Assembly: GCA_965214295.1 (NCBI GenBank)
Contig: OZ243944.1
Span: forward strand, 4,158,426 to 4,222,425
DNA length: 64,000 nt
Origin: Chloroflexota bacterium
GTDB lineage: Bacteria; Chloroflexota; UBA11872; UBA12225; JAJDUF01
Direction of reading: 5' to 3'
Made by a program: the position numbers and the translations under genes. Shown piece by piece: positions 1-64,000 of the stretch. The first letter of the stretch is position 1. Each line of letters starts with the position of its first letter. The notes beneath the pieces are model-generated. The model was not told where the DNA came from. It did no database searches and saw only the letters and a program-made list of their open reading frames with translations.

Positions 1-1232
1 CCGCGTTTTCCAGACAGCAGCGCCAAAACATGCAGCGCGTCGCTGCCAAAATAATAACGTCCGTGCAGCTTCAACACCATGCCATCGTTCAAGTCGTAGG
101 GCAGGTTTCTTATCTCCTCGACCGGCGGGCCACCTTCGCGAGCATTGACGAGAACGAATTCACCGATGGCATTTCGCACGTCGAGGTAGTGCGCGTAATT
201 CTTACAGAAAGGACACTCGCCGTCATATACTAGCCAAGCCCGCTCCGCGCCTCGCTGCGGGCGCTTGGCAGCGGCCCATAAGCGGAAGGGAATGCCCAAT
301 ATCGGCAGCGACTGCATCATGCCGAGCAATGAGAAATGCGCTGGCGCCAACGGTGAGAGTACCAGGAACAAGCCTACGAATACGACATTCACGGGGGAAG
401 GAACATTGATTAACCAGTCGGTTCCGAAGTGGAAGAGAATCAACACGATTCCAAACGGCCGATGCAGATGCGGCCGGAACAAAGCGAAAATCGCGAAAAG
501 TTGAGTATATACCACTCCCAACAGCAGGAATTGTGCCAGATATTCCTGTTGTGCTATAAAGGGAAGCAGCGGAGGCACCGGTATCGTATCGGACATAGTG
601 CGAGACAACAAAACCCTGATCATGCCGTCCGGTGCGAAAAGCTCTAGCCGGCTATACAGCACTTTCCAAAAGCCGGCCAGGGAGTAAGAGAGCAGCAGAA
701 CACTCTGGGTGAACCAGAAGACCATGATGCAGGCCATGGCATCCTTCCGGGACATCCGCTCCGGATGACCGACCGCAGGAGGAAGAAACAGCAGCGTAAA
801 GCTGATATACAGGTGGAGATGGATACCGTGATTTATGGCGCCGTAGGAATTTTGCAATGCAGTAAAGAGGAAGAGATACAGAAAAACCCCGAGACGCCAG
901 ATCAGCACGCCCGGAAAAATCACCGCCAGCAGCGCGATAAGAGCGGCCAGGATGGATATAGCGGACACATTTTCCAGCCAGCCGACGCCGACCAGGCTTC
1001 GCAGCAGCACGAGCGACCACAGCGGGTCCGTCTGCGGGTTCCCCCGGAAAGCACGCGAGAAGTCCAAAGTGGTGATTATCGAATAAGTTGCGAACAGATA
1101 AAAGAACCGGGTCAGCCAGGCGACTCCAACGGCTGCCCGCGAAAAGTCGGACGGGGTACGACGGTCGCCGGTATCGAATTGCAGAAAGGTGCGCCGCAAG
1201 TGTCTCACCAGACGAGATACGCGCGTTATCAT
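1..1232 (-). CDS. HTTM-like multi-pass membrane domain fused to a C-terminal DCC/DUF393 thiol-disulfide oxidoreductase domain. The start is inside the window; the 3' end runs off the window start.
   Basis: Own translation of the minus strand from an ATG near 1232. It is absent from the ORF track because there is no in-window stop. Hydrophobic helices (FYLFATYSIITT, LVLLRSLVGVGWLENVSAISILAALIALLAVIFPGVLIW, LILFHFGTDWLINV) are followed by WLVYDGECPFCKNYAHYLDVRNAIGEFVLVNAREGGP...LHVLALL, which carries the YDGxCxxC signature of the DCC family. The frame is open to position 1. Confidence 0.6.
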   Translation of the reverse strand, partial: MITRVSRLVRHLRRTFLQFDTGDRRTPSDFSRAAVGVAWLTRFFYLFATYSIITTLDFSRAFRGNPQTDPLWSLVLLRSLVGVGWLENVSAISILAALIALLAVIFPGVLIWRLGVFLYLFLFTALQNSYGAINHGIHLHLYISFTLLFLPPAVGHPERMSRKDAMACIMVFWFTQSVLLLSYSLAGFWKVLYSRLELFAPDGMIRVLLSRTMSDTIPVPPLLPFIAQQEYLAQFLLLGVVYTQLFAIFALFRPHLHRPFGIVLILFHFGTDWLINVPSPVNVVFVGLFLVLSPLAPAHFSLLGMMQSLPILGIPFRLWAAAKRPQRGAERAWLVYDGECPFCKNYAHYLDVRNAIGEFVLVNAREGGPPVEEIRNLPYDLNDGMVLKLHGRYYFGSDALHVLALLSGKR

Positions 1233-1276
1233 TTTTCTGTGGCCTTGTATCCTGCCACTGGTGTTCACGGTTCGGC

Positions 1277-2266
1277 TTATCTGTCATCACCCGGCCCGGC
1301 GAGCTTAAAACTGCCTTCCCAGATGCGACCTTTCCCGCTTATGTATTGGCCGGTTCGGATACGGGCGATGTCATACCCGGGGAGCTCACGCGCCACCATA
1401 CATTTCTCGCCACCCTTATGGCGGTAAGCTCCAAAGGAAAAGTCAAGGTTGTCAAAACCGAATTGCTTGCGCTGATCGGGAAGATCATTCTTGTCAATCG
1501 GAAATACGTGCAAAAAGAAGCGTGCATACGTGTCGGGATGTTTGCAGGAATATTTGACGTAAATCAACCGGTTTCCGCTAAGATATACGTCATAGTCGGA
1601 GCTGATTACAGGTTCGGACTCACTGAGCTGCACTTCTATCGTTTTCCACCAGTCATCCCCCGGCTCGGCGAATTCAGAATTGTCTACCCAGATAGCTCCC
1701 CCAATTGTTGTCCAGTGGCCTAGCACTCTATGGGGACGGTAAAAATCGGTGCGTTTGGCTTCACCTCTGACCAGACTCGCGATGTCTCTTCGCACGTCGC
1801 GCAGGTCGATACGGACCTTGACGATACTGAATTCTACTTCATTCGCTCTTGTAAGACGTCTCACAACTGGATAAAGATACTGTTTTACTGCTCTGTCACA
1901 GTCCTCAGGGCGGGAGCAGGAACTGATGCTTCTACGTAGATTTTTCATGTCACTGATGCTGTTGTTAGGAATCAAGTAGCGTGTACCGGCAACCGGCGTG
2001 CCATCTATCGAATGGACAATAACGGCGTTTTCCGTTCTTTCCCATCCAGGTGTGTTCGAGAACAGCTGCCACGAAAAGAACGGGAAGATTTCATCCTGTG
2101 TCACTCCGATAACCGGTCTCAACCACACCATAAACAGGTAAAAGACCGAGAAGAGGGGAATTAGGTATTTCACTAACCGATAGCGACTGATAGAAAAAGG
2201 CATTAGAGCGTCCTGGAGGCCGATTCTGCCGGTACTACTGTGAATATCGTTGGGTTCCCAGGGCAA
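1277..2266 (-). CDS. Hypothetical protein with an N-terminal membrane anchor. It lies in a region of markedly lower GC than the rest of the window.
   Basis: 329-aa ORF in the track. It has one N-terminal hydrophobic helix (YLIPLFSVFYLFMVWL) and balanced amino-acid composition. It lies 45 bp upstream of, and on the same strand as, the HTTM/DCC gene. I could not recognise a family. Confidence 0.5.
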   Translation of the reverse strand: MPWEPNDIHSSTGRIGLQDALMPFSISRYRLVKYLIPLFSVFYLFMVWLRPVIGVTQDEIFPFFSWQLFSNTPGWERTENAVIVHSIDGTPVAGTRYLIPNNSISDMKNLRRSISSCSRPEDCDRAVKQYLYPVVRRLTRANEVEFSIVKVRIDLRDVRRDIASLVRGEAKRTDFYRPHRVLGHWTTIGGAIWVDNSEFAEPGDDWWKTIEVQLSESEPVISSDYDVYLSGNRLIYVKYSCKHPDTYARFFLHVFPIDKNDLPDQRKQFGFDNLDFSFGAYRHKGGEKCMVARELPGYDIARIRTGQYISGKGRIWEGSFKLAGPGDDR

Positions 2267-2578
2267 ATCTCTGCCGGAGCTGCCTGCTTCCGCGGACCGC
2301 CAGGCGAGTACGAGCCTCCACCTGCCCCCACGTGCTTTGCGTTTCGATACCTGGCGTGGCGGGCTAGGATAGTATCAGGCTGACACCACTCTACTATAAA
2401 GTAAATTGTCTTCCTCGCCTAGCTCCCTCCGGATATCCGTCCCCGCATACCTGCGGATACCGGCCTCGCCGGCCACCGCCGCACACCCGCTCTCCACACG
2501 TGGAGAGCGGGCCGGATGTGAGTCCCGCATCCCCGCTTGTCCTCCTCCCTATCAAGTCAGCCCTCAGAGAGTATCTCC

Positions 2579-2607
2579 TTGACGAGAATACTGCACAAAT
2601 GTATAGT
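2579..2607 (+). promoter_or_regulatory. Sigma-70-like promoter TTGACG-N17-TATAGT upstream of the ECF sigma factor gene.
   Basis: TTGACG at 2579-2584, a 17-nt spacer, and TATAGT at 2602-2607, about 45 nt upstream of the ATG at 2651. Confidence 0.5.
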
Positions 2608-2650
2608 ATCACTGAGGACGAGCGGGCGCGTCCGTAGGACAGTGAGGCAC

Positions 2651-3424
2651 ATGGAGTGGGAAAGACAAGCGGAAAGCACCCTGAACGCATGGGCGGCAGC
2701 CGCGCAGGCGGGCGACGAGGCAGCCCGGCTGGCATTGCTCCGGCAGTTCGAGCCGTTGATTCGGAGCACCGCGGCGTGGCTCTGGCGCGGCGTGCTTCGG
2801 TCGCAGCTGACCAACATCTACGAGCGGGCCGATCTTATACAGGAGACCCAGCGCCTCTTTCTGGAGCTGGTCCAGGAGCACACGCTGCGGCGCGGGCGCT
2901 CCTTCACTCCCTTTATCGTGACGATGCTCCGCTGGCGTGCCCGAAATTTCCTGTCCCAAGCCCAGCGGCGCCGGATGGCAGGGCGGCGCCAACGTATTGA
3001 CGATGAGGAGACGTTGGAGAAAGTGGCGCAACTGGGCCACGCGCTGTTCCCTGATCCGGCGGCGGTAGCCATAGAACGGACAGTGCTGCTCGATGCCATG
3101 CGGCAGCTCACGCTGCGCCAGCGGCGGTTGCTGTATCTGCACTACTGGCACGACGTGCCGGTCGTGCAGCTGGCCTCGGCCTGGGGTGTCAGCCAGCAAG
3201 CGATCCGGCAAGCGTTGCAACGCGCCCACCGCTCGCTGCGCCGCCACTTGGTAGCCGACACCGCGCCGCAAGCGTCACCGGCGCCGGCTGGGTTGGTGCT
3301 GGACATCATCGAGGACAAACCGGCTCACCTAGACACTGGCATCAACGACGTACATGCTACAGCTCCCGCCGTTGCTCCTGCACAACCTCCGCCGCGGTCA
3401 CCCCAGCCGGCCAATGGGCACTGA
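2651..3424 (+). CDS. RNA polymerase sigma factor, ECF (sigma-70 regions 2 and 4), with a Pro/Ala-rich C-terminal tail.
   Basis: Region 2-like ADLIQETQRLFLELV...FTPFIVTMLRWRARNFL and region 4 HTH LTLRQRRLLYLHYWHDVPVVQLASAWGVSQQAIRQALQRAHRSL. The start was moved to the internal ATG at 2651 (MEWERQ...); the track ORF starts at 2537. Confidence 0.75.
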   Translation: MEWERQAESTLNAWAAAAQAGDEAARLALLRQFEPLIRSTAAWLWRGVLRSQLTNIYERADLIQETQRLFLELVQEHTLRRGRSFTPFIVTMLRWRARNFLSQAQRRRMAGRRQRIDDEETLEKVAQLGHALFPDPAAVAIERTVLLDAMRQLTLRQRRLLYLHYWHDVPVVQLASAWGVSQQAIRQALQRAHRSLRRHLVADTAPQASPAPAGLVLDIIEDKPAHLDTGINDVHATAPAVAPAQPPPRSPQPANGH

Positions 3425-3619
3425 TCTCTGCGGCCGGCGCCTCCACCTCTGCCCAGACCTGAGCCGACTTGGCCGGCTGCCGGCCGTCTCGTGTCGGTGC
3501 GGGACGTAGCGCGACCGGCCTTTCTTCGGGGTAGCTCCGAGGCTCCGGTGCTACAGCATCGGGTGTGGGTGCCGTCATAGTCATCCCCAAGGCCACGTTG
3601 CCACCGCCGCGGCGCGGTG

Positions 3620-4789
3620 TCAGTAGAGCGTCGTGATCCCCAGGAACGCGGCCGGGACGAGAAAGAACACGCCGACGACGTAGGCGAACGCCAGCGATTT
3701 GCGTTCGCTGGCTAGCGCCGCGAGCTTTTCGGCCCCCAGCAGGGGTATGCGGGCCAGCCACGGAATGCCGTAAATCACGATGACGCCGAACAGGTTGTAT
3801 GTGAGGTGAACGAGCGCAATCTGGAGCGCCGGCAACGCTTCCGCGCCGGAGACCGCGGTGGCGGCGAGCAGGGCGGTGACCGTGGTGCCGATATTGGCGC
3901 CCAGGGTAAACGGATACACCTGCGCCAACCGGAATACACCCGCGCCGGCCAAGGGTACGATCAGGCTCGTGGTGGTGGAAGACGACTGGACAAGCACAGT
4001 AATTCCCGTGCCGGCGGCAATGCCGGCCAGCGGTCCGCGCCCAATCGCGAAATGCATGATCTTCCTGGCGCGGCCGACCATCAGCGCCTTGAGCAGCTTG
4101 CTGATGAGAGAGATCGAGATGAAGATCAGGATGACTCCGACGATAATGGTCAGCAGGCCGTCAAAAGGGTGTGGCAGGATGTGCGTCCACTCTGCAAACA
4201 GTTTGATCAGCGGCTTCGTGGCGCCGCTGACGACGTTCAAATGGATCTGCCCATAAGAACCGCCGCCGACCAGGAGATTGCCAATGAATAATCCCAATCG
4301 TTCGAGCGGGTGGAACAGGATTTCCAACGGTAGAAAGATGACGATATTGAGGAGATTGAAGAGGTCGTGAATGGTGGCGGCGGCAAAGGCGCGCCGGAAC
4401 TCCTGCTTCTCGGCCACGTGGCCGAGACTGACCAGCGTATTGGTAATCGTCGTGCCGACGTTGGCACCCATGACCATGGGCACGGCGATCACCACGGGCA
4501 GGCCGCCGGCCACCAGCCCGACGATGATGGAAGTGACGGTACTGGACGATTGAATGAGGGCGGTGGCAATGATGCCCACGAGCAAGCCCAGGAAAGGGTT
4601 CGTGGCAAACGCAAAAAGCTCTTGCGCCCGCTCGCCGGCCACGGCCTTAAAGCCCGCGCCGATAAACCCGACGGCGAGAATCAACAGGTACACGAGTACC
4701 AGCACGGCCACCCATTGCAGGAGCGGGCTGCGTTGCCACCAGAGCTGCGTTGCCGCGATCCGCTGGGTGTGAGATTCACTCAATGCCAA
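3620..4789 (-). CDS. Na+/phosphate cotransporter family protein (PNaS / NptA-YjbB type).
   Basis: Duplicated QSSSTVTSIIVGL and QSSSTTTSLIVPL signature motifs and multiple TM helices. The track ORF (to 4921) has no ATG. The probable start is a TTG at 4782 or 4789, preceded by AGGAG. Confidence 0.75.
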   Translation of the reverse strand: MALSESHTQRIAATQLWWQRSPLLQWVAVLVLVYLLILAVGFIGAGFKAVAGERAQELFAFATNPFLGLLVGIIATALIQSSSTVTSIIVGLVAGGLPVVIAVPMVMGANVGTTITNTLVSLGHVAEKQEFRRAFAAATIHDLFNLLNIVIFLPLEILFHPLERLGLFIGNLLVGGGSYGQIHLNVVSGATKPLIKLFAEWTHILPHPFDGLLTIIVGVILIFISISLISKLLKALMVGRARKIMHFAIGRGPLAGIAAGTGITVLVQSSSTTTSLIVPLAGAGVFRLAQVYPFTLGANIGTTVTALLAATAVSGAEALPALQIALVHLTYNLFGVIVIYGIPWLARIPLLGAEKLAALASERKSLAFAYVVGVFFLVPAAFLGITTLY

Positions 4790-4863
4790 GGGACTCCTAT
4801 GCAGGACGTGCCGTGCGCTGAACGCAGATTGAGGGGTCTCTCGCCTACGGGTCCACGCCTGAG

Positions 4864-4910
4864 CGCAGGTAGGGAGCACTACAGCAGCCGCAGGTAGGAG
4901 CGCTACAGCA
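4864..4910. promoter_or_regulatory. Tandem 23-24-bp direct repeat (CGCAGGTAGGGAGCACTACAGCAG / CCGCAGGTAGGAGCGCTACAGCA) in the divergent intergenic region between the Na/Pi transporter and moaA.
   Basis: Two adjacent near-identical units read directly from the sequence. This may be a regulator binding site. Confidence 0.3.
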
Positions 4911-5079
4911 ATGGATAGCACCGGGAGCAGTGCCGGAGGCCGGTATACAGGCCGGCCGATCAGTACCCGGCGGCGGCCGGATTGCCCGGCAAATTTGGCG
5001 GCGTACCTACCTATTCATGTGTCTTGTCGGCTACACTACTAGCGTGAGCATCCCCTGACTAGTTCACTTATGATACCAT

Positions 5080-6165
5080 ATGGTGATCGAAACAGCGCCG
5101 GCCGAGCCGTGGATTAGCCCCAGCGCACCGCAGGAGTTGCGTGCTCAAATGCGGCGTCCGATGCCGCTGGAAGGCCCCTTGGAGGATGCGTTCGGACGCC
5201 GTATCCGTAATTTGCGGGTCTCGCTCATTGATCGCTGTAACTTCCGCTGTACGTACTGCATGCCGGCCGAGGGCTTGGAGTGGCTGCCGCGCGACGAAAT
5301 CCTGACCTTTGACGAAATCGAACGGCTGGTGCGCTTGGCCGTAGCCCTGGGGATCGAGGAGATCCGCCTCACGGGCGGCGAGCCAACCTTGCGGCCTAAG
5401 CTACCGGAGCTGATCGCGCGCCTCGCGGCCGTCCCCGGGCTGAAGAGCCTGGCGCTGACCACTAATGGCTTCTTGCTGCGTAAGCTGGTCCCGGACCTGG
5501 CCGCAGCCGGTCTCACGCGCATCAACGTCAGTCTGGACACACTAGACGCGCACAAGTTCGCGGCGATCACGCGGCGGAACGCCATCAAGGCGGTGCTCGA
5601 CGGGCTGGCGGCCCTGGAGGAAGTGCCGAGCATCCACCCCATCAAGGTCAACGCCGTAGCCGTGCGCGGCTTCACGGCTGCCGATGACATTCTCGCTTTT
5701 GCCGAGCTGGCCCGGCGCAAGCCCTACGTCATCCGCTTTATCGAGTTCATGCCGCTCGACGCTGATGGCCATTGGGATCGGTTGCAGGTCCTGAGTGGTG
5801 AGGAAATCAAGCGCATTATCGAGCAAGTCTATCCGCTCGTGCCGGCGCGGGTTGCTGCGAGTAGCACGGCCCGCGTGTACCGCTTTGCCGATGGTCGCGG
5901 CGAGATGGGCTTTATCAATCCGGTGAGCCAGCCGTTTTGCGCCTCCTGCGACCGCATTCGCCTCACTGCCGACGGACAGCTCCGAACCTGCCTGTTCTCC
6001 ATTGACGAGACTAATATGCGCGACCCCATGCGGATTGGCGCTCCCGACAGTGAGCTGGAGCTGCTCCTGCGCCACGCCATCTGGCGCAAAGAGCTGAAGC
6101 ACCACATCAATGAAGGCCCGTCCTTCAAGCGCGCCTCGCGCTCGATGTCGCAGATCGGTGGCTAA
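5080..6165 (+). CDS. moaA: GTP 3',8-cyclase MoaA (molybdenum cofactor biosynthesis, radical SAM).
   Basis: CNFRCTYC radical-SAM CxxxCxxC motif and a C-terminal CASCDRIRLTADGQLRTCLF second-cluster motif, with MoaA-typical length and layout. Confidence 0.9.
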   Translation: MVIETAPAEPWISPSAPQELRAQMRRPMPLEGPLEDAFGRRIRNLRVSLIDRCNFRCTYCMPAEGLEWLPRDEILTFDEIERLVRLAVALGIEEIRLTGGEPTLRPKLPELIARLAAVPGLKSLALTTNGFLLRKLVPDLAAAGLTRINVSLDTLDAHKFAAITRRNAIKAVLDGLAALEEVPSIHPIKVNAVAVRGFTAADDILAFAELARRKPYVIRFIEFMPLDADGHWDRLQVLSGEEIKRIIEQVYPLVPARVAASSTARVYRFADGRGEMGFINPVSQPFCASCDRIRLTADGQLRTCLFSIDETNMRDPMRIGAPDSELELLLRHAIWRKELKHHINEGPSFKRASRSMSQIGG

Positions 6166-6353
6166 CGCGAGTTCAGATATCAGCCGTCAGCCAGCGGTGC
6201 GGCTGCCACCCGGAAGCCCGGGGCGCCCCCCAGAACGCGGCGGTGAGCAACGCCGGCCCGGCCCGGGAAATCAATAGGGGCACCACCCTGCCGAACACTG
6301 CCCCCCTACTTGGTCCCTTCTCCGGGACTGAGTCCCCGGCCAAGCGGGGACGG

Positions 6354-6542
6354 CTAGGCGCTGCGCGCTGCGGCGCGATAGACGTAGACCCCTCCAGCCA
6401 AGAGGACTACGCCGGCGACGGTCCCGACGATCTGTTTCCAGCCGAAGCCGGCGACGGAGAAAGGCAGCAAGTCCGCGCTAATCGCGACGATCAGCACGAT
6501 TGCCCCGACCACCATCAACTCGATACCAATGGACTTACGCAC
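6354..6542 (-). CDS. Possible small two-helix membrane protein (62 aa).
   Basis: The ORF encodes two hydrophobic helices (LMVVGAIVLIVAISA, IVGTVAGVVLLAGGVYVY). It lies in an otherwise unexplained 660-bp intergenic gap. There is no homology evidence. Confidence 0.25.
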   Translation of the reverse strand: MRKSIGIELMVVGAIVLIVAISADLLPFSVAGFGWKQIVGTVAGVVLLAGGVYVYRAAARSA

Positions 6543-6829
6543 CGTCTCAACTCCTTCCCCACACCGGGCACACTGCCACCGTCAACCGCTGCGCTCTCCG
6601 CAGGACCAACAGGCGCTTGGCAGCATGACGTACAATTAACAGGTGCTCCGGCGTGCAGGTCTCCATACGGATAGAAGCACCTACCTGCCGGAGGTGAGGA
6701 CCCCGATCCGCTAGTAGGATACTACCTTCCGCGCGACTTTATCTACCCCCGGCAGTCACCGGTCACGGGGGCGAGCAACAGCGGTAGTTTCTCCGGACAA
6801 GGATAGCGACCCGTACCAGGTAGGCTGGC

Positions 6830-7276
6830 ATGAACAAGAAGACGATGCGAGGGCCGGCACGGCCACCGTTTGAGCTTATCGAGCATCCGGCCGACGTGGG
6901 TATCCGGGTCTATGGTCGCGACCTCGCCGAGCTGTTCGCGCATGCGGCCTTGGGTCTCTGCTCGCTCATCACCGATACCGCTACTGTCCTGGAGCGGGAG
7001 ACACGGAGCATCGAGGTCGTAGCACCGGACCGGGAGAGCCTGCTCGTTGGGTGGTTGAGCGAGGTGCTGTGGTTCATCGAGACCGAAGACCTGTTCTTCG
7101 CGCGCTTTACGATTGAGTCCCTCTCCGATACGGCGCTCGCGGCCGTTGCTCATGGCGAGCCGGTGGACCCTCAGCGGCACCCCTATCGAGGCACGATCAA
7201 AGCAGTGACCTACCACCAGCTCGCGCTGCATCGGCAAGCCGGCACGTGGCGCACGAATATCATCTTTGACGTCTGA
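6830..7276 (+). CDS. Archease (RtcB activator).
   Basis: N-terminal FELIEHPADVGIRVYGRDLAELF matches the archease signature (FExxxHTADxxxxxxG). It lies immediately upstream of rtcB. Confidence 0.8.
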   Translation: MNKKTMRGPARPPFELIEHPADVGIRVYGRDLAELFAHAALGLCSLITDTATVLERETRSIEVVAPDRESLLVGWLSEVLWFIETEDLFFARFTIESLSDTALAAVAHGEPVDPQRHPYRGTIKAVTYHQLALHRQAGTWRTNIIFDV

Positions 7277-7382
7277 GGCCAGCGCCAGCGTCGCAGAGTG
7301 AGGAAGGAGTACGACGATGAGCCGACGTCCCTCGCGACGCCGCGGTCGCCGGCGGCAGCGCGGACGCGATCAGCAGCCCACC

Positions 7383-8939
7383 ATGGACATCCCGACCAAG
7401 TTCCCCCCAGTAGCCGGTTTTCCGCCGCCACCAGCGCCCCAGGGGAGCGTGCCGGCCGACAAGTGGCCGGTCGTGGTGGACGACTGGCGCTGGGACATTC
7501 CGTTGGGCGCCCAGGACGGGATGCGCGTGCCGGGGCGGGTCTATGCCAACGAAACGCTGCGCGATCTCCTCCGGGGCGACGGCTCGGTACGACAGCTGGC
7601 CAACATGGCGACGCTGCCGGGGATTCTCGGCCGCGCCCTGGCAATGCCCGACGTCCACCAGGGCTACGGAGCACCGGTCGGCGGGGTCTTTGCCACCCAT
7701 GCAGCGACCGGCGTCGTCTCCCCCGGCGCTTGTGGATACGACATCAACTGCGGCGTGCGACTGCTCCGCGCCGATCTGAGCGAGGACGACCTGCGGAGCC
7801 GGCAAGACCGGCTGGCTGACGAGCTGTTCAGGCAGCTACCGAGTGGGTTGGGGAAGGGCAGCGGCCTCGGCAAAGGTCAAGGCAAGCGTGAGCAGGCGCT
7901 GACCCACGGCGCCCGATGGGCCGTCCAGACCGGGCTGGGCTGGCAAGAGGACCTGGAGTATTGCGAGGCCGGGGGACAACTGCCGGGCGCCAATCCGGAC
8001 GACGTGAGCCGCCGCGCTTTCGAGCGTGGATTGGGCCGCATCCAATCCTTGAATCCTGGCAGCGGACAACTCGGCTCGCTCGGGGCCGGCAATCACTTTG
8101 TCGAGGTTGGGGTCGTTGACAGCGTGGAAGACGATGCGGCAGCCGCGGCCTTCGGACTGTCGTTGGGGCAAGTGGTCGTCTGGATTCACACCGGCTCGCG
8201 TGGCTTGGGGCACCAGATATGCACCGACTACTTGCAGACGGCGCAGGTCGCCGGAGCCGCCTATGGGATCGAGCTACCGGATCGCCAGCTTGCCTGCCTG
8301 CCGATCCGGTCAGAGGCCGGACGAGCGTATCTCAGTGCGATGACCTGCGCGGCCAATTTCGCCTGGGCCAACCGGCAAGTGCTGGCGCATTTGATCCGCG
8401 AGAGCTTTGCGGCGGTGTTCGAGCAAGCGGCGGAGGCGCTGGGCCTGCACCCGGTCTACGACGTGGCACACAACATCGCCAAGCTCGAGTCGCACCGCAT
8501 CCCCGGAGATGATGGGCCGACGCGGGCGGTGCTCGTCCACCGCAAAGGTGCCACCCGCGCCTTCCCGGCCGAGCACGCCGAGCTACCGGCCGGCTACCGG
8601 CCCGTCGGCCAACCGGTGCTGGTGCCCGGCGACATGGGTCGCTATTCGTATGTGCTCGTAGGCACGCCGCAGACGATGACCGAGACGTTCGGATCGCTCT
8701 GCCACGGGGCCGGCCGCCGCATGTCCCGTGCAGCGGCCAAGCGGGCCGTCTCCGGCCAAGAGCTGGTCGCAGCCCTGCGGGAGCAGGGTATTGTCGTCCG
8801 TGCCGGCTCCGTCCGCGGCGTCGCCGAAGAGGCCCCGGACGCCTACAAGGATGCCTCCGAGGTGGTGGGCACGGCAGTCGGCGCCGGCCTCGCCCGGACG
8901 GTGGTCCGGACGCGGCCGGTCATTGTGGTCAAGGGGTGA
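7383..8939 (+). CDS. rtcB: RNA-splicing ligase RtcB.
   Basis: RtcB motifs: PGILGRALAMPDVHQGYGAPVGGV, GYDINCGVRLL, HTGSRGLGHQ, FGSLCHGAGR. The start was moved to MDIPTKF at 7383; the track ORF begins earlier in GC-rich non-coding-looking sequence. Confidence 0.9.
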   Translation: MDIPTKFPPVAGFPPPPAPQGSVPADKWPVVVDDWRWDIPLGAQDGMRVPGRVYANETLRDLLRGDGSVRQLANMATLPGILGRALAMPDVHQGYGAPVGGVFATHAATGVVSPGACGYDINCGVRLLRADLSEDDLRSRQDRLADELFRQLPSGLGKGSGLGKGQGKREQALTHGARWAVQTGLGWQEDLEYCEAGGQLPGANPDDVSRRAFERGLGRIQSLNPGSGQLGSLGAGNHFVEVGVVDSVEDDAAAAAFGLSLGQVVVWIHTGSRGLGHQICTDYLQTAQVAGAAYGIELPDRQLACLPIRSEAGRAYLSAMTCAANFAWANRQVLAHLIRESFAAVFEQAAEALGLHPVYDVAHNIAKLESHRIPGDDGPTRAVLVHRKGATRAFPAEHAELPAGYRPVGQPVLVPGDMGRYSYVLVGTPQTMTETFGSLCHGAGRRMSRAAAKRAVSGQELVAALREQGIVVRAGSVRGVAEEAPDAYKDASEVVGTAVGAGLARTVVRTRPVIVVKG

Positions 8940-9057
8940 GGTCAGAGAGGGGAGGGCCAAGGAGGGTACCAGGCCCTCCCTACAGTCCCCCGCTCCGTAG
9001 GGGGACGTGCCAACCTGGGCACGCGGGAATGCGGGAGCGCAGTCAGCCGGCGCCACC

Positions 9058-9087
9058 TTGTCGCTTTTTTATACGTCAGCGTATACT
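9058..9087 (+). promoter_or_regulatory. Candidate suf promoter TTGTCG-N18-TATACT with an overlapping perfect palindrome TATACG-TCAG-CGTATA (9070-9085).
   Basis: An AT-rich island in a GC-rich genome, about 60 nt upstream of sufC. The palindrome overlaps the spacer and the -10 element, which is the architecture expected of a repressor operator. Confidence 0.4.
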
Positions 9088-9144
9088 TAAGATGGCTGGT
9101 AGCGACGTGCTTGACACGGCGGCCGAGCGGGAGGAGCGATAGAG

Positions 9145-10038
9145 ATGGCGGGAAATGGCGCTGCGTGGCCAACCTTGGTGATCGAGGATTTGCACGCGGC
9201 TATTAATGGTCAGGAAATCTTGCACGGGATCAACCTGACGCTGAATAAAGGCGAAGTTCACGCCGTCATGGGACCGAACGGCTCCGGCAAGAGCACGCTG
9301 GCCTACGCTTTGATGGGCCATCCGACCTATGAGGTCACGCAAGGCTGCGTGCGGTTCAAGGGTGAAGACCTGCTGGAAATGGAGCCGGACGAGCGGGCCA
9401 AGGCCGGTCTCTTCCTGGCGTTTCAGTACCCGACCTCCATTCCGGGTATCAATATGGGCAACTTTCTCCGCCTGGCGGTGAAGGCGCGGTTTGGCGAGGA
9501 GCGCGCGCGGCAGTTCCGCAAGCTGCTCACGGAGAAGCTCCAGCTCCTGAAGATGGATCGCTCCTTCATGCGTCGGTATCTCAACGACGGCTTTTCCGGG
9601 GGTGAGAAGAAGCGCTCGGAAATCTTGCAGATGGCGCTGCTGGAGCCGGAGTTTGCCATTCTCGACGAGACCGATTCGGGGCTGGACATTGACGCGCTGC
9701 GGGTCGTCGCCGATGGGGTGAATGCCCAAATGAGTCCCAATCTCGGCGTGCTGGTTATCACCCACTATCAGCGGCTGTTGAACTACATCGAGCCAGACTT
9801 CGTGCATGTGCTGCTGGGAGGACATTTAGTACGGTCCGGCGGGCCGGAGCTGGCCTTGTATTTGGAGGAGCACGGCTACGATCCACTCATCAAGGAGTTG
9901 CGCGCGACGGGCCAGGCGGCCGTGTCGGAGGCCGCCGACGGAGCCGATATCGAAAGCGCAAGGGAGATGCGCGAGCATAGCGTGGTCGGTGGAGATGAGC
10001 ACGATCCCTTCCGGTCACATGGCCGGACTGCTCTCTAG
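9145..10038 (+). CDS. sufC: Fe-S cluster assembly ATPase SufC.
   Basis: Walker A GPNGSGKST, ABC signature FSGGEKKR, Walker B ILDETDSGLD, and a SufC-like N-terminus. RBS GGGAGGAG lies 8 nt upstream. Confidence 0.9.
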   Translation: MAGNGAAWPTLVIEDLHAAINGQEILHGINLTLNKGEVHAVMGPNGSGKSTLAYALMGHPTYEVTQGCVRFKGEDLLEMEPDERAKAGLFLAFQYPTSIPGINMGNFLRLAVKARFGEERARQFRKLLTEKLQLLKMDRSFMRRYLNDGFSGGEKKRSEILQMALLEPEFAILDETDSGLDIDALRVVADGVNAQMSPNLGVLVITHYQRLLNYIEPDFVHVLLGGHLVRSGGPELALYLEEHGYDPLIKELRATGQAAVSEAADGADIESAREMREHSVVGGDEHDPFRSHGRTAL

Positions 10039-10065
10039 GCAGGTGAGCGTTCAAGGAGTAAGAGC

Positions 10066-11517
10066 ATGGCAGCGGAGGCAGCAGTAGCGGCACGCGACCC
10101 GGAAAAGCTGCGCTTGATGCAGGAAGCGGCAGCGCAGCTGCCGACCGAATACTCGGCCGGCTGGCACGACGACGTGGAGTACACCTATCGCTCGGAGCGG
10201 GGCCTCCACCGGCGGGTCGTCGAGGAAATCTCAGCCATGAAGGGTGAGCCGGATTGGATGCGTCAGTTCCGCTTGGACGCGCTGGAGCATTTCGAGGCTC
10301 GTCCGATGCCGCAGTGGGGCGCAGACCTCAGTGGTGTGGACTTCGACAACATCCACTACTACATCCGTCCCACCGAGAAGCAGGGGCGCACGTGGGAAGA
10401 GGTACCCGACGACATCAAGAATACGTTCGACAAGCTCGGCATCCCGGAAGCGGAGCGCAAGTTCCTTGCCGGCGTGACCGCCCAATACGATTCGGAGGCG
10501 GTCTACCACAGCGTCCGCGAAGAGCTGGCCCAGCAAGGCGTCATCTTCACCGATATGGATAGTGGCCTGCGCGAGCACCCGGACCTCGTGAAGGAGTATT
10601 GGGCCACGGTCATCCCCTACAAGGACAACAAGATTGCCGCCTTGAACTCGGCGGTGTGGTCGGGAGGGTCGTTCGTCTACATCCCGGCCGGGGTCCACGT
10701 CACCATTCCGTTGCAGGCGTACTTCCGCATCAACTCGGAGGCGGCCGGGCAGTTCGAGCGCACCCTGATCATCGCCGAGGAAGGCAGCTACGTCCACTAC
10801 ATCGAGGGCTGCACAGCGCCGATCTATACCGAGGACAGCCTCCACTGCGCGGTCGTCGAGTTGATGGCCAAACCGGGGGCGACGATCCGCTATACGACCA
10901 TTCAGAACTGGTCGAACAACGTCTACAACCTCGTCACGAAGCGTGCGGTGGCCCAAGAGGAAGCGACCGTCGCCTGGATTGACGGCAACTTGGGCAGCAA
11001 GGTGACGATGAAGTATCCGGGCGTCTATCTTACCGGGCCAAAGGCCAAGGCGGAGATCGTCTCGGTGGCCATGGCCAACTCCGGGCAGGTGCAGGACGCC
11101 GGCGGCAAGATTTACCACGCGGCGCCGGAAACCTCTTCGACCATCAACTCGAAGTCGGTGACGCTCGGAACCGGCCAGGCCTCGTTCCGTGGCCTGCTGA
11201 AGATTTACAAGGGCGCCGAGAAGTCGGCCTCGCAGATGCGCTGCGATGCCTTGCTGCTGACGCCGGAATGCCGTTCGGACACCTACCCAACCATCGAGAT
11301 TGACGAGGAAGACGTGTCCATCGGACATGAAGCGACGGTTTCGAAGGTCGGCGAGGAGCAGCTGTTCTACTTGCAGAGCCGGGGCCTGTCGGAGGCGGAA
11401 GCGGTCACGCAGGTAGTGAACGGGTTCATGGAGCCGTTCAGCAAGGAGCTACCGATGGAATACGCGGTGGAGTTGAACCGCCTCATCCAGCTCCAGATGG
11501 ACGCTGCCGTCGGCTGA
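10066..11517 (+). CDS. sufB: Fe-S cluster assembly protein SufB.
   Basis: 483 aa. The conserved SufB C-terminal region (...GHEATVSKVGEEQLFYLQSRGLSEAEA...) sits between sufC and sufD. Confidence 0.9.
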   Translation: MAAEAAVAARDPEKLRLMQEAAAQLPTEYSAGWHDDVEYTYRSERGLHRRVVEEISAMKGEPDWMRQFRLDALEHFEARPMPQWGADLSGVDFDNIHYYIRPTEKQGRTWEEVPDDIKNTFDKLGIPEAERKFLAGVTAQYDSEAVYHSVREELAQQGVIFTDMDSGLREHPDLVKEYWATVIPYKDNKIAALNSAVWSGGSFVYIPAGVHVTIPLQAYFRINSEAAGQFERTLIIAEEGSYVHYIEGCTAPIYTEDSLHCAVVELMAKPGATIRYTTIQNWSNNVYNLVTKRAVAQEEATVAWIDGNLGSKVTMKYPGVYLTGPKAKAEIVSVAMANSGQVQDAGGKIYHAAPETSSTINSKSVTLGTGQASFRGLLKIYKGAEKSASQMRCDALLLTPECRSDTYPTIEIDEEDVSIGHEATVSKVGEEQLFYLQSRGLSEAEAVTQVVNGFMEPFSKELPMEYAVELNRLIQLQMDAAVG

Positions 11518-11570
11518 GGCACCCGTCATTCCCACCACCGCCCTGCCATTGCGATGAAATAACGCCGATT

Positions 11571-11597
11571 CGTCATTCCCGCGCAAGCGGGAATCCA
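11571..11597. repeat. Hairpin-A repeat copy (CGTCATTCCCGCGCAAGCGGGAATCCA), followed at 11599-11643 by a hairpin-B copy (CCCTCTTCCCAGTGGGAGAGGGTCGGGGTGAGGG).
   Basis: Direct reading, in the sufB-sufD intergenic region. Confidence 0.65.
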
Positions 11598-11677
11598 CCC
11601 CCTCTTCCCAGTGGGAGAGGGTCGGGGTGAGGGTAGCCGGAGGGGGTGGATGTGTCCATTTCCTGAGGAGAGTACGT

Positions 11678-13111
11678 GTGAGTGTAATCTCACCTGCGCG
11701 TGTAGTCGTGCGGCGCCGCCGCCGCACATCCGTTGCGCGTGAGCCAACCATCACGGCGGCGGCGGTCGCCGCGCTGAATGCGTCGCGGGGCGACCCGGAC
11801 TGGGTACAAGACTTGCGCCGCGCCAGTTTTGCAGCGTGGGAACGCTTACCCATGCCCACCCCAACCACGGAAGGGTGGCGTCGCACCGACCTGCGGCCGA
11901 TCACGTCACGGCTGCACACCGTCAAGCCGGCAGCGCCCCGCAGCGACTTTCACGACGCGGAGCTAGGCGATCTCGACGCCGGCCTGCAAGAGGCGCTCGA
12001 CGTGTACTTCCCGGTAGGAGGACTGGTCATCCAGCAGAACTCCACGACCGTCCAGGAGACTCTGGCCGACGAGCTGGCGCGCCAGGGGGTGCTGTTTATG
12101 GACATCCATGCGGCCGTGCGCGAGCACCCCGATCTGGTGCGGCCCTATCTGATGAACGTCGTGCCGGTGGGCTGGCAGCCGGGCGAGCCGTCCAATGCCG
12201 GGAAGTTCGAGGCGCTACACGGCGCCTTGTGGTCGGGGGGCACGTTTATCTACGTCCCGCCCAACACCGAGGTCGAGTTGCCGCTGCGGATGCTCCAGTG
12301 GACCGGCACGCCGGGCGTGGGCAGCTTTCCGCATACCGTCGTCGTCGTTGATCGCAATAGCAGCGTGACGTGCGTGGAGGAGTTCCACTCCCCAACCTTG
12401 CCGGCCGCGGCCCCGCCCCTCTTTACCAGCGGCGTCACGGAGCTGTACGTGCAGGACAATGCGCGGCTCAACTTCCTATCACTCCACGAACAGGCAACCG
12501 ACGCGCACACTTTCGTCACGCAGCGCTGTCGGCTGGGGCGGGATGCGTATGTCAACTGGGTCGTGGTCGGGATGGGGAGCGCCTATACGCGGGCTACGGC
12601 CGACGTGGTGCTGGCCGGCCGCGGCGCCACGGCCGAGATGCTGGGGTTGGCATTCGGTACGGGCACCCAGGTCTTCGACTTCCACACGCTGCAAGACCAC
12701 GTGGCGCCGCACACCGACAGCGACCAGCTCTATAAGACGGCGATGCAAGACCGGGCGCGGCTGGTCTACGAGGGGTTGGTGGTGATCCAGCCCACCGCCG
12801 GCGAGTCGAACGGCTACCAGGCTAACCGCAACCTGTTACTCAGCAAGACGGCGAAGGCCGACTCGATCCCGATGCTCGAAATCAAGAACAACGAAGTGAA
12901 GTGTACGCACGGCTCGGCTACCGGTCCGGTAGAGCCGGAGCACCTGTACTACCTGCGGACACGCGGTCTGCCGCGCCCGGTGGCCGAGCGCCTGATTATC
13001 CAAGGATTCTTCGAGCCGATTGTCGAGCGCATGGGTGTCGCGGCCCTGCAAGACCAGCTGCGCCAGGCCATAGATCGCAAAATCGGCGGCCTGGACCGCG
13101 ACGCGGGGTAA
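11678..13111 (+). CDS. sufD: Fe-S cluster assembly protein SufD.
   Basis: SufB/SufD-family beta-helix C-terminus (...THGSATGPVEPEHLYYLRTRGLPRPVAERLII). The track ORF (11627) starts inside intergenic repeats. A GTG at 11678 is preceded by GAGGAG. Confidence 0.75.
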   Translation: MSVISPARVVVRRRRRTSVAREPTITAAAVAALNASRGDPDWVQDLRRASFAAWERLPMPTPTTEGWRRTDLRPITSRLHTVKPAAPRSDFHDAELGDLDAGLQEALDVYFPVGGLVIQQNSTTVQETLADELARQGVLFMDIHAAVREHPDLVRPYLMNVVPVGWQPGEPSNAGKFEALHGALWSGGTFIYVPPNTEVELPLRMLQWTGTPGVGSFPHTVVVVDRNSSVTCVEEFHSPTLPAAAPPLFTSGVTELYVQDNARLNFLSLHEQATDAHTFVTQRCRLGRDAYVNWVVVGMGSAYTRATADVVLAGRGATAEMLGLAFGTGTQVFDFHTLQDHVAPHTDSDQLYKTAMQDRARLVYEGLVVIQPTAGESNGYQANRNLLLSKTAKADSIPMLEIKNNEVKCTHGSATGPVEPEHLYYLRTRGLPRPVAERLIIQGFFEPIVERMGVAALQDQLRQAIDRKIGGLDRDAG

Positions 13112-13123
13112 CGGGCGCTCACA

Positions 13124-13240
13124 AGGGTAGGTAAACCGGGAAGACAGGTGGAATGAGCTTGTAGGGGCGTAGCAGGCAACGTCCCTTCCTACCCCTACGA
13201 AGGAGGGGGAGGGCTGGGGTGAGGCCCCACAGGGGGTCTC
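13124..13240. repeat. Partial MITE-like / hairpin-B repeat copy downstream of sufD (ACAAGGGTAGGTAAACC..., GTAGGGG...CCCCTAC, GGAGGGGGAGGGCTGGGGTGAGG).
   Basis: Its left end matches the GGTAGGT TIR family, and a hairpin-B core is present. Confidence 0.45.
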
Positions 13241-13273
13241 TATAACCCAGTAACGTGCGGAGCGGAAAGATCG

Positions 13274-13591
13274 ATGGTTATGGAATACGTTGTCGTGGGC
13301 GAGGTAGGCGACCTGGAATCCGGGCACGTGCTGGTCGTCGAGATTGACGACTATCGCATTGCGGTGTGCAACCTGGACGGTACGTTCTACGCGATTGACG
13401 ACGTCTGTACGCACGACGGCGGGCCGCTCGATCAAGGGCGGCTAGAAGGCGACGAGATCGAGTGCCCGCGTCACGGCGCGCGGTTCAACGTGCGGACCGG
13501 TGCAGCGACCATGATGCCGGCGGTCGTGCCGGTCGCCACGTATCCGGTGGTCATCGAGGACGGCGAGGTGCTAGTCGGACTGCCGGCGTAG
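13274..13591 (+). CDS. Rieske [2Fe-2S] ferredoxin-type protein.
   Basis: CTHDGGPL...CPRHGARF (CxH...CxxH Rieske ligands) in a 105-aa protein. Confidence 0.8.
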   Translation: MVMEYVVVGEVGDLESGHVLVVEIDDYRIAVCNLDGTFYAIDDVCTHDGGPLDQGRLEGDEIECPRHGARFNVRTGAATMMPAVVPVATYPVVIEDGEVLVGLPA

Positions 13592-13675
13592 GGGATACGA
13601 TGGTGCTGGCCCGGTTGTAAGGGCGCAGCATATTGCGCCCTTACCGGGTGAGTGCTACGGCGGCAAGGAAAGTGG

Positions 13676-14959
13676 ATGAGGAAGACGGTGGCGGTAGAGA
13701 CACCCTCGGCGCCGACGCACGATCTCGCTGCACTGCGGGAGGACTTCCCCATCCTCCGACGCCGGATCAACGGCCGGCCCTTGGTCTACCTGGACAACGC
13801 CGCAACGTCGCAAAAACCTCGGCAGGTCCTCGACACCCTCGTCCACTTTTACGAGCACTCCAACGCCAACATCCATCGCGGCGTGCATACGCTAGGCGCG
13901 GAGGCCACCGGCGCCTACGAGGGGGCGCGCACGCTGGCCGCCGACCTCATCGGGGCAGCGAGTAGCGAGGAAATCATCTTCACGCGCAATACGACGGAGG
14001 CGATCAACCTCGTCGCCTACACGTGGGCGCGGGAGGTAGTGCGGCCGGGCGACGAGATCGTGGTGACGCGGCTGGAGCACCACAGCAATCTCGTCCCGTG
14101 GCTCCGTCTCACGCAGGAGCGCGAGGCGGTGCTGCGCGTGATCGAGCTGACCCCGGACGGCCGGCTCGACCTCGACCCGCTCGACGACCTGCTGACCGAG
14201 CGAACGAAGCTGGTGGCGGTGGGCCACGCCTCCAACGTGCTGGGCACCATTGCTCCGGTGGAGGAGCTAGCTCGGCGGGTACATGCTGTAGGCGCACATC
14301 TCTTGGTGGATGCCGCGCAAAGCGTACCGCACCAGCCAGTCAACGTGCGGGAGCTTGGCTGCGACTTCCTGGCCTTCTCGGCGCACAAGATGCTCGGCCC
14401 GACGGGAGTGGGGGTGCTGTGGGCACGACAGGAGTTGCTAGAGGCCATGCCGCCCTTCCTGGGCGGCGGCAGCATGATCGGCCGCGTGACCCTGGACCGC
14501 GTGACCTGGAACGTGCTCCCGTACAAGCTAGAGGCCGGTACGCCCAACATCGCCGACGTGGTGGCCTTCGGAGCCGCCATCGAGTACTTGCAGCGGGTGG
14601 GAATGGCGGCGGTACGCGCCCACGAGCGCGACCTGCTGGCCTACGCGCTGGAGCGGCTGGCGGACCGGCCGGAGCTGGAGCTGTATGGCCCGACGGACCT
14701 CGATCAACGCGGTGGAGTGATCTCCTTCAACGTGCGTGGTGTGCATTCGCACGATGTCAGTACGATCCTCGACGAGCAGGCCATTGCCGTGCGAGCCGGT
14801 CATCACTGTACGCAGCCGCTCCACGAGTGGCTCGACGTGGCCGGCTCGACGCGCGCCAGTTTCTATCTTTACAATACGCCGGCGGACGTGGATGCATTGG
14901 TGAGCGGGCTGGACCGCGTCAAGGAGGTGTTCCACCGTGCCATTGGACGAGCTTTATAA
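13676..14959 (+). CDS. sufS: Cysteine desulfurase SufS (class V aminotransferase).
   Basis: PLP-lysine context FSAHKMLGPTGVGVL, the catalytic loop RAGHHCTQP, and a SufS-like N-terminus (LREDFPIL). The start was taken at MRKTVAV. Confidence 0.9.
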   Translation: MRKTVAVETPSAPTHDLAALREDFPILRRRINGRPLVYLDNAATSQKPRQVLDTLVHFYEHSNANIHRGVHTLGAEATGAYEGARTLAADLIGAASSEEIIFTRNTTEAINLVAYTWAREVVRPGDEIVVTRLEHHSNLVPWLRLTQEREAVLRVIELTPDGRLDLDPLDDLLTERTKLVAVGHASNVLGTIAPVEELARRVHAVGAHLLVDAAQSVPHQPVNVRELGCDFLAFSAHKMLGPTGVGVLWARQELLEAMPPFLGGGSMIGRVTLDRVTWNVLPYKLEAGTPNIADVVAFGAAIEYLQRVGMAAVRAHERDLLAYALERLADRPELELYGPTDLDQRGGVISFNVRGVHSHDVSTILDEQAIAVRAGHHCTQPLHEWLDVAGSTRASFYLYNTPADVDALVSGLDRVKEVFHRAIGRAL

Positions 14960-15416
14960 GGATATCATCCTCGATCACTACGAATATCCCCGCAATAAGG
15001 GCCAGATCGAGAGTGCGACCTGCACGTGCGCCGGTGGCGACAACCCGATCTGTGGCGACAGCGTTGACGTGTGCCTCTCCTTGGAGGACAACCATGTCGC
15101 GGCCGTGGCCTTCGAGGGCCGGGGCTGCGCCATCAGCCAGGCCTCGGCGTCCATGATGACCGAGGCGGTCGAAGGGAAGGCGGTGGCGGACGTGCAGCGC
15201 TGGTACCGGACCGTCCACGGGCTGCTGACGAATCACCCGGACGAGATGGACTCGGCGCTGGACTTAGGCGATCTGGAAGCGCTCGAAGGCGTGCGGCAGT
15301 ATCCGGTGCGGATCAAGTGTGCGCTGCTGGCATGGGAGGCCCTGCGAGTGGCGCTACGGCAGGCGCTCGCCGGCGGCGCGGCCGCACAGCAGCACGCCGT
15401 CGTCACGACGGAGTAG
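14937..15416 (+). CDS. sufU: SufU-type (zinc-dependent) sulfur-transfer / Fe-S scaffold protein.
   Basis: NPICGD, GRGCAISQASASMMTE and RIKCALLAWEAL motifs, with the SufU-specific insertion. GTG start overlaps the sufS 3' end by 23 nt. Confidence 0.8.
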   Translation: MPLDELYKDIILDHYEYPRNKGQIESATCTCAGGDNPICGDSVDVCLSLEDNHVAAVAFEGRGCAISQASASMMTEAVEGKAVADVQRWYRTVHGLLTNHPDEMDSALDLGDLEALEGVRQYPVRIKCALLAWEALRVALRQALAGGAAAQQHAVVTTE

Positions 15417-15492
15417 GTCCACCAGCGACGGCGGGCGGGGGATGAGGTCAAATAGCCCAGGTAGCCACGCCAGGATGCAAGGAGCAACGCCG

Positions 15493-15810
15493 ATGATGGA
15501 GAAGACCGCGCTGACCGAAACCAGCGTGCGCGAGGCACTGAAGCAGGTTGACGACCCGGAGCTAGGGATCAACATTGTTGATCTGGGCTTGGTCTACGAA
15601 ATCGCCATCGAGGGCACCGAGGTCAACGTCCTGATGACGCTCACGACACCGTTCTGTCCGGTCGGTCCGCAGATCAAGGCGCAGATTGACCAAATCCTCA
15701 AGAGCAACATTGCGGACGTGACGAAAGGGAGCGTCGAGTTCACCTTCAATCCGCCTTGGGACAAGGATATGATGTCGGAGGAGGCCAAAGAGGAGCTGGG
15801 CATCTGGTAG
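15493..15810 (+). CDS. sufT: DUF59 / SufT-like Fe-S cluster assembly protein.
   Basis: MIP18/DUF59 core (DPELGINIVDLGLVYEI...LTTPFCPVGP). Internal ATG at 15493 with AAGGAG 9 nt upstream. The track ORF (15319) has a repeat-derived 5' extension. Confidence 0.8.
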   Translation: MMEKTALTETSVREALKQVDDPELGINIVDLGLVYEIAIEGTEVNVLMTLTTPFCPVGPQIKAQIDQILKSNIADVTKGSVEFTFNPPWDKDMMSEEAKEELGIW

Positions 15811-16010
15811 GCCGGGGTGCCATCCGCTCCTCCGTACACAGCAGGGGGAGGCCTAGAGAGGGGGGGCCAATGCAGTGTCCGGTCCCCTGTGGTCCCCTCG
15901 CTCCGCAGAGGGGTAGGCGCGGCATGCTGCCTCTCGGTTATGCTCCAGTGCGTATGCTACCCTGTCTTGGCTGATGACAGTGTCTCCGCATCGGTAGCTC
16001 GGCATGGCGT

Positions 16011-16403
16011 ATGAAGTATTCCGATCTCGTCCGTGACCATTTCGGCTCGCCGCGGAATCTCGGCGAGATCGTCGACCCTGACGGGATGGGCGACGTGGAG
16101 AATCCCGTCTGCGGTGACCGTACCGTGCTGACGATCCGAGTACGCGACGACCGCATTGCCGCGGCGCGCTTTCGAGCCGTGGGTTGCCCGGCCGCCATCG
16201 CCGCCAGCTCGATCACAACCGAGCTGCTCGTCGGGCGCACCTTGGCAGAAGCGTTACGCCTAACGAACGAGGACGTGTCCGCAGCACTCGGTGGTCTACC
16301 GGCCAACAAGCTGCACTGCTCAGTACTCGCCGAGGACGTCGTGCGGGCAGCCCTCGCAGACTACCGACAGCGCGCCGACGCCGCGGCGGAGGTGGGCCAA
16401 TGA
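16011..16403 (+). CDS. IscU/NifU-type Fe-S scaffold protein.
   Basis: DPDGMGDVENPVCGD, GCPAAIAASS and LHCSVLAEDVVRAALADY give the three conserved Cys and the LPPVKxHCSxLAEDA motif of IscU. Confidence 0.8.
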   Translation: MKYSDLVRDHFGSPRNLGEIVDPDGMGDVENPVCGDRTVLTIRVRDDRIAAARFRAVGCPAAIAASSITTELLVGRTLAEALRLTNEDVSAALGGLPANKLHCSVLAEDVVRAALADYRQRADAAAEVGQ

Positions 16404-17731
16404 TCGTTCCCCTCGCATATGGCCGTTCCGGAATGGACTTGGCGGTTCCCGACGAGTTTGCCGACCGGGTGACTGTGGTCGAGCCACGCTACGTGCCCGG
16501 TCTACCGGACGAGGCGGCGGCGCTGCGGGCGGCGCTCCGCGAGCCGATGGGGACGCCTTCCCTGCGCGATCTACTCTCGCCAACGGATACGGTGGCCGTC
16601 GTCTTCTGCGACATCACGCGGCCGATGCCGAGCGACCGGGTGCTGCCGGTGCTGTTGGAGGAAGTCGAGACGGTCGTGGGGCGCGACCGCATTGTGCTCG
16701 TCAACGGGACCGGCACCCACCGCGCCAACACGCCGGACGAGTTACGCGAGATGCTCGGCCCGGAGTTGGTCGCGCAGTATCGCATTGTGCAGCACGATGC
16801 CCGCAACGAGGACGAGCTGGTCCACGTCGGCACCACGCCGCACGGGACGCCGGTGTGGATCAACAAGCACTTCCTGAACGCCTCGGTGCGTCTGCTCACC
16901 GGCTTCATCGAGCCGCACTTGTTCGCCGGGTTCAGCGGTGGTCCGAAGATGGTGGTGCCGGCGGTGGCAGGACTGGCCACCGTCATGGCCAACCACGGCG
17001 CTCGTTTCATCGCCGAGCCGCAGGCGATCTGGGGTATCCGCGAGGGCAACCCGTTGTGGGAAGACCTGCGCGCGGCGGCTATGATGGGGCAACCGACCTT
17101 CAGCCTCAACGTGGCGCTGAACAAGGAGCGCGAGATCACGGCCGTGTTCGCTGGCGACACGCTGACCGCGCATCGCGTCGGCTGCGAGTGGGTCGGCGAG
17201 CACGCGATGCAGCCGGTCCCGGAGCCGTTCGACGTGGTTGTTACCACCAACAGCGGGTATCCGCTCGATCTCAACGTGTACCAGGCGATCAAAGGGGTTT
17301 CGGCCGCAAACCGCGTCGTGCGCGAGGGCGGGGCGATCATCTTAGCCGCGGAATGCTGGGACGGTATTCCCAGCCACGGTCAGTACGGCGAGCTGCTGGA
17401 GAGCAGCACGAGTCTCGACGAGGTGCTGCAGAAGATTTGCACGCCCGGCTTTGTGGTGCCGGATCAGTGGCAGGCGCAGATCCAAGCCCAAATACAGTTG
17501 CGCGCTGCGGTCTACCTCTACTCGTCGCTCGACGACGACACGGTGCGCCGGACGCATTTGGAGCCGTGTGGGCCGCTCTCCGATCGGTTTGCCGCACTGA
17601 TGCGCGCGGCGGGACCGGAAGCGACCGCCTGTATCCTACCGCAAGGGCCGCAAACCGTTCCCTACCTGGTGCCTGACGCTGGCCAAGGCGCGTGGGCACG
17701 GCAGTTAGCCGTCGCCGGAAAGGCAGCCTGA
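16400..17731 (+). CDS. LarA-family (nickel-pincer-nucleotide-dependent 2-hydroxyacid racemase/epimerase-like) protein.
   Basis: DUF2088/LarA N-terminal motifs FCDITRPMPSD, NGTGTHRANTPDE and GTTPHGTPVWINK, plus the conserved FSGGPK lysine and the GYPLDLNVYQ motif. The ATG overlaps the upstream stop (ATGA at 16400-16403). Confidence 0.8.
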   Translation: MIVPLAYGRSGMDLAVPDEFADRVTVVEPRYVPGLPDEAAALRAALREPMGTPSLRDLLSPTDTVAVVFCDITRPMPSDRVLPVLLEEVETVVGRDRIVLVNGTGTHRANTPDELREMLGPELVAQYRIVQHDARNEDELVHVGTTPHGTPVWINKHFLNASVRLLTGFIEPHLFAGFSGGPKMVVPAVAGLATVMANHGARFIAEPQAIWGIREGNPLWEDLRAAAMMGQPTFSLNVALNKEREITAVFAGDTLTAHRVGCEWVGEHAMQPVPEPFDVVVTTNSGYPLDLNVYQAIKGVSAANRVVREGGAIILAAECWDGIPSHGQYGELLESSTSLDEVLQKICTPGFVVPDQWQAQIQAQIQLRAAVYLYSSLDDDTVRRTHLEPCGPLSDRFAALMRAAGPEATACILPQGPQTVPYLVPDAGQGAWARQLAVAGKAA

Positions 17732-17746
17732 TCTGTGGAAGGCCCG

Positions 17747-18619
17747 ATGGTGCAATCCGACATCACGATCAAGTCTGCGGCCGAGTTCGAGAAGATGCGC
17801 GCGGCCGGGGCGCTGGTCGCGCAGGTCCACCGGCGGCTGACGGCCGAGGCGCGACCCGGCGTGAGCACCGCCGACCTCGACCAGATCGCCGAGACTATGA
17901 CTCGTGAGGCCGGGGCCATACCGTCGTTCAAGGGGTATCACGGCTTCCCGGCGTGCATTTGCGCCAGCATCAACGAGGAGATCGTACACGGCATTCCCAG
18001 CCGGCGGCGCGTGTTGCAATCGGGTGATCTGCTCAGTATTGACTTTGGCGCGATCATTGACGGTTGGCACGGCGACGCGGCCATCACCATCCCCATCGGC
18101 GACGTGGGTCCGGCGGCACTACGTTTGCTGGAGATCACGCGCGAGGCGCTGTATCTCTCGATAGCGCTCGCCCGCGCCGGCAATACGCTTGGCGACGTTG
18201 GCGCGGTGGTCGAGCGTCACGCCCGCGCTCACGGCTATAAGGTGGTACGCGAGTACTGCGGGCACGGCATTGGCCGCGAGATGCACGAGGAGCCGGCCGT
18301 CCTGAACCATGGCCGGCCCGGGCGCGGCGACATGCTGCGGCCAGGCATGGCTATCGCTATCGAGCCGATGCTGCTGGTGGGTGACGACACGACCTCGGTA
18401 GACCCGGACGGCTGGACGGTGCGGACCGCGGACCGCAAGTTATCGGCGCACTGGGAGCATACGGTGGCGATTACCGAGAACGGCCCCGACATCCTGACCC
18501 GCCTGCCGGACGACGACGCGCCGGATCGCTTGCTGGCGGCAGCGGTGGCCAAGCTCAACCGGCAGTCCACGCGCCGCAAGCCCAAGCGCCCCCGCCAGCG
18601 GCAGCGCGCGCGACGATAA
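17747..18619 (+). CDS. map: Methionine aminopeptidase type I.
   Basis: MetAP metal-ligand contexts (DFGAIIDGWHGD, EYCGHGIG, AIEPML). It has a basic C-terminal tail. The track start (GTG 17735) is also possible. Confidence 0.85.
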   Translation: MVQSDITIKSAAEFEKMRAAGALVAQVHRRLTAEARPGVSTADLDQIAETMTREAGAIPSFKGYHGFPACICASINEEIVHGIPSRRRVLQSGDLLSIDFGAIIDGWHGDAAITIPIGDVGPAALRLLEITREALYLSIALARAGNTLGDVGAVVERHARAHGYKVVREYCGHGIGREMHEEPAVLNHGRPGRGDMLRPGMAIAIEPMLLVGDDTTSVDPDGWTVRTADRKLSAHWEHTVAITENGPDILTRLPDDDAPDRLLAAAVAKLNRQSTRRKPKRPRQRQRARR

Positions 18620-18635
18620 GCGACAAGGAAGACGT

Positions 18636-18998
18636 ATGGCTACTGACGAAACGACGCTCGATCTGGGTATTGGCCCCGAAATGGAAGAGGGGCTGGAGAT
18701 GCTCAGTAAGCTGGAGAGCATTACGGACATCACGGCGATGGACGGACCGCTGCTGACGTTCAGCGGGCGTCTCGTCACGACACTGGATAGCTTTGACGAC
18801 ATTGTGCGCGTAGACGTGTTCATGTGCGCGCGGGGATGGTATCTCTTTTTCGTGCCGCAGGCGGGGGAGAACTGGGCCGCTGCCGGCGCCGATCTCAGAG
18901 ACGCTGTTGCGGATATTCCCGATCCCGCCCGTGTCGCCGCGGTGCGCGCCGCACTCGGGCGGGTTGTACTGGTCCCGGACGACGCCGGGACTACTTGA
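18636..18998 (+). CDS. Hypothetical protein (120 aa).
   Basis: Clean ORF with AAGGAAG 7 nt upstream of the ATG and non-repetitive composition. No family recognised. Confidence 0.45.
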   Translation: MATDETTLDLGIGPEMEEGLEMLSKLESITDITAMDGPLLTFSGRLVTTLDSFDDIVRVDVFMCARGWYLFFVPQAGENWAAAGADLRDAVADIPDPARVAAVRAALGRVVLVPDDAGTT

Positions 18999-19043
18999 CG
19001 CGGAGCCGCGCCGACCTTGATGAGGCGCTGTTGACATTGCCCG

Positions 19044-19128
19044 GTCATTCCCGCGCAAGCGGGAATCCAGCACGGATACGCCGTCTGCTTCCCGAGATAC
19101 CTGGATTCCGGCTTCCGCCGGAATGACG
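19044..19128. repeat. Inverted pair of hairpin-A repeats (GTCATTCCCGCGCAAGCGGGAATCCAG ... CTGGATTCCGGCTTCCGCCGGAATGACG) upstream of the cysteine synthase gene.
   Basis: Direct reading. The two copies have different stem sequences (CCGC/GCGG versus CGGC/GCCG), each self-complementary. Confidence 0.65.
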
Positions 19129-19220
19129 AAATGGGTTGGTGGAACCGCCTTCTATCTCGAATGTCAAACAACCTAGGTAGGAGCAAAGGGCCTGTGCCCC
19201 CGCGATTGGAATTGGATGGG

Positions 19221-20207
19221 ATGACTGAGCAGATGCGTGATACTTCGCCGCAGACAAGTACCTCCGACAGCGTACTCGACGCGATTGGCCACACGCCGCT
19301 GATCGCCTTGGACCGGCTCGGCGCCGGCTTGCCGAGCCGGGTACTGGCCAAGCTGGAGTTCTATAGCCCCGGGGGCAGCATCAAGGACCGGGCCGCTTTG
19401 CGGATGATCGAGGTCGCCGAGCGTGACGGTCGTCTGCGGCCCGGCGGGACGGTGATCGAGCTGACCAGCGGCAACATGGGCACGGGGCTGGCGATTGTCT
19501 GTGCCGTCAAGGGCTATCGGATGATCGCCGTCATGTCGGAGGGCAACAGCCTGGAGCGTCGCCGCATGTTGGCCGCCTATGGTGCCCGGGTCGAGCTGGT
19601 ACCGCAAGCGGACGGGGCGCGGCCAGGGCAAGTCTCGAAGGAAGACCTGGAGTTGGTCGAGCAGCGCACGAGGGAGCTAGTCGAGGAGCTGGGCGCCTTT
19701 TGGCCGGACCAGTTCGAGAACCTCGACAACGCCGCCGCGCATGAGCTAACCACCGGCGCCGAAATCTGGGAGCAGACCGGCGGCGCCGTGACGCACTTCA
19801 CGGCGATGGCGGGCACCGGCGGCACGCTGGTCGGCGTGGCACGGGCGCTCAAGCAGCGGAACCCGGCGGTGCGCTGCTACGGCGGTGAGCCGGCGACGGC
19901 GCCCTATCTGGCCGGCCAGCCGGTCACGGACACCAGCCACCAAATCCAGGGCACCGGCTATGCCCACGATCTCAGCTTGTGGGACGAGGGCCTCGTAGAC
20001 GGCTACCTCACGGCAACCGATGAGGACGCAATTGAAATGGCGCGGCTGCTGGCGACCCGCGAGGGCATTTTCGGCGGCTTCTCCGGTGGCGCCAACGTCT
20101 CCTGCGCTTTCCGGCTGGCCCGCGAGGCGCCGCCCGGCGCGGTGATCGTCACGGTGGTTCCCGACACCGGCCTCAAATACCTCAGCACCAACCTCTACCC
20201 CGATTGA
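19221..20207 (+). CDS. Cysteine synthase (CysK/CysM family; PLP-dependent).
   Basis: GSIKDRAA PLP-lysine motif and the GTGGT loop. The internal ATG at 19221 is used because the track ORF's 5' 30 codons come from a hairpin repeat. Confidence 0.85.
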   Translation: MTEQMRDTSPQTSTSDSVLDAIGHTPLIALDRLGAGLPSRVLAKLEFYSPGGSIKDRAALRMIEVAERDGRLRPGGTVIELTSGNMGTGLAIVCAVKGYRMIAVMSEGNSLERRRMLAAYGARVELVPQADGARPGQVSKEDLELVEQRTRELVEELGAFWPDQFENLDNAAAHELTTGAEIWEQTGGAVTHFTAMAGTGGTLVGVARALKQRNPAVRCYGGEPATAPYLAGQPVTDTSHQIQGTGYAHDLSLWDEGLVDGYLTATDEDAIEMARLLATREGIFGGFSGGANVSCAFRLAREAPPGAVIVTVVPDTGLKYLSTNLYPD

Positions 20208-20352
20208 TTTGCCCCGGCGCCTATGCCGCCGGGAACGCTCTGCCTTACCGCACGCGATCCGGTTTGGCGCAGTCATCGGTGAGCGCCAACGGTCATAGTG
20301 CGCCCCATCGGAGTGCGCGCACTACCGCCGGAACATCCCCCCAGCGGGGCAG

Positions 20353-21195
20353 CTACCTATCCGTTGACTGTCGCCGGAGCCGTGCCCGCAGTTGCTGCAG
20401 CTCGGTCTCGGCGGCGCGCCGCGCCAACCGTTCCGCCAGCCGGCCGGCCTGCTCGACGGCGGCCTGCGCTTCAGCCGCATCTCGTTCGGCCTCAGCCGCC
20501 TCGCGCGCCGCCCGCTCCGCCTCGCGCGCCGCCGCTACATCTTGCCAGCTCTCCAGGTAGCTCTCGGTCGCCGGATCGTAGAGCCGCGGCCACCCGTCAT
20601 CCCAGCACAGACTCACCCCCAGCACCGGGCTGTACCCCTTCAGCACGCCGTCCGGCGCCGTCGTCAGCTCAATTGGCTCATACTCCCCGGCCACCAGCCG
20701 CCCCCCGGCCAACCGCTGCCCGTGATACTCCCCCTGCTCAGTCGGATCGAAGCGCCAGTATTCCGGCACGCCGATGCGGGCATAGATGTCCCGCTTCCGG
20801 CCCACGTCCTCCCGTCCGGTGCTGGACGAAGCGATCTCCAGCACCCAGTCCGGTGGCTTGCCCACTTCCCACGGTAGGTAGAGCTTGCGTGGCCGAATGG
20901 CCTGGGCGTCCACCCCAAAGGCCAGGTACACGTCCGGGGACACGCGGACGTTGAGGTCACGCCGGTCATAGCAGAGGATCGTGTTGGCGTCGAGAAAGAC
21001 GTCGGGCCGGCGATTGAAGTCGGTGAAATGAGCCGAGAGGAGACCGAAGATTTCCAGCAGTTGGAGGTTTTGTTCCATCGCATCAGGCTTCAGGACCGAC
21101 TCGTCAGGATCGTAGTCGAGCCGGTCGTAGTCGACCGGGCCCAACCGGCGATAGGGCAGCATGGTGGTCGTGGTGGTTGTGGCCATGGTTGCCAT
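20353..21195 (-). CDS. Uma2-family (DUF820) PD-(D/E)xK endonuclease-like protein with a C-terminal Ala/Glu/Arg-rich coiled-coil tail.
   Basis: PDVFLDANTIL...PDVYLAFGV...DWVLEIASSS...YARIGVPEYWRFDP match the Uma2 pattern. The C-terminal AREAERAAREAAEAERDAAE tail is low complexity. Confidence 0.65.
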   Translation of the reverse strand: MATMATTTTTTMLPYRRLGPVDYDRLDYDPDESVLKPDAMEQNLQLLEIFGLLSAHFTDFNRRPDVFLDANTILCYDRRDLNVRVSPDVYLAFGVDAQAIRPRKLYLPWEVGKPPDWVLEIASSSTGREDVGRKRDIYARIGVPEYWRFDPTEQGEYHGQRLAGGRLVAGEYEPIELTTAPDGVLKGYSPVLGVSLCWDDGWPRLYDPATESYLESWQDVAAAREAERAAREAAEAERDAAEAQAAVEQAGRLAERLARRAAETELQQLRARLRRQSTDR

Positions 21196-21463
21196 CGCAG
21201 ATCTCCAAGTAAGCACCACCGGCCCCAGCCTGCGCTTGGGTGATGTCACAGACGGCGCCGGTCGCTCCCAACCCCTCACCAGCATAACTCAAGAGGTGCC
21301 AAGTTGCTACGATATCGGCCGCAAGACGGTGGCTCCGCAGTTAATCACAACACCCCGCCGCAAAGACACACCTCGTCGGCTACTGCACCAACAATCCTCT
21401 CGGTAAGCGGGTCTCCCATCTTTGCCCAGCACTTCTTCTCTGTGCTCTCTGCGCTCTCTGTGG

Positions 21464-23092
21464 CTAAACGTGCTCCGGGTGGGCACGGCGGGACTCGTCC
21501 AGCGGGATGGTGGTTGTGTCGAGAGTGGCGAGGTCCACCACGCGCAGCGCATGGTTGTTGGTATCGGCGACGAAGAGCTTGCCACGGGCCAGCGCCAGCC
21601 CGCCTGGCTCCGAGAACCGGGCCGCCGTGCCGACGCCATCGGTATGGGTGCCGGCCCCCGGCGCACCGAGCAGCGTCTTGGACTCGCGTGTGCGGGGATC
21701 GAGTCGCTTGATCTTGTGGTTGTAGGTATCGGCCACCAGGAGCGCCGGCCCGTCGGGTGCAGTAGGCCAGAGGCAGACAGCGAGCGGATGCTGGAGCCGA
21801 ACGCGCTCGGCGGTGGCGTCGGTATCGCCGAAATCGAACAGCCCGGTGCCGACTAACGTCGTTACTTGGCCGCTGTCCAGGTGGATCGCGCGGATGGCGC
21901 TCGTCTCGCTGTCCGCGGCGTAGAGCATGTCCCCCAGCGGATCGAGTGCCAGCCCACTCGGCTGCGCGAAGCAAGCCTCTTGTCGCGGGCCGTCGAGGAT
22001 ATCTTCCCGCCCGCTCCCGGCGAACGGTACGATGGCGCCGGTGGCCAGGTCGAACGCCCAGATTTGGTGCAACCCGGCCATCGCAATGAACAGCAGGCCA
22101 CGATCCGGGTAGTCCTGCTTCTCGCTATTGGCACCACCCCCGGCGGTGGCCGTCCGGGCCGGGTCGGGCAGCAGCGCCAGGTCCCACGGCGAAGAGAGGT
22201 CCGTTTGGCCGGCAGGACCGCCACCGCCGAACGAGCGCGCCTGCCGCCCCGTCCCGGCGATTGTCGTGACCGCGCCGGTGGCCGGGCTGACGCGACGGAT
22301 GGCGTGGTTTTCGGTGTCGGCAACGTAGACCGTGCCGGTGACGGGATCAACGGCCATCCCCTGCGGCCAGTGCAACTGCGCTTCCCGCGCCGGCCCATCA
22401 CGCAGCCCCGGCTCGCCCGACCCGATGAGATGGTGGACGCTGCCGTCGAGCGTCGCCAGCCCGGTGACGACGATGCGATGGTGATTGGAGTCGGCGACAT
22501 AGACGTGTCCGTTGCCGCGCTCGTCTACCGCCACCTTGCCGGGGAAGGCCAGTGTCTCCGTGGCCGGCCCGGTCTGCGCGGCCGGGCCGGTGGCGCCGAA
22601 GTCGAGTACGCGGCGGTCCAGCCAGCCGTGGGCGCCGAACTCGTCCAGCATGCGGTCAATGATCGGCGCCAGCTGACCGGCTGCGAACTCACCCTCATGC
22701 TTGCCGATGACCTTCCCCAAGGGGTCAACGAACATCAGCGTCGGCCAGGCGCGCACGCCGTACTGCTGCCAGATGGCGAAGTCGTGGTCGTTGACGACGG
22801 GGTGATGGATGGCGTGGCGGCGCACGGCCTGCGCGACGGCTTCGGTCTCCTGCTCTTGGGGAAACTTGGCCGAGTGGACACCGACGACGGTGAGTGTCTC
22901 GGCATAGCGCTGCTCCAGTTCCCGCAACTGCGGGAGGATATGTAAGCAGTTAATTCAGCAGAAGGTCCAGAAATCGAGGATCACCAGCCGGCCGGCGAGG
23001 TCGGCCAGCCGCAAGGGCCTCTCGGTATTGATCCAAGCCCGCCCGTCCGGAAACTCCGGCGCCCGCACTCGCCCGGCATATGCTGTCGTCAT
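21464..23092 (-). CDS. Thioredoxin-fold domain fused to NHL repeats (NHLRC2-like). An in-frame TGA at 22955-22957 falls at the first Cys of the CxxC redox motif. It is either a selenoprotein (UxxC) or a pseudogene.
   Basis: Own minus-strand translation from ATG 23092 (RBS GGAGGGAGGG): [79 protein letters not shown]... It continues in the same frame into the track ORF 21464..22927, which has Trx-fold motifs then about 6 NHL repeats. A hairpin (UCCCGC-AGUU-GCGGGA) starts 22 nt after the TGA. Confidence 0.55.
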
Positions 23093-23364
23093 CAAGACAC
23101 CCTCCCTCCACCCAGAGCATAGCGCAAGGTCAAGGTGAACGGAGCCGCCGAGGATTCAGTGGCAACCGCAAGCAGGAGTGGACGGCCTGAGCTGCCACTT
23201 ATCGGGCGTTGAGAATCCGGCTATTGAGCCATAGCATGTTCCCGGTGAGCCGCAGCATACAAGTGCAGTTTGGGCAGTCTGAGATGCCTTTGGGCACGGA
23301 TAGAACATCCATGGCGCAATTCCTTCCACCTTATGGAAGCTCATGCACTTACGATATTCTAGCA

Positions 23365-25941
23365 TCACCTGAGCTTGGCGCGGCGCAGGCGGAGGGAGTT
23401 GGTGACGACGGAGATGCTGGAGAAGGCCATCGCCGCGGCTGCAAGCATCGGACCGCCGAGGGCAGCGAGCAAGCCGAGCGCAGCCAGCGGAATCATCGCA
23501 GTGTTGTAGCCGAAGGCCCAGAAGAGGTTCTGCTGGATCGTCCGCATGGTCCGGCGCGAGAGGCGGATAGCTGCCGGCACACTCCGCAGATCGCCACGCA
23601 TCAGCGTGATCGCGGCCGTTTCCATCGCTACGTCGGTGCCGGTCCCCAGCGCGAAACCGACGTCGGCTGCGGCCAGCGCGGGCGCATCGTTGATACCGTC
23701 GCCGACCATGCCGACGACATGCCCCGCCGCGCGCAGCTTGGCGACCTCTGCCGCCTTGGCTTCCGGCCGGACCTCGGCGCGGACATGGTCGGAGGCGATG
23801 CCGACCGCGCGGCCGATAGACTCGGCGGCGCGGCGATTGTCGCCGGTGAGCAGGTAGACCTCCAGCCCTAGCCGGCGGAGTGCGGCGACGGCCGCAGCCG
23901 ACGTCGGCTTGACCGTATCGGCAATCCCAATGGCCCCGGCCGGCTTACCGTCAACGGCGACCAAAGCCACGGTACGGCCCTCCGCTTCCAGGTCGTCGGC
24001 CACCTGCACCCAGGGGGCACGAGACTCCCGCGTGCGCGGGAATGACGGGGCGGCGAAACCGCTGACGCCGTGCGCTGCCAGCAGCCGGGCAGTGCCGACC
24101 AGCACCTCGCTCCCCGCGACCTGGGCCGCGACGCCCTGGCCTGGCGTGACGACAAAGGCCGCCGGCTCAGGCAACGTCAGCCCGACCGTGCGGGCGTGGG
24201 CGACGACGGCCGCCGCGAGCGGATGCTCGGACCGCGACTCGGCCGCCGCGGCGAGCCGCAGTACGTCGGTAACGTCATGTCCATTCAGCGGTACCACGTC
24301 CGTCACTTGCGGTTGGCCTTCCGTGACCGTGCCGGTCTTGTCGAGGACGATGGCGGTGAGGGCATGTGCTCGCTCTAGGCTGGCCGCGTCCTTGACTAGG
24401 ATGCCCTGCTCGGCGCCGCGCCCTGTCCCGACCATAATCGCGGTCGGGGTAGCCAGCCCAAGGGCGCAGGGGCAGGCGATCACCAGCACCGTCACGGCCG
24501 TAAGCAGCGGTCCGGCTATCCCGCTGCCGCTCGATCCCAGCCAGAGCCACGCCATGAAGGTGAGTGCCGCCAGCGCCAGTACGACCGGGACAAAGACCGC
24601 CGACACCCGGTCGGCCAGGCGCTCGATGGGCGCTTTCGATCCCTGCGCCTGCTCGACCAGCCGGACAATCTGTGCCAGCGCAGTGTCGGCACCGACGCGC
24701 GTGGCCCGCACTGTGAGGGCGCCGTGCCGGTTGAGCGTCGCGCCGGTCACGTCGTCGCCCACCTGCTTGGTGACGGGCAAGCTCTCGCCGGTCAGCATGG
24801 CCTCGTCCACACTCGACTCCCCGTCGACCACCACGCCGTCTACGGGGACTTTCTCGCCTGGACGCACGAGCACGACATCTCCCACGCGCACCGACTCGAC
24901 CGGGACAGCGACCGTCTCGCCGGCACGGAGGAGCTGTGCCGTCTTTGCCTGTAGCCCGATCAACGCTCTGATTGCGGCACCGGCCCGGCCTTTCGCGCGC
25001 GCTTCCAGCCAGCGACCGAGCAAAATCAGTGTCACGATGACCGCCGCGGTCTCGAAATACAGCGGGGGATGCGCGGCGAGCGGTCCCTGCTCCGGGATAG
25101 CCACCGCCAGTGTATAGACGCTGTAGCCGTAGGCGGCAGCCGAGCCGAGCGCAATCAGTGTATCCATATTGGCGGCAAGGTGGCGTGCCATCCGCCCGGC
25201 CGTAGCGAAGAACTGCCATCCGCAGATGAAGACTACGATGGTCGTCAGGAGCAGCTCCAGCAGTGCGCTGCCGGGGAACCGCAGCATGAGCATACTCAGC
25301 GCCAGCACCGGCGCGGAGAGCAGCGCGGCCACGATGAAGAGACGTTGCTGGGACTGCGCGTAGGTCTCCGACCGCCAGAGCTGAACTATCCGCCGGGGAT
25401 CAAGGTGGTGCCGTTCCGGCGGGTCGTCCTTGCGCTCCGGTCGGCCGGCCGCCGCGCCCAACGTCTCTGCGCGACGCTCCGCGGCGCCATACCCGGCCGT
25501 CTCCACCGCGCCGACGACCGCCTGGGGAGGCGCGCTGCCTTGCACGGTGGCCGATTCGGTGGCGAGGTTGACTGCCACCGCCTGCACACCGGCAACCTTG
25601 CCGATGGCCCGCTCGACCCGGCGGGCGCAGGACGCACAGGTCATGCCGGTGATGGCAAGCTCCAGGGGCACCGCCGGTTGGGGGGGACGGGCTTTGTAAC
25701 CGGCGGCTGCGACGGCAGCGACCAGATCGTCTCGACCGGTTTGGTCGGGGGCATAGCGCACGGTCGCCTGCTCGGTGGCGAGGTTAACCGTAGCCTCGGC
25801 CACGCCCTCGACTTTGTTGAGCGCCTGTTGGACACGGTTGGCGCAGGAGGCACAGGTCATCCCCTCAATGGGGAACGTCTCGGTGACGAGCGCAGTCGGC
25901 ACTGGCGTTTCACTCACAGCCGTCTCTGGTGCTACAGCCAT
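23365..25941 (-). CDS. copA: Copper-translocating P-type ATPase CopA.
   Basis: Two N-terminal HMA domains ([22 protein letters not shown]), [30 protein letters not shown]. The start is taken at MAVAPETAV (25941). The 67 upstream codons of the track ORF are hairpin-repeat derived. There is an in-frame repeat insertion at about 24023-24050. Confidence 0.9.
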
Positions 25942-25996
25942 CGCAGTCTCCTTGGGCAGCCTCGCGCCGCACCATCGGCCCCCGTAATTGCGCCGC

Positions 25997-26084
25997 ACCC
26001 TCCCGTCATTGCGGCGCAGGCCGCAATCCAGGCCGCCCGGAGGCCCACGCATGGCCCTGGATTCCCGCTTGCGCGGGAATGACG
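25997..26084. repeat. Inverted pair of hairpin-A repeats between csoR and copA (GTCATTGCGGCGCAGGCCGCAATCCAGG ... CTGGATTCCCGCTTGCGCGGGAATGACGG).
   Basis: Direct reading. Confidence 0.65.
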
Positions 26085-26151
26085 GCCGGCGGGCTGGGGG
26101 AGGCCGGCAACCCCACCACCTGAATAAGGTGGCAACGTTCATCAGGCAGCC

Positions 26152-26424
26152 CTACCGCGTACTGGCGAACACGTCCATCAACTCTCGCAGCTTTTCCTCA
26201 CGCTCACGCTCGTCACCGCTGCGGATGGCCTCGGTGACACAGGACCGGACATGCTCCGCGAGCACCTGCTCCTCGACTTTCTCCAGCGCACGGCGGATGG
26301 CACGCATTTGGGTGAGCACGTCCATGCAGTAGCGGCCGTCCTCGATCATCCGCTGCACGCCGCGGACCTGCCCTTCGATCTTGCGGAGACGTCCCAACTG
26401 GCTCCGGTGCTGCTCATCCACCAT
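26152..26424 (-). CDS. csoR: CsoR/RcnR-family copper-sensing transcriptional repressor.
   Basis: 90 aa with GQVRGVQRMIEDGRYCMDVLTQMRAIRRAL (DUF156/CsoR fold; conserved Cys/His ligands). It lies immediately upstream of, and co-directional with, copA. Confidence 0.85.
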   Translation of the reverse strand: MVDEQHRSQLGRLRKIEGQVRGVQRMIEDGRYCMDVLTQMRAIRRALEKVEEQVLAEHVRSCVTEAIRSGDEREREEKLRELMDVFASTR

Positions 26425-26434
26425 TGACCGCTCC

Positions 26435-26464
26435 TACCAGTGGGTACTGTACCCCCCTATGGTA
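26435..26464. promoter_or_regulatory. Candidate CsoR operator: nested palindrome TACC-AGTGGGTAC-T-GTACCC-CCCTATGGTA.
   Basis: A perfect GGGTAC-T-GTACCC inverted repeat lies inside an outer ATACC...GGTAT palindrome, 10-40 bp upstream of csoR. CsoR operators are GC-rich pseudo-palindromes of about this size. Confidence 0.4.
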
Positions 26465-26648
26465 TTAACTGCCAAGGTTGGGCCGGCGTCTCTTTCCCGG
26501 CTCCCTCCCTGGCGCGTGCTCCGGGGGGCGAGGGAGGGAGCCAGGGAGGAGATTCCGTGTGGCGCGGCATACCTACCCCCGTAAGCTGCTCCTGCCGGCT
26601 TAAGGGCGTCTATACTAAAGCGTGCAGTCCTCCTCGCCCGCTATTGCT

Positions 26649-27767
26649 ATGACCGGCGCTCCGGATCGCAACCGCTTCGATGCCGACGTGATTATCGCCG
26701 GGGCCAGCTTTGCCGGTCTCGCGGTAGCCCGCAAGCTGCGCGGCGCCGGCCGGGTGCTGTTGCTCGACCACCAGGACATCGGCGCCGGTCAAACGTCGGC
26801 CTGCGGGACCACCGTGGACGTACTGCGGCAGCTCGACCTGATGATCGCGCACCAGCAGACGGCGGGCCGGCTGGTGCTGCACATCGGCAAGCACACCCTG
26901 TCCTATCCCCTGCCCTACCCATATTGCACCTTCGACTACCGCCAATTCTGCGCGGCGCTCTTGGCGCAATCGGGTGCCACGTTCGAGCGGACGCGGGTGC
27001 TTGGCGTCGCCGACGGCAGTGCGGTGTCCCAACGTCCACCGGGACATCCCGCCGGCGTGACGGTGCTGACGCGCGCCGGACCGCTGCGGGCGCGCTACGT
27101 CGTGGACGCGACCGGCTGGCGGAGCACCATCGCCGAGGCCGTGCAGCCGGGCTTTCTGGTGCGATCCACGTTGAGCGGGGGTATTGAAGCGGAGCTACCC
27201 TACCGCGAGGACGGGCTGCATTTCTGGGTCGGCTCCGACATCATTCGCGGCGGCTACGCTTGGGTATTTCCCTGCGGCGAGACGGCGCGCATCGGGGTGC
27301 TGGCCTTCGGTCGCACCGGCGGCCTGCGACCGGCGATGCGGCGCTTCTTCACTCGTCTAGGTCTGCCCCCGGACCCGCAGGCGCCCTATCACGGCGGCCA
27401 GCTACCGTTCGTCGCGCGGTCGGTCATGGCGGGTCCGGTCTTTGTTGCCGGCGACGCGGCGGGGATGTGCTTCGGTCTGACGGGCGAGGGCATCCGCTCG
27501 GCGGTGACGTTCGCCATGCGCTGCGGACGGCTGCTGCGCGAGGTGCTGACGGGTCAACGGACGGGGATCAGCGCAGCGCGGACCTATACGCGCTACTTTC
27601 GGCTGCGCCGGCCGTATTTCCGGCTAATGACGTGGCTGCAATCGTGGGTAGGACGCTTACCCGATCCGGCGCTGTTCACGTATGCACGCCTGGCACAGCC
27701 GTGGCCGATCTTCCCACTCCTGATGGGCGAATACCTCCGTGCCTCGCGGCCCGCCTCGGCGCTATGA
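26649..27767 (+). CDS. FAD-dependent oxidoreductase, geranylgeranyl-reductase-like family.
   Basis: DVIIAGASFAGLAVARKL dinucleotide-binding GxGxxG, the internal FVAGDAAG motif, and overall GG-reductase-like layout. Confidence 0.65.
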   Translation: MTGAPDRNRFDADVIIAGASFAGLAVARKLRGAGRVLLLDHQDIGAGQTSACGTTVDVLRQLDLMIAHQQTAGRLVLHIGKHTLSYPLPYPYCTFDYRQFCAALLAQSGATFERTRVLGVADGSAVSQRPPGHPAGVTVLTRAGPLRARYVVDATGWRSTIAEAVQPGFLVRSTLSGGIEAELPYREDGLHFWVGSDIIRGGYAWVFPCGETARIGVLAFGRTGGLRPAMRRFFTRLGLPPDPQAPYHGGQLPFVARSVMAGPVFVAGDAAGMCFGLTGEGIRSAVTFAMRCGRLLREVLTGQRTGISAARTYTRYFRLRRPYFRLMTWLQSWVGRLPDPALFTYARLAQPWPIFPLLMGEYLRASRPASAL

Positions 27768-27926
27768 CTCTATAGCCGTTCGATCAAGTTCAGCAGAATA
27801 GCAGTGCTGATGCCAGCTATGACCGCGCTGGATTCCGGCCTACGCCGGAATGACGGGGCGGTAGTGCCGGTGCTTGGATACTCCCCGCTTGATAGACTGG
27901 GGGCGCGAGGTAGTAGCAGGCCAAGC

Positions 27927-29126
27927 ATGAGCGAGGAGACTCAAGCGCCCTCCGCGCAACGTCGAACGGCGCTGATCTATAGCCCGGCGCTGGTCCGGGC
28001 GGCACTCCCGGCCCGGCACCCGCTCAAACTGGATCGTCCCGCGCAGGTGCGGGCGCTCATCGAGTCCTACGGCCTGTTGGCCGCGCCCGGCGTCCGCGAG
28101 ATCGCGCCCACCCGGGCAACTGTCGCGGCAGCGGGCACCGTGCATGCGCCGAGCTACGTGGAGACGGTCCGGCGCTTGAGTGCCGGGGAGCAGGTGCCCG
28201 AAATGGTGGCGCAGCGCCATGGGTTCAGCGCGTTCGGCGACAACCCCCCGTACCCGGGCATGTTCGAGTTTCAGCTGCTCGTATCCGGTGCCTCGCTCAC
28301 GGCCGCGCAGTTGGTGAGCGAGGGGGAGATTGATGCGGCGTTCAATCCGGCCGGTGGCGTCAATCACCACGCGCTGCCCGACCAAGCGAGCGGTTTCGGC
28401 ATCTTCAACGACGCCGCGATTGCGCTGGCCTGGCTGCGGGATCAGGGTCTCCGGGTAGCATACGTGGACCTTGACGTGCATCAGGGCGATGGAGTGGAGG
28501 CGGCCTTTGTCGGAAGCGACGACGTGCTGACCATTTCGCTGCACGAATCGACTCTCTTCCTCTTCCCGGGACCGCAGGGCGGCTTTGCGGAGCATATCGG
28601 CACCGGGGCGGGCCGCGGCTATGCGGTCAACGTGCCATTTGCACCGTATACCGACGACGCGCTATGGCTGTGGGCCTTTGATGAGATCGTGCCGCCGCTA
28701 TTGGCCGCCTTTCGGCCCGATATTGTCGTGACCCAGCTCGGCGCCGACGGCTACTACGACGACCCGCTGGCCCACCTCCGGCTGACCACGCACGCCTACG
28801 AGACGGCTATTGGCCGCCTCCGCGACCTCGCCCCCCGCTGGGTAGCCGTGGGTGGTGGCGGCTACGATATTGACGCGACCGCGCGGGTGTGGGCGCTGGC
28901 GTTCGGGATTATGGCCGGGGTGGAGCTACCCGATGACCTCCCGCCAGGCTACGTGGCGGCCTACGGCGGCACGAAGCTGCGCGACCCGCCGGACGTGGCG
29001 CAGCTTGCCGACACACAGCCGGCGGTCCGCGAGTTTGCCGAGGCCAGCGTCCGCACCATCCGGCGACTCGTCTTCCCCATCCACGGCCTGAGCGCGGCCT
29101 CGCCGTCAGCGGCTAGTGGTCAGTGA
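27927..29126 (+). CDS. Histone deacetylase-family amidohydrolase (AcuC / acetylpolyamine amidohydrolase-like).
   Basis: YVDLDVHQGDGVEAAF, GFGIFNDAAIA and SLHESTLFLFPG are HDAC zinc-site motifs. The internal ATG at 27927 is used; the track's 5' extension is hairpin-repeat sequence. Confidence 0.8.
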   Translation: MSEETQAPSAQRRTALIYSPALVRAALPARHPLKLDRPAQVRALIESYGLLAAPGVREIAPTRATVAAAGTVHAPSYVETVRRLSAGEQVPEMVAQRHGFSAFGDNPPYPGMFEFQLLVSGASLTAAQLVSEGEIDAAFNPAGGVNHHALPDQASGFGIFNDAAIALAWLRDQGLRVAYVDLDVHQGDGVEAAFVGSDDVLTISLHESTLFLFPGPQGGFAEHIGTGAGRGYAVNVPFAPYTDDALWLWAFDEIVPPLLAAFRPDIVVTQLGADGYYDDPLAHLRLTTHAYETAIGRLRDLAPRWVAVGGGGYDIDATARVWALAFGIMAGVELPDDLPPGYVAAYGGTKLRDPPDVAQLADTQPAVREFAEASVRTIRRLVFPIHGLSAASPSAASGQ

Positions 29127-29253
29127 CCAGTGGAGCGGGGGGGCCACTGGAGGCAGGCCTGTCCCGTCACTCCGGCTTCCGCCGGAGTCCAGGCCGCAAC
29201 CATCCGGAATGACGGGATACAGTCAAGGGGGGTGAGGGAGGAAGACGACTGCG

Positions 29254-29772
29254 GTGAAAAAACTCAAGCTCTACAGCGCCATGACCCTCGATGGCTACAT
29301 CGCCGGCCCCAACGGTGAGCTTGATTGGCTGGCGGCTGGCGGCGGTCTCGACTACGGCTACCGCGACTTCTATGCGTCCATAGACACGATCCTGATGGGC
29401 AACGCCACCTATCAGGTGACCCTCACCGTTGCTACGTTCCCGTACCCGGAGAAGACCAACTACGTCTTCACGCGCGCCGCGTCGCCGCCGGACGCCCCGC
29501 ACGTATGCTTCATCTCCGGCAACATTGCCGCCTTTGTGAGCGCACTGAAGGATAAGCCGGGCCAAGACATCTGGCTGGTCGGCGGTGGCCAAATCAATAC
29601 GGTGATGCTCGACGCCGGCCTCATTGACGAGCTGATTCTGACGGTCTTTCCACTCGTGCTCGGCCGTGGCATCCCCCTGTTTGCACCGGGCGCCACGCGC
29701 GCCGGCTTCAAGACCGTGGGCTGCAAGACCTACGAGACCGGGCTTATCCAGTGGCACCTGGTGCAGGAGTAG
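29254..29772 (+). CDS. Dihydrofolate-reductase-like / RibD C-terminal domain reductase family protein.
   Basis: MKKLKLYSAMTLDGYIAGPNGELDWL N-terminus and the GGGQINTVMLDAGLIDELILTVFPLVLGRG core typical of the RibD_C family. GTG start with GGGAGGAAG upstream. Confidence 0.7.
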   Translation: MKKLKLYSAMTLDGYIAGPNGELDWLAAGGGLDYGYRDFYASIDTILMGNATYQVTLTVATFPYPEKTNYVFTRAASPPDAPHVCFISGNIAAFVSALKDKPGQDIWLVGGGQINTVMLDAGLIDELILTVFPLVLGRGIPLFAPGATRAGFKTVGCKTYETGLIQWHLVQE

Positions 29773-29870
29773 GAGCGCACGGGCTACTGACCACTGGCAG
29801 ATCGTCCCGTGTTCGACCGGCGGAATGGTGCTACAGTGGCCCTGCGGAGAGCAGCACATAAGGAGGAGGC

Positions 29871-30641
29871 ATGCGCGAGAACAAGCTACTGCGCCAGCTA
29901 CGGAACGGGGAGACGACCTATGGGATGGGCCTTGGCCTGCCGTCCTATCCCGTTGCCGAGGCGCTCGCGCGTCTGGGCTATGACTGGTTTTACGTAGACG
30001 GCCAGCACTATCCGCTGACTTACGAGCAGATGGCGCTCCTGTGCGCCGCCGTCTCGGCCAACGGCGCCACGCCGATTGTGCGCGTGCCCTGGTTCGGCCT
30101 CGACCACATTCAGCGGGCACTCGATGCCGGCGCCAGTGGCGTGATGGTACCGGTGGTCAACACGCCCGAGGAAGCCGCGGCGGTCGTGCAGGCGGCTAAG
30201 TTCCCACCCCGCGGCATCCGGAGCAAAGGCGGGATGCTCCACGCCGCCGCCTTCAACACCGTCCCCGCCACCTACTACGAACACGCCAACGATGAGACGG
30301 TAGTGAGCGTGCAGCTCGAAACGCGCGAGGCCATCGTCCGGGCGGAAGAGCTACTGAGTGTGGACGGCGTGGACGTGGTTTCCATCGGGCCGAACGACCT
30401 GGCCGCATCCTTCGGCTATACCGAAGCCGAAGCGTGGCAACAAGACGATTTCGTCAACGCCATTCACAGCGCGGTCGCCGCCGCGGAGCGCACCGGCAAG
30501 GCGGCCGGCATCGCTGCCCGCACGGTCGAGCAGGCCCGCGAGTTGGCTGCCGCCGGCTTTCGGATGGTCACGCTCGGTACCGATCTGGGCATACTCGCGG
30601 GTGCAGCCGGCAATATCGCACGGGAGCTAGGGTTAGGATGA
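29871..30641 (+). CDS. HpcH/HpaI-family aldolase (2-keto-3-deoxy-acid aldolase type).
   Basis: Family-typical RLGYDWFYVDGQH, VRVPW...ALDAGASGVMVPVVNTPEEA, and IGPNDLAASFG motifs. RBS AAGGAGGAGG. Confidence 0.8.
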   Translation: MRENKLLRQLRNGETTYGMGLGLPSYPVAEALARLGYDWFYVDGQHYPLTYEQMALLCAAVSANGATPIVRVPWFGLDHIQRALDAGASGVMVPVVNTPEEAAAVVQAAKFPPRGIRSKGGMLHAAAFNTVPATYYEHANDETVVSVQLETREAIVRAEELLSVDGVDVVSIGPNDLAASFGYTEAEAWQQDDFVNAIHSAVAAAERTGKAAGIAARTVEQARELAAAGFRMVTLGTDLGILAGAAGNIARELGLG

Positions 30642-32005
30642 GCGTAGACGAGCGGGCAGCTGGCCAGCCCGCCATGCTCGACCATCTGGTGCTGGACTTT
30701 CGCCAGATGGCGGCTTTCGCCGCCGAGCCGTGGGTGTTCGTGCGCGGCGAGGGCGTGCGGCTGCAAGATCAGGAGGGACGCTGGTATCTCGACGGCCTTT
30801 CGGGCGTCTTTGTCACCGGTCTAGGCTACGGCAACGAGCGCATCATCCAGGCAGCGAACAACCAGCTCCACGCTTTGCATTTTGCACCACCCCTCCACGG
30901 CACCACTCCCCCGGCCATCGAGCTGGCGACGCGGCTGCGCGAGATCGCCCCGGTGGGGATGCGCGGCGAGCATGGAGTGGCTGTCAAGCTCCTCTCCGGT
31001 GGCTCCGAGGCGACCGAGACGGCGCTGAAGCTGGCGCGCCAGTATCACAAGCAGTCGGGGCATCCCCGCAAGTACAAGCTCATCGCGCGGTACGGCGGCT
31101 ATCACGGGGGCACAATGGGGGCGCTCGCGGCGAGCGGTGGCTGGGAGCGGCGCAGCGTCTTCGAGCCGCTGGTCGCCGGCGTGCTGCACACCCATCCGCC
31201 GGCCTGCCACCGTTGCCCCTTCGACAAGACCTACGACCACGGCGCTTGCGGGATCACCTGCGCGCGTTTGGTCGAGCGCACCATCGAGGCCGAAGACCCG
31301 GAGACGGTGGCGGCCGTCATCATGGAGCCAATGTCCATCTCCTCGGCCGGTTTCGTGGTGCCGCCGCCGGAGTATTTCTCGATCCTGCGTGCAGCCTGTG
31401 ACAAACACAACGTCTTGCTCATCTTCGACGAGATCATCACCGGGTTCGGCCGGCTGGGCGCGTGGTTTGGCGCCGACTACTACGGCGTGGCGCCCGACCT
31501 GCTGGCCTGCGGCAAGGGGATGAGCGGTGGCTATGCCCCCCTCGCTGGCGTACTCATTGCCGACCGGGTTTGGCAGGCGTTCCTCGGTGATCCGGACTCG
31601 CGGCGCGAGTTCCACCACGGCCACACGTTCGCCGGCAATCCGGTGGCCTGCGCGGCCGGGCTGGCCGCGCTCGCTGAGTACGAGGAGCGCGACTTGATCG
31701 CGCACGCTGCTCAAATGGGTGTCCACCTCCGCACGCGCCTGGAGGGGTTGGCGGAGACCTATCCGTTCGTCCGAGACGTGCGTGGCGCCGGCCTCTTGCA
31801 GGGCTTTGATCTTGCTGCGGACGCCTGGCCGGAAGCAGCCACACCGCCGGGCAAACGGTTCGAGGCGCTGGCCCGCGAGCGGGGTCTCATTGCGCGCTGT
31901 GGCAACGACTTCGTTGGCTTCGCGCCGCCACTGGTCACGCAGACGGCAGAGCTTGACGAACTGTGCGACATCGCCGCCGCCTGCTTGGCGGCCATGGCAC
32001 CGTAA
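30638..32005 (+). CDS. Class III (omega-type) PLP-dependent aminotransferase.
   Basis: LSGGSEATETALKLAR, FDEIITGFGRLG, and the PLP-lysine context CGKGMSGGYAP. The ATG overlaps the aldolase stop (ATGA at 30638-30641). Confidence 0.85.
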   Translation: MSVDERAAGQPAMLDHLVLDFRQMAAFAAEPWVFVRGEGVRLQDQEGRWYLDGLSGVFVTGLGYGNERIIQAANNQLHALHFAPPLHGTTPPAIELATRLREIAPVGMRGEHGVAVKLLSGGSEATETALKLARQYHKQSGHPRKYKLIARYGGYHGGTMGALAASGGWERRSVFEPLVAGVLHTHPPACHRCPFDKTYDHGACGITCARLVERTIEAEDPETVAAVIMEPMSISSAGFVVPPPEYFSILRAACDKHNVLLIFDEIITGFGRLGAWFGADYYGVAPDLLACGKGMSGGYAPLAGVLIADRVWQAFLGDPDSRREFHHGHTFAGNPVACAAGLAALAEYEERDLIAHAAQMGVHLRTRLEGLAETYPFVRDVRGAGLLQGFDLAADAWPEAATPPGKRFEALARERGLIARCGNDFVGFAPPLVTQTAELDELCDIAAACLAAMAP

Positions 32006-32105
32006 GCAGCCCCGCTGCCGACGCATCGGCACGATTCCCGGCGCTCAAGCGCCGATCACCCGACCATAACAGGGATACGGGGCGTGCGGTTGTGCCTGAT
32101 GCTGC

Positions 32106-32402
32106 TTATGCGGCCTTGCCGCGCGCCCGGATTTCCTGCCCCAGGCGCTCCAAAACCCATCTGCGGGCCAGTGCCGTTGCGTTCAACTCCTCTTCACGAG
32201 CGAGGTCGTCCAGCTGCGCCAGCGTGTCGGCGTCAATCGGGATAGTAACGCGGTCGAAGAGCTTGTCCGCAACCTGGGACTGGACTGGCTTGAACTCGTC
32301 CCGATAGTCGGTCAGATCATGGGTATCCCAGAACTCGGCCTCCTCCTCGATGGTCTTGAACTCTGGGATGCGGCTTTTCCTGTACTCTTTCTGCACAGTC
32401 AT
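32106..32402 (-). CDS. brnA: BrnA-type antitoxin (CopG-like, with the FWDTHD N-terminal motif).
   Basis: 98 aa with IPEFKTIEEEAEFWDTHDLTDY then an RHH-like C-terminus. It lies directly downstream of brnT, which is the characteristic toxin-first brnTA order. Confidence 0.7.
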   Translation of the reverse strand: MTVQKEYRKSRIPEFKTIEEEAEFWDTHDLTDYRDEFKPVQSQVADKLFDRVTIPIDADTLAQLDDLAREEELNATALARRWVLERLGQEIRARGKAA

Positions 32403-32417
32403 CGTACCTCGCCTCGT

Positions 32418-32714
32418 TCATCCCGGCAGCGGCGGCGTTCTTGACGACTTGCCAGCCGCGCTGTCACCGGGTATCACCGGGTAGTAGACGCCCCCATCTT
32501 GGGGGGCAAGGATGGCCGTGAGCATCCGACCAGCGCGAGTTAATCCCACGGCACGGATGCGCTCCTTATAGGTCGCACTGATCATTGGATCATTCTCACA
32601 GACCTCTTCGACCTCAGCAGGACTAACCTCGTGGCGGGCAGTGTGAGCGATATTCCAATCATCCCAGATGAGCCGACGAATAGGTGTCATACTGTCATCA
32701 CCAGTGTAAGGCAT
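32418..32714 (-). CDS. brnT: BrnT-type toxin (DUF497 ribonuclease-like).
   Basis: IWDDWNIAHTARHEVSPAEVEEV...AVGLTRAGRMLTAI matches the DUF497 pattern (FEWDxxKxxxNxxKHGV..EEV...iG.t..GrlL.vv). Confidence 0.7.
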   Translation of the reverse strand: MPYTGDDSMTPIRRLIWDDWNIAHTARHEVSPAEVEEVCENDPMISATYKERIRAVGLTRAGRMLTAILAPQDGGVYYPVIPGDSAAGKSSRTPPLPG

Positions 32715-32841
32715 CCTGATCGCCTGGAGCGCATCGTCACTCAGCAGTGCATCATCCGGGCTAGTTATCGGCCGATCCTGGCACGTATACTGGTACTGAG
32801 GGCGGGCACTCCATACTCAACCGCCCCAGGAGGTACGGGCC

Positions 32842-34407
32842 GTGGACTCAGCCCTGCAGTCGCCGCGTTTTTACATCACCACCGCCATTGACTACCCGAA
32901 TGCCGCGCCGCATATCGGGACTGCCCTCGAGAAGGTCGGGGCAGACGTGATGGCGCGGTTCCGGCGAATGCAGGGGATGGACATACTCTTCTCGATGGGC
33001 CTCGACGAGAACAGCCAACACGTGCTGCGCGCCGCCGAGGAGGCAAACGTGACGGCGCGGGCCTGGGTGGACCGGATGGACAGGGTCTTTCAGCGGGCCT
33101 GGAAGTCTTTGAACATCTCCTATGATCGTTGGATCCGCACCACCGAGCAGGTTCACACTGCGGCCTCGGTAGAGCTGTTTCGTCGCTCGCTGGAGCGTGG
33201 CGACATCTACAAGGGCACCTATTCGGGCTGGTATTGTCCGAACTGCAACACCTTCTACGACGACGATGACTTGGTGGACCGGCGCTGTCCCAATCATCCG
33301 ACGCTCACGCCGGAATGGTTGGACGAGGAAAACTACTTCTTCGCCTTGGGCCGCTATCAGGAGCCGTTGGCGCGCCACATCGAGGCTCACCCGGACTTCA
33401 TCGTGCCCACGACGCGGCGCAACGAGGTGCTGGGCTGGCTACGGGACGGGCTACGGGACTTCTCCACGTCGCGGCTGGTACGTAATCTCGCCGGCGAGCG
33501 CTGGGGTATCAGCGTACCCGGGGACGCCGACCACGTCATGTACGTGTGGTATGACGCGCTCACGAACTACCTCACGTCCGCCGGCTTCCCGCATGATGAC
33601 GCCCGTTACACGCGCTACTGGCCCGCCGACGTACACGTGATCGGCAAAGACATTACCCGCTTTCACTGTCTGTACTGGCCGGCTATGCTGATGAGCGCGG
33701 GTGTCGCGCTACCGCGGCAGATCGTGGTACACGGCTGGTGGAACCTGGAAGGCAAACCACTCTCGAAAACCACCGGCAACGTGCTCGACCCGCGAGACGC
33801 CGTAGCGGAGTTCGGCACCGACCCGGTGCGCTACTATCTCATGCGCGAGGGGTCTTGGTTCCAAGACGGCAACTTTGTGCGGGCCAATCTCATCCAGCGC
33901 TATCATGCCGAGCTGGCCAACGACTTGGGCAACCTGCTCAATCGGACGGTGACGATGATCGGCCGCTACTGCAACGGTATCCTGCCCGCCCCGCGCACCG
34001 CCGCCGCCGGCGAGCGGGAAACAGCCGTACAGCGCGCGGCGGAGACGGCGCAGCGGGACGCCACTGCGGCGCTCGACGGCTGGGAGTTCGGTCGGGCACT
34101 CGACGCAATCTGGCAGCTGGTGCGCCGAGGCAATCAGTACCTCGACGAGGCGCAGCCATGGCACCTGGCCCGCGATCCGGCGCAGCGCGCCGCGCTGGAG
34201 ACCGTCCTGGCAACCACCGCCGAAAGTCTGCGTTTTCAGGCAACTCTGCTCGGCCCGTTCATGCCGGCGACGGCGGATCGGATGCTCGCCCAGCTTGGTC
34301 TCGACGGTGTAGCGCCGGGCGCGTGGAGCGACCTACGCTGGCAGCCGGACGGCTCGGGCCGGCCGGTGCCCGGCGGCGCGCCCTTGTTCCCGCGGCTGTC
34401 GGCATAG
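32842..34407 (+). CDS. metG: Methionyl-tRNA synthetase (core-length form) with non-canonical catalytic motifs.
   Basis: FYITTAIDYPNAAPHIGTA (HIGH replaced by HIGT), CPNC...CPNH zinc knuckle, PLSKT in place of KMSKS, and an anticodon-binding helical domain (NDLGNLLNRT). GTG start with AGGAGG 8 nt upstream. Confidence 0.8.
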   Translation: MDSALQSPRFYITTAIDYPNAAPHIGTALEKVGADVMARFRRMQGMDILFSMGLDENSQHVLRAAEEANVTARAWVDRMDRVFQRAWKSLNISYDRWIRTTEQVHTAASVELFRRSLERGDIYKGTYSGWYCPNCNTFYDDDDLVDRRCPNHPTLTPEWLDEENYFFALGRYQEPLARHIEAHPDFIVPTTRRNEVLGWLRDGLRDFSTSRLVRNLAGERWGISVPGDADHVMYVWYDALTNYLTSAGFPHDDARYTRYWPADVHVIGKDITRFHCLYWPAMLMSAGVALPRQIVVHGWWNLEGKPLSKTTGNVLDPRDAVAEFGTDPVRYYLMREGSWFQDGNFVRANLIQRYHAELANDLGNLLNRTVTMIGRYCNGILPAPRTAAAGERETAVQRAAETAQRDATAALDGWEFGRALDAIWQLVRRGNQYLDEAQPWHLARDPAQRAALETVLATTAESLRFQATLLGPFMPATADRMLAQLGLDGVAPGAWSDLRWQPDGSGRPVPGGAPLFPRLSA

Positions 34408-34692
34408 AGGCCGCTGGGCACTTGTAGCCACCTCCCTACATTCCTGCGAAAGCAGGCGCAACGATGGAGTAGCGTCCGAGGTTGGCCGTGCGTTGGTGGC
34501 GGCGCGTGCGGTTATGGTAGACTAGGTGGCAGGTGAAAAGGAGGTGATGCCTATGGATAGTAGCAGCGCTAGTCGGCACGCCCTGTCCATGTGCATTCGC
34601 CTCGTACCCGTCGCCTAAATCAACACCAACGGCGAGCCGGAAGGTACGGGCGAATACCGGCGCTGGGTAGGGACGTGCTGCCTAGTGCGTAG

Positions 34693-34744
34693 CAAAGCCG
34701 CCCGAGACTGGTCCTCAACGGCCAAGCTCGGGCGGCTTTTTCGT
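34693..34744 (+). terminator. Rho-independent terminator (12-bp GC stem, then TTTTTCGTT).
   Basis: AAAGCCGCCCGAG...CTCGGGCGGCTTTTTCG read directly from the sequence. Downstream of metG and of a short SD-led ORF. Confidence 0.65.
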
Positions 34745-34861
34745 TGGTCCGGAGGGCTGAACTGGTTGCTGGCACCAGCGTAGGGGCACAGCATGCTGTG
34801 CCCCTACAACGTCTTACCGGGAAATACGGTCATGTCGCGGTTGCGTGGGAGACTTCCAGAC

Positions 34862-35533
34862 ATGAAACGTCGCAGTGTGGCGCTCGGCGTCCTCATCGCG
34901 TTTGCCTTGACCGCGTGCAGTGTGGCGGGCCTCGGGGGGGTACGCGGCTCCGGGAGCATCAGCTACGAGACCAGAGATGTCGGGAGCTTCGACCAGGTTG
35001 CCGTCGCTGGCAGCGCGCGGGTATTCATCACCCAGGGAGCAGCACCATCGCTGGTGGTCGAGGTTGACGACAACCTCATGGAGTACGTGCGGACCGAGGT
35101 AGACGGCTTCACCCTCCACCTCGGATTCGGGGGTGCCGTCGGTGGCTATGCCCCCACGCAGACGCTGACCTTTCGCCTCACGGTCCGCCGGCTCAGGGGC
35201 CTGGAGCTAGATGGCGCCGGCTCTATCGAGGCGACCGATATCGACGCCGCGCGGCTTGAGGTGGACCTCAATGGATCGGGCCGGATTCGACTGACCGGAC
35301 AGGTCCAGGAGCAGGACGTCACCATCAACGGCGCCGGCATCTATGACGCCACCGGGACCGAGTCCGAGACCGCCCGAGTGCGGGTCAACGGATCGGGCAC
35401 TGCCACCGTCTGGACCAGCGACACGCTCGATGCCCGCCTCAGCGGCAGCGGCCGGATCGGCTACTACGGACAGCCGCAGGTGAGCCTCGACATCGCCGGC
35501 TCCGGCCAAGTCAAGAGCCTCGGTGCGCGGTAG
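34862..35533 (+). CDS. DUF2807-type (GIN-domain, putative adhesin-head-like) lipoprotein.
   Basis: Signal peptide with lipobox (LIAFALTAC). The protein has repeating beta-strand GSG/NGSG units typical of DUF2807. The internal ATG at 34862 is used. Confidence 0.7.
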   Translation: MKRRSVALGVLIAFALTACSVAGLGGVRGSGSISYETRDVGSFDQVAVAGSARVFITQGAAPSLVVEVDDNLMEYVRTEVDGFTLHLGFGGAVGGYAPTQTLTFRLTVRRLRGLELDGAGSIEATDIDAARLEVDLNGSGRIRLTGQVQEQDVTINGAGIYDATGTESETARVRVNGSGTATVWTSDTLDARLSGSGRIGYYGQPQVSLDIAGSGQVKSLGAR

Positions 35534-35626
35534 GCGCTGTTGTCATCCCTCGGTCATTTCCGTAGGCATTAGCAGCGAAAAACTGCAATACTCGCGGCCG
35601 AGGCTACGGACAGGGATGGTAGCAGC

Positions 35627-37129
35627 ATGAGACATAGCCTTGTTGCACTCATCGCCGCCGGATTGCTGCTCTTGTTTGTGGTGCCGACGGCTACGGCGGC
35701 CGGCTGCAAGCTGGCCGCCGGCTTTGCCATGCTCACGGCCTTGATTGATGAGACGGAGGGGCCGGACAAAGTCGGCGTCTGCCTGGAAAACCGGCACGTC
35801 AATCCTGAGAACGGCGATATCCTGCAGCAAACCACCGGCGGTCTGCTCGTGCGGCGTGCGGCCGATAACCGGGCGGCCTTCACTGATGGCCACCGCACCT
35901 GGATCAGCGGGCCGCATGGACTGCAAGCGCGCCTCAATACGGAGCAACTCGACTGGGAAGGCCAACCGGAGCTTGGGGCCGTGACGGTCGCTCCCGGCGA
36001 CGCGATCCAAATACGTTCGGTGAACGCACTGACCGGTGTCGCCGCGTTGGGCCTTCCGAACCAGCGCGGCGTAGCCCTCGCCATCGCGGATTACGGCCCT
36101 ATCGCGGGGCACGTTGTCTCGATGGGCGCCGGCCTCGACTCCCTCTGCACCGCCGAGGGAGGTCGCGCCGCTGCCCGCTCTGTGACCGCCGATCCACAGG
36201 TCCTCGGTGTCATCGGCACGTCCTGCTCCGTCGCTGCCGCCGCCGCGGCGCCCATCATCAGCGCGGCCGGCCTGGCGATGATCGCTCCTTCCACTACCTC
36301 TCCCTCGCTCACCTCGGACCTCCGCGGCAACGCGAACGCCAACTATCACCCCGGCTATTACCGGACCGCCTCCAACGACCTATACCAGGCACGGGCAGTC
36401 GCGCAGTTTGCCTATAACGAGCTTGGCCTACGCAAGATGGCTGCCATCCACGACGGCGACCCGTACACCACCGGACTCACCGGCGCCTTTGCCACCGCGT
36501 TCCGTGAGCTAGGCGGATCAACCGTCCTTACCTCCGTCAAACGGGGCGATACCAATATGACCCCCGTACTCACCCGCATCGCGGCCGGCAGCCCCGACGG
36601 CCTCTTCTTCCCGCTCTTCCCGGCCGAGGGCGCCCACGTCGTCCGGCAGATCGGTGCGGTCGCCGGGCTTGAGGGAGTGACGCTGATCGGCGGCGCGGCC
36701 CTGCTCGTATCCGAGTTCCTCGCCGTCCCGGAGTCGGAGGGCGTCTACTTCCCCGGCCCGGACCTACGTTTCGACGAGAACGCCAACCAGGCGACCGGCA
36801 AGAGCGGTGCGACCCTCACCGCCGACTATCTGGAACGGCACAGCGAGCCGCCCTCGTCCGCCTACCTGGCCCACGCCTACGATGCAACCACCCTGCTCCT
36901 CCGTGCTATCGAGACGGTCGCAGTCGCCGACGGAGACATCCTCTCCATCGACCGGGCCAAGCTGCGTGCGGCACTGACCGCCACGGCCGGTTTTCAGGGC
37001 ATCATCGGCGCCATATCCTGCGACGAGTTCGGCGACTGCGGCACCGGGCGCATCCACATCACGCACCACACCGACTCCAGCATTACCGACGTTGCCCAAC
37101 TGCCGGTCGTCTACCGCTTCACGCCTTGA
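35627..37129 (+). CDS. Periplasmic/extracytoplasmic substrate-binding protein (Leu/Ile/Val-binding-like, Peripla_BP_6) with an extra N-terminal domain of about 110 aa. It is an orphan; there are no adjacent permease or ATPase genes.
   Basis: Signal peptide MRHSLVALIAAGLLLLFVVPTATAAGC. The C-terminal 370 aa show the type-I periplasmic-binding-fold pattern (VIGTSCS...GLAMIAPSTTSP...YYRTASND...). Confidence 0.75.
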   Translation: MRHSLVALIAAGLLLLFVVPTATAAGCKLAAGFAMLTALIDETEGPDKVGVCLENRHVNPENGDILQQTTGGLLVRRAADNRAAFTDGHRTWISGPHGLQARLNTEQLDWEGQPELGAVTVAPGDAIQIRSVNALTGVAALGLPNQRGVALAIADYGPIAGHVVSMGAGLDSLCTAEGGRAAARSVTADPQVLGVIGTSCSVAAAAAAPIISAAGLAMIAPSTTSPSLTSDLRGNANANYHPGYYRTASNDLYQARAVAQFAYNELGLRKMAAIHDGDPYTTGLTGAFATAFRELGGSTVLTSVKRGDTNMTPVLTRIAAGSPDGLFFPLFPAEGAHVVRQIGAVAGLEGVTLIGGAALLVSEFLAVPESEGVYFPGPDLRFDENANQATGKSGATLTADYLERHSEPPSSAYLAHAYDATTLLLRAIETVAVADGDILSIDRAKLRAALTATAGFQGIIGAISCDEFGDCGTGRIHITHHTDSSITDVAQLPVVYRFTP

Positions 37130-37343
37130 TGACTGCCACTGGGCGTTGCGGGCAAACCACGCCCGCCTCGGCGCCGCTGTGCGGACTTAGGCGTACAATT
37201 GCAGGCTTATGTCGAGAGCATAGTGTCAGCAATGCAGTTCCCCCCGGCCCTTTCCCTCCACGGCTAGGGAGTCAGCAAGACGCCCGGCAGCCCCTTCCCT
37301 TTAGGGAGGGGGTTGGGGGTAGGTAAGCGGGAGGGTCACGGCA

Positions 37344-38090
37344 ATGCAGCAAGACCCGGCAACGATTGACCGCCTGACGCCAACGCGCCGTCCGGGTGGG
37401 CCGATCCTGGCACGGCAGCAATGGCGGCAGCTGCTCTTCCTCCACTGGCCCGTGCCGATAGCGGCGCTCCAGGCTCGGCTCCCCGCGCCGTTGGTCGTGG
37501 ATACCTTCCGAGATCGCGCGTATGTCGGCCTGATCGCGCTCACGATGCCCACAATACGCTTACGTTGGCTACCCTCCACACCGGCGCTCACCCGCCTGCA
37601 CACGCTGAATCTCCGGACCTACGTGCAGCGGGACGGACGCGAGCCGGGCGTCTGGTTTTTCAGTCTCGATACCTCGCACCCGCTGGTCGTGCTCGCCGGC
37701 CGCCTCGGCTGGCGGCTTCCCTACCACGTTGCCGCCATTCAGCGCCAGCGGGAGGGACGCACCCTCGCTTTCCGCAGCGCGCGACGCTGGCCCGGCCCAT
37801 TTCCGGCGCAGTTTGCGGCGCGCTGTCGCGTCGGCGCCCCCCTCGGCGCAGCGCGGCCCGGCAGCCTAGAGCACTTTCTGGTCGAGCGCTACCTACTCTA
37901 CACGGACGGTGGCCGCCGGGGGCTGCGCGTCGGCCAGGTGTACCACCCTCCCTTTGCGCTGTACCACGCCACCGTCGAGTCCCTGGACGAGACGATGCTA
38001 CGCGCCGCCGGGCTGGCTCTACCGCGGACAGAACCGCTGGCCCACTACTGTCCCGGCGTTGATACCGAACTGTTTGGCTTGCGCTCTTGA
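37344..38090 (+). CDS. DUF2071 (YqjF-like) family protein.
   Basis: W..LLFLHWPV...LP..LVVDTF...AYVGL and later conserved Trp/Arg blocks match DUF2071. Confidence 0.6.
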   Translation: MQQDPATIDRLTPTRRPGGPILARQQWRQLLFLHWPVPIAALQARLPAPLVVDTFRDRAYVGLIALTMPTIRLRWLPSTPALTRLHTLNLRTYVQRDGREPGVWFFSLDTSHPLVVLAGRLGWRLPYHVAAIQRQREGRTLAFRSARRWPGPFPAQFAARCRVGAPLGAARPGSLEHFLVERYLLYTDGGRRGLRVGQVYHPPFALYHATVESLDETMLRAAGLALPRTEPLAHYCPGVDTELFGLRS

Positions 38091-38308
38091 AGGACGACCG
38101 GGGATGAGGCTCGTCATTCCCGCGCACGCGGGAATCCATGTCCTCCTGCGGATGCGGGGGGACCATAGGGGGCCGGAGGTGCGTAGCTGCCCCTACCTTG
38201 CCCCGCGCTCGTATTGGCTGATACCGTCACCTGGTAGGCGCCAGCGCACCGGCAGGCGGTGTCTTGCCGCGTCCATAGAGCGTTAAGCGCATGGAGGGGG
38301 CTTCAGGA

Positions 38309-39727
38309 ATGAGCAAGAGTCGGATCGGACTGGTGGGCTTGGCCGTGATGGGCCAGAACTTGGCCCGTAATATCGCGCGCTTTGCCACGGTCACGGTCTA
38401 CAACCGCACCACCGCACGCACGCAAGAGTTCCTGGCCGGGCCGGCGCAGGGCGCCGCTATTCGCGGCTCCGCCACACTGGAGGAGTTTGTCGGCTCGCTC
38501 GAACGACCGCGGACGATCATCCTCATGGTGCAGGCGGGGCGGCCGGTGGATGCCGTGCTCGCCCAGCTCCGTCCGCTCCTCACCGCCGGCGATATTGTGG
38601 TTGACGGTGGCAACTCGCTGTACCAGGACACCATCCGCCGCGGCGCGGAGGTAGCGCCGGCCGGCCTGCACTACGTCGGCATGGGCGTGAGTGGCGGCGA
38701 GGAGGGCGCCCTCAACGGCCCGTCGCTGATGCCGGGCGGGCCGCGCGCGGCCTACGATCATCTAGCACCCATCTTGACCAAGATCGCCGCCCAGACCGAC
38801 GACGATGGCGCTTGCGTGACCTACATCGGCGAGGGTGGCGGTGGTCATTATGTCAAGATGGTCCACAACGGCATCGAGTACGGCGACATGCAGCTAATTG
38901 CCGAAGTGTATGAACTGCTGCGTCGGCTAGAGCGCCGGACGGCGCCGGAGATCGGCGCCGTGTTCGCGCAGTGGAACGAGACCGAACTGCAATCGTATCT
39001 CGTCGAGATTACGGCGACGGTCCTGGGCTACACCGACCCGGAGACGCAGCAGCCGCTCGTTGATCTCATCCTCGACACGTCCGGGCAGAAAGGCACCGGG
39101 CGCTGGACCTCGCAGGACGCGCTCGACCTCGGCGTACCCATCCCCACGATTGACGCCGCCGTCTGGTCGCGGAACATCTCCGCCCGCAAGGACGAGCGGG
39201 TGCGGGCCGCGCAGGTGCTCGGCGAGGCACCAGCTGAGGGAGCGGTGGCGGCTGACACCGCCTTTACGGAGCAGGTCCGGGCGGCGCTCTACGCGGCGAA
39301 GATCATCACCTACGCGCAGGGAATGGCGCTCTTGCGCGCGGCGTCCCGAGAATACGGCTTTGGCTTGAACCTGGCGGAAGTAGCCCGCATCTGGAAGGGC
39401 GGGTGCATCATCCGGGCGGCCTTGCTCGACCAGATCAAGGCCGCTTTCCTCGATACGCCCGACCTGACCAACCTGCTCCTGCATCCTCCGCTGACCGCGC
39501 AAGTGACGGCGCGGATCGGGGCATTGCGCCAGGTCGTCGCCCTGGCCCGCAAGCAGGGAATCGCCTGTCCGGCCCTGAGCGCGTCACTCGACTACTACGA
39601 GAGCTATCGCCAGGAGCGCCTCCCCGCCAACCTGATCCAGGCGCAGCGCGATTATTTCGGCGCACACACCTACCAACGCACCGACAAACCCGGCACCTTC
39701 CATACCGAGTGGCAGGCAGCGGAGTAG
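38309..39727 (+). CDS. gnd: 6-phosphogluconate dehydrogenase (decarboxylating).
   Basis: IGLVGLAVMGQNLARN NADP-binding site, GGGHYVKMVHNGIEYGDMQLIAE, and the C-terminal QAQRDYFGAHTY motif. ATG at 38309 with GGAGGGGG upstream. Confidence 0.9.
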   Translation: MSKSRIGLVGLAVMGQNLARNIARFATVTVYNRTTARTQEFLAGPAQGAAIRGSATLEEFVGSLERPRTIILMVQAGRPVDAVLAQLRPLLTAGDIVVDGGNSLYQDTIRRGAEVAPAGLHYVGMGVSGGEEGALNGPSLMPGGPRAAYDHLAPILTKIAAQTDDDGACVTYIGEGGGGHYVKMVHNGIEYGDMQLIAEVYELLRRLERRTAPEIGAVFAQWNETELQSYLVEITATVLGYTDPETQQPLVDLILDTSGQKGTGRWTSQDALDLGVPIPTIDAAVWSRNISARKDERVRAAQVLGEAPAEGAVAADTAFTEQVRAALYAAKIITYAQGMALLRAASREYGFGLNLAEVARIWKGGCIIRAALLDQIKAAFLDTPDLTNLLLHPPLTAQVTARIGALRQVVALARKQGIACPALSASLDYYESYRQERLPANLIQAQRDYFGAHTYQRTDKPGTFHTEWQAAE

Positions 39728-39729
39728 GC

Positions 39730-40200
39730 GCCCCCCCCCGGCCCCCTCGCCTCACCCCCGCCTAGACAAGGGTAGGTTTCTTGTGTAGGGGCGCGATTCA
39801 TCGCGCCCAAGCACTCGTCATTGCGGGGCCAGCCGCCATCCAGGGCCATACGTGGCCCCCCCACCCATCATTGCGGCGGAAGCCGCAATCCACGTCCCCC
39901 TGCGGCGCGGTGAACTGGGGAGCGTGCCCCTGCTCCGGTCTACCGGTGGCCGCTCCCTCTCCCAGGGGGAGAGGGTTCTGACTAGGGTAGGTATGGGACC
40001 AGGGCAATGCTCGCCACGCTTGTCACCAGGTAGGGGCGCGATTGATCGCGCCCTGGGCGTCATGAATGACGCCCCTACCAGCCTGTTTTCCGTTTTACCT
40101 ATTTACCTACCCCTGTGAGGGGAGAGGGTTGGGGTGAGGGCAGCCGGGGGGTGAGGCCCGGATGCCCCACCCTGCTACCATGCACTTGAGCCACGGATAC
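39730..40200. repeat. 470-bp intergenic repeat island (gnd to ABC exporter). It holds two tandem copies of a composite MITE-like element: a GGTAGGT-containing TIR-like end, a GGGGCGCGATTCATCGCGCCC hairpin, hairpin-A copies at 39816-39845 and 39866-39895, and hairpin-B copies (CCCTCTCCC-AGGG-GGAGAGGGTT...GGGGTGAGGG).
   Basis: Direct reading of the sequence. The element ends (ACAAGGGTAGGTTTCTTGTGTAGGGG at about 39762; CTGACTAGGGTAGGTATGGG at about 39981; TTTACCTACCCCTGTGAGGGG at about 40095) match the TIRs of the element at 61436-61652. Confidence 0.6.
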
Positions 40201-40207
40201 CTCACGC

Positions 40208-41950
40208 ATGAACGTGTCGCTGCGGCAGTACCATGACCTGTTGGCGAGCTACCTCTGGCCCCAGCGCGGCCACGTCGCGCTCCTGGCGGTCTTCATCCTC
40301 GGCAACACCGGCCTGCTGCTCGTCACGCCGCAGCTGCTCCGCAGCTTCATTGACACCGCTCAGGCCGGCCAGGCTTTCACTGCGCTCGTGACGTTGGCAC
40401 TCCTCTTCAGCGGGGTAGCACTGGGTCAGCAGGTCGTTTCGGTGCTCGCCACCTACTTCAGCGAGCGCGTCGCCTGGACCGCCACCAACACCCTCCGCTC
40501 GGACCTGGCCCGGCACTGCCTGGGGTTGGACATGTCGTTCCATCACGAGCACCCGCCGGGCGAAATGATCGAGCGCGTGGACGGTGACGTGAATAACCTG
40601 GGGGCCTTCTTCTCCACGTTCACGATCCAGATCGTGGGGAGCTGCCTGCTTCTCATCGGCATTCTGGCGCTGCTCTTTCGGGAGGAGTGGCGGGCCGGCC
40701 TGGGCTTCACGCTGTTTGTGCTGTTCAGCGTGACCATCTTGCTGCGGCTGCGGAACATCTCGGTTCCCTATTGGCGGGCACGGAGCGAGGCCCGCGCCAA
40801 TATGTTCGGCTTTCTCGAAGAACGGCTGGCAGGTACGGAAGACATCCGCTCCGCCAAGGCGCAGCCCTACGTCTTGCGCCGGTTCTATGAGCTGACGCGC
40901 ACGTGGTTGAGCAAAGAGATGCGGGCCGGCCTGGCTATCGGCGTCTTCTGGAACACGAACGAGACCCTCTGGGCAGTCGGGAGCGCGGCGGCCTTGGCGC
41001 TGGGCGCCTATCTCTTCCTGGAGCAGGCAATCACGCTCGGCACGGTGTACCTGCTCTTTCACTACGCTACGATGCTTGTCCAGCCCATCAGCCGGCTGAC
41101 CCAGGAGCTGGAGAGCTTGCAGCACGCCTCCGCGAGCATCCTGCGGCTGGGCGAGCTACTCCGCACCCGCAGCACCATCCTCGACGGCGCGGGCGTGGCC
41201 TTCCCGGCCGGGGCACTGTCGGTCGAGTTCGACAGTGTGACGTTCGGCTACCACCGCGAGCAGGCGGTGTTGCACAACATCTCTTTTCGGCTGCTGCCGG
41301 GGAGGACCTTGGGCCTGCTGGGACGCACGGGGAGTGGCAAAACCAGTCTCACGCGCCTCGTGTGCCGCCTCTACGACCCGCACAGCGGCACGATCCGGCT
41401 GGGCGGGCAGGACATTCGGCAGTGTACCCTCCCGGACCTGCGCGAGCGCATTGGGATGGTCACGCAAAACGTGCAGCTGTTCCACGGCACGGTGCGGGAC
41501 AATCTGACCCTTTTCGATCCTGATATTTCGGACGAACGCCTGCATGCGGTCATTGCCGAGCTTGGTCTCGCGTCGTGGTATGCGGCGCTGCCCGATGGTC
41601 TGGACACCATGCTCGCGCACGACGGGGGCCTCTCCGCCGGCGAAGCGCAGCTGCTGGCCTTTGCCCGCGTCTTCCTGCGACCGGCCGGCTTGGTGATCCT
41701 CGACGAAGCCTCCTCGCGTCTGGACCGGGACACGGAGCGGCTGATCGAACGGGCGCTGGACAGGCTGGCAGCGGACCGGACCGTGATCGTCATTGCCCAC
41801 CGCTTGGCTACCGTGCAGCGCGTGGACGAGATCATGATTTTGGAGGACGGACTCATCCTGGAGCATGGCGAGCGGCGGCGCCTAGCCAGCGATCCGCACG
41901 CTCGCTTCCACGGACTGCTCCGGACCGGGCTGGAGGAGGTCCTGGCGTGA
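40208..41950 (+). CDS. ABC transporter, fused permease/ATPase (type I exporter, MsbA/MdlB-like), subunit 1 of a heterodimer pair.
   Basis: Six-TM N-terminal domain then Walker A GRTGSGKTS, signature LSAGEAQL, Walker B LVILDEASS, and H-loop AHRL. Confidence 0.85.
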   Translation: MNVSLRQYHDLLASYLWPQRGHVALLAVFILGNTGLLLVTPQLLRSFIDTAQAGQAFTALVTLALLFSGVALGQQVVSVLATYFSERVAWTATNTLRSDLARHCLGLDMSFHHEHPPGEMIERVDGDVNNLGAFFSTFTIQIVGSCLLLIGILALLFREEWRAGLGFTLFVLFSVTILLRLRNISVPYWRARSEARANMFGFLEERLAGTEDIRSAKAQPYVLRRFYELTRTWLSKEMRAGLAIGVFWNTNETLWAVGSAAALALGAYLFLEQAITLGTVYLLFHYATMLVQPISRLTQELESLQHASASILRLGELLRTRSTILDGAGVAFPAGALSVEFDSVTFGYHREQAVLHNISFRLLPGRTLGLLGRTGSGKTSLTRLVCRLYDPHSGTIRLGGQDIRQCTLPDLRERIGMVTQNVQLFHGTVRDNLTLFDPDISDERLHAVIAELGLASWYAALPDGLDTMLAHDGGLSAGEAQLLAFARVFLRPAGLVILDEASSRLDRDTERLIERALDRLAADRTVIVIAHRLATVQRVDEIMILEDGLILEHGERRRLASDPHARFHGLLRTGLEEVLA

Positions 41951-43767
41951 AGACCTGGCAGCACCTCTGGGGGCTGATCCGCTTCCTGCCGGGGCACTAC
42001 GGCAGCATGCTCGTCCTCCGCACGCTGTCCTTCGCGGTCGTGCCGAATGCGGTAGCACTGGCGAACCGAGAGTTCTTCGACAGCCTGACCGGCGAGGCCC
42101 AGTTCGACTGGGGGCCGTATACGATCATCGCGCTGCTGGTAGCGATTGCGCTGGCACGGATGGTCGCCATCTTTGTCGAAATCATCATCTTCTTCCTGTC
42201 CAGATTCACGATGGAAACACTGCTGCGCCGCAACCTGCTGGCGCACATCCTCGACCAACCCGGCTCGCAAGCACTGCCAGCCTCGCCCGGCGAGGCGGTC
42301 AGCCGCTTCCGCGGTGACGTGGAGGCCATCACGGAGTACATGGTGCTGTCCCCTTTCAAGGTGGCGCACCTCCTCTATGTCCCAGCGGCGCTCTTTGTGA
42401 TGCTCCAGGTCAACGCGCTCATCACGACCGTCGTGTTTCTGCCCCTGCTGTTCATCATCGTCACGGCCAGCATTGCGACGCGGCGGATTCGGCGGTACCG
42501 CCAGGCCAACCGCGAGGCGACCGGCAACGTGACGGGGTTCATCGGCGAGCTATTCCGGATGGTCGAAGCGGTCAAGCTCGCCACAGCCGAGGCGCGCGTC
42601 ATGGGCCGCTTCGATCAGCTCAACAAGATACGGCTACAGACCACCATCAAGGACCGGATGTTGAGCGCCATCCTGAACTCGATGTTCGATAACTCCGCCA
42701 ATCTAGGCACGGCCATCATCCTGATCCTGGTCGGCCAATCCATGCAGGCGGGGAGCTTCACTGTCGGCGATTTTGTGCTCTTCGTCTACTATCTCCAGCA
42801 GCTGACGTGGGTCAACCGCAACATCGGCTCGGCCTGGACCGAATACAAGCAGATCGGTGTCTCCATCGAGCGCCTCGTGACCTTGCTGGGAGACGCGCCA
42901 CCGCAAAAGCTGGTGGCACACAGCCCGGTCTACCTCCGCGGCGCGCTGCCGGAGGTGCCGTTCACTCCCAAGACGGCTGCCGACCGCCTGGTCAGTCTGG
43001 AGGCCTCGGGACTGACCTATCGCTATCCCGATTCGGGACGCGGTATCGCAGGCATTGATCTACGGCTAACGCGCGGGTCGTTCACGGTCATCACCGGCCG
43101 AATCGGCGCCGGCAAGACCACACTGTTGCGCGTCTTGCTGGGTCTCGTCCCGAAAGACGCGGGCGAGGTGCAGTGGAACGGCAGGCCGGTGGAGGCGCCG
43201 GCCACGTTCTTTGTGCCCCCGCGCTGTGCATACACGGCCCAAGTGCCCCGCCTATTCAGCGAGACGCTGAAGGACAACATCCTGCTGGGCTTGCCGGAAG
43301 ACCGGGTGAACATCCCGGCGGCCCTGCGGTCGGCCGTGCTGGAGCCGGACATGGAACAGTTGGAGCACGGTCTCGACACGCTCGTTGGCTCTCGCGGGGT
43401 CAAGCTCTCCGGCGGCCAAGCCCAACGCGCGGCGGCGGCGCGGATGTTCGTCCGCGATCCCGAGCTGCTGGTCTTCGACGATCTCTCCAGCGCCCTCGAC
43501 GTGGAAACGGAACGACAACTCTGGGAGCGCGTCTTCGCCCGTCCCGACGCAACCTGCTTGGTGGTTTCGCACCGGCGGGTAGCGTTGCATCGAGCCGATC
43601 ACATCATCGTGCTGAAGGACGGCCAGGTGGACGCGGCCGGCAGCCTCGACGAGTTGCTGGCGACCTCCGCAGAGCTGCAAAAGCTCTGGCAAGACGACCG
43701 CGGGACGGGAGCGGTGGATGGCGCGGCGCACCTATCCCTAACCTCCTCCCTGAAGGGAAGGGGCTAA
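41947..43767 (+). CDS. ABC transporter, fused permease/ATPase, subunit 2.
   Basis: GTG at 41947 overlaps the upstream TGA (GTGA). TM domain then GRIGAGKTT, LSGGQAQR, LLVFDDLSSALD, SHRR. Confidence 0.85.
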   Translation: MKTWQHLWGLIRFLPGHYGSMLVLRTLSFAVVPNAVALANREFFDSLTGEAQFDWGPYTIIALLVAIALARMVAIFVEIIIFFLSRFTMETLLRRNLLAHILDQPGSQALPASPGEAVSRFRGDVEAITEYMVLSPFKVAHLLYVPAALFVMLQVNALITTVVFLPLLFIIVTASIATRRIRRYRQANREATGNVTGFIGELFRMVEAVKLATAEARVMGRFDQLNKIRLQTTIKDRMLSAILNSMFDNSANLGTAIILILVGQSMQAGSFTVGDFVLFVYYLQQLTWVNRNIGSAWTEYKQIGVSIERLVTLLGDAPPQKLVAHSPVYLRGALPEVPFTPKTAADRLVSLEASGLTYRYPDSGRGIAGIDLRLTRGSFTVITGRIGAGKTTLLRVLLGLVPKDAGEVQWNGRPVEAPATFFVPPRCAYTAQVPRLFSETLKDNILLGLPEDRVNIPAALRSAVLEPDMEQLEHGLDTLVGSRGVKLSGGQAQRAAAARMFVRDPELLVFDDLSSALDVETERQLWERVFARPDATCLVVSHRRVALHRADHIIVLKDGQVDAAGSLDELLATSAELQKLWQDDRGTGAVDGAAHLSLTSSLKGRG

Positions 43768-43814
43768 AGGTCACCGCCATGACTTCTCTTGCCTAGTGGG
43801 CCGGTCTGCATTAC

Positions 43815-44009
43815 CTAGCAGGCTGCTGAATGTCCGCTCTTTGCGGCTGTACGGTAGGCGAAGAACTCGCCGACTGCAATGCCGGCCACTGTGCCAACGA
43901 TTGTCCACAATGGCCCTGCTGCGTACCCCAATACAACGCCGCCGATGAGCGCCCCACCGAAGACGACTGCCGGGGGAGCGGCAAGTGGAGTTGATGGGTT
44001 TGCTTCCAC
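43815..44009 (-). CDS. Possible small Gly-rich two-helix membrane protein (64 aa).
   Basis: GTG start preceded by a strong AAGGAGG. Hydrophobic Gly-rich segments (VVFGGALIGGVVLGYAAGPLWTIVGTVAGIAVGEFFAY). It lies in a low-GC patch next to a transposase relic. Confidence 0.35.
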   Translation of the reverse strand: MEANPSTPLAAPPAVVFGGALIGGVVLGYAAGPLWTIVGTVAGIAVGEFFAYRTAAKSGHSAAC

Positions 44010-44114
44010 ACTCTCCCCTCCTTAGTCAAATATGAAATCGCCTTGCTCACACAATTTCCTCACGGTGGTTCCCTTCTCGCTGGTCTCCTCTATTGGTTGA
44101 TAGGATATTCGTGA

Positions 44115-44288
44115 TGCGGCGTCTTCTCAGTAGAGCGGTCATCTGTCTTCTCCAAACGAGTGGAACGGCATCGGCACGCCCTGGCGCTGTATTTCGTGTA
44201 TTACAACTTCTGCCGGATGCATCAGACATTGGGCGAGACACCAGCAATGGCGAGTGGCTTAACGAGCAAGCCGTATGATCTGGAGTAG
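44115..44288 (+). mobile_element. Transposase C-terminal remnant (about 57 codons, no start, preceded by an in-frame stop).
   Basis: Own translation: ...RHALALYFVYYNFCRMHQTLGETPAMASGLTSKPYDLE*. The YNxxRxHxxLxxxTPA tail is typical of DDE-transposase/integrase C-termini. The surrounding 43770-44530 has lower GC than its neighbours. Confidence 0.45.
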
Positions 44289-44527
44289 ATTGTCAGCCTC
44301 GTGGAAGCACGGGAACCACCAACCACGCAAACGACGGCGGCCAAAATGAAACTTTATCGCCACCTGTCGCCACGGGGTAGGGATAGCAGATAGCGCCGGG
44401 GCACCCCTCTCGGCTTGGGACTAGCCTCTCATCCCACACGTCGAAGCGTCCACGCCAGGTTTGTCTGTAGCTGGCGCCATCGGTTCACACTGCCGGTTGA
44501 GCGCCAACGGCGGTATGCTGAGGACTA

Positions 44528-45805
44528 ATGACAGAGCGCGGCCGCCAGCGCGTCGTCGTAACCGGCATCGGCGCCGTGACTCCCATCGGTACCGGCCGCG
44601 CAGGTCTCTGGGCGGGGGTCAAGCGGGGGCGGTCGGCCGTCGGGCCGGTGACGCGCTTCGACGCAACCCCCTTCCGCGCCCGCCTGGCCGCCGAGATCGG
44701 CGACTTCGATCCACTGGCTCACCTGGAATCCCGTCAGGCGCGCCGCCTGGATCGCTATGCCCAATTGGCCCTCGTCGCCGCGCGGCTGGCAGTGGACGAT
44801 GCTCGCCTCCACGTACCGGAAGGACGCCCCCGCAACCGCGCCGGGGTGTATCTGGGCAGCGCCCTTGGTGGCGTAGCCTACGCCGAGGAGCAGCACGCCG
44901 CCTTCCTGGCGCGAGGTGTGCGCGCCGTATCACCAACGCTGGCGCTGGCCGTCTTCGGTGGTGCCAGTGCCACCAATGTCGCGATTGACCTGGGCTGGCG
45001 CGGCCCCAACCTCACGAATGCCAATAGCTGCGCGTCCGGGGCAGTCGCGATTGGCGAGGCGTTTCGGCTAATCCGTGCCGGTGGCGCCAACGTCATGCTC
45101 GCGGGCGGGGTCGAAGCGCCGCTAGCTCCCTTGACCTTTGGCGCTTTTGCGCTCATCAAGGCGATGTCTACGCGCAACGACTACCCCGGCCGGGCGAGCC
45201 GGCCGTTCGACGCGGCCCGCGACGGGTTTGTCATGGGCGAAGGGGCCTGTATGGTGGTGCTGGAATCCCTTCCCCACGCGCAACGTCGCGGTGCCGACGT
45301 GCTCGGCGAGGTCGTCGGCTATGCCCTGACCAACGACGCGCACCACATGACGGCGCCGCGCCCGGACGGCCGCCAAGCGGCCCGCACCATCCGCCTGGCC
45401 CTGGCCGACGCCCGCCTCAAGGCCCACCGCATCGGTTATGTCAACGCGCACGGCAGCAGCACGGTGCTGGGGGATGCGGCGGAAGCGCGGGCGATCAGGA
45501 CCGGCTTTGGCCGCTACCTCACCCCGAACGCGCTGGTCAGCGCCACCAAGGGCCTCTACGGGCATCCACTCGGCGCGAGCGGCGCTATCGAGGCGGCCCT
45601 CACGGTCGAGGCGCTACGCACCGGCTGGCTACCCCCCACCACCAACCTGGCACAGCCCGACCCGGCGTGTACCTTGCCCCTGGTACCGGCCGGCGGACTA
45701 CACCGGCCGACGGACTATGCTCTGTGCAACACCTTCGGCTTCGGCGGCATCAACGCCGGCCTCGTCCTCGCCCGCCCCGGCGCCGGGGATGAGGGCAGCG
45801 CCTGA
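44528..45805 (+). CDS. fabF: 3-oxoacyl-ACP synthase II (KAS II, FabF-type).
   Basis: Active-site Cys context NSCASGAVAIGEA, His motifs (NDAHHMTAP, NAHGSSTVLGD), and C-terminal NTFGFGGINAGLVL. Confidence 0.9.
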   Translation: MTERGRQRVVVTGIGAVTPIGTGRAGLWAGVKRGRSAVGPVTRFDATPFRARLAAEIGDFDPLAHLESRQARRLDRYAQLALVAARLAVDDARLHVPEGRPRNRAGVYLGSALGGVAYAEEQHAAFLARGVRAVSPTLALAVFGGASATNVAIDLGWRGPNLTNANSCASGAVAIGEAFRLIRAGGANVMLAGGVEAPLAPLTFGAFALIKAMSTRNDYPGRASRPFDAARDGFVMGEGACMVVLESLPHAQRRGADVLGEVVGYALTNDAHHMTAPRPDGRQAARTIRLALADARLKAHRIGYVNAHGSSTVLGDAAEARAIRTGFGRYLTPNALVSATKGLYGHPLGASGAIEAALTVEALRTGWLPPTTNLAQPDPACTLPLVPAGGLHRPTDYALCNTFGFGGINAGLVLARPGAGDEGSA

Positions 45806-46008
45806 GCGGTATCCACACGGATACGCAGGATGGACAGGATGGGTGAGGTATTGGCTCCCCGTCATTGCGGCGGAAGCCGCAATCCACGTCTCCCTGCGTT
45901 GCGGGGGGACCGTAGGGGTGCCGGCATCCCTCCCGTCATTGCGACGGAAGCCGCCATCCAGACCGACCGGGAGGCCACGAATAGCCTCGGAATGACGGGA
46001 GGCGATTG

Positions 46009-47199
46009 CTACTCGGCGGCGGACGGGCGCTCATCACCTGGCGCGGGGACCCGCTCGCCGTCGATGATGACGGTGGTGGCGCGGGAGCGCAATTCGAGCG
46101 GGTGGCCGTCGAAGAGCACGATATCGGCATCTTTGCCCGGCGTCAGGCTGCCTACGCGGTCGGCGACGCCCATGATCTCGGCCGGGGTCAACGTGATCGC
46201 GCGCAGCGCGTCCGGCTCTGTCATTCCTTCGGCGACGGCCAAGCCGGCGTAGAGACGCAGGTACTTGCTCGGCAGGACGGGGTGATCGGAGCAGATCGCC
46301 ACCGGGACACCGGCGCGCGCCAGAATGCCGAGCGCGGCAAACGTCTTCTCCCGCAGCTCGACCTTCATCCGCGCCCCAAAGGTCGGGCCAACCACGCAGG
46401 GCACCCGCCGCGCGGCGATCTCCTCCACAATGCGATGCGCTTCCGTCGCATGCTCCAAGATCACGTCCACCTCGAACTCCGCGGCGATCCGCAGCACCGT
46501 CAGAATGTCGTCGGCGCGGTGACAGTGCGCCAGCAGCGGGATTTCCCGTTGCAGTACCCGTCCGACCGTCTCCAAGCGCAGGTCACGGTCCGGGCGCTTG
46601 TCCGGGTCACGTGACCTATCTGCCAACTTACGCAGATAGTCTTGCGCTTGCACCAGCGTCTCGCGCAGCACCGCCGCGACACCCATGCGGGTCGAGGGTA
46701 GCTGCTTGCGGTCGCCGTAGACCCGCTTGGGATTTTCGCCAAAGGCCACCTTCAGGCCACACTCGGCCTTGACGACCATCCGGTCAACGATCCGGCCGGA
46801 GGTCTTGATAATGGCGCCGAGACCGCCAACGACGTTCCCGCTCCCAGGCAGCACGACGGCCGTCGTGACGCCGTGGGTCGCAGTGTCGTGCAGCCCCAGC
46901 TCCTCCGGGTTGATCCCGTCGAGCGCGCGCACGTGCGGCGTCACCGGGTCAGTGCTCTCGTTGGTGTCACTCCCTTCCCAGCCGACACCTTCCTCGTGGA
47001 CACCGAGGTGTGTATGGGCGTCGAGCATCCCCGGCAGGGCCAGCTGACCGGACGCATCTATGACCTCGGCGTCGCTGGGGATGGCAACGCCGGCACCGAC
47101 GGCGGCGATGGTCGAGCCGTCTATCAGGATCGTGCCATTCGCGGTCTCCGGGCCATCAATCGGCACAATATGGGCGTTGGTGATCGCCAACATCGGCAT
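46009..47199 (-). CDS. Metal-dependent amidohydrolase family protein.
   Basis: ALPGMLDAHTHLG (HxH metal site), a later His/Asp ligand pattern (ILEHAT...VAICSDHP), and C-terminal GKDADIVLFDG typical of PF01979 amidohydrolases. Confidence 0.8.
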   Translation of the reverse strand: MPMLAITNAHIVPIDGPETANGTILIDGSTIAAVGAGVAIPSDAEVIDASGQLALPGMLDAHTHLGVHEEGVGWEGSDTNESTDPVTPHVRALDGINPEELGLHDTATHGVTTAVVLPGSGNVVGGLGAIIKTSGRIVDRMVVKAECGLKVAFGENPKRVYGDRKQLPSTRMGVAAVLRETLVQAQDYLRKLADRSRDPDKRPDRDLRLETVGRVLQREIPLLAHCHRADDILTVLRIAAEFEVDVILEHATEAHRIVEEIAARRVPCVVGPTFGARMKVELREKTFAALGILARAGVPVAICSDHPVLPSKYLRLYAGLAVAEGMTEPDALRAITLTPAEIMGVADRVGSLTPGKDADIVLFDGHPLELRSRATTVIIDGERVPAPGDERPSAAE

Positions 47200-47269
47200 A
47201 CGGTACCTCGCTCAGGTTCGGGCGGCCGGTGCTGCCGGCGCGCCCGGTGCTGCCCACGCCAAGCACAGG

Positions 47270-47563
47270 TTACGGCATTTTCTCCACGATCTGCTCGAAC
47301 TCCTCCAGCGAGAATGCGCGCAAGGTTTGCGAACGCACATTGCCCTGGGCGCCGAGAGCGAGCAGCAAGGCCGCCGCCGTCTCTTCATCGGGCACCTCGG
47401 CAATAGCTACAACGTCATACGTGCCCATCGTCAGGTACCACGCCTCTACCTTGACGCCAAGGGCCTCAATCTCGCTGAGGTACTCGCGCACGCGCTGTGG
47501 GGAATCCTTGACGGTGCGGATACCCTGGTCGGTGTAGTTGAAAAGGATCACGTATTTCGGCAT
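47270..47563 (-). CDS. GYD-domain protein.
   Basis: 97 aa with ...WYLTMGTYDVVAIAEVPDEETAAALLLALGAQGNVRS..., the GYD-family core. Confidence 0.7.
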   Translation of the reverse strand: MPKYVILFNYTDQGIRTVKDSPQRVREYLSEIEALGVKVEAWYLTMGTYDVVAIAEVPDEETAAALLLALGAQGNVRSQTLRAFSLEEFEQIVEKMP

Positions 47564-47842
47564 GTTTCCCTCCTCTTATCCTGTCGGTCTTGGAGCCGCT
47601 GTCTGTAAGCCAGCGTGACGGTAGGCAGTGTGGCAGCGAGGAAGGATGGCTGTCAACCAGGACTGTTACACTGCCCGGTCGGGATAGTCGGCCGTTCACT
47701 GCGATACCACGTGCCCGCACGGTTGTGTCTACTGATATGCTGTGCAAAATAGAGAGATGGCGCGGCGGCGCTATGCCGCACACGACCCCGAGGGCGAACC
47801 CCCTGTTCAGCCCCCGGCACACCGCGCCCTAGGAGTAGTCCA

Positions 47843-49273
47843 GTGCGTGAGCGACGTGTTGTCATCGTCGTGTGGGATGGCCTGCGGCCCGATCTGGCTG
47901 TCCCGGAGGTGACCCCTACTCTCACTGCAATGGCCGAGTGCGGCACCTGGGTACGCAACAGCTACTGTGCCTATCCCAGTGAGACGCGAGTCAACGCAAC
48001 ATCTTTGGCAACCGGCTGCCAGCCGGGGCGGCACGGCATCGTCGGGAACAAACTGTACGTACCTGAAGTTGATCCGCATGGCGCCGTCGTGACCGGCGAC
48101 GCCGCGACGCTCACGGCCATTGCCGAGCGTGATCCGCCGCTCGTCGCTGTGCCCTGTCTGGGCGACTACCTCGCCGAGGCCGGCAAATCCGTTATTGTCG
48201 TGAGCAGTGGTTCTCCCGGTTCAGCTTGGTTGAGCAATCCCCGTCCCCAGGACCACCTCTACAACCAAGCGCTGGTGCGACCGGCGGCGGCCCAGGCTGC
48301 CGTGGCGCAGCGCTGGAAAGTGCCACCGGACCGGCTTGAATGGCAAGCGCGCGTCTGCACCGAGCACGTCTGGCCAGCCTTGCAACCCGATGTGACGGTC
48401 TGCTGGCTGACCGACCCGGATCATACACAGCATCGCTTCGGTTTGGGCGCTCCACAATCGCGCAATGCTCTCCGGGGCTGCGATGCCATCCTCAGCCGAC
48501 TGCTGGTGTCGCTGGACCGGCTCGGCTGGCAGGACAACACCAATGTCATCGTCACATCCGACCACGGCTTCACCACACGCCGGCCGCAGTACGAGATAGA
48601 CCCCATAGCGGCGCTCGCATCCGATGATGTGATCGTCAGCGGCGGGGCCATCTATCTGACGAGCGAGTCCGCTGACCGAGCAGCAGCTATCGTCCAGACC
48701 TTGCAAGACCACCCTGCGGTCGGCGCCATCTTTGCTGCCGATGATGGCCCGGCAGCCCGGCGGCCCGGCACGCTGCCCCTTTCGGTGGCCTGGGGAGGCC
48801 GCCTGCACCGTCGTCGTCCTGACATACAGTGCTCACCGGTATGGTGGGACGACACGAATGAGCATGGTGTGCCCGGCTACGCTGCCGGGCCGGCCGGAGC
48901 CGGGCACGGCTCGACCTCTCCCCGCGACTTGCGTAATGCCCTCATCCTGGCCGGCCCAGACGTGCGTAGCGGGACGACGAGCGATATTCCGGCCGGGCTG
49001 ATTGACGTTGCGCCAACGGTCCTCGCCATGCTGGGCCTGCCAGTGCCGGCTACGATGGATGGTCGGGTCTTGACCGAGGCGCTGCGACCCGGAGTAGTCG
49101 GAGGGGCGGCCACGCCACCACCGGCGCCGCAGTCCGAGACCGCCAGCGCGTCAGTCTCGATGACCACCGGTGGCAGCTATCGGCAGTGGGTTCGTCGCGT
49201 GCGCGTTGGCCCGACCTGGTACCTCGCAGCCGCCGGCGCCGAGCGCGACCGAGCGCCGGCTAGACGTAGCTGA
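47843..49273 (+). CDS. Alkaline-phosphatase-superfamily enzyme (type I phosphodiesterase / nucleotide pyrophosphatase-like).
   Basis: VVIVVWDGLRPDL N-terminal metal-site motif, catalytic nucleophile context (ETRVNATSLATG), and the VTSDHGF metal motif. GTG start with AGGAG upstream. Confidence 0.75.
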   Translation: MRERRVVIVVWDGLRPDLAVPEVTPTLTAMAECGTWVRNSYCAYPSETRVNATSLATGCQPGRHGIVGNKLYVPEVDPHGAVVTGDAATLTAIAERDPPLVAVPCLGDYLAEAGKSVIVVSSGSPGSAWLSNPRPQDHLYNQALVRPAAAQAAVAQRWKVPPDRLEWQARVCTEHVWPALQPDVTVCWLTDPDHTQHRFGLGAPQSRNALRGCDAILSRLLVSLDRLGWQDNTNVIVTSDHGFTTRRPQYEIDPIAALASDDVIVSGGAIYLTSESADRAAAIVQTLQDHPAVGAIFAADDGPAARRPGTLPLSVAWGGRLHRRRPDIQCSPVWWDDTNEHGVPGYAAGPAGAGHGSTSPRDLRNALILAGPDVRSGTTSDIPAGLIDVAPTVLAMLGLPVPATMDGRVLTEALRPGVVGGAATPPPAPQSETASASVSMTTGGSYRQWVRRVRVGPTWYLAAAGAERDRAPARRS

Positions 49274-49376
49274 CCGCTGAAGGCTACACCGCTCGCCTCG
49301 ACGTAATCCCTCCGGCTGGCCCCGACGTGGTATGGTGAATCTACCGGTACGTTGCCTCGCCTCGGAGGACTGCACC

Positions 49377-49985
49377 ATGGTTGCAACCCATGCCGCACCG
49401 CCAGCGCCCGCAGCACAGGCTCCGCTCACCCCGGACGACCTGCTCGCACTCGAAGCCGAGCACGACGCCCGCTACGAGCTGGTCAACGGCGAATTGAAGG
49501 ACCGGGACATGACTAGCCCAGAACATGGAGTCATCGCGCTTAACTTCGGGAGTGAGCTCCGCGCTTTTGTACGTAACAGGAACCTGGGCGTAGTAATGAC
49601 GGGGGCGCGCTTTCTACTCAGAGATGAGCCGTCACTACTGCGAATTCCCGATGCTGCCTTTATATCGAGAGCAAATCTACCCACCGGTAGGCTGAGAGGT
49701 GGCCACTTTCGCGGTGCCCCCGATCTGGCCGTCGAGGTCGTGTCGCCCACCGACAAGGCCGGCGAGTTGGCGGTGAAGATCGCCGACTACCTCATGGCCG
49801 GCACGCAGCAAGTGTGGATTGTGGAGCCGACTACGCGCACCGTGACCGTCTACCGACCGGGCGGCGCGGCCCGCGTCTACGGTGCCGACGATACGCTCGA
49901 CGGCGGCGACCTCCTGCCCGGCCTCGCGCTCCCCGTCGGGGACCTGTTCGACTATGGCGTAGTGGCTGCGTCCCGGGCAGAGTAG
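49377..49985 (+). CDS. Uma2-family (DUF820) endonuclease-like protein, tandem copy 1.
   Basis: YELVNGEL, PDAAFI..., PDLAVEVVSPTDK, KIADYLMAGTQQVWIVEP are the canonical Uma2 PD-(D/E)xK blocks. RBS GGAGGA 8 nt upstream of the ATG. Confidence 0.75.
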   Translation: MVATHAAPPAPAAQAPLTPDDLLALEAEHDARYELVNGELKDRDMTSPEHGVIALNFGSELRAFVRNRNLGVVMTGARFLLRDEPSLLRIPDAAFISRANLPTGRLRGGHFRGAPDLAVEVVSPTDKAGELAVKIADYLMAGTQQVWIVEPTTRTVTVYRPGGAARVYGADDTLDGGDLLPGLALPVGDLFDYGVVAASRAE

Positions 49986-50014
49986 TAGCGAATCCGCAGC
50001 AGGAGGACTGCACC

Positions 50015-50641
50015 ATGGCTGTGACTCTCGCCGCGCCGCCACTGCCCGCAGCACAGGCTCCGCTCACCCCGGACGACCTGCTCGCACTCGAAGCCGAGCA
50101 CGACGCCCGCTACGAGCTGGTCAACGGCAAATTGCAGGATCGGAGTGAGCTGCAGGAGGAAGGAATGCCGAATGCAGAGCATGGAGCGACAAGCGCCCGA
50201 ATCGTCAGTGAGTTGGATACACACGTGCGCGCCGGCAGGTTGGGCATAGTGCTGGTCGAGTGCGGCTTTGTCCTATCGGACGACCCGCCTACAGTGCGTA
50301 TTCCCGACGTCTCACTCATGGCTACGGAACATGTACCTGCGGACGGTCTTCCCAGAGGCTACTTCCCAGGGGCCCCCGATCTGGCCGTCGAGGTCGTGTC
50401 ACCCACCGACAAGGCCGGTGCGCTGATGCTCAAGATCGCCGACTACCTCACGGCCGGCACGCAGCAGATATGGATTGTGGAGCCGACTACGCGCACCGTG
50501 ACCGTCTACCGACCGGGCGGCGCGGCCCGCGTCTACGGTGCCGACGATATGCTCGACGGCGGCGACCTCCTGCCCGGCCTCGCCCTCCCCGTCGGCGCGC
50601 TCTTCGAGTATGGCGTGACGGCTACGTCCCGGGCAGAATAG
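50015..50641 (+). CDS. Uma2-family (DUF820) endonuclease-like protein, tandem copy 2.
   Basis: It has the same blocks (YELVNGKL, PDLAVEVVSPTDK, KIADYLTAGTQQIWIVEP). The 5' 90 nt and 3' 210 nt are near-identical to copy 1, and the middle is divergent. Confidence 0.75.
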   Translation: MAVTLAAPPLPAAQAPLTPDDLLALEAEHDARYELVNGKLQDRSELQEEGMPNAEHGATSARIVSELDTHVRAGRLGIVLVECGFVLSDDPPTVRIPDVSLMATEHVPADGLPRGYFPGAPDLAVEVVSPTDKAGALMLKIADYLTAGTQQIWIVEPTTRTVTVYRPGGAARVYGADDMLDGGDLLPGLALPVGALFEYGVTATSRAE

Positions 50642-50733
50642 CGCCTATTCACCACCGGCGGCCATCGACGGAGCGGGGTGCCTGGCGGTATCGCTGCGTC
50701 GGAGTGAACGGACCGTGGGGAGAACGACCACCG

Positions 50734-51876
50734 ATGCTCGACCGCGCTATCACGTACAACTTCGAGTACGACCGCAAGGTGCGGGCCGGCTTCATCGGGT
50801 GCGGTGGCCACACCTACCGCAACATCTTCCCCACGTTCCAGTACGCGCCGATTGACCTCATTGCCGTCTGCGATTTGCAGCCGGAGCGCGCCGCCGCTTT
50901 CGCACGGCAATTCGGCGCCCGCCGAGCCTACACGAACCACCGGGAGATGCTGGCCCGCGAGCAGCTCGACGCCGTATTCGTCGTCACCGGCTACGACGAG
51001 TACCATCGGCCACGCTACCCCCAACTAGCAATGGAAGCGCTGCGCGCGGGTACCCACGTGTGGATCGAGAAGCCGCCGGCCGCAACGCTCGCAGAGGTCG
51101 AGGCGATGCAGACCGTCAGCCGGGCTACCGGCCGGTTTGTGTCGGTCGGTTACAAGAAGATGTTCTTCCCGGCTATCGCCAAGGCCCGCGAGATCAGCCA
51201 ACGACGCGAGTTCGGGCAACCCACGTCGCTGGCCCTCCGGTATCCCCAGGAGCTACCACCAGCGGAGTCCCGCTCGGATGACCGCGCCATGCAGGGCTTT
51301 CTCGATCACTTCTTTCATCCGGCCTCGATTGTGCATACGATCATGGGGCCGGTGACGACCGTCAGCTATCAGTGGGAACCCCGTACCGGCGGCAGCGTAA
51401 GCACGATGACCTTCGCCAGCGGCGCGGTGGCGGCGATGCACCTCGCCGGCAGCCACTCGTGGGCGGGGCCACTGGAGCGATTGGAGATCGTCGGTGAGGG
51501 CGCGTTTGTCGTCGTAGAGAACGGCGTCAACCTACGGTACTACCGGCCCGGCGCCCGGCGCGGCCAGGGTGGGTACGGGCGAGCGGCGAGCTACATCGGG
51601 GCGGACGAGCAGACGCCGGTGGTCTGGGAGCCGGAGTTCTCGCTCGGCCAGCTCTACAACAAAAACCTCTTTCTGCTGGGCTACGTACCGGAAGTGCTTT
51701 ACTTCTGCGAGTGCGTGCTGGACAACCACCCACCCCAGATCGCAAATCTTGACGACACGCTGGCGATGATGCGCTGGTACGAGTGTTATCGGCAGCCGGC
51801 CGGACGCTGCATCGCTATCCCAGAGCACCGGGTCGGGGGGATGAGGCCGCCTGGATTCCCGCTTGCACGGGAATGA
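50734..51876 (+). CDS. Gfo/Idh/MocA-family NAD(P)-dependent oxidoreductase.
   Basis: Rossmann N-terminus (RAGFIGCGGHTYRNIFP), EKPPAATLAE, and overall family layout. The last 9 codons and the stop ([11 protein letters not shown]) lie inside a hairpin-A repeat copy. Confidence 0.75.
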   Translation: MLDRAITYNFEYDRKVRAGFIGCGGHTYRNIFPTFQYAPIDLIAVCDLQPERAAAFARQFGARRAYTNHREMLAREQLDAVFVVTGYDEYHRPRYPQLAMEALRAGTHVWIEKPPAATLAEVEAMQTVSRATGRFVSVGYKKMFFPAIAKAREISQRREFGQPTSLALRYPQELPPAESRSDDRAMQGFLDHFFHPASIVHTIMGPVTTVSYQWEPRTGGSVSTMTFASGAVAAMHLAGSHSWAGPLERLEIVGEGAFVVVENGVNLRYYRPGARRGQGGYGRAASYIGADEQTPVVWEPEFSLGQLYNKNLFLLGYVPEVLYFCECVLDNHPPQIANLDDTLAMMRWYECYRQPAGRCIAIPEHRVGGMRPPGFPLARE

Positions 51877-51982
51877 CAGGCGGACGGGCACGATTGATTG
51901 CGCCCAAGGCGCAGCATGCTGCGCTCCTACACCCCCTCTCTATCGCTCGGCGATGGAGAGGGGGGCCGGGGGTGAGGACCCA

Positions 51983-53218
51983 CTATCGCTGGCGGTCGAG
52001 GGTCCTGGCCTGGTCCTTTGGGGCATTGAGGCGGCGACCGGTCTGCCGGCCGTCCCGACCGGCTTGCTTGGCCAGCGGACCGTTGTGCCCGTTGCGCGAC
52101 CAGCTCCCGTCCAAGAAGACGGCGTCAACCTTGCGGGCGATCCGGCGGGCAGCGGACCGACCCCGCGCCCAGGTATACCACATGCCGTGCCAGAGCAAGC
52201 GCCAGCCGCGGCGGCGAACCGGTGCCGGAACACCCCACTGCACGACCGCTGCCCCCCACGCCAAGCCACCGCCGAACCCGACAAGGACGAGGCGATCATC
52301 GGTCTTGACCAGCCCCGCGTCAACCGCCTCGCACAGTGCAATGGGAATGGAGGCGGCGCTCGTATTGCCGTAGTTTTCGACGTTGACGAACACGCGCTCG
52401 GCCGGCAAACCAAGCGCGCTCGCCGCCGACTCGATGATCCGGAGATTGGCCTGATGCGGGATGAAGAGGTCTACGTCGCTGGCCGACAGGCCCGCCCGCT
52501 CCAGGGCTTCCTGCGCCACTTTGCCCATCATCTTGACGGCGAACTTGTAGACCTCGCGCCCGTTCATGCGGATGTAGTGCTGGCGATCCACGATGGTCTG
52601 CGGTGATGTAGGCAGACGGCTCCCACCGGCGGGAATGGTGAGTAGCTCGGCGCCGGAGCCGTCCGAGCCAAGCACGCTACTCAAGATGCCGGTGCGCTCC
52701 TCGGTAGCCTGCAAGACCATTGCGCCCGCGCCGTCACCGAAGAGGATGCAGGTACTGCGGTCCGACCAATCGAGCAACCGGGACAGCGTTTCCGATCCGA
52801 TCAGCAGCACGGTGTCGCATTGGCCGGAAACGATCATGCTCTGCGCGACCGCCAGCCCATACATGAACCCGGCGCAGGCCGCGTTGATGTCGAACGCACC
52901 GGCGCGCTCGGCCCCAATGGCGTCCTGTACGAGGCTGGCGACACTCGGCATACCGCCGAATTCCGGGCTGAACGTGCAGACGATCACGAGGTCAATGTGC
53001 GCGGGGTGAATGTCGGCAGTCTCGATTGCTGCCTGCGCCGCCTGCTCGGCCAGCGATGCGGTCGTCTCGCGGGGGCCGGCAATGCGCCGGGCGCCAATGC
53101 CGGTGCGAGTGCGAATCCACTCGTCGGAGGTGGAGACGATCTGACTCAGCTCGCCATTGGTCATCACGCGACTGGGTAGCGCCTTCCCCCAGCCGACGAT
53201 CTGTGCGTAACGAGGCAT
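51983..53218 (-). CDS. fabH: 3-oxoacyl-ACP synthase III (FabH) with an unusual Arg-rich C-terminal extension of about 80 aa.
   Basis: Catalytic Cys context (AFDINAACAGFMYGL), His/Asn (FIPHQANLRII, ENYGNTSAAS), and GFGGGLAWGAAVV where FabH normally ends. The ORF stays open 80 more codons across hairpin-A/B repeat sequence. Confidence 0.8.
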   Translation of the reverse strand: MPRYAQIVGWGKALPSRVMTNGELSQIVSTSDEWIRTRTGIGARRIAGPRETTASLAEQAAQAAIETADIHPAHIDLVIVCTFSPEFGGMPSVASLVQDAIGAERAGAFDINAACAGFMYGLAVAQSMIVSGQCDTVLLIGSETLSRLLDWSDRSTCILFGDGAGAMVLQATEERTGILSSVLGSDGSGAELLTIPAGGSRLPTSPQTIVDRQHYIRMNGREVYKFAVKMMGKVAQEALERAGLSASDVDLFIPHQANLRIIESAASALGLPAERVFVNVENYGNTSAASIPIALCEAVDAGLVKTDDRLVLVGFGGGLAWGAAVVQWGVPAPVRRRGWRLLWHGMWYTWARGRSAARRIARKVDAVFLDGSWSRNGHNGPLAKQAGRDGRQTGRRLNAPKDQARTLDRQR

Positions 53219-53454
53219 CCCTGTCGTACTCCGCCTCTCTCTGGCGCTACCAAGATTATACGCTGCAGTCGCTTGGTGGGACCAGACACCGGCGCTGCGT
53301 CAGCACCCCTGGCGCGTCACTCATGCGTCAGCAACGCAGGCACCGTATACCGTAGCACACACGGAGCGAGACGACCCCCTACCGGATGACCCGCCATGCG
53401 CGGTAGAATCTTTCAAGAGTACAAGCGGTGAAGTAGCCATCGCTGACGCCGGGC

Positions 53455-54713
53455 ATGCAGCGGACGGAGAGAATAGAACCCATGAGTCGGGTACGCTCCA
53501 TCGGTCAATCAGTCGCCAAAGCCATGCGGAAAACGAGGCCGTCGCGTGCGCCTCGGGCGCATCCGGCCACCCCGCGAGCAAAGCGCCCGTGGCCGCAGGC
53601 GTCCGGGTTGCCCCTTCTTGGCAATGCCATCAGCATGACCGGAGATGTGCGTTCCTATCTCACAGAACAATACCTCCAGCTAGGACCCGTGTTCCAGGTA
53701 CGGGCATTCCAGCACACCTTCACCGTCCTGGCTGGCCCAGAGGCCAATCTGTTCTTGCTGCGTGAGGGCAAACCGCATCTGCGCTCCCTGGAATCGTGGA
53801 ATGAGTTCAGCTCGGAACTGGGTGCCGCGTGCTCGATAGTCAACATGGACGGTCAAGAGCATTTCCGTCTCCGCAGAGCGCGAATACCTGGACGACCTCA
53901 TCGTCCTGATCGAGACATTGCTGCTCACTACCTTCACTCGCCAACGGCCCGGCCTGCTACTCCACGCGCCGCGTGTTCGGCGTGCCCGCCAGCGGATTGT
54001 GGCACTGTACGAGCAAGTCATGGCAGCGCATGAGGCCGGAAGTCACGAGGGGCGCGAGCCGAACCTGATAGACGACATACTCGAGCTCCATCACGATGAT
54101 CGCGGTGCTGAGGCCGTACATTGCCGGTCTCGATACTTCAGCAAGCACCAGTGCATTCATGCCCTACGCCTTGCTCAAACAGCCCGACTTACTGCCACCG
54201 GTACCGGCGGAGGCAGACCTGCTCTTTGCCGACGGGACGCCAACGGCGCCGGGCTTGCGTAAGCTGGACTTCACCCATCGTGTAGTGCTGGAAACACTAC
54301 GGATGTATCCGATTGCTCCGGCAATGATTCGCACGGTAGCCAACTCGTTCGAGTTTGCCGGCTATACGATCCCGGCGGGCACACAGGTCATTATGGCCAC
54401 GACGGTTCCACGCTATCTACCGGTGTATTTCCCCTATCCGGAGCGTTTCGACATTGACCGTTACCTGCCGGATCGCGCCGAGCATCGGCAGCCGGGGGCG
54501 TTTGCCTCCTTTGGCTTGGGGCCGCACCGGGGCCTAGGCAGCGGCTTTGCCGAAGTGCAAATCGCCGTGACACTGGCGACCATCGTCCATCACGCCGAGC
54601 TTGTACTCGATCCTCCCGATTACGAATTGCAGATCAATCCGGCACCTACTCCCAGGCTGGACAAGTCGTTCAAGTTCAAGGTGGTCCGGCGGCGCCAACG
54701 CCAGCGGAAATAG
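53455..54713 (+). pseudogene. Cytochrome P450 pseudogene, split over three reading frames with the heme-ligand Cys replaced by Gly.
   Basis: Frame 1 (53455-about 53880): LPLLGNAISMTGDVRSYLTEQYLQLGPVFQVRAF... Frame 2 (about 53880-54120): ...ARQRIVALYEQVMAAHEAG...NLIDDILELHHDDRG. Frame 3 (54096-54713): I-helix YIAGLDTSAS, ETLR, PERF, then FGLGPHRGLGSGFA where the FxxGxHxCxG motif needs Cys. Confidence 0.55.
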
Positions 54714-54754
54714 GCTGGGGATCAAGACTAGCGGCATGTTCCCATCTGCGGACC

Positions 54755-54805
54755 TTGACACGGCCGATCAACTCTGCCATTATATGGATACGATACTGTA
54801 TCGTA
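54755..54805 (+). promoter_or_regulatory. Promoter (TTGACA-N18-ATTATA) followed by a perfect 8-1-8 palindrome TACGATAC-T-GTATCGTA (54789-54805). This is a candidate TetR operator ahead of the MFS gene.
   Basis: Read directly from the sequence. The palindrome lies between the -10 element and the RBS (TAGGAGGG, 54813-54820) of the MFS gene, whose cognate TetR gene is adjacent. Confidence 0.5.
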
Positions 54806-54828
54806 GTGATATTAGGAGGGCATAGCTG

Positions 54829-56493
54829 ATGAACGCAAGCGCGGCTGCAACCCAGTCAATCACCTACCGACGGCGGTGGTGGACCCTCGCCATTCTCTCG
54901 TTGAGCCTCCTCATTATCGGGCTGGACAACACCATCCTCAATGTCGCCATCCCCACGCTACAGCAAGAGTTCAACGCGACGGCTACCTCCCTTCAGTGGA
55001 TGGTCGACGCCTACATTCTCGTCTTCGCCGGTCTGCTGCTGCCGATGGGTTCGCTCGGCGACCGTTTCGGGCGCAAACGTGCGCTGCAGATCGGGCTGCT
55101 CGTATTTGGCCTGGCAAGCCTCTTTGCGGCGTATGCCGCATCAAGCGGACAGCTCATCGCCGCTCGGGCCCTGATGGGTATCGGTGGGGCGCTCATCATG
55201 CCGTCCACCCTGTCGATCCTCACGCACGTGTTCCCGAGGGAAGAGCGTGGAAAGGCCATCAGCATATGGGCGGGGGTCTCCGGACTGGGCATCGGTCTCG
55301 GTCCTCTGACCGGAGGGCTGCTCCTGGAGCATTTCTGGTGGGGGGTGGTGTTCCTCATCAACATTCCGATAGTCGGATTCGCCCTTGTGGCCGGACTCGT
55401 TCTCGTCCCCGAAAGTCGGGACCCGCATCCGCAGTCGCTGGATATTCCAGGCGCTCTCCTATCCATTGCAGCTATTGCGACCCTGGTGTACGCCATCATC
55501 GAGGTCCCGGTCCGTGGTTGGACCGACGGCCTGATCATAGCGGGCTTCATTGGTGGCGCAGTCCTTGTCGCGGCGTTCATCTATTGGGAGATCAGGACGG
55601 ATCATCCGATGCTCCACCTCGCGTTCTTCAAGAACCCGCGCTTCTCCGCCGGGGCGGGCGCGATTGCAATCGGGTTCTTCTCGCTCTTTGGAATGGTGTT
55701 CGGGCTTACGCAGTACCTCCAGTTCGTTCAAGGCTACACGCCGCTGGAGGCCGGCCTGAGGATGGTGCCGGTCGCCTTGGGCGTCGCATTCGGGGCGGGC
55801 ATCAGCCATCGGTTGGTCGGTAGGTTGGGCACCAACAAAGTCGTGGCGATGGGCCTCGTAGTTCTGTCTGGAGTACTTGTTACCATCACGCTCTGGCAAC
55901 CGGATACCGACTATTGGGTTATCGGCCTGACCTTCTTCGTGCTCGCGTTCGGCATAGGCAACCTGATGGCGCCGTCTACCGACGCGGTGATGGGCGCGGT
56001 CCCGGAGGCCAACGCTGGCATCGCCTCCGCGATGAACGACGTCACACGTCAGGTGGCGGGAGCTTTCGGCGTGGCCGTCATCGGCTCCGTCATCAACACC
56101 GCGTACAGTGGTAGGATGAATGAGGCGGTGGCCGGTTTGCCACCCGAAGCTGCTACGGCTGCGAGCGACTCAGTTGGCGCGGCGCTTAGAGTGGCGTCAA
56201 GGCTGCCTGCCGAGGTTGCTGGCGGATTGGCGGCTGCGGCAAAGGTAGCCTTTACCGACGCCTTCGGCATAGCGGTGCTCGTATCGGCGGGGACAGCCTT
56301 GGTGGGCGCCATGCTCATCGCCAGATACATGCCGGCGCGCCACCTTCCTGCCGGGGAGAGCGTGGAACCCGGTGGCGGCCCCACAGCTTCCGACCTCGCA
56401 AGGCCTGGCCAGGAACGGCGCGATGGCAAAGTCCAGGGGGACATCGAAACCAGAAAGCCTCAGGCCCGGCCGACCTCGCGACCCGGCGGCTGA
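54829..56493 (+). CDS. MFS transporter, DHA2 (EmrB/QacA-like, 14-TM) drug:H+ antiporter family.
   Basis: About 14 hydrophobic segments. Conserved motif A region GSLGDRFGRKRAL and LVFAGLLLPMG. The hydrophilic C-terminal tail overlaps the TetR gene start. Confidence 0.8.
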   Translation: MNASAAATQSITYRRRWWTLAILSLSLLIIGLDNTILNVAIPTLQQEFNATATSLQWMVDAYILVFAGLLLPMGSLGDRFGRKRALQIGLLVFGLASLFAAYAASSGQLIAARALMGIGGALIMPSTLSILTHVFPREERGKAISIWAGVSGLGIGLGPLTGGLLLEHFWWGVVFLINIPIVGFALVAGLVLVPESRDPHPQSLDIPGALLSIAAIATLVYAIIEVPVRGWTDGLIIAGFIGGAVLVAAFIYWEIRTDHPMLHLAFFKNPRFSAGAGAIAIGFFSLFGMVFGLTQYLQFVQGYTPLEAGLRMVPVALGVAFGAGISHRLVGRLGTNKVVAMGLVVLSGVLVTITLWQPDTDYWVIGLTFFVLAFGIGNLMAPSTDAVMGAVPEANAGIASAMNDVTRQVAGAFGVAVIGSVINTAYSGRMNEAVAGLPPEAATAASDSVGAALRVASRLPAEVAGGLAAAAKVAFTDAFGIAVLVSAGTALVGAMLIARYMPARHLPAGESVEPGGGPTASDLARPGQERRDGKVQGDIETRKPQARPTSRPGG

Positions 56494-57076
56494 TCGGGCC
56501 ATTCTCCAGGCCACTCTGCGAGTCCTGACGGACCAGGGTTACGCCGGAATGTCGGTCGAGCGGGTCGCGTCCGAGGCCGGAGTGGGAAAGACCACCATCT
56601 ACCGGCGATACGCTTCCAAGGAGGAGTTGGCTGCCGCCGCTGTAAACGCCTTGAGAGAGGATTGGGGTCCACCGCCGGACACCGGCAGCGCGCGCACCGA
56701 TATTGTCGAGATGCTCGTTCAGCACCAAGTTGCTCTGGAGCGAGGCCCCGGTTTCGCCATGATCGGCGCCCTACTGGTCGAGGAGCGGCGGAATCCTGCG
56801 CTGATCGAGTTTTTCCGTGATCGATTCACACGCCCTCGCCGAAACGAGGCGCTCATGGTCCTGCAGCGTGGTGTGGAACGCGGCGAGATACGCGCGGACG
56901 CCGACCTGGATATCGCAGTTCAGGCAATGGTCGGGGCGATGTTTATACGGCACATTTGGGGGGACCACGAGTCAAGAGAGCGGATCGAGCAGACCGTCGA
57001 ATTCATCTGGAGTGGTTTGGCAGCCAACCCACGCACGCTTACGCACAGCGCTCGGAATCATAAACCGGATGAGTGA
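56423..57076 (+). CDS. TetR-family transcriptional regulator.
   Basis: N-terminal HTH ILQATLRVLTDQGYAGMSVERVASEAGVGKTTIYRRYASKEEL. The internal ATG (MAKSRG...) is used and overlaps the MFS 3' end by about 70 nt in another frame. Confidence 0.8.
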   Translation: MAKSRGTSKPESLRPGRPRDPAADRAILQATLRVLTDQGYAGMSVERVASEAGVGKTTIYRRYASKEELAAAAVNALREDWGPPPDTGSARTDIVEMLVQHQVALERGPGFAMIGALLVEERRNPALIEFFRDRFTRPRRNEALMVLQRGVERGEIRADADLDIAVQAMVGAMFIRHIWGDHESRERIEQTVEFIWSGLAANPRTLTHSARNHKPDE

Positions 57077-57220
57077 CCGGGTTGAGCAGCAGTCACTACT
57101 CCGTCCCCCGGCAGCGGCTACATTACAGCGCCCGTAACAAGGACCGGCGAGTGACCACGGCTGAAGAGGCGTGGGGGATGCTGCGGAGGCCAGCGCGGCC
57201 CAGTGCTGGGACGGCAAAGG

Positions 57221-57296
57221 GGTGGGCGCGCAGGGACTCGAACCCCGGACCTCGCGGATGTGAACCGCGCGCTCTAACCAACTGAGCTACGCGCCC
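57221..57296 (-). tRNA. tRNA-Val: tRNA-Val (anticodon CAC).
   Basis: Minus-strand sequence GGGCGCGTAGCTCAGTTGGTTAGAGCGCGCGGTTCACATCCGCGAGGTCCGGGGTTCGAGTCCCTGCGCGCCCACC. It has a 7-bp acceptor stem, D-arm GCTC/GAGC, anticodon stem CGCGG/CCGCG with loop TTCACAT (CAC), and T-loop GGTTCGAGTCC. Confidence 0.85.
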
Positions 57297-57362
57297 CTCG
57301 ATACGCTCCATTATACGTCTTGCCGGAAACGGGGGACAAGGCGGACACACTCGCCTTGCGCC

Positions 57363-58628
57363 TCACGTGTAGGCCATGCCGGCGATAGTGACCCAGGAGG
57401 CGCCGGCCTCGTCGGCCGGGCATTGGTCGTAGCCGAGCGTTTCACCCACTGCGCCAGCGAGCGCGTGCAGCGCCCAGTAAATCGGTGGTAGGCCACAGAC
57501 GCGGTGTGCGTCCCGGTCGGCCCGGAGCGTAGCCAGGAAGTCTGCCGGATCGCCGGTCGCGGCGACTGCCAGCAGCCGTTCATCGCTCGCTTTGAGGCTG
57601 GCGCGCGCGAACACATCTAAGCCGCGCTCATCACCGAATGCCGGCCCCACGTGGGCCAAGTCGGCCGACGCCACGACCAGCACCCGCCGCCCGGCGCTGG
57701 CCGCACGCAGTGCCGCAAGGGCCTGCACTCGCGCCTGGTCGGCCAGCGGATCGGCCGGGCCGTGCGTAAAGGGGGCAAAGGAGCCACAGAGGATCGGGAC
57801 AAGCGGTGGGAGGTCGTCGGCGCGACCGGCGTCGCGGAGGAGCCAGTGGAGCCATACGGTCGCCAGCTCGATGGAGTGCTCGGTACGATGATGCAGCTCT
57901 TCGGCAAACGCCGCCTCCGCACCGAGGGCAGCGACCAAGCGCTCGACGACCGTATGGTCCTGCGGGAACGGCCCCCAGGGTGTAGCGTACCGCTGACGGG
58001 TGAGGGTCAACGCGCCGGCGCTGCCGGCGTGGTCGGTACCGAAGATGATGACCAGCTCCGCCGCGGCGACGGCCGCACGGGCCGGCAGCCAGGTGCGCGC
58101 GTAGGCGTCGCCGCCGCGGGTGTAATCGATGTGGGGCGTAATCAGTCCCCGCAGCCGACCGTTTGCACGGGCCGCAGTGTTTAGGCGGGACTCGGCCGCA
58201 TAGCGCGCCAGTAGTTGGTACAAGGCCGCCGGGTCGGCCGGATAGCCGTTGCCGGCGAGCGCCGGCCGGCGGAATGGGGCCGCGCGGTAGTCGGCGAGCG
58301 CCCGTTGCCACGCCGCCTCATAGGCTGGGCCGAACAGCAGCGCCGCCTCCTGTAAGGCCGCCAGGAAGTGCTCGACAAACCCTGGCGGCAGCCGGGTCCC
58401 GTAGCGCACCTCGAAGGCTGCCTTGATCCCGCTTGGGGTCCGCTCCCCATCGAGGAGCGCGACCAATGGCGCAACGACGGCGGGCAGCAGAACCATGCGC
58501 TCGCTCAAGGCGAGGGGATCGCGCAGCCAGAGGCGCTGCTCGCCTTGGTACGTGATCCAGCGCGGCTCTACCGGGCGCAAGACCGGCCGTTCCGCCTGGT
58601 GGACATGGTCACTGCTCGTCTCTGCCAT
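57363..58628 (-). CDS. MEMO1-family protein (AmmeMemoRadiSam system protein B-like), standalone.
   Basis: ITPHIDYTRGG, IFGTDH, LVVASADLAHVG, and CGLPPIYWAL match Memo-family metal-site motifs. The start is taken at the internal Met (MAETSS...). Confidence 0.7.
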   Translation of the reverse strand: MAETSSDHVHQAERPVLRPVEPRWITYQGEQRLWLRDPLALSERMVLLPAVVAPLVALLDGERTPSGIKAAFEVRYGTRLPPGFVEHFLAALQEAALLFGPAYEAAWQRALADYRAAPFRRPALAGNGYPADPAALYQLLARYAAESRLNTAARANGRLRGLITPHIDYTRGGDAYARTWLPARAAVAAAELVIIFGTDHAGSAGALTLTRQRYATPWGPFPQDHTVVERLVAALGAEAAFAEELHHRTEHSIELATVWLHWLLRDAGRADDLPPLVPILCGSFAPFTHGPADPLADQARVQALAALRAASAGRRVLVVASADLAHVGPAFGDERGLDVFARASLKASDERLLAVAATGDPADFLATLRADRDAHRVCGLPPIYWALHALAGAVGETLGYDQCPADEAGASWVTIAGMAYT

Positions 58629-58779
58629 CCGTCTCCCCGTCAACGCCTGGGCTGGGCACAATCCTAGCAGCCGCAGCGTCGCCGGCACAGCCCCCGGCGG
58701 CTTGCTCTATACTGGCAGGTAGGCGGACCCGGCGCAGCAGGCACGTAGGCGGACGAGAACGCGGCGAGTAGGCGGCGCG

Positions 58780-60135
58780 GTGATGGCCAGCTCCAGTAAC
58801 GGTACGGCGCACATACGGTCAGCTTCGGCGGTGGCTCCGGGGAGCCGCCGTGCGGTGCTGCAACGGGCCGCGGCGACCCTAGCCACCTCCCTCTTGCTTG
58901 CGGCGTGTGATCTGGGCGAGGACCTCACGGACGTACCGATGACCGCCGAAGACCCGGCGGAAGTGATTTACACGACGTGGGGGACACCGGAGCGAGTGCA
59001 GCAGGAAGACTGGACCCTCCTCAGCTTCCAACGGAACTATCCAGCTATCACGGTCAACGTCATCGCTGCGCCTACTGCTGCCGAGCACGTTGCGAGCCTG
59101 TACAGCTTGTTTGCGAGTGGCAGCCTGCCGGACCTGGTCCACCTGCCCTCTTGGTCGGCGCCGACGTTTTATGCGGAAGATGCCGTCCTGCCGCTCGGCG
59201 ACTATATGCGGCGCGACGGGTTTCGCCCTGACGACCTCACGGCGCCGTTCGATGTCTGCACCTACCAGCGCGAGTGGGTTGCCTTGCCGCGAGGCAACAA
59301 CGGCCTCTACGTCGTGTTCTACAACCGTAGCCACTTTAGCGCCGCCGCCGTATCCTCGCCGCCCCTGAGCTGGACCTGGCAAGACTTCCTCACTGCGGCG
59401 CAACAGCTGACCATGGCGGCGAACGGTGTTGCGCCAGCACGTTGGGGCACCACCTTGCACGGCATTGACGAGGCGTATCACGCCTGGCTGTGGGGCAATG
59501 GCGGAGACGAGCTGCTGAACCGAAACGGCGCACCGGCGATCCACGAGCCGCTGGCTATCGGAGCGTTGCAGTGGCTAGCCGACCTACACTTGCAGCACGG
59601 TGTCGCGCCAGCGCCCAACATCTTTGCCGGCAACGGGTTTGCCGCCTTCGCGCGTGGTGACGTGGCGATGTGGTATGCGCCAGCGGAGGCCGAGCTGGCC
59701 CTGGCGCAGCAGGAAGTATCGTTCGACTGGAGTATGGCCCCCCAACCACGGGGCAATCTGGGGGTTCAAGGACACTATCGGCCGGACGTTGCTGCCATCC
59801 TCAAGGGCAGTCGTCAGCCCGAAGAGGCCTGGGAGCTATTACAGTTCTTGGTTGCCCCCGACGTGCAGCAAGCGGAATGGGAAAATCGGCTGTGGCACCC
59901 GCAAGCGCCGTCCTTGCTTGCCGAAGAGACCTACCTCCAACCCCCGGAGCCGCCCTACGACCGGCGGCCGGCCGTGCCCGGTGCGCTCGTCCGTCCTCGC
60001 ACGCCTTATCTGATCTCGCGGATTGACGAGGTCCGGGCGGTAGCGCGGGCGGAGTTCCGCAAGCTCTGGTTCGGCACCAGCACCGCCGAAGAGATCACGG
60101 CAGTCATCGCCGCCAAGATCACCGACGTGCAGTAA
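58780..60135 (+). CDS. ABC transporter sugar-type substrate-binding lipoprotein (family 1 solute-binding protein). Orphan.
   Basis: Tat-like SRRAVLQRAAATLATSLLLAACD signal with lipobox. SBP_bac_1-like composition with many Trp/aromatic residues. No permease or ATPase genes adjacent. Confidence 0.75.
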   Translation: MMASSSNGTAHIRSASAVAPGSRRAVLQRAAATLATSLLLAACDLGEDLTDVPMTAEDPAEVIYTTWGTPERVQQEDWTLLSFQRNYPAITVNVIAAPTAAEHVASLYSLFASGSLPDLVHLPSWSAPTFYAEDAVLPLGDYMRRDGFRPDDLTAPFDVCTYQREWVALPRGNNGLYVVFYNRSHFSAAAVSSPPLSWTWQDFLTAAQQLTMAANGVAPARWGTTLHGIDEAYHAWLWGNGGDELLNRNGAPAIHEPLAIGALQWLADLHLQHGVAPAPNIFAGNGFAAFARGDVAMWYAPAEAELALAQQEVSFDWSMAPQPRGNLGVQGHYRPDVAAILKGSRQPEEAWELLQFLVAPDVQQAEWENRLWHPQAPSLLAEETYLQPPEPPYDRRPAVPGALVRPRTPYLISRIDEVRAVARAEFRKLWFGTSTAEEITAVIAAKITDVQ

Positions 60136-60235
60136 TCAGCGGCCGGTAGCCAGTAGGCAGTGGCGCCGAACATCATTCCCGGTCCTCGTCCGTCATTCCC
60201 GCGCAGGCAGGAATCCAGTAGAATCATATCCGGCC
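60090..60235. repeat. Direct-repeat copy 1 (3' end of the SBP gene plus about 95 bp downstream, including a hairpin-A copy at 60191-60219).
   Basis: Near-identical to 60857-61020: ...GAGATC(A/G)CGGCAG(T/C)CATCGCCGCCAAGATCACCGACGT(G/T)CA(G/A)TA(A/G)TCAG(C/T)GGCCG(G/A)TAGCCAGT...CGTCATTCCCGCGCAGGC(A/G)GGAATC(C/T)AGTAGAATCATATCCG. Confidence 0.7.
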
Positions 60236-60278
60236 ACCGTAGGCCGCGCGCCACCGGTCGTCACCGAGGAGGTGACAA

Positions 60279-60506
60279 ATGGCAGCCGTGAAGGCACCGA
60301 AGCCGGAAGAATCCGATATGCTCTACGAGCAGTACGGCAAGCCCTTGGAGGCGCAACATCGCGGAGAGTATCTTGCCGTCTCCCCCCAAGGCGATACGCT
60401 CATTGGCCCTGACTTGGATCAGCTTATAGATGAAGCGATAGAGAAGCTAGGATCGGGCAACTTCATTTTCCAGATAGGAGATGTTTCCGTAGGAAAATGG
60501 CTGTAA
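60279..60506 (+). CDS. Small acidic protein (75 aa) of unknown function. It resembles the small DUF proteins that accompany retropepsin-like protease genes.
   Basis: Strong SD (GAGGAGGTGA, 6-nt spacer) before the ATG. The 3' end overlaps the next ORF by 10 nt. Sequence MLYEQYGKPLEAQHRGEYLAVSPQGDTLIGPDLDQLIDEAIEKLGSGNFIFQIG. Confidence 0.55.
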   Translation: MAAVKAPKPEESDMLYEQYGKPLEAQHRGEYLAVSPQGDTLIGPDLDQLIDEAIEKLGSGNFIFQIGDVSVGKWL

Positions 60507-60856
60507 ATCGGCGGGTCATTAGCACGCATTTCCCCTATATCCCGCTGCTGCTTGAACTAGGTCACCACGTAGTCAGGCTTGAAGCTCTCGTTGATACTGG
60601 GTTTGACGGAGCTATCGTTGTGCCGCCGGACCTGGTGGCCGACGTAGAGCTACCATTGACGTACCTCCGCTGGACACTCGCCGATGGCTCACAGGTGACT
60701 GCGCCAGCCTACCGGGGCACGCTGCAAATTGGCGACATGACACCATTCCGCGTGACGGTCACGGTGCTTGGCGACGAGACCATTATCGGTCGTGCGGCCA
60801 CCAACCGCTTCAAGGTTACTTTTGACCACGGCCGGCAAGTGATCGTCGAGCCCTAG
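60497..60856 (+). CDS. Retropepsin-like (clan AA) aspartic protease domain protein.
   Basis: 119 aa with LEALVDTGFDGAIVVP (the DTG catalytic motif in its hydrophobic context) and a C-terminal IIGRAATNRFKVTFD typical of bacterial/archaeal retropepsin-like proteins. Confidence 0.7.
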   Translation: MAVNRRVISTHFPYIPLLLELGHHVVRLEALVDTGFDGAIVVPPDLVADVELPLTYLRWTLADGSQVTAPAYRGTLQIGDMTPFRVTVTVLGDETIIGRAATNRFKVTFDHGRQVIVEP

Positions 60857-61020
60857 CATCCCTGCATCGCCGAGGAGATCGCGGCAGCCATCGCCGCCAA
60901 GATCACCGACGTTCAATAGTCAGTGGCCGATAGCCAGTGTTCAGTGGCCCCGAACGTCATTCCCGGCCCTCGTCCGTCATTCCCGCGCAGGCGGGAATCT
61001 AGTAGAATCATATCCGATGT
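60857..61020. repeat. Direct-repeat copy 2 (a pseudo-3'-end of the SBP gene encoding ...EEIAAAIAAKITDVQ*, plus a hairpin-A copy at 60975-60999).
   Basis: It begins immediately after the protease gene stop. See copy 1. Confidence 0.7.
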
Positions 61021-61073
61021 ATGCCGCATACCACGAGTTACCACCGCGAGAACGGAGCCGGGAGAGGCGAAGA

Positions 61074-61327
61074 TGATGGCAACCCGAACGGTCAAGCGGT
61101 ACGAGCACAAGGATGGGCAACAGGTATTGCCCGTTACTCCCCAATGCGCCCGACTGCATCGTGAAGCTGTGCCAGCGCCGGACGACGTGCCTACCAGTCG
61201 GCGGCGGCGCGAGGAGCTTCTGGCCTTTGCCGGCATCTGGAGCGACTTGGATGGTGACCGCATGATCGAGGAACTGTACGCCGCGCGCCACGAGTCGCCA
61301 CCGAGTCCACCCGTATCCCCAGCCTGA
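61074..61327 (+). CDS. Small hypothetical protein (84 aa) with an antitoxin-like C-terminal motif. Orphan.
   Basis: RBS GGGAGAGG 5 nt before ATGATG. The C-terminal ...LLAFAGIWSDLDGDRMIEELYAARHES resembles the G-[IL]-W-x-D...EE[IL]Y..R tail seen on many type II antitoxins. No toxin partner is adjacent. Confidence 0.4.
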
Positions 61328-61435
61328 ACCGCTACCAGCAAGGCTAATTGGTAGTTATCCCCGCCCGGCTCATGCTCTTTGACGCTGTAGGTACGCCGGC
61401 CAAGCCCTCTAGGAGCGCGATGCGGGGGTGGGTGG

Positions 61436-61652
61436 CTGACAGGGGTAGGTTTTTTGTCAGGGCGTGATTCATTGCGCCTCGCCCCTCGTCATTCCCAGTA
61501 TCTCATCCGTCATTCCGGCGCAAGCCGGAATCCAGGGCCATTCGGAGGGCCTGTTCCAGTCCCTACTCCCCCTCTCCACATGGTGGAGAGGGGGCCGGGG
61601 GTGAGGTCTGCCCCACCCCCGCGGCTCTCTACGAAAAACCTACCCTTGTCAG
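61436..61652. mobile_element. MITE-like composite element of about 217 bp with 20-bp terminal inverted repeats (CTGACAGGGGTAGGTTTTTT ... AAAAACCTACCCTTGTCAG). It is flanked by a 12-bp direct repeat GGGGGTGGGTGG (61424-61435 and 61652-61663).
   Basis: TIRs and flanking direct repeat read directly from the sequence. Internally it carries a GGCGTGATTCATTGCGCC hairpin, a hairpin-A copy (61508-61536), and a hairpin-B copy (CCCCCTCTCCACATGGTGGAGAGGGGGCCGGGGGTGAGG). The right TIR supplies the stop codon of the ABC ATPase gene. Confidence 0.6.
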
Positions 61653-62680
61653 GGGGTGGGTGGTGAGAGGGCGGCTGGCGGGATGGCTTGGCCGGTGCTA
61701 TACAGGTCGCGGATGATGGCCTCGATCTCCGGCTCCTCAATCGTCAGGTCCCGCAGCTCGTAGCGCGTGGCGAGCGCGGCGATCAGGGCTGCGGCGGTGG
61801 TCTCCTGCCGACGAAATCGCAGCCATTGCCGCGGGCCGTCCACGCGCACAACCGTCGCGTGCGGCACCTGCACGGGGCCGCCGGCACTCACGAAATCCAC
61901 GACGAGCGTCCGTTCCTGCCCGTACCGCTCCCGGATCGTCTCCAATGCCCCGTCGTACAGCAGTCGTCCGCGGTCAATAATCAGCAGGCGCTCGCAAAGC
62001 TGGCTGATGTCGGCCATATCGTGGGTCGTGAGCAGCACCGTGACGGCGCGCTCGCGGTTGAGCCGCCGGAGAAACTCGCGAATACGGTGCTTGGCTACCA
62101 CGTCGAGGCCGATGGTCGGCTCATCAAGGTAGAGAATCTCGGGGTCGTGCAGCAAGGCCGCCGTCAGATCGCCACGCATCCGCTGACCCAGCGAAAGCTG
62201 ACGTACCGGCGTGTCCAGGAACGGCCCCAGCTCCAGCAACTCCGTGCAAAATTCCAGGTTGGCCCGGTGCCGCGCGGCTGGCACACGGTAGATGAAGCGC
62301 AGCAGCTCCAGCGACTCGATGAGCGGCAGGTCCCACCACAATTGCGTGCGTTGCCCGAACACCACGCCGATCCGCCGGGCGAGTGCTTTCCGGCGCTGGT
62401 GGGGCACTAGCCCGGCCACCTCGATTCGGCCGCTACTTGGCACGAGGATGCCGGTGAGCATCTTGATCGTGGTGGATTTACCGGCCCCGTTCGGCCCGAT
62501 GCAGCCCACCATCTCGCCCCGCTCGATGCGGAAGGTGATCCTGTCCACCGCGGGGACGATGCGGCCGCGTCGCTCGACCAGGTTACGCAGTGCCCCAAGC
62601 GCGCCACGGTGATGGTGCGCCACACGAAAGGTCTTGCGTAAGTCCTCGACTTCAATGAGCGCGGTCATCTGACGGGCCAA
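61649..62680 (-). CDS. ABC transporter ATP-binding protein (ABC-2 / DrrA-like) with a C-terminal extension.
   Basis: Walker A GPNGAGKST, signature LSLGQRMR, Walker B ILYLDEPTIGLD, and H-loop THDM. The last codons (PPTP-stop) are encoded by the MITE flank/TIR. Confidence 0.8.
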   Translation of the reverse strand: MARQMTALIEVEDLRKTFRVAHHHRGALGALRNLVERRGRIVPAVDRITFRIERGEMVGCIGPNGAGKSTTIKMLTGILVPSSGRIEVAGLVPHQRRKALARRIGVVFGQRTQLWWDLPLIESLELLRFIYRVPAARHRANLEFCTELLELGPFLDTPVRQLSLGQRMRGDLTAALLHDPEILYLDEPTIGLDVVAKHRIREFLRRLNRERAVTVLLTTHDMADISQLCERLLIIDRGRLLYDGALETIRERYGQERTLVVDFVSAGGPVQVPHATVVRVDGPRQWLRFRRQETTAAALIAALATRYELRDLTIEEPEIEAIIRDLYSTGQAIPPAALSPPTP

Positions 62681-62802
62681 AGCTGCACCGCAGTTGGAAC
62701 GATTATATCGTGCAGCTTTGGCTCGTCATCGTCACTAGGATCCGTTCGCATTTCCCGGTCATTGCTCTGAAAATAATTCCCAGCCGCCACGCCCGCCCCG
62801 TT

Positions 62803-62912
62803 CGTCATTCCCGCGCAAGCATGTCCCGTACCCTCGATACAGGGCGGGAATCCAGCGCGGGTGTGCTGTCTGCTACCCAAGTCGCCTGGATTCCGGCGGA
62901 AGCCGGAATGAC
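62803..62912. repeat. Inverted pair of hairpin-A repeats. The first copy's loop is interrupted by a 22-nt insertion (GTCATTCCCGCGCAAGC-atgtcccgtaccctcgatacag-GGCGGGAATCCAG ... CTGGATTCCGGCGGAAGCCGGAATGACG).
   Basis: Direct reading, between the ABC ATPase and the permease genes. Confidence 0.6.
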
Positions 62913-62924
62913 GAACGGGAGAAT

Positions 62925-63761
62925 CTAGCTCCCGGTGCTCTGGTAGTGGCGTACCCCGATGCTCCAGACCAGGCCGGCCGCCGCCAGCGCGATTCCCGCT
63001 GCGACCGGCGTCAGTGCCGGCAGCCACGTCGGCAACCCACTGCGGTCGGCGCGGTCGAGTAGGTAGAGCGCCGGGACGTAGCTGACCCAGGCCAGCGGCA
63101 GGACAAATAAGGCGAATTGCCGCGCCCAGCGGTCGAATACGTCCAGCGGGTAGCTGGCGAGGGTCGTGCCACCATAGGTGAAGACGTTGACCGCCTCGGT
63201 GGCCCGGACCGTCCAGAAGCAGTAGGCCGCACCGAGCAGCCAGATGGCGATGAAGATAGCTGTACCCGACATTAAGGTCACCGCCAGGAACATGACTTTC
63301 CCGACACTCCAGACCCCGGGCAGCATTCCACCGGCGATGACCAGCACGCCTACGCCCTGCGCGATCCGTCCCAGACGCCGGAGGGAGAACTCGCCGGCGA
63401 CGACCTGCAACAGGGCGCTCACGGGACGGGTGAGGATGCGGTCGAAGTCGCCGCGGACGATCACCTCGGCAAAGAGGCCGGTATTCAATGCACCACACAG
63501 CAGCTCGGAGAGGCCGAACGCCGTTGAGGAGATACCGTAGAGCAGCGCGACCTCGGCGAGCGACCAGCCGGCCAGATGGGGAAAGCGCTGAAACAGCACC
63601 ACAATGACGGCGAACTCCAAGAGCAAGAACCCGAAGCTCCCGGCAGTCTGCATGAGAAAGGAAGCCTTGTACTGCATGGTGGAACGTACTTGAATACCGA
63701 TGAGCCGGACGTAGAGGTTGCCGAGGAAGCGGGCCTCATCGAGCCAGCCGGACCAGGCCAT
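62925..63761 (-). CDS. ABC-2-type transporter permease.
   Basis: Six hydrophobic segments in 278 aa (FLMQTAGSFGFLLLEFAVIVVLF... etc.). The start is taken at the internal Met (MAWSGW...), because the track ORF (to 63872) would overlap the upstream gene's 3' end. Confidence 0.6.
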   Translation of the reverse strand: MAWSGWLDEARFLGNLYVRLIGIQVRSTMQYKASFLMQTAGSFGFLLLEFAVIVVLFQRFPHLAGWSLAEVALLYGISSTAFGLSELLCGALNTGLFAEVIVRGDFDRILTRPVSALLQVVAGEFSLRRLGRIAQGVGVLVIAGGMLPGVWSVGKVMFLAVTLMSGTAIFIAIWLLGAAYCFWTVRATEAVNVFTYGGTTLASYPLDVFDRWARQFALFVLPLAWVSYVPALYLLDRADRSGLPTWLPALTPVAAGIALAAAGLVWSIGVRHYQSTGS

Positions 63762-63810
63762 CAACCGGGCAGTGGCGCTGTGCCGCGGGAGCGACCATCG
63801 CTGTGGCACC

Positions 63811-64000
63811 TTACCCTCCCTGCACCACCAGGCGGCGCTCGCCCACCGCCAGTACCAGACGACCGGCGACAATCAGGATGGCGGCCCACACTGCCAGGCG
63901 ACCTAGTTCCACCAACAAGGCCAGGCCGGTCATCTTGCCGAGATAGACCTCGACAGGCAGCATCACGATGGCGGTGAAGGGCAGCCAGCCCACGACCGTC
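63811..64000 (-). CDS. 3' end of a second membrane (probably ABC-2 permease) gene. The start lies beyond the window end.
   Basis: The open frame runs off the window. The terminal residues are hydrophobic (...GLALLVELGRLAVWAAILIVAGRLVLAV...). Together with the neighbours this makes the usual ATPase + 2 permease layout. Confidence 0.4.
   Translation of the reverse strand, partial: TVVGWLPFTAIVMLPVEVYLGKMTGLALLVELGRLAVWAAILIVAGRLVLAVGERRLVVQGG

What the first reader, a model, noticed from the sequence alone, without database searches (positions are those of the whole stretch)
11524..62912. Abundant GNRA-tetraloop hairpin repeat (GTCATTCC-SSSC-GNRA-GSSS-GGAATCCAG) with compensatory stem variants, often in inverted pairs
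At least 20 copies occur in 64 kb. Approximate positions: 11571, 19044, 19101, 24023, 25997, 26056, 27829, 29167, 38112, 39816, 39866, 45860, 45934, 51851, 60191, 60975, 61508, 62803, 62886. The core is an 8-bp stem closed by GCAA or GGAA on one strand. Stem sequences differ between copies (ATTCCCGC/GCGGGAAT, ATTCCGGC/GCCGGAAT, ATTGCGGC/GCCGCAAT, ACTCCGGC/GCCGGAGT), but always by paired, complementarity-preserving changes, and the GTCATTCC...GGAATCCAG flanks are conserved. Stem conservation with sequence covariation argues for selection on structure (RNA hairpin or DNA cruciform), not simple proliferation. Copies frequently occur as head-to-head inverted pairs 30-60 bp apart. They sit at operon junctions, for example between csoR and copA, and upstream of the cysteine synthase and the deacetylase. 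The conserved-strand loop is a GNRA tetraloop, which would make a stable RNA hairpin if transcribed in that orientation.
Basis: seen in the sequence. Interest (0 to 1): 0.55.

Follow-up and report, generated by a model that had tools for sequence, protein, structure and literature searches.

The report
Known mobile DNA hairpin repeat (NTS/REP)
The repeated hairpin is real, but it belongs to an already described family of small mobile DNA palindromes (CGTC-tagged REPs, called dRS3/NTS in Neisseria), here found in an uncultured soil Chloroflexota bacterium; it is not a new RNA structure.

Summary
The repeat is real. There are 18 full copies against 0 expected by chance, plus one split copy and five half copies. 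The stem variants are compensatory: 96% of cells pair, and no shuffle of 500 reached the observed covariation. Copies form tag-outside inverted pairs in intergenic gaps.

It is not new. Its consensus, CGTCATTCCCGC-GNAN-GCGGGAATCCAG, matches the published Neisseria Transformation Sequence (dRS3, family CGTC-1 of tagged REPs). In Neisseria this element is bound as a single-stranded DNA hairpin by the small GIY-YIG nuclease SsnA.

The window comes from an uncultured Chloroflexota lineage. Eight sister species carry the repeat, with gains, losses and one precise hairpin deletion.

Three independent in-frame 39-bp insertions lie in the copA coding sequence, one of them in this window. This shows a mobile DNA element, like the Rickettsia palindromic elements.

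The GNRA-tetraloop RNA reading fails. Only 9 of 18 loops are GNRA, and loops flip strand at orthologous sites. There is no U-tract and no Rfam match.

No ssnA gene lies in the window or in the 8 sister loci. Another Chloroflexi genome does have an NTS-flanked ssnA.

Verdict: a new member of a known kind, of modest interest.

The parts
11572..11598 (+). NTS/CGTC-1 copy in the sufB-sufD intergenic gap. It is canonical NTS with one mismatch and a GCAA loop.
   Evidence: An orthologous copy is present in L002, L003, L004 (decayed), L005 and L008. The hairpin is deleted in L006 and the loop is flipped in L002, L003 and L004.
11525..11532 (+). 5' half copy (CGTCATTCC) directly after the sufB stop codon.
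   Evidence: It is conserved in the sister species.
19044..19127 (.). Tag-outside (HH) heterodimer upstream of the cysteine synthase (PALP) gene. Arm B is 19044-19070 (+, stem ATTCCCGC). Arm A is 19101-19127 (-, stem ATTCCGGC).
   Evidence: As ssDNA it folds to -24.5 kcal/mol, z = -4.2. The dimer with its spacer is 81% identical to 62844-62915. It is absent at the orthologous site in the sister species.
24020..24046 (-). NTS copy inside the copA coding sequence in sense orientation. It is part of a net +39 nt (13 aa, ...PSFPRTRES...) in-frame insertion in the nucleotide-binding domain.
   Evidence: The insertion is absent from all 7 sister copA genes.
26005..26083 (.). HH heterodimer between csoR and copA. 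The arms are 26005-26031 (+, stem ATTGCGGC) and 26057-26083 (-, stem ATTCCCGC).
   Evidence: The dimer with its spacer is 80% identical to 45928-45991.
27828..27854 (-). Single copy between the FAD-binding gene and the deacetylase gene, antisense to both, with a GTAG loop.
29166..29213 (.). Full copy 29166-29192 (+, stem ACTCCGGC, flipped loop TTCC) with an inverted 5' half copy at 29206-29213.
38113..38139 (+). Single copy between the DUF2071 gene and the 6-phosphogluconate dehydrogenase gene. It is followed by a second repeat module at 38145-38171.
39817..39893 (+). Two tandem (head-to-tail) copies at 39817-39843 and 39867-39893, of the ATTGCGGC stem subfamily.
45861..45996 (.). Copies at 45861-45887 (+) and 45935-45961 (+) with an inverted half copy at 45989-45996. 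They lie between convergent genes.
51851..51877 (-). Single copy between convergent genes. It overlaps the last codons of ORF 50260-51876.
60192..60218 (+). Copy after the solute-binding-protein gene. It lies inside the left copy of a 156-nt duplication.
   Evidence: D3.
60956..61002 (+). Half copy at 60956-60963 plus full copy at 60976-61002, inside the right copy of the 156-nt duplication.
61488..61535 (+). Half copy at 61488-61495 plus full copy at 61509-61535.
62804..62912 (.). HH dimer. The left arm, 62804-62855 (+), is split by a 23-nt insertion. The right arm, 62886-62912 (-), has the flipped loop TTCC.

Best explanation
The repeat is the Chloroflexota representative of the CGTC-1 family of tagged repetitive extragenic palindromes. 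This family is called dRS3/NTS in Neisseria, is related to RPE-6 of Rickettsia, and corresponds to the 'Ssn-related motif'. It is a short DNA-level element of about 39 bp: an unpaired CGTC tag, an 8-bp stem, a 4-nt loop and an unpaired CCAG tail.

Shown here: it spreads and turns over in the genome, mostly into intergenic gaps, often as tag-outside heterodimers, and occasionally in frame into genes.

Inferred: the hairpin is kept because the element is recognised as a single-stranded DNA hairpin. The CGTC strand gives it direction. The recogniser would be a small Ssn-family GIY-YIG ssDNA endonuclease encoded elsewhere in the genome. In Neisseria, SsnA binds the hairpin and cuts a few nucleotides upstream. 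The palindrome may also be restored by hairpin-templated repair.

Any effect on neighbouring transcripts is a by-product at individual copies, not the reason the family exists.
For: Sequence identity to the published family:
- The consensus of 43 copies, CCGTCATTCCCGCGnAAGCGGGAATCCAGG, fits the published NTS, CGTCATTCCCGCGMAVGCGGGAATCYRG, at every position (PMC11893778).
- 6 window copies pass the paper's own criterion of at most 1 mismatch. 8 pass its SRM regex, against 0.85 in shuffles.
- All CGTC-1 features from PMC3733652 are present: tag, 8-bp stem starting with AT, 4-nt loop, CCA tail, HH dimers, positions between unidirectional or convergent ORFs, intragenic units and no adjacent transposase.

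Mobility and turnover:
- Three independent net +39-nt in-frame insertions lie in copA. Site A is in L001 only, site B is in L001, L002, L004 and L005, and site C is in the window only.
- A separate metagenome copA (L098) carries four translated copies.
- The same intergenic gap is occupied differently in sister species.
- The 20-nt hairpin is precisely deleted in L006.
- Whole dimers are repeated together with their spacers.

DNA rather than RNA:
- Loops are inverted at orthologous sites.
- The covariations are transversions without wobble intermediates.
- Both orientations occur.
- The hairpin is stable as ssDNA, at -9 kcal/mol and z = -3.1.

Partner protein elsewhere:
- Ssn homologs in N. 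gonorrhoeae, Aeromonas, Azospirillum and Photobacterium are each flanked by this repeat.
- A Chloroflexi MAG (P0124, L089) has an ssnA gene flanked by canonical NTS copies.
- 2 of 120 metagenome contigs fetched with the arm-A 29-mer have an Ssn ORF directly next to the repeat.
- SsnA acts on ssDNA only, not on RNA or dsDNA.
Against: No Ssn-family ORF was found in the window or in the 8 syntenic sister loci (about 155 kb more). The search used an HMM built from 120 family members, run with hmmsearch --max on six-frame ORFs of the window and all 80 genome loci. So the partner is unproven for this lineage.

Even in Neisseria, SsnA is shown to be a nuclease that limits transformation, not a transposase. 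The mobilising activity of CGTC repeats is still unknown (PMC3733652, PMC11893778).

The paper reports that changing the palindrome sequence while keeping the structure abolishes SsnA activity. One enzyme might therefore not serve all three stem subfamilies seen here (ATTCCCGC, ATTCCGGC, ATTGCGGC).

Covariation counts sequences, not events. Much of it reflects amplified subfamilies and dimer arms.
Confidence: 0.72

Rival explanations
1. The repeats are relic palindromes with no living partner. In this view a formerly mobile CGTC family is now only drifting. Its stems are kept complementary by hairpin-templated (quasi-palindrome) correction during replication, not by any protein.
For: No ssnA or transposase gene lies in the window or in the 8 sister loci. 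Many copies are decayed, halved or split. PMC3733652 itself proposes that CGTC families may be heading for extinction. In-situ loop inversion is the signature of template switching.
Against: There are lineage-specific insertions. copA site A is in L001 only and site C is in the window only. The PALP-upstream dimer is in the window only. These point to activity after the species split. Density is high, at about 24 sites in 64 kb, and many copies are perfect.
Confidence: 0.13
2. The repeat is an RNA-level element. Transcribed copies would form stable hairpins, with GNRA tetraloops, that stabilise, process or terminate mRNAs at operon junctions. Selection on this RNA structure would maintain the family.
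For: Nearly all copies lie in transcribed intergenic gaps between co-directional or convergent genes. REPs in E. coli are reported to act as 3'UTR regulators (bioRxiv 10.64898/2026.03.23.713779). PMC3733652 argues that many REPs are transcribed.
Against: Only 9 of 18 loops are GNRA. Loops flip strand at orthologous sites. Dimers place both strands in the transcript. There is no U-tract and no Rfam match. Copies are lost or deleted in sister species at conserved operons. Copies are translated inside copA. The covariations are C-G to G-C transversions. The same 29-mer occurs in contigs from 40 to 69% GC, which fits a mobile DNA element better than a host-specific RNA signal.
Confidence: 0.08
3. 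The repeat is a classical REP/REPIN mobilised by a RAYT, an IS200/IS605-type Y1 transposase.
For: The architecture is the same: hairpin units, inverted doublets that repeat as a whole, and intergenic location.
Against: The tag is CGTC, not the GTAG that RAYTs cleave. No Y1 transposase is found among about 50 window ORFs. PMC3733652 found no transposase association for any CGTC family.
Confidence: 0.04
4. The repeat is a double-stranded DNA site: either an operator for a palindrome-binding regulator, or an attachment site for a recombinase, as dRS3 is for the Neisseria filamentous-phage recombinase.
For: The core is a perfect palindrome. In Neisseria, dRS3 is a known phage integration target (PMC11893778 introduction).
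Against: The neighbouring genes are functionally unrelated. Copies occur inside a coding sequence. The asymmetric flanks are conserved. No prophage or recombinase is present in the window.
Confidence: 0.03

Closest known systems
Neisseria Transformation Sequence (NTS) / dRS3 and the Ssn-related motifs (SRM) recognised by the GIY-YIG ssDNA nuclease SsnA (Nat Commun 2025, PMC11893778)
   Same: The consensus is the same 28 nt. The directional flanks are the same: CGTC upstream, and a C right after the palindrome. The copy number is high, and the repeats cluster around genes. Both stem variants found here (ATTCCCGC and ATTCCGGC) are found next to ssnA genes in other organisms.
   Different: The host is a 65% GC soil Chloroflexota, not a proteobacterium. 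No ssnA gene was seen in the sampled DNA of this lineage. Loops are more varied, including inverted loops. A third stem subfamily (ATTGCGGC) is present. Nothing is known about natural transformation in this host.
CGTC-1 family of tagged REPs (Di Nocera et al. 2013, PMC3733652)
   Same: Every descriptive feature matches: CGTC tag, 8-bp stem starting with AT, 4-nt loop, CCA tail, HH dimers including heterodimers, complementary stem subfamilies, intragenic units, and no linked transposase.
   Different: [quoted passage not shown]
Rickettsia palindromic elements (RPE-6 = CGTC-1, per PMC3733652). That RPEs insert in frame into genes is reported in PMC3733652 and is established knowledge (Ogata et al. 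2000).
   Same: In-frame insertion into functional protein genes: copA here, three sites, 13 aa each, all in the sense orientation.
   Different: The host here is free-living and high-GC. Insertions are polymorphic among sister species, and the loop inverted in situ within the coding sequence.
GTAG-type REP/REPIN-RAYT systems (E. coli BIMEs, Pseudomonas REPINs)
   Same: Hairpin units, inverted doublets that replicate as a unit, and mosaic intergenic arrays with other small repeats.
   Different: The tag is different (CGTC, not GTAG). No Y1 transposase was found. The presumed partner belongs to a different enzyme superfamily (GIY-YIG).

Membership tests
CGTC-1 tagged REP (PMC3733652) | Unpaired CGTC (or TGTC/CCTC) tag at one end | tested here: met
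   32 of 43 copies have CGTC. The rest are one-base variants: CGCC, GGTC, TGTC, CATC, CCTC.
CGTC-1 tagged REP (PMC3733652) | 8-bp stem beginning with A-T pairs, and a 4-nt loop | tested here: met
   The stems are ATTCCCGC, ATTCCGGC and ATTGCGGC. 96.4% of cells pair and the loop is 4 nt in all copies.
CGTC-1 tagged REP (PMC3733652) | Short unpaired tail fitting CCA | tested here: met
   33 of 43 copies end in CCAG, CCAC or CCAT.
CGTC-1 tagged REP (PMC3733652) | Mostly HH dimers (tags outside), located between unidirectional or convergent ORFs | tested here: met
   All 5 dimers in the window have their tags outside. All copies but one are intergenic. The contexts are ++, -- or +-.
NTS / SRM-SsnA system (PMC11893778) | Match to CGTCATTCCCGCGMAVGCGGGAATCYRG with at most 1 mismatch, or to the SRM regex | tested here: met
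   There are 6 NTS matches. There are 8 SRM matches, against a mean of 0.85 in shuffles.
NTS / SRM-SsnA system (PMC11893778) | A cd10448-type GIY-YIG gene (about 94-100 aa) in the same genome, typically flanked by the repeat | tested here: inconclusive
   None was found in the 64-kb window or in the 8 syntenic sister loci (about 155 kb), among the 80 genome loci scanned with a family HMM. That covers only about 1.5-5% of a roughly 4.3-Mb genome. The pair does exist in another Chloroflexi MAG (L089).
NTS / SRM-SsnA system (PMC11893778) | Binding and cleavage of the CGTC strand as ssDNA only | not testable with these tools
   This needs EMSA and nuclease assays. A DNA-parameter fold gives a stable hairpin at -9 kcal/mol.
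GTAG REP/REPIN-RAYT | GTAG tag and an associated Y1 (IS200/IS605-like) transposase | tested here: not met
   The tag is CGTC. No Y1_Tnp hit was found among about 50 window ORFs. The whole genome could not be tested.
Rickettsia-type palindromic elements (RPE) | In-frame insertion into protein-coding genes that stay intact | tested here: met
   copA has insertions at three sites, each adding 13 aa, and the ORFs remain intact. L098 copA carries four copies in an intact 949-aa ORF.
Intrinsic (Rho-independent) terminator | GC-rich hairpin followed by a U-tract | tested here: not met
   None of the copies appears among terminator-like sites in 11-30 kb. The hairpin is followed by CCAG.
GNRA-tetraloop RNA hairpin | GNRA loop kept on the transcribed strand | tested here: not met
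   9 of 18 window copies (23 of 43 overall) have GNRA on the tagged strand. The loop is inverted at orthologous sites. There is no Rfam match.

The most novel reading that the evidence does not exclude
This Chloroflexota lineage could be a natural laboratory for the still unknown way CGTC/NTS repeats move. It offers filled and empty sites among sister species, 39-bp in-frame insertions in copA, in-situ loop inversions, and heterodimer units that copy as a whole.

The most novel reading not excluded is that the repeats are currently mobile here either without any Ssn nuclease or through an Ssn protein acting as the mobilising enzyme. The second case would make GIY-YIG/hairpin pairs a new class of single-strand transposition system, parallel to the RAYT/REP pairing.
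Probability: 0.15. Interest if true: 0.6.

Novelty: new member of a known kind. Interest (0 to 1): 0.3.

Why it matters
The result explains a conspicuous feature of this genome without invoking a new RNA class. It also warns annotators. These hairpins are translated into spurious N-terminal extensions (for example the copA ORF start at 26142) and into real 13-aa inserts.

It extends the documented range of the NTS/CGTC-1 family, at full consensus identity, to a high-GC soil Chloroflexota clade. The sister-species comparison gives dated gain, loss and loop-inversion events. These could help to work out how this repeat class spreads, which is still unknown.

Tried and rejected
- My first pattern was mis-registered and found nothing. 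It was corrected.
- Exact-protein look-ups of two window proteins found no record.
- Rfam at gathering thresholds found only a tRNA-Val.
- The search for an ssnA gene in the window lineage took several routes, none successful:
  - tblastn with a recalled consensus found nothing.
  - A family HMM on six-frame ORFs of the window and 80 loci found nothing.
  - Two protein-database searches returned thousands of family members, but none could be assigned to this lineage. No hit came from a contig with the length of one of the sister chromosomes.
  - Picking the most GC-biased hit (P0189) led to a contig whose neighbouring genes do not resemble this lineage.
  - A metagenome scan with the arm-A 29-mer returned 120 contigs from many taxa (GC 40-69%). 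Two had adjacent Ssn ORFs, but none was demonstrably from this lineage.
- An apparent strong bias for the tagged strand to be the sense strand (window only) was dropped. After adding sister species and counting orthologous sites once, it fell to about 8 versus 3.
- The exact element ends could not be defined from copA sites B and C, because the flanking codons have diverged.
- The supplementary tables of the Ssn paper are not held, so its phylum list could not be checked for Chloroflexota.

Full report
**Observation.** The window is 65% GC. The pattern GTCATTSCSGCNNNNGCSGSAATCCAG, with up to three mismatches, matches 18 times. None of 100 dinucleotide-preserving shuffles gave a match. The copy at 62803 is split by a 23-nt insertion. 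Five further 5' half copies (GTCATTCC) lie at 11525, 29206, 45989, 60956 and 61488. Each unit has an unpaired tag (usually CGTC), an 8-bp stem, a 4-nt loop and an unpaired tail (usually CCAG).

**Covariation.** I aligned 43 copies from the window and eight sister species and counted the stem pairs. 96.4% of cells pair. Three of eight pairs change on both sides: C-G to G-C at stem positions 4 and 6, and U-A to C-G at position 2. That is 21 cells. No shuffle of 500 reaches the observed score, and partners slid by 1-3 columns give only 18-46% pairing. The compensatory pattern is therefore real.

Two details are overstated. Five window copies carry a stem mismatch. The loop on the tagged strand is GNRA in only 9 of 18 copies; two loops are the reverse complement (TTCC), and the rest are GCAG, GCAC, GTAG or GCCA.

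**Where the copies sit.** A GC3-based gene map plus Pfam scans of about 50 ORFs show an ordinary housekeeping neighbourhood. It includes the suf operon, cysteine synthase, csoR-copA, a deacetylase, 6-phosphogluconate dehydrogenase, ABC transporters and fatty-acid synthases. There is no transposase, no GIY-YIG gene and no Y1 transposase.

All copies but one lie in intergenic gaps between co-directional or convergent genes. The five inverted pairs all have their tags on the outside. They are heterodimers whose two arms carry different stems: arm A is ATTTCGTCATTCCGGCGGAAGCCGGAATCCAG and arm B is CCCGGTCATTCCCGCGCAAGCGGGAATCCAG. Whole dimers recur together with their spacers. Positions 19059-19130 and 62844-62915 are 81% identical, and 25998-26061 and 45928-45991 are 80% identical. 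So the doublet is itself a repeated unit.

Single units fold as ssDNA at -9 kcal/mol (z = -3.1). The 19041-19131 dimer folds at -24.5 kcal/mol (z = -4.2). No copy looks like an intrinsic terminator, and Rfam finds only a tRNA-Val in the window.

**Source organism and relatives.** A protein-guided scan of one genome per species placed the window in an uncultured Chloroflexota lineage. The eight closest loci are Chloroflexota MAGs. Five are complete chromosomes of 4.28-4.40 Mb, for example OZ250185.1. Their cysteine synthase is 87-94% identical to the window's, and gene order is conserved from sufB to csoR. All eight carry the repeat, at 1-7 copies per 21 kb. More distant Chloroflexota loci (73% identity or less) carry none in the sampled 21 kb.

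**Turnover between species.** The copy 56 nt after sufB is orthologous in the window, L002, L003, L004, L005 and L008. It is decayed in L004. The 20-nt hairpin is precisely deleted in L006, and the region is replaced in L001. Its loop reads GCAA in the window and L008, TTGC in L003 and L004, TTTC in L002 and GAAG in L005. The loop has therefore inverted in place while the flanks stayed fixed.

The gap upstream of the cysteine synthase gene is a mosaic. The window has an NTS dimer there. L002 and L007 have a single copy embedded among three other small repeat families. The other species have only one of those other families.

**Insertions in a coding sequence.** The strongest result comes from the copA P-type ATPase gene, which carries three independent in-frame insertions of net 39 nt (13 aa) in its nucleotide-binding domain. 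Each contains one repeat unit in the sense orientation.
- Site A is in L001 only and is a clean insertion: CTTTCCTCGACTGTCATTCCCGCGAAAGCGGGAATCCAG.
- Site B is in L001, L002, L004 and L005.
- Site C is in the window only, at copy 24020.

At site B the loop is GAAA in L002 and L004 but TTTC in L005. This changes the peptide from HSRESGNL to HSRFRGNL and is a second in-situ loop inversion.

An unrelated high-GC metagenome contig (L098) has an intact 949-aa copA with four translated units in the same domain. These are insertion events of a mobile DNA element, not conserved regulatory hairpins.

**What it is.** The literature search identified the sequence. Di Nocera et al. (PMC3733652) define CGTC-tagged REPs. 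Their family CGTC-1 has an 8-bp stem starting with AT, a 4-nt loop, a CCA tail, mostly HH dimers, complementary stem subfamilies, intragenic copies and no linked transposase. It equals dRS3 of Neisseria and RPE-6 of Rickettsia.

A 2025 study (PMC11893778) redefined the oriented form as the Neisseria Transformation Sequence, CGTCATTCCCGCGMAVGCGGGAATCYRG. It showed that the 94-aa GIY-YIG protein SsnA binds this sequence only as single-stranded DNA and cuts a few nucleotides upstream. SsnA has no activity on RNA, dsDNA or the reverse strand. ssnA homologs across bacteria are typically flanked by such motifs.

The consensus of the 43 copies fits the NTS at every position. Six window copies pass the paper's one-mismatch criterion and eight pass its degenerate SRM pattern, against 0.85 in shuffles.

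**The partner protein.** I reproduced the association in public records. Ssn homologs of N. gonorrhoeae, Aeromonas caviae, Azospirillum lipoferum and Photobacterium are each flanked by this repeat. Their alignment keeps Y6, Y17 and E64, the residues mutated in the paper.

A profile search returned family members named by NCBI as Chloroflexi, Anaerolineae and Caldilineae. One of them, P0124 in GCA_016716065.1, is flanked by canonical NTS copies. Two of these have an Ssn ORF directly beside the repeat.

For the window's own lineage, I found no Ssn ORF in the window or the eight sister loci. The presence of the partner in this lineage is therefore inferred, not shown.

**How it most likely works.**
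- Shown: the element is a member of the CGTC-1/NTS family. It has inserted, decayed, been deleted and had its loop inverted since these species diverged. The hairpin is statistically maintained.
- Inferred: the hairpin and the asymmetric flanks are kept because the element is handled as an ssDNA hairpin by an Ssn-type nuclease encoded elsewhere. Hairpin-templated correction explains both the compensatory transversions and the loop inversions.
- Not known, even for Neisseria: which enzyme actually copies the element to new sites.

**Why the RNA reading is weaker.** Half of the loops are not GNRA, and loops flip at orthologous sites. Dimers put both strands into the transcript. Orientation at distinct single sites in co-directional contexts is about 8 sense to 3 antisense. 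Copies are dispensable at conserved operons, and some are translated. Individual copies may still affect mRNA fate, as reported for E. coli REPs. That would be a side effect.

**Verdict.** The element is a new member of a known kind, the NTS/CGTC-1 repeat in a soil Chloroflexota lineage. Its added value is a clear record of insertion, deletion and loop inversion among sister species.

Noticed in passing
window 60077-60232 and 60861-61016: A 156-nt segment is duplicated at 88% identity. It comprises the last codons of the solute-binding-protein gene plus an NTS copy. The two copies bracket a cassette of about 630 bp with two small ORFs: 60279-60506 (no Pfam hit) and 60497-60856 (a weak, sub-threshold Asp_protease_2 hit). 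This looks like a cassette inserted or duplicated at an NTS.
   Followed up: partly
window 11614-11632, 13206-13224, 40121-40139 (and about 61560-61610); sister loci at the sufB-sufD gap: A second small repeat family (CCCTCTCC...GGGAGAGGG.CGGGGTGAGGG) lies next to NTS copies. It is conserved at the sufB-sufD site in the sister species.
   Followed up: no
window 39789-39808, 40034-40053, 40055-40074, 51886-51905, 61460-61479: A third repeat family is a 20-nt palindrome, GGGCGCGATTCATCGCGCCC, often just upstream of an NTS tag. It is also present beside the NTS in L002 and L007.
   Followed up: no
window 38145-38171, 45892-45918, 15884-15910(-): A fourth module, CCCTGCG..GCGGGGGGACCRTAGGGG, directly follows NTS copies that have a CCAC or CCAT tail. 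The intergenic gaps are mosaics of several repeat families, like the Neisseria NIMEs or the E. coli BIMEs.
   Followed up: no
L083 (Azospirillum lipoferum 4B plasmid AZO_p3, NC_016623.1 254912-256390): In Azospirillum the NTS-flanked ssnA gene sits between sufB and sufC. In the window and its sister species, an NTS copy sits directly after sufB. This may be coincidence or a shared preferred site.
   Followed up: no
L098 85-2934 (metagenome contig Ga0315297_10002095): An intact 949-aa copA has four NTS units (three in a 45-nt tandem array) and a second 21-nt tandem repeat. All are translated within the nucleotide-binding domain, which seems to tolerate these inserts repeatedly.
   Followed up: partly
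window 25990-26142; protein P0069: ORF callers read through NTS copies. The longest copA ORF starts at 26142 and translates both csoR-copA NTS arms (SFPRKRES...). A database Ssn protein (P0069) is annotated with the N-terminus MSFPRKRES, which is a translated NTS. The likely true copA start is near the conserved MAVAPETAV.
   Followed up: partly
window 62804-62855: An NTS copy is interrupted inside its 3' arm by a 23-nt insertion (ATGTCCCGTACCCTCGATACAGG). It still forms the left arm of an HH dimer.
   Followed up: no
window 49364-50641: A tandem duplication of about 640 bp at 90-92% identity covers Uma2-family (PF05685) genes. A third Uma2 gene lies at 20353-21285.
   Followed up: no

What the first reader, a model, noticed from the sequence alone, without database searches (positions are those of the whole stretch)
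21464..23092. In-frame TGA at the CxxC position of a thioredoxin-fold/NHL-repeat protein, followed by a hairpin: candidate UxxC selenoprotein
Reading the minus strand from the ATG at 23092 gives a textbook thioredoxin-fold N-terminus, ...[11 protein letters not shown][TGA][31 protein letters not shown]... It continues in the same frame, with no frameshift, into the 487-aa NHL-repeat ORF from the track. In NHLRC2-type thioredoxin domains this stretch is FWTYCCINC, so the TGA (22955-22957) replaces exactly the first Cys of the C-I-N-C redox pair. Sec replacing the N-terminal Cys of CxxC is the classic signature of thiol-oxidoreductase selenoproteins. A 6-7-bp hairpin (UCCCGC-AGUU-GCGGGA, + coordinates about 22920-22935) begins 22 nt after the UGA, which is the position where bacterial SECIS elements sit. 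The ORF track misses this because it splits the gene at the TGA. If real, this is a thioredoxin/NHL selenoprotein. It would also imply that the host carries selA/selB/selC/selD.
Basis: partly seen in the sequence, partly recalled or inferred. Interest (0 to 1): 0.82.

Follow-up and report, generated by a model that had tools for sequence, protein, structure and literature searches.

The report
Selenocysteine form of NHLRC2/SOQ1-type thioredoxin–NHL protein
This gene almost certainly encodes a selenoprotein: a bacterial relative of human NHLRC2 and plant SOQ1 in which selenocysteine replaces the first active-site cysteine, which supports a real redox role for that site across the family.

Summary
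Minus-strand ORF 23092→21464 has one in-frame TGA (22957-22955) at the first Cys of the C-I-N-C redox pair of a thioredoxin-like + NHL-propeller protein. A hairpin follows it at 22935-22920.

It is not a mutation or an assembly error. The same codon is TGA in 53 of 80 related genome loci, never TAA or TAG. These include Chloroflexota, Ca. Fervidibacter, Gemmataceae and Methylomirabilales. The other relatives carry TGC/TGT. The 45 codons upstream are under purifying selection.

The hairpin meets all four criteria of the published bacterial SECIS model. Across 51 distinct sequences, 95.5% of its cells are paired, with compensatory changes at 4 of 7 pairs. The same columns are only 33-40% paired in Cys forms. 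TGA ends 16 of 32 long ORFs in the window, so the code is standard.

The closest solved structures are SOQ1 and NHLRC2. Sec46 aligns with SOQ1 C431 and NHLRC2 C90.

I found no NHL-type family in the 2026 catalogue of 119 prokaryotic selenoprotein families. NCBI entries for this family are truncated at the TGA.

The Sec machinery (selA, selB, selC, selD) could not be checked, because only 64 kb of the genome is available.

Verdict: a real selenoprotein gene with a canonical mechanism, in an apparently uncatalogued family.

The parts
21464..23092 (-). Full recoded CDS: 542 aa, M1...C45-U46-I47-N48-C49...V542, plus TAG stop at 21466-21464. It is a thioredoxin-like + NHL beta-propeller protein.
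   Evidence: Translation in one frame with a single internal TGA. Pfam Thioredoxin_8 + NHL. Hits to SOQ1 7djj (E 8e-113) and NHLRC2 6gc1 (E 6e-104) covering residues 10-526/531.
23100..23109 (-). Shine-Dalgarno-like GGAGGGAGGG, 7 nt upstream of the ATG at 23092.
   Evidence: Read from the sequence. It supports 23092 as the true start, rather than the TTG at 22927 given by the ORF track.
22955..22957 (-). In-frame UGA, proposed Sec codon (residue 46). This is the first residue of the U-I-N-C redox pair.
   Evidence: The same codon is TGA in 53 of 80 related genome loci and TGC/TGT in 25, and never TAA/TAG. It aligns with the second Cys of the CCINC motif in SOQ1.
22946..22948 (-). TGC, Cys49: the resolving Cys of the UxxC pair.
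   Evidence: The T and G of this codon are invariant across the 51 Sec-form sequences (columns 16-17 of A2).
22919..22936 (-). bSECIS-like hairpin. The 5' arm is 22936-22930, the AGUU loop is 22929-22926 and the 3' arm is 22925-22919. In this window the outermost pair is a C/A mismatch, so 6 bp form (22935-22920).
   Evidence: RNAfold (-11.2 kcal/mol). There are 25 nt between the UGA and the loop, and G is at loop position 2, followed by U. All criteria of the bSECIS model quoted are met. Covariation: 95.5% of cells paired, 4 of 7 pairs with double changes, 0 of 500 shuffles as good, slid controls 34-71%. The same columns are 33-40% paired in Cys forms.
22709..22993 (-). Thioredoxin-like (TlpA/DipZ-like) domain, residues 34-128. 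It includes the conserved W116-P117-T118 at 22738-22746; P117 is assigned here as the cis-Pro by its WPT context, not by a residue-level match.
   Evidence: Pfam PF13905 E 1.4e-15, plus AhpC-TSA and Redoxin. P117 is invariant in A1. DipZ 2hyx E 1.2e-18.
21515..22564 (-). NHL-repeat beta-propeller, residues about 177-526.
   Evidence: Pfam NHL E 4.6e-30. Aligns with the SOQ1 NHL construct 7djm/7djl (177-526) and the NHLRC2 propeller 6g7w (180-531).

Best explanation
The gene encodes a 542-aa selenoprotein without a recognisable signal peptide, so it is probably cytoplasmic. It is a two-domain thioredoxin-like/NHL-propeller protein of the NHLRC2/SOQ1 type.

Codon 46 (UGA) is decoded as selenocysteine. 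It gives a C-U-I-N-C active site in which Sec is the N-terminal, nucleophilic residue of the UxxC redox pair and Cys49 is the resolving residue.

Recoding would work by the canonical bacterial route. SelB carrying Sec-tRNA(Sec) binds the conserved 6-7-bp hairpin with an AGUU loop, which lies inside the coding sequence with 25 nt between the UGA and the loop. SelB then delivers Sec to the ribosome stalled at the UGA.

The protein most likely acts as a thiol/selenol-based reductase. Its Trx-like active site faces the cleft with the propeller, and the propeller binds the substrate protein. Possible activities are disulfide exchange or methionine-sulfoxide-type repair.

Shown here: the in-frame UGA; its conservation against Cys homologues; purifying selection on both sides; a covarying hairpin specific to UGA forms; a standard genetic code in the window; and homology to SOQ1/NHLRC2. 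Inferred: the presence of the Sec machinery, actual Se insertion, and the biochemical activity.
For: 1. One in-frame TGA at the first Cys of CxxC and no frameshift.
2. The closest database homologues (56-92% identity) are nearly all N-terminally truncated and start just after this codon. A separate 44-45-aa 'gene' is called upstream. Both are the signature of gene callers stopping at a conserved TGA.
3. The aligned codon is TGA in 53 of 80 related genome loci, TGC/TGT in 25, and CGC and CAA in one each. It is never TAA or TAG. In 120 metagenome matches to a TGN pattern it is TGA in 14, TGY in 106 and TGG in 0.
4. In the 41 upstream codons compared with the 90-92% relatives there are 8-10 synonymous against 3-6 non-synonymous differences. 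The N-terminal peptide stays conserved down to about 50% identity.
5. The hairpin columns are 95.5% paired over 51 distinct sequences. There are compensatory changes at 4 of 7 pairs (29 cells). No shuffle out of 500 reaches this, and slid registers give 34-71%. Alternative hairpins occupy the same place in L002 and in L075/L080. In Cys forms the same columns are only 33-40% paired.
6. All four criteria of the published bSECIS model are met.
7. TGA terminates 16 of 32 long coding-like ORFs in the window, so TGA is not reassigned genome-wide.
8. A strong SD sequence precedes the ATG at 23092.
9. U46 aligns with C431 of SOQ1. C431S or C434S abolishes SOQ1 function (bioRxiv 10.1101/2021.03.16.435614).
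10. Dehalococcoidia (Chloroflexota) MAGs are among the most selenoprotein-rich bacteria in BSepDB (PMC13326102).
Against: No tRNA-Sec, selA, selB or selD was found in the 64-kb window or in 1.34 Mb of fetched loci. So the Sec-decoding trait of this organism is assumed, not shown.

The single-sequence folding z-score is weak, at -0.97.

Much of the hairpin overlaps the conserved peptide P-Q-L-R, so part of the nucleotide conservation could be coding constraint. However, the third-position covariation, and the loss of both the peptide and the pairing in Cys forms, argue against that.

There is no experimental evidence of Se incorporation.

The 80 genome loci were the best matches to an alignment made mostly of Sec forms, so the 53/80 proportion is biased upward.
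Confidence: 0.9

Rival explanations
1. The UGA is recoded through the same hairpin, but the inserted residue is not Sec. One possibility is Cys delivered by a SelB-compatible tRNA with a UCA anticodon. Another is near-cognate Trp/Cys read-through. The product would then be an ordinary CxxC protein. SelB-dependent Cys recoding systems are known to me from the literature, not from a tool result here.
For: The comparative data show recoding at the UGA and an RNA element. They do not show which amino acid is inserted. No Sec machinery was seen in the sequence available.
Against: The UGA replaces the catalytic Cys of a CxxC motif, which is the typical Sec position. The hairpin meets the bSECIS model. 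The taxa involved (Dehalococcoidia and other Chloroflexota) are reported as selenoprotein-rich. Maintaining a costly UGA plus hairpin across many lineages merely to insert Cys, when TGC/TGT is one mutation away, is hard to explain.
Confidence: 0.04
2. The gene is split on purpose or by accident. Translation ends at the TGA, giving a 45-aa peptide, and restarts downstream at the TTG at 22927, giving a 487-aa protein without an active site.
For: Gene callers annotate it this way in many assemblies. The hairpin could in principle modulate re-initiation.
Against: The split would cut the thioredoxin fold through its active site. Both halves remain under purifying selection as one frame with no indels. 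The stop is always TGA, never TAA or TAG. Cys-containing homologues are single polypeptides. No SD-like sequence or conserved start is evident downstream; the called starts differ between homologues.
Confidence: 0.02
3. The TGA is a recent nonsense mutation (pseudogene) or a sequencing or assembly error.
For: A single in-frame stop in one assembly is, taken alone, compatible with either.
Against: The identical TGA occurs in independent assemblies: 53 related genome loci spanning several Chloroflexota classes and at least three other phyla, plus 14 metagenome contigs. Identity to the window ranges from 92% down to about 45%. The flanks are under purifying selection and an RNA hairpin covaries with the TGA.
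Confidence: 0.01
4. TGA is reassigned genome-wide to a sense codon (as in code 4 or code 25), so no local recoding is needed.
For: None specific.
Against: TGA terminates 16 of 32 long coding-like ORFs in the window. A scan for other in-frame TGAs with coding-like flanks found only same-frame neighbouring genes and weak, unpursued candidates. The aligned residue in homologues is Cys, not Trp or Gly.
Confidence: 0.005

Closest known systems
Arabidopsis SOQ1 lumenal Trx-like/NHL domains (PDB 7DJJ/7DJK) and human NHLRC2 (PDB 6GC1)
   Same: Same two-domain core: a TlpA/DipZ-like thioredoxin domain followed by an NHL beta-propeller. The alignment covers residues 10-526/531 at E 8e-113 and 6e-104. 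The active-site context is the same: DFWT(F/Y)C-[C/U]-INC. W-P-T, assigned as the cis-Pro motif, is conserved. U46 corresponds to SOQ1 C431 and NHLRC2 C90, the residues proposed to carry out disulfide exchange.
   Different: Sec replaces the first Cys of CxxC. The protein ends right after the propeller, so it has no C-terminal beta-stranded (nDsbD-like) domain with its Cys pair. It has no HAD domain or transmembrane helix (SOQ1) and no N-terminal extension (NHLRC2). It has no signal peptide. No Sec form is mentioned in the NHLRC2/SOQ1 papers read.
[quoted passage not shown] Source: Table 1 of PMC13188914.
   Same: Sec sits at the N-terminal position of the CxxC motif of a thioredoxin fold. The bSECIS hairpin lies in the coding sequence immediately downstream. 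Cys-containing homologues exist. The Trx domain here also scores on PF00578, PF08534 and PF13905.
   Different: The domain IDs given for those families are single Trx-fold models, and none names an NHL propeller. No entry in the 119-family table names an NHL, NHLRC2 or SOQ1 architecture. No NCBIfam model reaches its cut-off for this protein. I could not retrieve the representative accessions (for example HEU0032618.1), so I cannot exclude that one generic family already contains members of this one.
Bacterial SECIS consensus model (Zhang & Gladyshev model as summarised in PMC13188914) and the E. coli fdhF SECIS
   Same: A stem-loop inside the ORF just 3' of the UGA. The apical loop is small (4 nt) with G at position 2 followed by U. 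The upper stem is 6-7 bp. There are 25 nt between the UGA and the loop. MFE is -11.2 kcal/mol.
   Different: The sequence (YYNCCGC-AGUU-GCGGNRR) is specific to this family. No conserved lower stem or bulged U was demonstrated. Rfam has no matching family.
C-terminal Trx-like domain of Mycobacterium tuberculosis DipZ (PDB 2HYX/5CYY)
   Same: It is the closest single-domain thioredoxin homologue (E 1.2e-18, residues 11-134). Its motif is the related S-C-I-N-C (PMC6107167).
   Different: DipZ is a membrane-anchored reductant-transfer protein without an NHL propeller, and it uses Cys.

Membership tests
Bacterial selenoprotein gene (Sec-UGA + bSECIS) | In-frame UGA with protein-level conservation on both sides | tested here: met
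   The 45-aa N-terminal segment and the 496-aa C-terminal part are conserved in one frame. Synonymous changes exceed non-synonymous changes upstream of the UGA in close relatives.
Bacterial selenoprotein gene (Sec-UGA + bSECIS) | Homologues carry Cys at the position aligned with the UGA | tested here: met
   25 TGC/TGT against 53 TGA in genome loci. 106 TGY against 14 TGA in metagenome matches. Sec and Cys forms are interleaved within Ktedonobacteria in the NJ tree.
Bacterial selenoprotein gene (Sec-UGA + bSECIS) | Downstream stem-loop meeting the bSECIS model: 3-9-nt loop, 4-16-bp stem, G in the first two loop positions, 16-37 nt from the UGA to the loop, MFE <= -7.5 kcal/mol | tested here: met
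   Loop AGUU, 6-7 bp, 25 nt spacing, -11.2 kcal/mol. Covariation is supported and the hairpin is specific to TGA forms.
Bacterial selenoprotein gene (Sec-UGA + bSECIS) | Host genome encodes selA, selB, selD and tRNA-Sec (selC) | not testable with these tools
   None is present in the 64-kb window or in the flanks of 203 related loci.
Bacterial selenoprotein gene (Sec-UGA + bSECIS) | Selenium demonstrably incorporated (75Se labelling or mass spectrometry) | not testable with these tools
   This needs an experiment. By their record titles, two TGA-form carriers are named strains: Thermosporothrix hazakensis ATCC BAA-1881 (L032) and Ca. Fervidibacter sacchari PD1 (L027).
NHLRC2/SOQ1-type Trx-like + NHL proteins | TlpA/DipZ-like thioredoxin domain with a CC(I/V)NC motif at the CxxC position, plus a conserved cis-Pro | tested here: met
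   The motif reads C45-U46-I47-N48-C49 and aligns with the CCINC of SOQ1. W116-P117-T118 is invariant, and P117 is assigned as the cis-Pro from this context. The only departure is Sec for the second Cys.
NHLRC2/SOQ1-type Trx-like + NHL proteins | Six-bladed NHL beta-propeller directly following the Trx-like domain | tested here: met
   Pfam NHL E 4.6e-30. There is a continuous alignment to the propellers of 7djj, 6gc1 and 6g7w over residues 177-531.
NHLRC2/SOQ1-type Trx-like + NHL proteins | C-terminal beta-stranded (nDsbD-like) domain with a redox Cys pair | tested here: not met
   The protein ends 11-16 residues after the propeller alignment (542 aa). Most Sec forms are equally short; L041 is an exception. 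The NHLRC2 paper states that this domain is not conserved across homologues, so it does not define the wider family.
Catalogued prokaryotic selenoprotein families (119 in PMC13188914; NCBIfam selenoprotein models) | Family, or its domain architecture, listed or modelled | tested here: not met
   No NHL, NHLRC2 or SOQ1 entry in Table 1. 'NHL' has 0 occurrences in seven selenoprotein papers: PMC1794560, PMC13188914, PMC13326102, PMC2398784, PMC9312934, PMC9402790 and PMC12013277. No NCBIfam model is above its cut-off. NCBI-named homologues are truncated at the TGA. Inclusion under a generic Trx-fold label cannot be excluded.

The most novel reading that the evidence does not exclude
This locus represents a widespread selenoprotein family that has not been catalogued as such: Sec-containing orthologues of human NHLRC2 (FINCA disease) and plant SOQ1. 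The family occurs in several classes of Chloroflexota and has spread to Armatimonadota (Fervidibacter), Planctomycetota and Methylomirabilota. Sec/Cys pairs mark catalytic redox cysteines. The natural Sec at the C90/C431 position would therefore be independent evolutionary evidence that the disputed CCINC motif of NHLRC2/SOQ1 is a true catalytic nucleophile. The bacterial Sec enzymes would also be hyper-reactive tools for finding the family's substrate.
Probability: 0.55. Interest if true: 0.65.

Novelty: new member of a known kind. Interest (0 to 1): 0.58.

Why it matters
Mechanistically this is an ordinary bacterial selenoprotein, with a UGA, a bSECIS hairpin and a UxxC site in a thioredoxin fold. 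That kind is already represented by more than 110 families.

The value lies in which protein it is. NHLRC2 is an essential human protein mutated in FINCA disease, and its biochemical function is undetermined. Its Trx-like domain was reported inactive in the insulin reduction assay and was suggested not to perform thiol-disulfide exchange (PMC6107167). SOQ1, its plant homologue, was recently proposed to be redox-active and to have methionine sulfoxide reductase activity (bioRxiv 10.1101/2024.11.01.621559).

Selenocysteine is recruited almost only at catalytic redox positions. A large clade of bacterial orthologues with Sec exactly at the C90/C431 position therefore argues that this residue is a catalytic nucleophile across the family.

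There is also a practical point. Current annotation truncates these genes at the TGA. As a result the active site is missing from the truncated database entries, and Chloroflexota selenoproteomes may be undercounted if other pipelines miss the gene too.

Tried and rejected
1. Sec machinery. ARAGORN on the window found only tRNA-Val. tblastn with E. coli SelA/SelB/SelD (fetched), and ARAGORN, against the window and all loci (1.34 Mb) found nothing. The only hits were about 30%-identical matches to the N-terminal part of SelB (most likely another translational GTPase; not checked) next to some Cys-form loci. This is uninformative, not negative.
2. Rfam, at gathering thresholds and in a permissive scan of 22850-23000, gave no meaningful hit. 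No bSECIS family matched.
3. RNAalifold on A2 recovered only 5 of the 7 pairs, at a weak consensus energy of -1.95 kcal/mol. I relied on explicit pair counts instead.
4. A scan of the window for other in-frame TGAs with coding-like flanks found the Trx-NHL gene, same-frame neighbouring genes (for example 17729 and 27765) and weak candidates (45803, 48835) that I did not pursue.
I dropped it because the homology to solved structures is already strong.
6. I tried to decide whether the catalogued 'Redoxin family protein' or 'thiol-disulfide isomerase-like' selenoproteins are the same family. Their accessions are not retrievable here, and the source papers I read do not describe them.
7. Literature searches for NHL/NHLRC2/SOQ1 together with selenocysteine or selenoprotein, and for Fervidibacter or Sphaerobacter with Sec, returned nothing relevant.
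8. Operon context. The csoR-copA neighbourhood is shared only with the closest relative (L001). L002 has different neighbours. I therefore drew no functional inference from it.
Full report
**Observation.** On the minus strand, the ATG at 23092 opens a frame of 543 codons that ends at TAG 21466-21464. The frame has exactly one internal stop, TGA at 22957-22955 (codon 46), in the context ...[12 protein letters not shown][TGA][17 protein letters not shown].... The mechanical ORF list splits the gene at that codon. A GGAGGGAGGG Shine-Dalgarno sequence lies 7 nt upstream of the ATG. With Cys substituted for the stop, Pfam finds Thioredoxin_8 (residues 34-128, E 1.4e-15) followed by NHL repeats (E 4.6e-30). 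The hairpin UCCCGC-AGUU-GCGGGA lies at 22935-22920.

**Is it more than chance?** One sequence cannot answer this. The folding z-score of the 71 nt after the UGA is only -0.97. The comparative evidence is decisive.

- A protein search returned thousands of homologues. Among those more than about 56% identical, nearly all are 460-505 aa long and cover only 88-91% of the query. Those I read begin at MHILPQL, MLPQLRE or LRELE, a few residues after the TGA. Only P0005 and P0006 (60-63% identity) are full length, with FWTFCCINC.
- In two contigs fetched by protein identity, a separate 44-45-aa gene is called just upstream. Translating through it gives ...DFWTFC*INC... with the same TGA.
- A scan of one genome per GTDB species gave 80 related loci. 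At the aligned codon, 53 have TGA, 25 have TGC/TGT, one has CGC and one has CAA. None has TAA or TAG.
- TGA forms occur in many Dehalococcoidia MAGs, Sphaerobacter, Ardenticatenia, Thermosporothrix hazakensis ATCC BAA-1881, three Ca. Fervidibacter genomes (including the complete PD1 chromosome), a Gemmataceae MAG and a Methylomirabilales MAG.
- These 80 loci are the best matches to an alignment built mostly from Sec forms, so the proportion is inflated. A less biased sample comes from a metagenome scan with a pattern that leaves the third base free (TGN). The first 120 matches were 14 TGA, 106 TGC/TGT and 0 TGG.

**Both sides of the TGA are one coding unit.** Between the window and its 90-92% relatives, the 41 codons upstream of the TGA show 8-10 synonymous and 3-6 non-synonymous differences. 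The N-terminal peptide (APEFP...W(I/L)N...L.GK.V.LDFWT) is recognisable down to about 45% overall identity. There are no indels between the TGA and the hairpin in 51 distinct sequences.

**The RNA element.** In the TGA forms, the 18 nt at positions 22-39 (counted from the U of UGA) are almost invariant: YYNCCGC-AGUU-GCGGNRR. This includes the third positions of the Leu/Phe/Ile, Pro, Gln, Leu (always UUG) and Arg codons.

- Counting pairs on the 51-sequence alignment gives 95.5% of cells paired. Four of 7 pairs show changes on both sides (29 cells). No shuffle out of 500 reaches the observed values. Registers slid by 1-3 nt give 34-71% paired and lower covariation.
- The most telling pair joins a synonymous third position to the first base of a downstream codon: CUU...AAG (U-A), CUC...GAG (C-G) and CUG...CAG/CGG (G-C).
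- Thermosporothrix (UCGC/GCGA) and a Ktedonobacteraceae MAG (GCGC/GCGC) carry inner-stem compensations.
- L002 and L075/L080 have different hairpins at the same place: CUCCCU-GGUCUG-AGGGAG and CCUCC-CGGAGCU-GGAGG.
- In Cys forms the peptide here varies (IPDLKR, LDELRP, LAQLRE) and the same columns are only 33-40% paired, against 84% in the metagenomic TGA forms.

The published bSECIS model requires a 3-9-nt loop, a 4-16-bp upper stem, a G in the first two loop positions (usually followed by G or U), 16-37 nt between the UGA and the loop, and an MFE of -7.5 kcal/mol or lower (PMC13188914). The window has loop AGUU, a 6-7-bp stem, 25 nt of spacing and -11.2 kcal/mol. All criteria are met.

**Alternatives.**
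- TGA ends 16 of 32 long, coding-like ORFs in the window, so the code is standard and recoding must be local.
- A nonsense mutation or assembly error is excluded by the recurrence of the TGA in dozens of independent assemblies.
- A deliberately split gene would cut the thioredoxin fold through its active site. It also would not explain why the stop is always TGA, or why the hairpin tracks the TGA.
- Hairpin-directed insertion of a residue other than Sec cannot be excluded by sequence alone, but it is unlikely at the catalytic Cys of a CxxC motif.

**What could not be shown.** The window has only tRNA-Val. E. coli SelA, SelB and SelD find no homologue in the window or in 1.34 Mb of related loci, and ARAGORN finds no tRNA-Sec there. 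For a 64-kb piece of a genome this says nothing either way. BSepDB lists Dehalococcoidia among the bacteria with the largest selenoproteomes (PMC13326102), so Sec use in this phylum is established.

**What the protein is.** The best solved relatives are the lumenal Trx-like/NHL domains of Arabidopsis SOQ1 (7djj, E 8e-113, residues 10-526) and human NHLRC2 (6gc1, E 6e-104). DipZ is the nearest single Trx-like domain.

- U46 aligns with the second Cys of the family's CCINC motif, which is SOQ1 C431 and NHLRC2 C90.
- SOQ1 C431S or C434S abolishes function, and C431 is the residue proposed to exchange with the C-terminal domain (bioRxiv 10.1101/2021.03.16.435614).
- NHLRC2 was inactive in the insulin reduction assay, and its authors suggested that it does not perform thiol-disulfide exchange (PMC6107167).
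- A 2024 preprint reports redox activity and methionine sulfoxide reductase activity for the SOQ1 lumenal domains.
- The window protein lacks that C-terminal domain and has no signal peptide. Most Sec forms are similarly short, with about 45 aa before U and 441-498 aa after it. The Fervidibacter forms have a hydrophobic N-terminus, and one Ardenticatenia form has a C-terminal extension.
- An NJ tree shows Sec forms filling most of the short-form Chloroflexota clade. Sec and Cys forms are interleaved in Ktedonobacteria, and the non-Chloroflexota Sec forms are nested among the Chloroflexota ones. This fits repeated Sec/Cys exchange and some horizontal transfer.

**Mechanism proposed.** Translation starts at 23092. 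SelB carrying Sec-tRNA(Sec) binds the hairpin at 22936-22919 and decodes UGA46 as Sec. Sec46 attacks the substrate (a disulfide or a sulfoxide on a protein held by the propeller). Cys49 resolves the selenenylsulfide or selenenic intermediate, and a cellular reductant regenerates the site. The recoding steps are strongly supported by comparative evidence. The chemistry is inferred from the family.

**Novelty.** The 2026 catalogue of 119 prokaryotic selenoprotein families and subfamilies has no NHL, NHLRC2 or SOQ1 entry. The nearest are generic thioredoxin-fold UxxC families. 'NHL' does not occur in the seven selenoprotein papers searched. 'Selenocysteine' and 'selenoprotein' do not occur in the three NHLRC2/SOQ1 papers. 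No NCBIfam model reaches its cut-off, and NCBI-named members are truncated ORFs. I could not retrieve the representative accessions of the generic families, so prior capture under another name remains possible. The mechanism is canonical, so I rate this a new member of a known kind. Its added interest is what the Sec position implies for NHLRC2/SOQ1 biochemistry.

**Context.** The window is syntenic with L001. The order is csoR-like repressor (26424-26152), CopA-like P-type ATPase (26142-23365), the selenoprotein gene, a Uma2-family gene, then PALP, M24 and LarA genes. This neighbourhood is not shared by L002. The NHLRC2 paper likewise found no conserved operon.

Noticed in passing
window 23365-26424 (-): A CsoR/RcnR-like metal repressor (26152-26424) and a CopA-like heavy-metal P-type ATPase with two HMA domains (23365-26142) lie directly upstream of the selenoprotein gene on the same strand, separated by a 270-nt gap. 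The same order is seen in L001 but not in L002, so any link to copper stress is speculative.
   Followed up: partly
L024, L026, L027 (Ca. Fervidibacter), about 76-125 codons upstream of the TGA: The Sec forms in Fervidibacter have a longer N-terminus with a hydrophobic segment (for example MWRILTATAIITMILISVGMMLQRT). This suggests a membrane-anchored or exported Sec-containing variant, unlike the short Chloroflexota forms, which lack a signal peptide.
   Followed up: no
L079:3130-3201; L052, L065, L042/L044/L062/L073 at the same motif: Motif variants. L079 has A-U-I-N-C, so the Cys preceding Sec is dispensable. Four Cys forms have G-C-I-N-C. L052 has C-R-I-N-C (CGC) and L065 has C-Q-I-H-C (CAA); these are probably redox-dead copies.
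   Followed up: no
L090:1031-1062 (+) and downstream: This is a Cys form (TGC) that keeps the P-Q-L-R-K peptide and 6 of 7 hairpin pairs (CUGCCGC-AGCU-GCGGAAG). It looks like a recent Sec-to-Cys conversion with a decaying SECIS.
   Followed up: no
window 21467-21499 (-) and homologues P0001-P0040: The window's subclade, including its Cys members P0005/P0006, ends in a conserved tail ...(I/L)D(E)(S/T)RRAH. More distant short forms end ...TLE(L/I)xGL. The function of this tail is unknown.
   Followed up: no
window 40208-41950 and 41575-43767 (+): Two long coding-like ORFs overlap by about 375 nt. This may reflect a mis-assigned start, a frameshift or a programmed event.
   Followed up: no
L039, L052, L060, L074 at about 5440-6760: tblastn with E. 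coli SelB gives about 30% identity over its N-terminal 300-380 residues, about 1 kb downstream of the Cys/Arg-form genes in these Dehalococcoidia loci. The match is most likely another translational GTPase rather than SelB, because only the N-terminal (GTPase/EF-Tu-like) part of SelB aligns.
   Followed up: partly
window 45803-45805 (+) and 48833-48835 (-): These are two other in-frame TGAs with coding-like GC3 on both sides (425+148 codons and 24+203 codons). They are probably ordinary stops or chance, and were not examined for Sec.
   Followed up: no

Follow-up and report, generated by a model that had tools for sequence, protein, structure and literature searches.

A 217-bp MITE, very probably derived from an IS4-family insertion sequence, in the end of an ABC ATPase gene of a Chloroflexota bacterium

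The stretch of DNA analysed here, referred to as the window, comprises 64,000 nucleotides of a Chloroflexota genome and contains a gene for an ABC-2-type transporter ATP-binding protein, which was assigned by the domain PF00005 and by thousands of homologues. The 3' end of this gene overlaps a non-coding element that carries terminal inverted repeats (TIRs) and is flanked by a short direct repeat, a putative target-site duplication (TSD). The interior of the element is made up of hairpins, two types of which resemble REPs and are named after their tags, GTAG and CGTC. The features of the locus are as follows; numbers preceded by L denote loci of other genomes, and insertion sequence is abbreviated IS.

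61425..61435: left TSD copy GGGGTGGGTGG, 11 bp, or 12 bp if G61424 is counted; present in single copy in the empty sites L097, L060 and L088
61436-61652: MITE, 217 bp, non-coding
61436..61457, plus strand: left TIR CTGACAGGGGTAGGTTTTTTGT, like the left end of the related IS (...TTTTTTG)
61456..61479, plus strand: degenerate copy of a GTAG-tagged REP-like hairpin, consensus GTAGGGGCGCGATTCATCGCGCCC, here GTCAGGGCGTGATTCATTGCGCCT; window hairpin family D10
about 61486-61500: partial duplicate of the CGTC hairpin, CTCGTCATTCC...
61508..61533, plus strand: CGTC-tagged REP-like hairpin CGTCATTCCGGCGCAAGCCGGAATCC; window hairpin families D2 and D5
61568..61594, plus strand: hairpin with a perfect 12-bp stem, CCCCCTCTCCAC-ATG-GTGGAGAGGGGG; conserved in L005, L023 and L028
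61595..61621, plus strand: imperfect G-rich hairpin CCGGGGGTGAGG-TCTG-CCCCACCCCCG, from the inverted-repeat search and the comparison with relatives
61631..61652, minus strand: right TIR, ACGAAAAACCTACCCTTGTCAG on the plus strand and CTGACAAGGGTAGGTTTTTCGT when read inward, like the right end of the related IS (...TTTTTC)
61649..61651, minus strand: TGA stop codon of the ABC ATPase gene, derived from the terminal CTGACA of the element, within its right end
61649..62680, minus strand: ABC-2-type transporter ATP-binding protein gene, 343 aa, shortened by four codons (ASRS) through the insertion
61653..61663: right TSD copy GGGGTGGGTGG, whose minus strand codes for (P)PTP, the last residues of the truncated protein

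The two TIR arms, CTGACAGGGGTAGGTTTTTTGT and ACGAAAAACCTACCCTTGTCAG, are 22 nt long, complementary at 20 of 22 positions (91%) and separated by a spacer of 173 nt, as determined by an inverted-repeat search. With up to three mismatches allowed, the TIR 20-mer is found at only two sites in the 64-kb window, whereas 0.00 are expected from shuffled sequences. The flanking 12-mer GGGGGTGGGTGG matches exactly at 61424-61435 and 61652-61663; taken alone, it is weakly unusual, with three matches at up to one mismatch versus 0.61 expected, and three matches were reached in 2 of 100 shuffles. The window is G-rich, which forms the setting for the chance level of this 12-mer. Its significance stems from its position, as it abuts both ends of the element exactly, and from the empty sites described below. 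It was also considered whether the flanking GGGACCATAGG belongs to a longer inverted repeat; this was rejected, since the sequence stands at one side and its reverse complement is seen from the other end, and the arrangement is hence a direct repeat. The original prediction of a 12-bp flanking repeat holds in so far as the exact repeat is present; the duplication measures 11 bp throughout the family, however, and the twelfth base is a G that is common to the flank and the last base of the TIR.

The interior of the element consists of a GTAG-type hairpin, a CGTC-type hairpin, the CCCCCTCTCCAC/GTGGAGAGGGGG hairpin and a GGGGGTGAGG/CCCCACCCCC hairpin. This order recurs at unrelated loci of other genomes, in full in L005, L020 and L023, and the copy in L028, again an unrelated locus, is 94.7% identical over 152 bp. 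The common order shows that the composite predates its arrival at this locus and was moved in one piece. A GTAG module occupies the matching position in L005, L020, L023, L051 and L078; in the element of the window, the tag has decayed to GTCA. The element is predicted to form a strong RNA fold (-113.8 kcal/mol, z = -7.2), which is to be expected, as elements consisting of TIRs and hairpins necessarily fold. A scan of positions 61000-62000 revealed neither promoter-like nor terminator-like sites, and a role as terminator is therefore not claimed. No hit near the gathering score was obtained in an Rfam scan of 61200-61900 (best score 21.9 bits versus 60), and tblastn searches with the putative partner transposases described below yielded no match in the window and no trace of a transposase in the MITE.

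Comparison with related genomes provides the empty sites. A block of 228 bp, consisting of the element and one copy of the flanking repeat, is absent in four relatives: in L060, L080 and L088, which are the orthologous loci of three related Chloroflexota MAGs with 85-91% nucleotide identity, and in L097, the contig encoding P0001, which is the closest protein and 94% identical to the ABC ATPase. The site in L097 reads ...GAGCGCGCTTC-GGGGGTGGATGG-TGCGG... and contains the target in single copy. The ABC ATPase ends with ...AALSPPTP*, and PPTP is encoded by the right flanking repeat. In-silico excision of 61436-61663 changes the end of the protein to ...PPTPASRS*, which matches the C-termini of the relatives, ...PSTPEARS in P0001 and ...PPTPETRS* in the L060 orthologue. 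This match shows that the insertion cost the gene four codons (ASRS) and provided a new stop codon; the presumed remodelling of the C-terminus by the end of the element is thereby corroborated, and the MITE explains the difference in gene ends among close relatives. Most homologues of the ABC ATPase stop around 15 residues earlier, at ...RRIYEEGL; the affected tail is thus not conserved and the effect of the insertion on the gene was probably neutral. Judged from the sequences, the insertion is younger than the split from the closest sampled relative, the one with the 94% identical protein. In this sense only, together with the perfect duplication, the recent activity that had been proposed for this genome is borne out; a transposase with these ends was seen neither in the window nor in the sampled parts of the MITE-bearing genomes.

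Further members of the family are present in the window:

39763..39977, plus strand: sister copy with a left end only, TAGACAAGGGTAGGTTTCTTGT followed by a GTAG-REP and CGTC-REPs; no right inverted repeat
39978..40119: complete sister copy, 142 bp, with the variant ends CTGACTAGGGTAGGT and CTCACAGGGGTAGGT and the 11-bp duplication GGGAGAGGGTT at 39967-39977 and 40120-40130
13118..13132, plus strand: single family end CTCACAAGGGTAGGTaaacc, 7 bp past the stop codon of the ORF 11627..13111

Two tandem elements had been predicted at 39762-40105, of which one is complete. This element sits within a GGGAGAGGGTTGGGGTGAGGG-type repeat, while the other, located directly upstream, has kept only a decayed left end (TAGACAAGGG...), and its first 80-137 bp are approximately 80-87% identical to the left parts of other family members. 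Likewise, the partial element that had been assumed at 13124-13240 is reduced to the single end at 13118.

The distribution of the family was determined with the end motif GACARGGGTAGGTTTYTYGT as a strict 20-nt search pattern in a genome collection that does not include the source genome. This search, which follows the suggestion to look for copies with the TIR as query, returned 94 loci. Seven related Chloroflexota MAGs account for 86 of them: OY759972.1 for 33, OZ241866.1 for 22, and OZ242293.1, OZ250185.1, JAJDUF01, DAOUJP01 and JAJDZR01 for the others. One locus was found in the MAG CAVXXD01, and seven scattered matches lack the preceding CT, which by our own estimate is about the number expected by chance. 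In the sampled loci and the window, 241 ends with up to two mismatches to a 15-nt core were counted; 69 pairs could be formed from them, delimiting elements that range from 102 to 361 bp and have a median length of 220 bp. The TIR consensus of around 20 bp is CTGACA(A/G)GGGTAGGTTTTT, and its positions 1-19 are conserved to at least 0.83 over 138 ends, with the exception of positions 3 and 7. Most MITEs have one ...TTTTTTGT end and one ...TTTTTCG end, corresponding to the left and right ends of the IS, and other subfamilies combine the same ends with unrelated interiors. Two ends in L015, which lie 1.6 kb apart, were considered as a full-length IS; they enclose a gene for a Gfo/Idh/MocA-type oxidoreductase and no transposase, and the candidate was rejected.

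Flanking repeats of 11 bp with up to one mismatch were found for 32 of the 69 paired elements, 17 of them exact and all in one register, whereas 2.3 are expected when partners are permuted. Shifting the register by -3 to +3 gave no duplications, except for four at +1. The fixed register and the excess over the permutation indicate a TSD of 11 bp. Whether the flank is always duplicated had been raised as a check on the original prediction; the duplication does recur, but about half of the paired MITEs have no recognisable one.

The duplications are also informative with respect to the target. When read on the G-rich strand, they contain 55% G versus 15% C; positions 1-3 are GGG and positions 10-11 are GG, and 14 of the 32 correspond to GGGACCATAGG with at most one mismatch. 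The duplication in the window, GGGGTGGGTGG, agrees with this pattern. GGGACCATAGG is located directly 3' of the CGTC-tagged hairpin CGTCCCCCCGCCGCAGCGGGGGGAC, which is very abundant. The sequence GGGACCATAGGG has 118 copies in the sampled loci; among the 70 copies listed, most follow a CGTCCCCCC...GGGGGGAC hairpin and some are the flanks of MITE insertions. Several copies each of the REP modules GTAGGGGCGCGATTCATCGCGCCC (consensus) and CGTCATTCCGGCGCAAGCCGGAATCC are present in the window, and the window hairpin families D2 (10 copies), D5, D6 and D10 are mostly found outside MITEs. The hairpins inside the element are indeed members of the window's repeat families, as had been proposed; they are not modules of one MITE family, however, but independent REP-like repeats that stand mostly alone and are also carried by this MITE subfamily. 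GTAG- and CGTC-tagged REPs have been described as stem-loops with the tag at one end (PMC3733652), and in the interior modules of the MITE, a stem-loop likewise comes after an initial GTAG or CGTC. Insertion of REPs into other repeats is known, and REP termini can provide stop codons (PMC3733652); in the ABC ATPase gene, by contrast, the stop codon comes from the end of the MITE and not from a REP. REPs have also been reported as targets of IS elements (Tobes and Pareja 2006, cited in PMC3733652). Similar to these cases, the preferred target GGGACCATAGG adjoins a CGTC-tagged hairpin; here, however, the inserting element is an IS4-family MITE or IS, and it lands beside the hairpin instead of inside it.

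A search for an autonomous partner had been suggested, and an IS with matching ends indeed exists in other metagenomic organisms. In L006, L095, L096 and L100, CTGACAAGGGTAGGTTTTT bounds IS copies of 1240-1282 bp on both sides, and L098 and L099 each contain one end of a further copy. The IS in L006 is 1282 bp long, and its transposase frame contains two frameshifts; a Pfam hmmscan of the frameshifted ORFs yielded nothing. The repaired L006 sequence was used as query and retrieved the intact homologues P0121-P0127 (333-370 aa, 68-78% identity, PF01609). IS copies on the contigs of these homologues are 1240-1275 bp long, start with CTGACAAGGGTAGGTTTTTTG... on the left and read CTGACAAGGGTAGGTTTTTCA... 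inward from the right, and have the subterminal motif GTGCCACGTGACAAA. The ends of the IS copies match those of the MITEs over 19-20 bp, and the similarity between MITE and IS is limited to these TIRs. P0123 (353 aa) and P0121 (363 aa) are encoded by intact single ORFs without frameshift and contain PF01609. The D, D and E positions of the transposase can be recognised (LAMDAT, ADRGL and WIE), and the signature Y-(2)-R-(3)-E-(6)-K is present as YRLRAWIESGFKDLK in P0123 and as a motif in 116 of 120 homologues. The NCBIfam model NF033591 ('IS4 family transposase') matches with E values of 1e-23 to 1e-28 (6.6e-28 for P0123) and scores of 51-98 bits, which are below the curated cut-off of 152; since NF033591 is an equivalog model for one IS4 lineage, this argues against membership in that lineage, not in the family. 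The closest annotated relatives are unnamed 'transposases' of cyanobacterial plasmids with approximately 48% identity. A sequence search of the PDB with the transposase gave no match and hence no direct connection to the Tn5 structure at the sequence level.

Where the IS is complete and has identical ends, in L006, L095, L096 and L100, no flanking duplication is visible, which may be due to chimeric metagenome assembly at repeats. A more distant IS in L108, 1308 bp long with the ends CTTTCAGGGGTAGGTTT and a 56% identical transposase, is flanked by the perfect 11-bp duplication CCCAGCCCCCC. According to tblastn, a transposase with these ends is absent from the window and from those 8-kb pieces of the MITE-bearing MAGs that were sampled; the IS copies were found only in other metagenomic organisms, with the MITE-bearing genomes sampled in part, and the IS-bearing contigs lack the REP repeats of the MITE-bearing clade. 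Two transposases located next to MITEs, in L022 and L091, were considered as partners and rejected, as they belong to a different IS, with 32% identity and other ends. A metagenome scan with P0123 returned one short contig only, from which the IS could not be placed in a host.

The hallmarks of the IS4 family are the Y-(2)-R-(3)-E-(6)-K signature and duplications of around 10 bp, ranging from 7 to 13 bp (De Palmenaer, Siguier and Mahillon 2008, PMC2266710). The putative partner IS shares the single-ORF DDE transposase (PF01609), the YREK signature and, with the 11 bp seen at the MITEs and at the IS in L108, a duplication of about one helical turn. By these defining features it can be assigned to the IS4 family, with the exception of the cut-off of the equivalog HMM. 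Its ends start with CT like those of the IS10 and IS50 subgroups, and its length of 1240-1282 bp lies within the size range of IS10; the duplication of IS10, however, measures 9 bp instead of 11. The IS4 and IS231 subgroups share the 11-bp duplication, but their ends are -AAT or CAT. The combination of features thus fits none of the seven IS4 subgroups (Table 1 in PMC2266710).

Taken together, these observations argue strongly for one reading, which we hold with high confidence: the segment 61436-61652 is a MITE that originated from an IS4-family IS, inserted into the end of the ABC ATPase gene and was mobilised by a transposase. [quoted passage not shown] Targets with runs of G would be favoured, above all GGGACCATAGG 3' of a CGTC-tagged REP hairpin. 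At the ABC ATPase gene, the insertion hit the last codons and duplicated 11 bp of the G-rich target GGGGTGGGTGG. The strongly folding element would now form the 3' end of the transcript region between convergent genes. The chemistry of IS10, IS50 and IS231 (PMC2266710) serves as the model for this presumed mobilisation; we infer mobilisation in trans and the cut-and-paste chemistry by analogy, and any regulatory effect would have to be regarded in the same way.

Other origins of the locus were weighed against this reading. The interior, with its GTAG- and CGTC-tagged stem-loops as described in PMC3733652, and the high abundance of the hairpins on their own, both in the window and in the clade, would be in line with a BIME-like mosaic of clustered REP hairpins that owes its spread to a REP-associated tyrosine transposase (RAYT) and in which the outer repeat is one more palindromic module and not the end of a DDE transposon. 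However, REP/RAYT mobility does not generate duplications of 11 bp, which are found here in 32 of 69 cases and in a fixed register; an IS with a DDE/YREK transposase has ends identical to the outer 20 bp, and the empty sites lack the whole 217-bp unit, not single hairpins. We regard this origin as highly improbable. Scarcely more plausible is the insertion of a full-length IS at this site, the interior of which was later lost in place and replaced by REP hairpins, so that the 217-bp unit never transposed. Its ends would match those of the full-length IS, as observed, and the insertion of REPs into other repeats is documented (PMC3733652), but decay in place would not account for the identical order of modules at the unrelated loci L005, L020 and L023 and in the 94.7% identical L028, and the MITE contains no transposase remnant. 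The weakly unusual 12-mer flank could also be taken to mean that the inverted and direct repeats arose by chance in a repeat-rich, G+C-rich intergenic region and that the C-terminus of the ABC ATPase just diverged. As zero matches are expected for the 20-mer of the ends, related ends number over 200 in the clade and presence or absence is precise, with a single copy of the target in the relatives, this explanation has next to no probability and is already refuted.

The predicted non-autonomous DNA transposon with TIRs and a flanking duplication is thus supported, with small corrections, and the checks that had been named gave the expected outcome: empty sites in four relatives, flanking duplications that recur in the family and an IS with matching ends in other metagenomic organisms. 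At sequence level, the element is a MITE by all criteria. The MIC231 cassettes are non-autonomous IS4-family derivatives that have kept only the ends of the IS, carry unrelated passenger DNA, are mobilised in trans and produce duplications of 10-12 bp; they are larger, carry genes and reside in Bacillota. The MITE is likewise a non-autonomous IS4-family derivative with the IS ends only, but the members of its family are 100-360 bp long and non-coding, carry REP-like passengers and are hosted by Chloroflexota. MIC231 and other IS231-derived cassettes of Bacillus cereus are cited in PMC2266710. The classical bacterial MITEs Correia/NEMIS, RUP, ERIC and Nezha, which are listed in PMC3733652, have a length of 70-300 bp, TIRs of 15-30 bp, no coding capacity, multiple copies, strong folds and often positions near or overlapping gene ends. 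The family resembles them in these traits; it differs from them in its ends, its parent IS family, the 11-bp duplication and the G-rich target beside a REP hairpin. Sequence similarity to these four elements was neither found nor expected, and Rfam gave no match. A limited literature search on MITEs of Chloroflexi yielded no description of this family and no described MITE family. The element is of an ordinary kind, and its family does not seem to have been described so far.

It is tempting to speculate further that the transposase of an undescribed IS4-family lineage recognises its targets by sequence or structure, choosing 11-bp G-rich sites directly 3' of CGTC-tagged REP hairpins, and that its MITEs carry REPs as cargo, so that the spread of REPs and of DDE MITEs would be physically coupled. 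The MITEs may then persist without a resident autonomous copy and be mobilised across genomes or by a diverged transposase. We put this forward tentatively and consider it rather doubtful as a whole; if true, two mechanistically different repeat systems would spread together in a Chloroflexota clade. The MITE in the ABC ATPase gene itself is a well-documented insertion, with one occupied and four empty sites, a restored reading frame, a quantified TSD and a parent IS lineage. G-rich, REP-adjacent targets and an 11-bp duplication in combination with CT ends contribute one more observation on the diversity of the IS4 family and change no concept. In practical terms, hundreds of repeats in these Chloroflexota MAGs can be masked or annotated by means of the 22-nt end, and the MITE accounts for spurious ORFs, among them that of 70 aa at 61454..61666.

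Sequences with ends of the MITE type, or with related ends, were also found in other loci. A distant IS of 1308 bp (L108, 335-1642) encodes the transposase P0133, with 56% identity to the transposase of the partner IS, whose ends match those of the MITE and whose intact transposase is P0123. The ends of the L108 element, CTTTCAGGGGTAGGTTT, are related to those of the MITE and its partner IS, and it is flanked by a perfect 11-bp duplication, CCCAGCCCCCC. In contigs sibling to L108, the flanks of the IS are mismatched, probably because of assembly at repeats. In L015 (852-2471), two inverted MITE-type ends separated by 1.6 kb enclose a gene for a Gfo/Idh/MocA-like oxidoreductase, and the same GTAG hairpin follows both ends; no duplication was found in the flanks of these paired ends, which could represent two half-elements or a captured gene.

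MITE-bearing genomes harbor another IS4-like IS (L022, 551-1759; also L091, ~6100-7300), whose transposase shares 32% identity with P0123. This element has the ends GCTTAATACACGACACTTTT and an 11-bp duplication, CGTCCCGACGG, and is inserted within a REP-like hairpin, CCCCCGTCCCGACGGGGGAGGG. REP-like hairpins with a GTAG or CGTC tag (CGTCATTCCCGCGCAAGCGGGAATCC and related sequences) are dense throughout the window and mainly intergenic; examples and target-type hairpins are located at the following window positions:

11570, 19042, 26003, 38111, 45859, 60190, 60974 and 62802, REP-like hairpins
38159 and 45906, target-type hairpins

A CGTC-type REP is also contained in a 156-nt direct repeat (88%) at 60077-60232 and 60861-61016. 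The genes adjoining the ABC ATPase gene in this region (60279-61327) differ among relatives: a 75-aa gene directly adjoins the ABC gene in L097 and L080, which lack the MITE, whereas a 119-aa and a 134-aa ORF lie in between in the window. This difference in gene content reflects a local rearrangement or insertion.

Two mechanically called ORFs run across the MITE:

61454-61666, plus strand, 70 aa
61510-61740, minus strand, 76 aa

Both consist of repeat sequence and would likely be called by gene finders as spurious "hypothetical proteins". Elsewhere in the window, two paralogous ORFs of ~215 aa each are arranged in tandem (49332-49985 and ~50000-50641); judged by eye, they resemble Uma2/DUF820-type endonucleases. 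Their DNA is ~90% identical over 285 nt, and this pair accounts for the window's repeat families D1 and D7.
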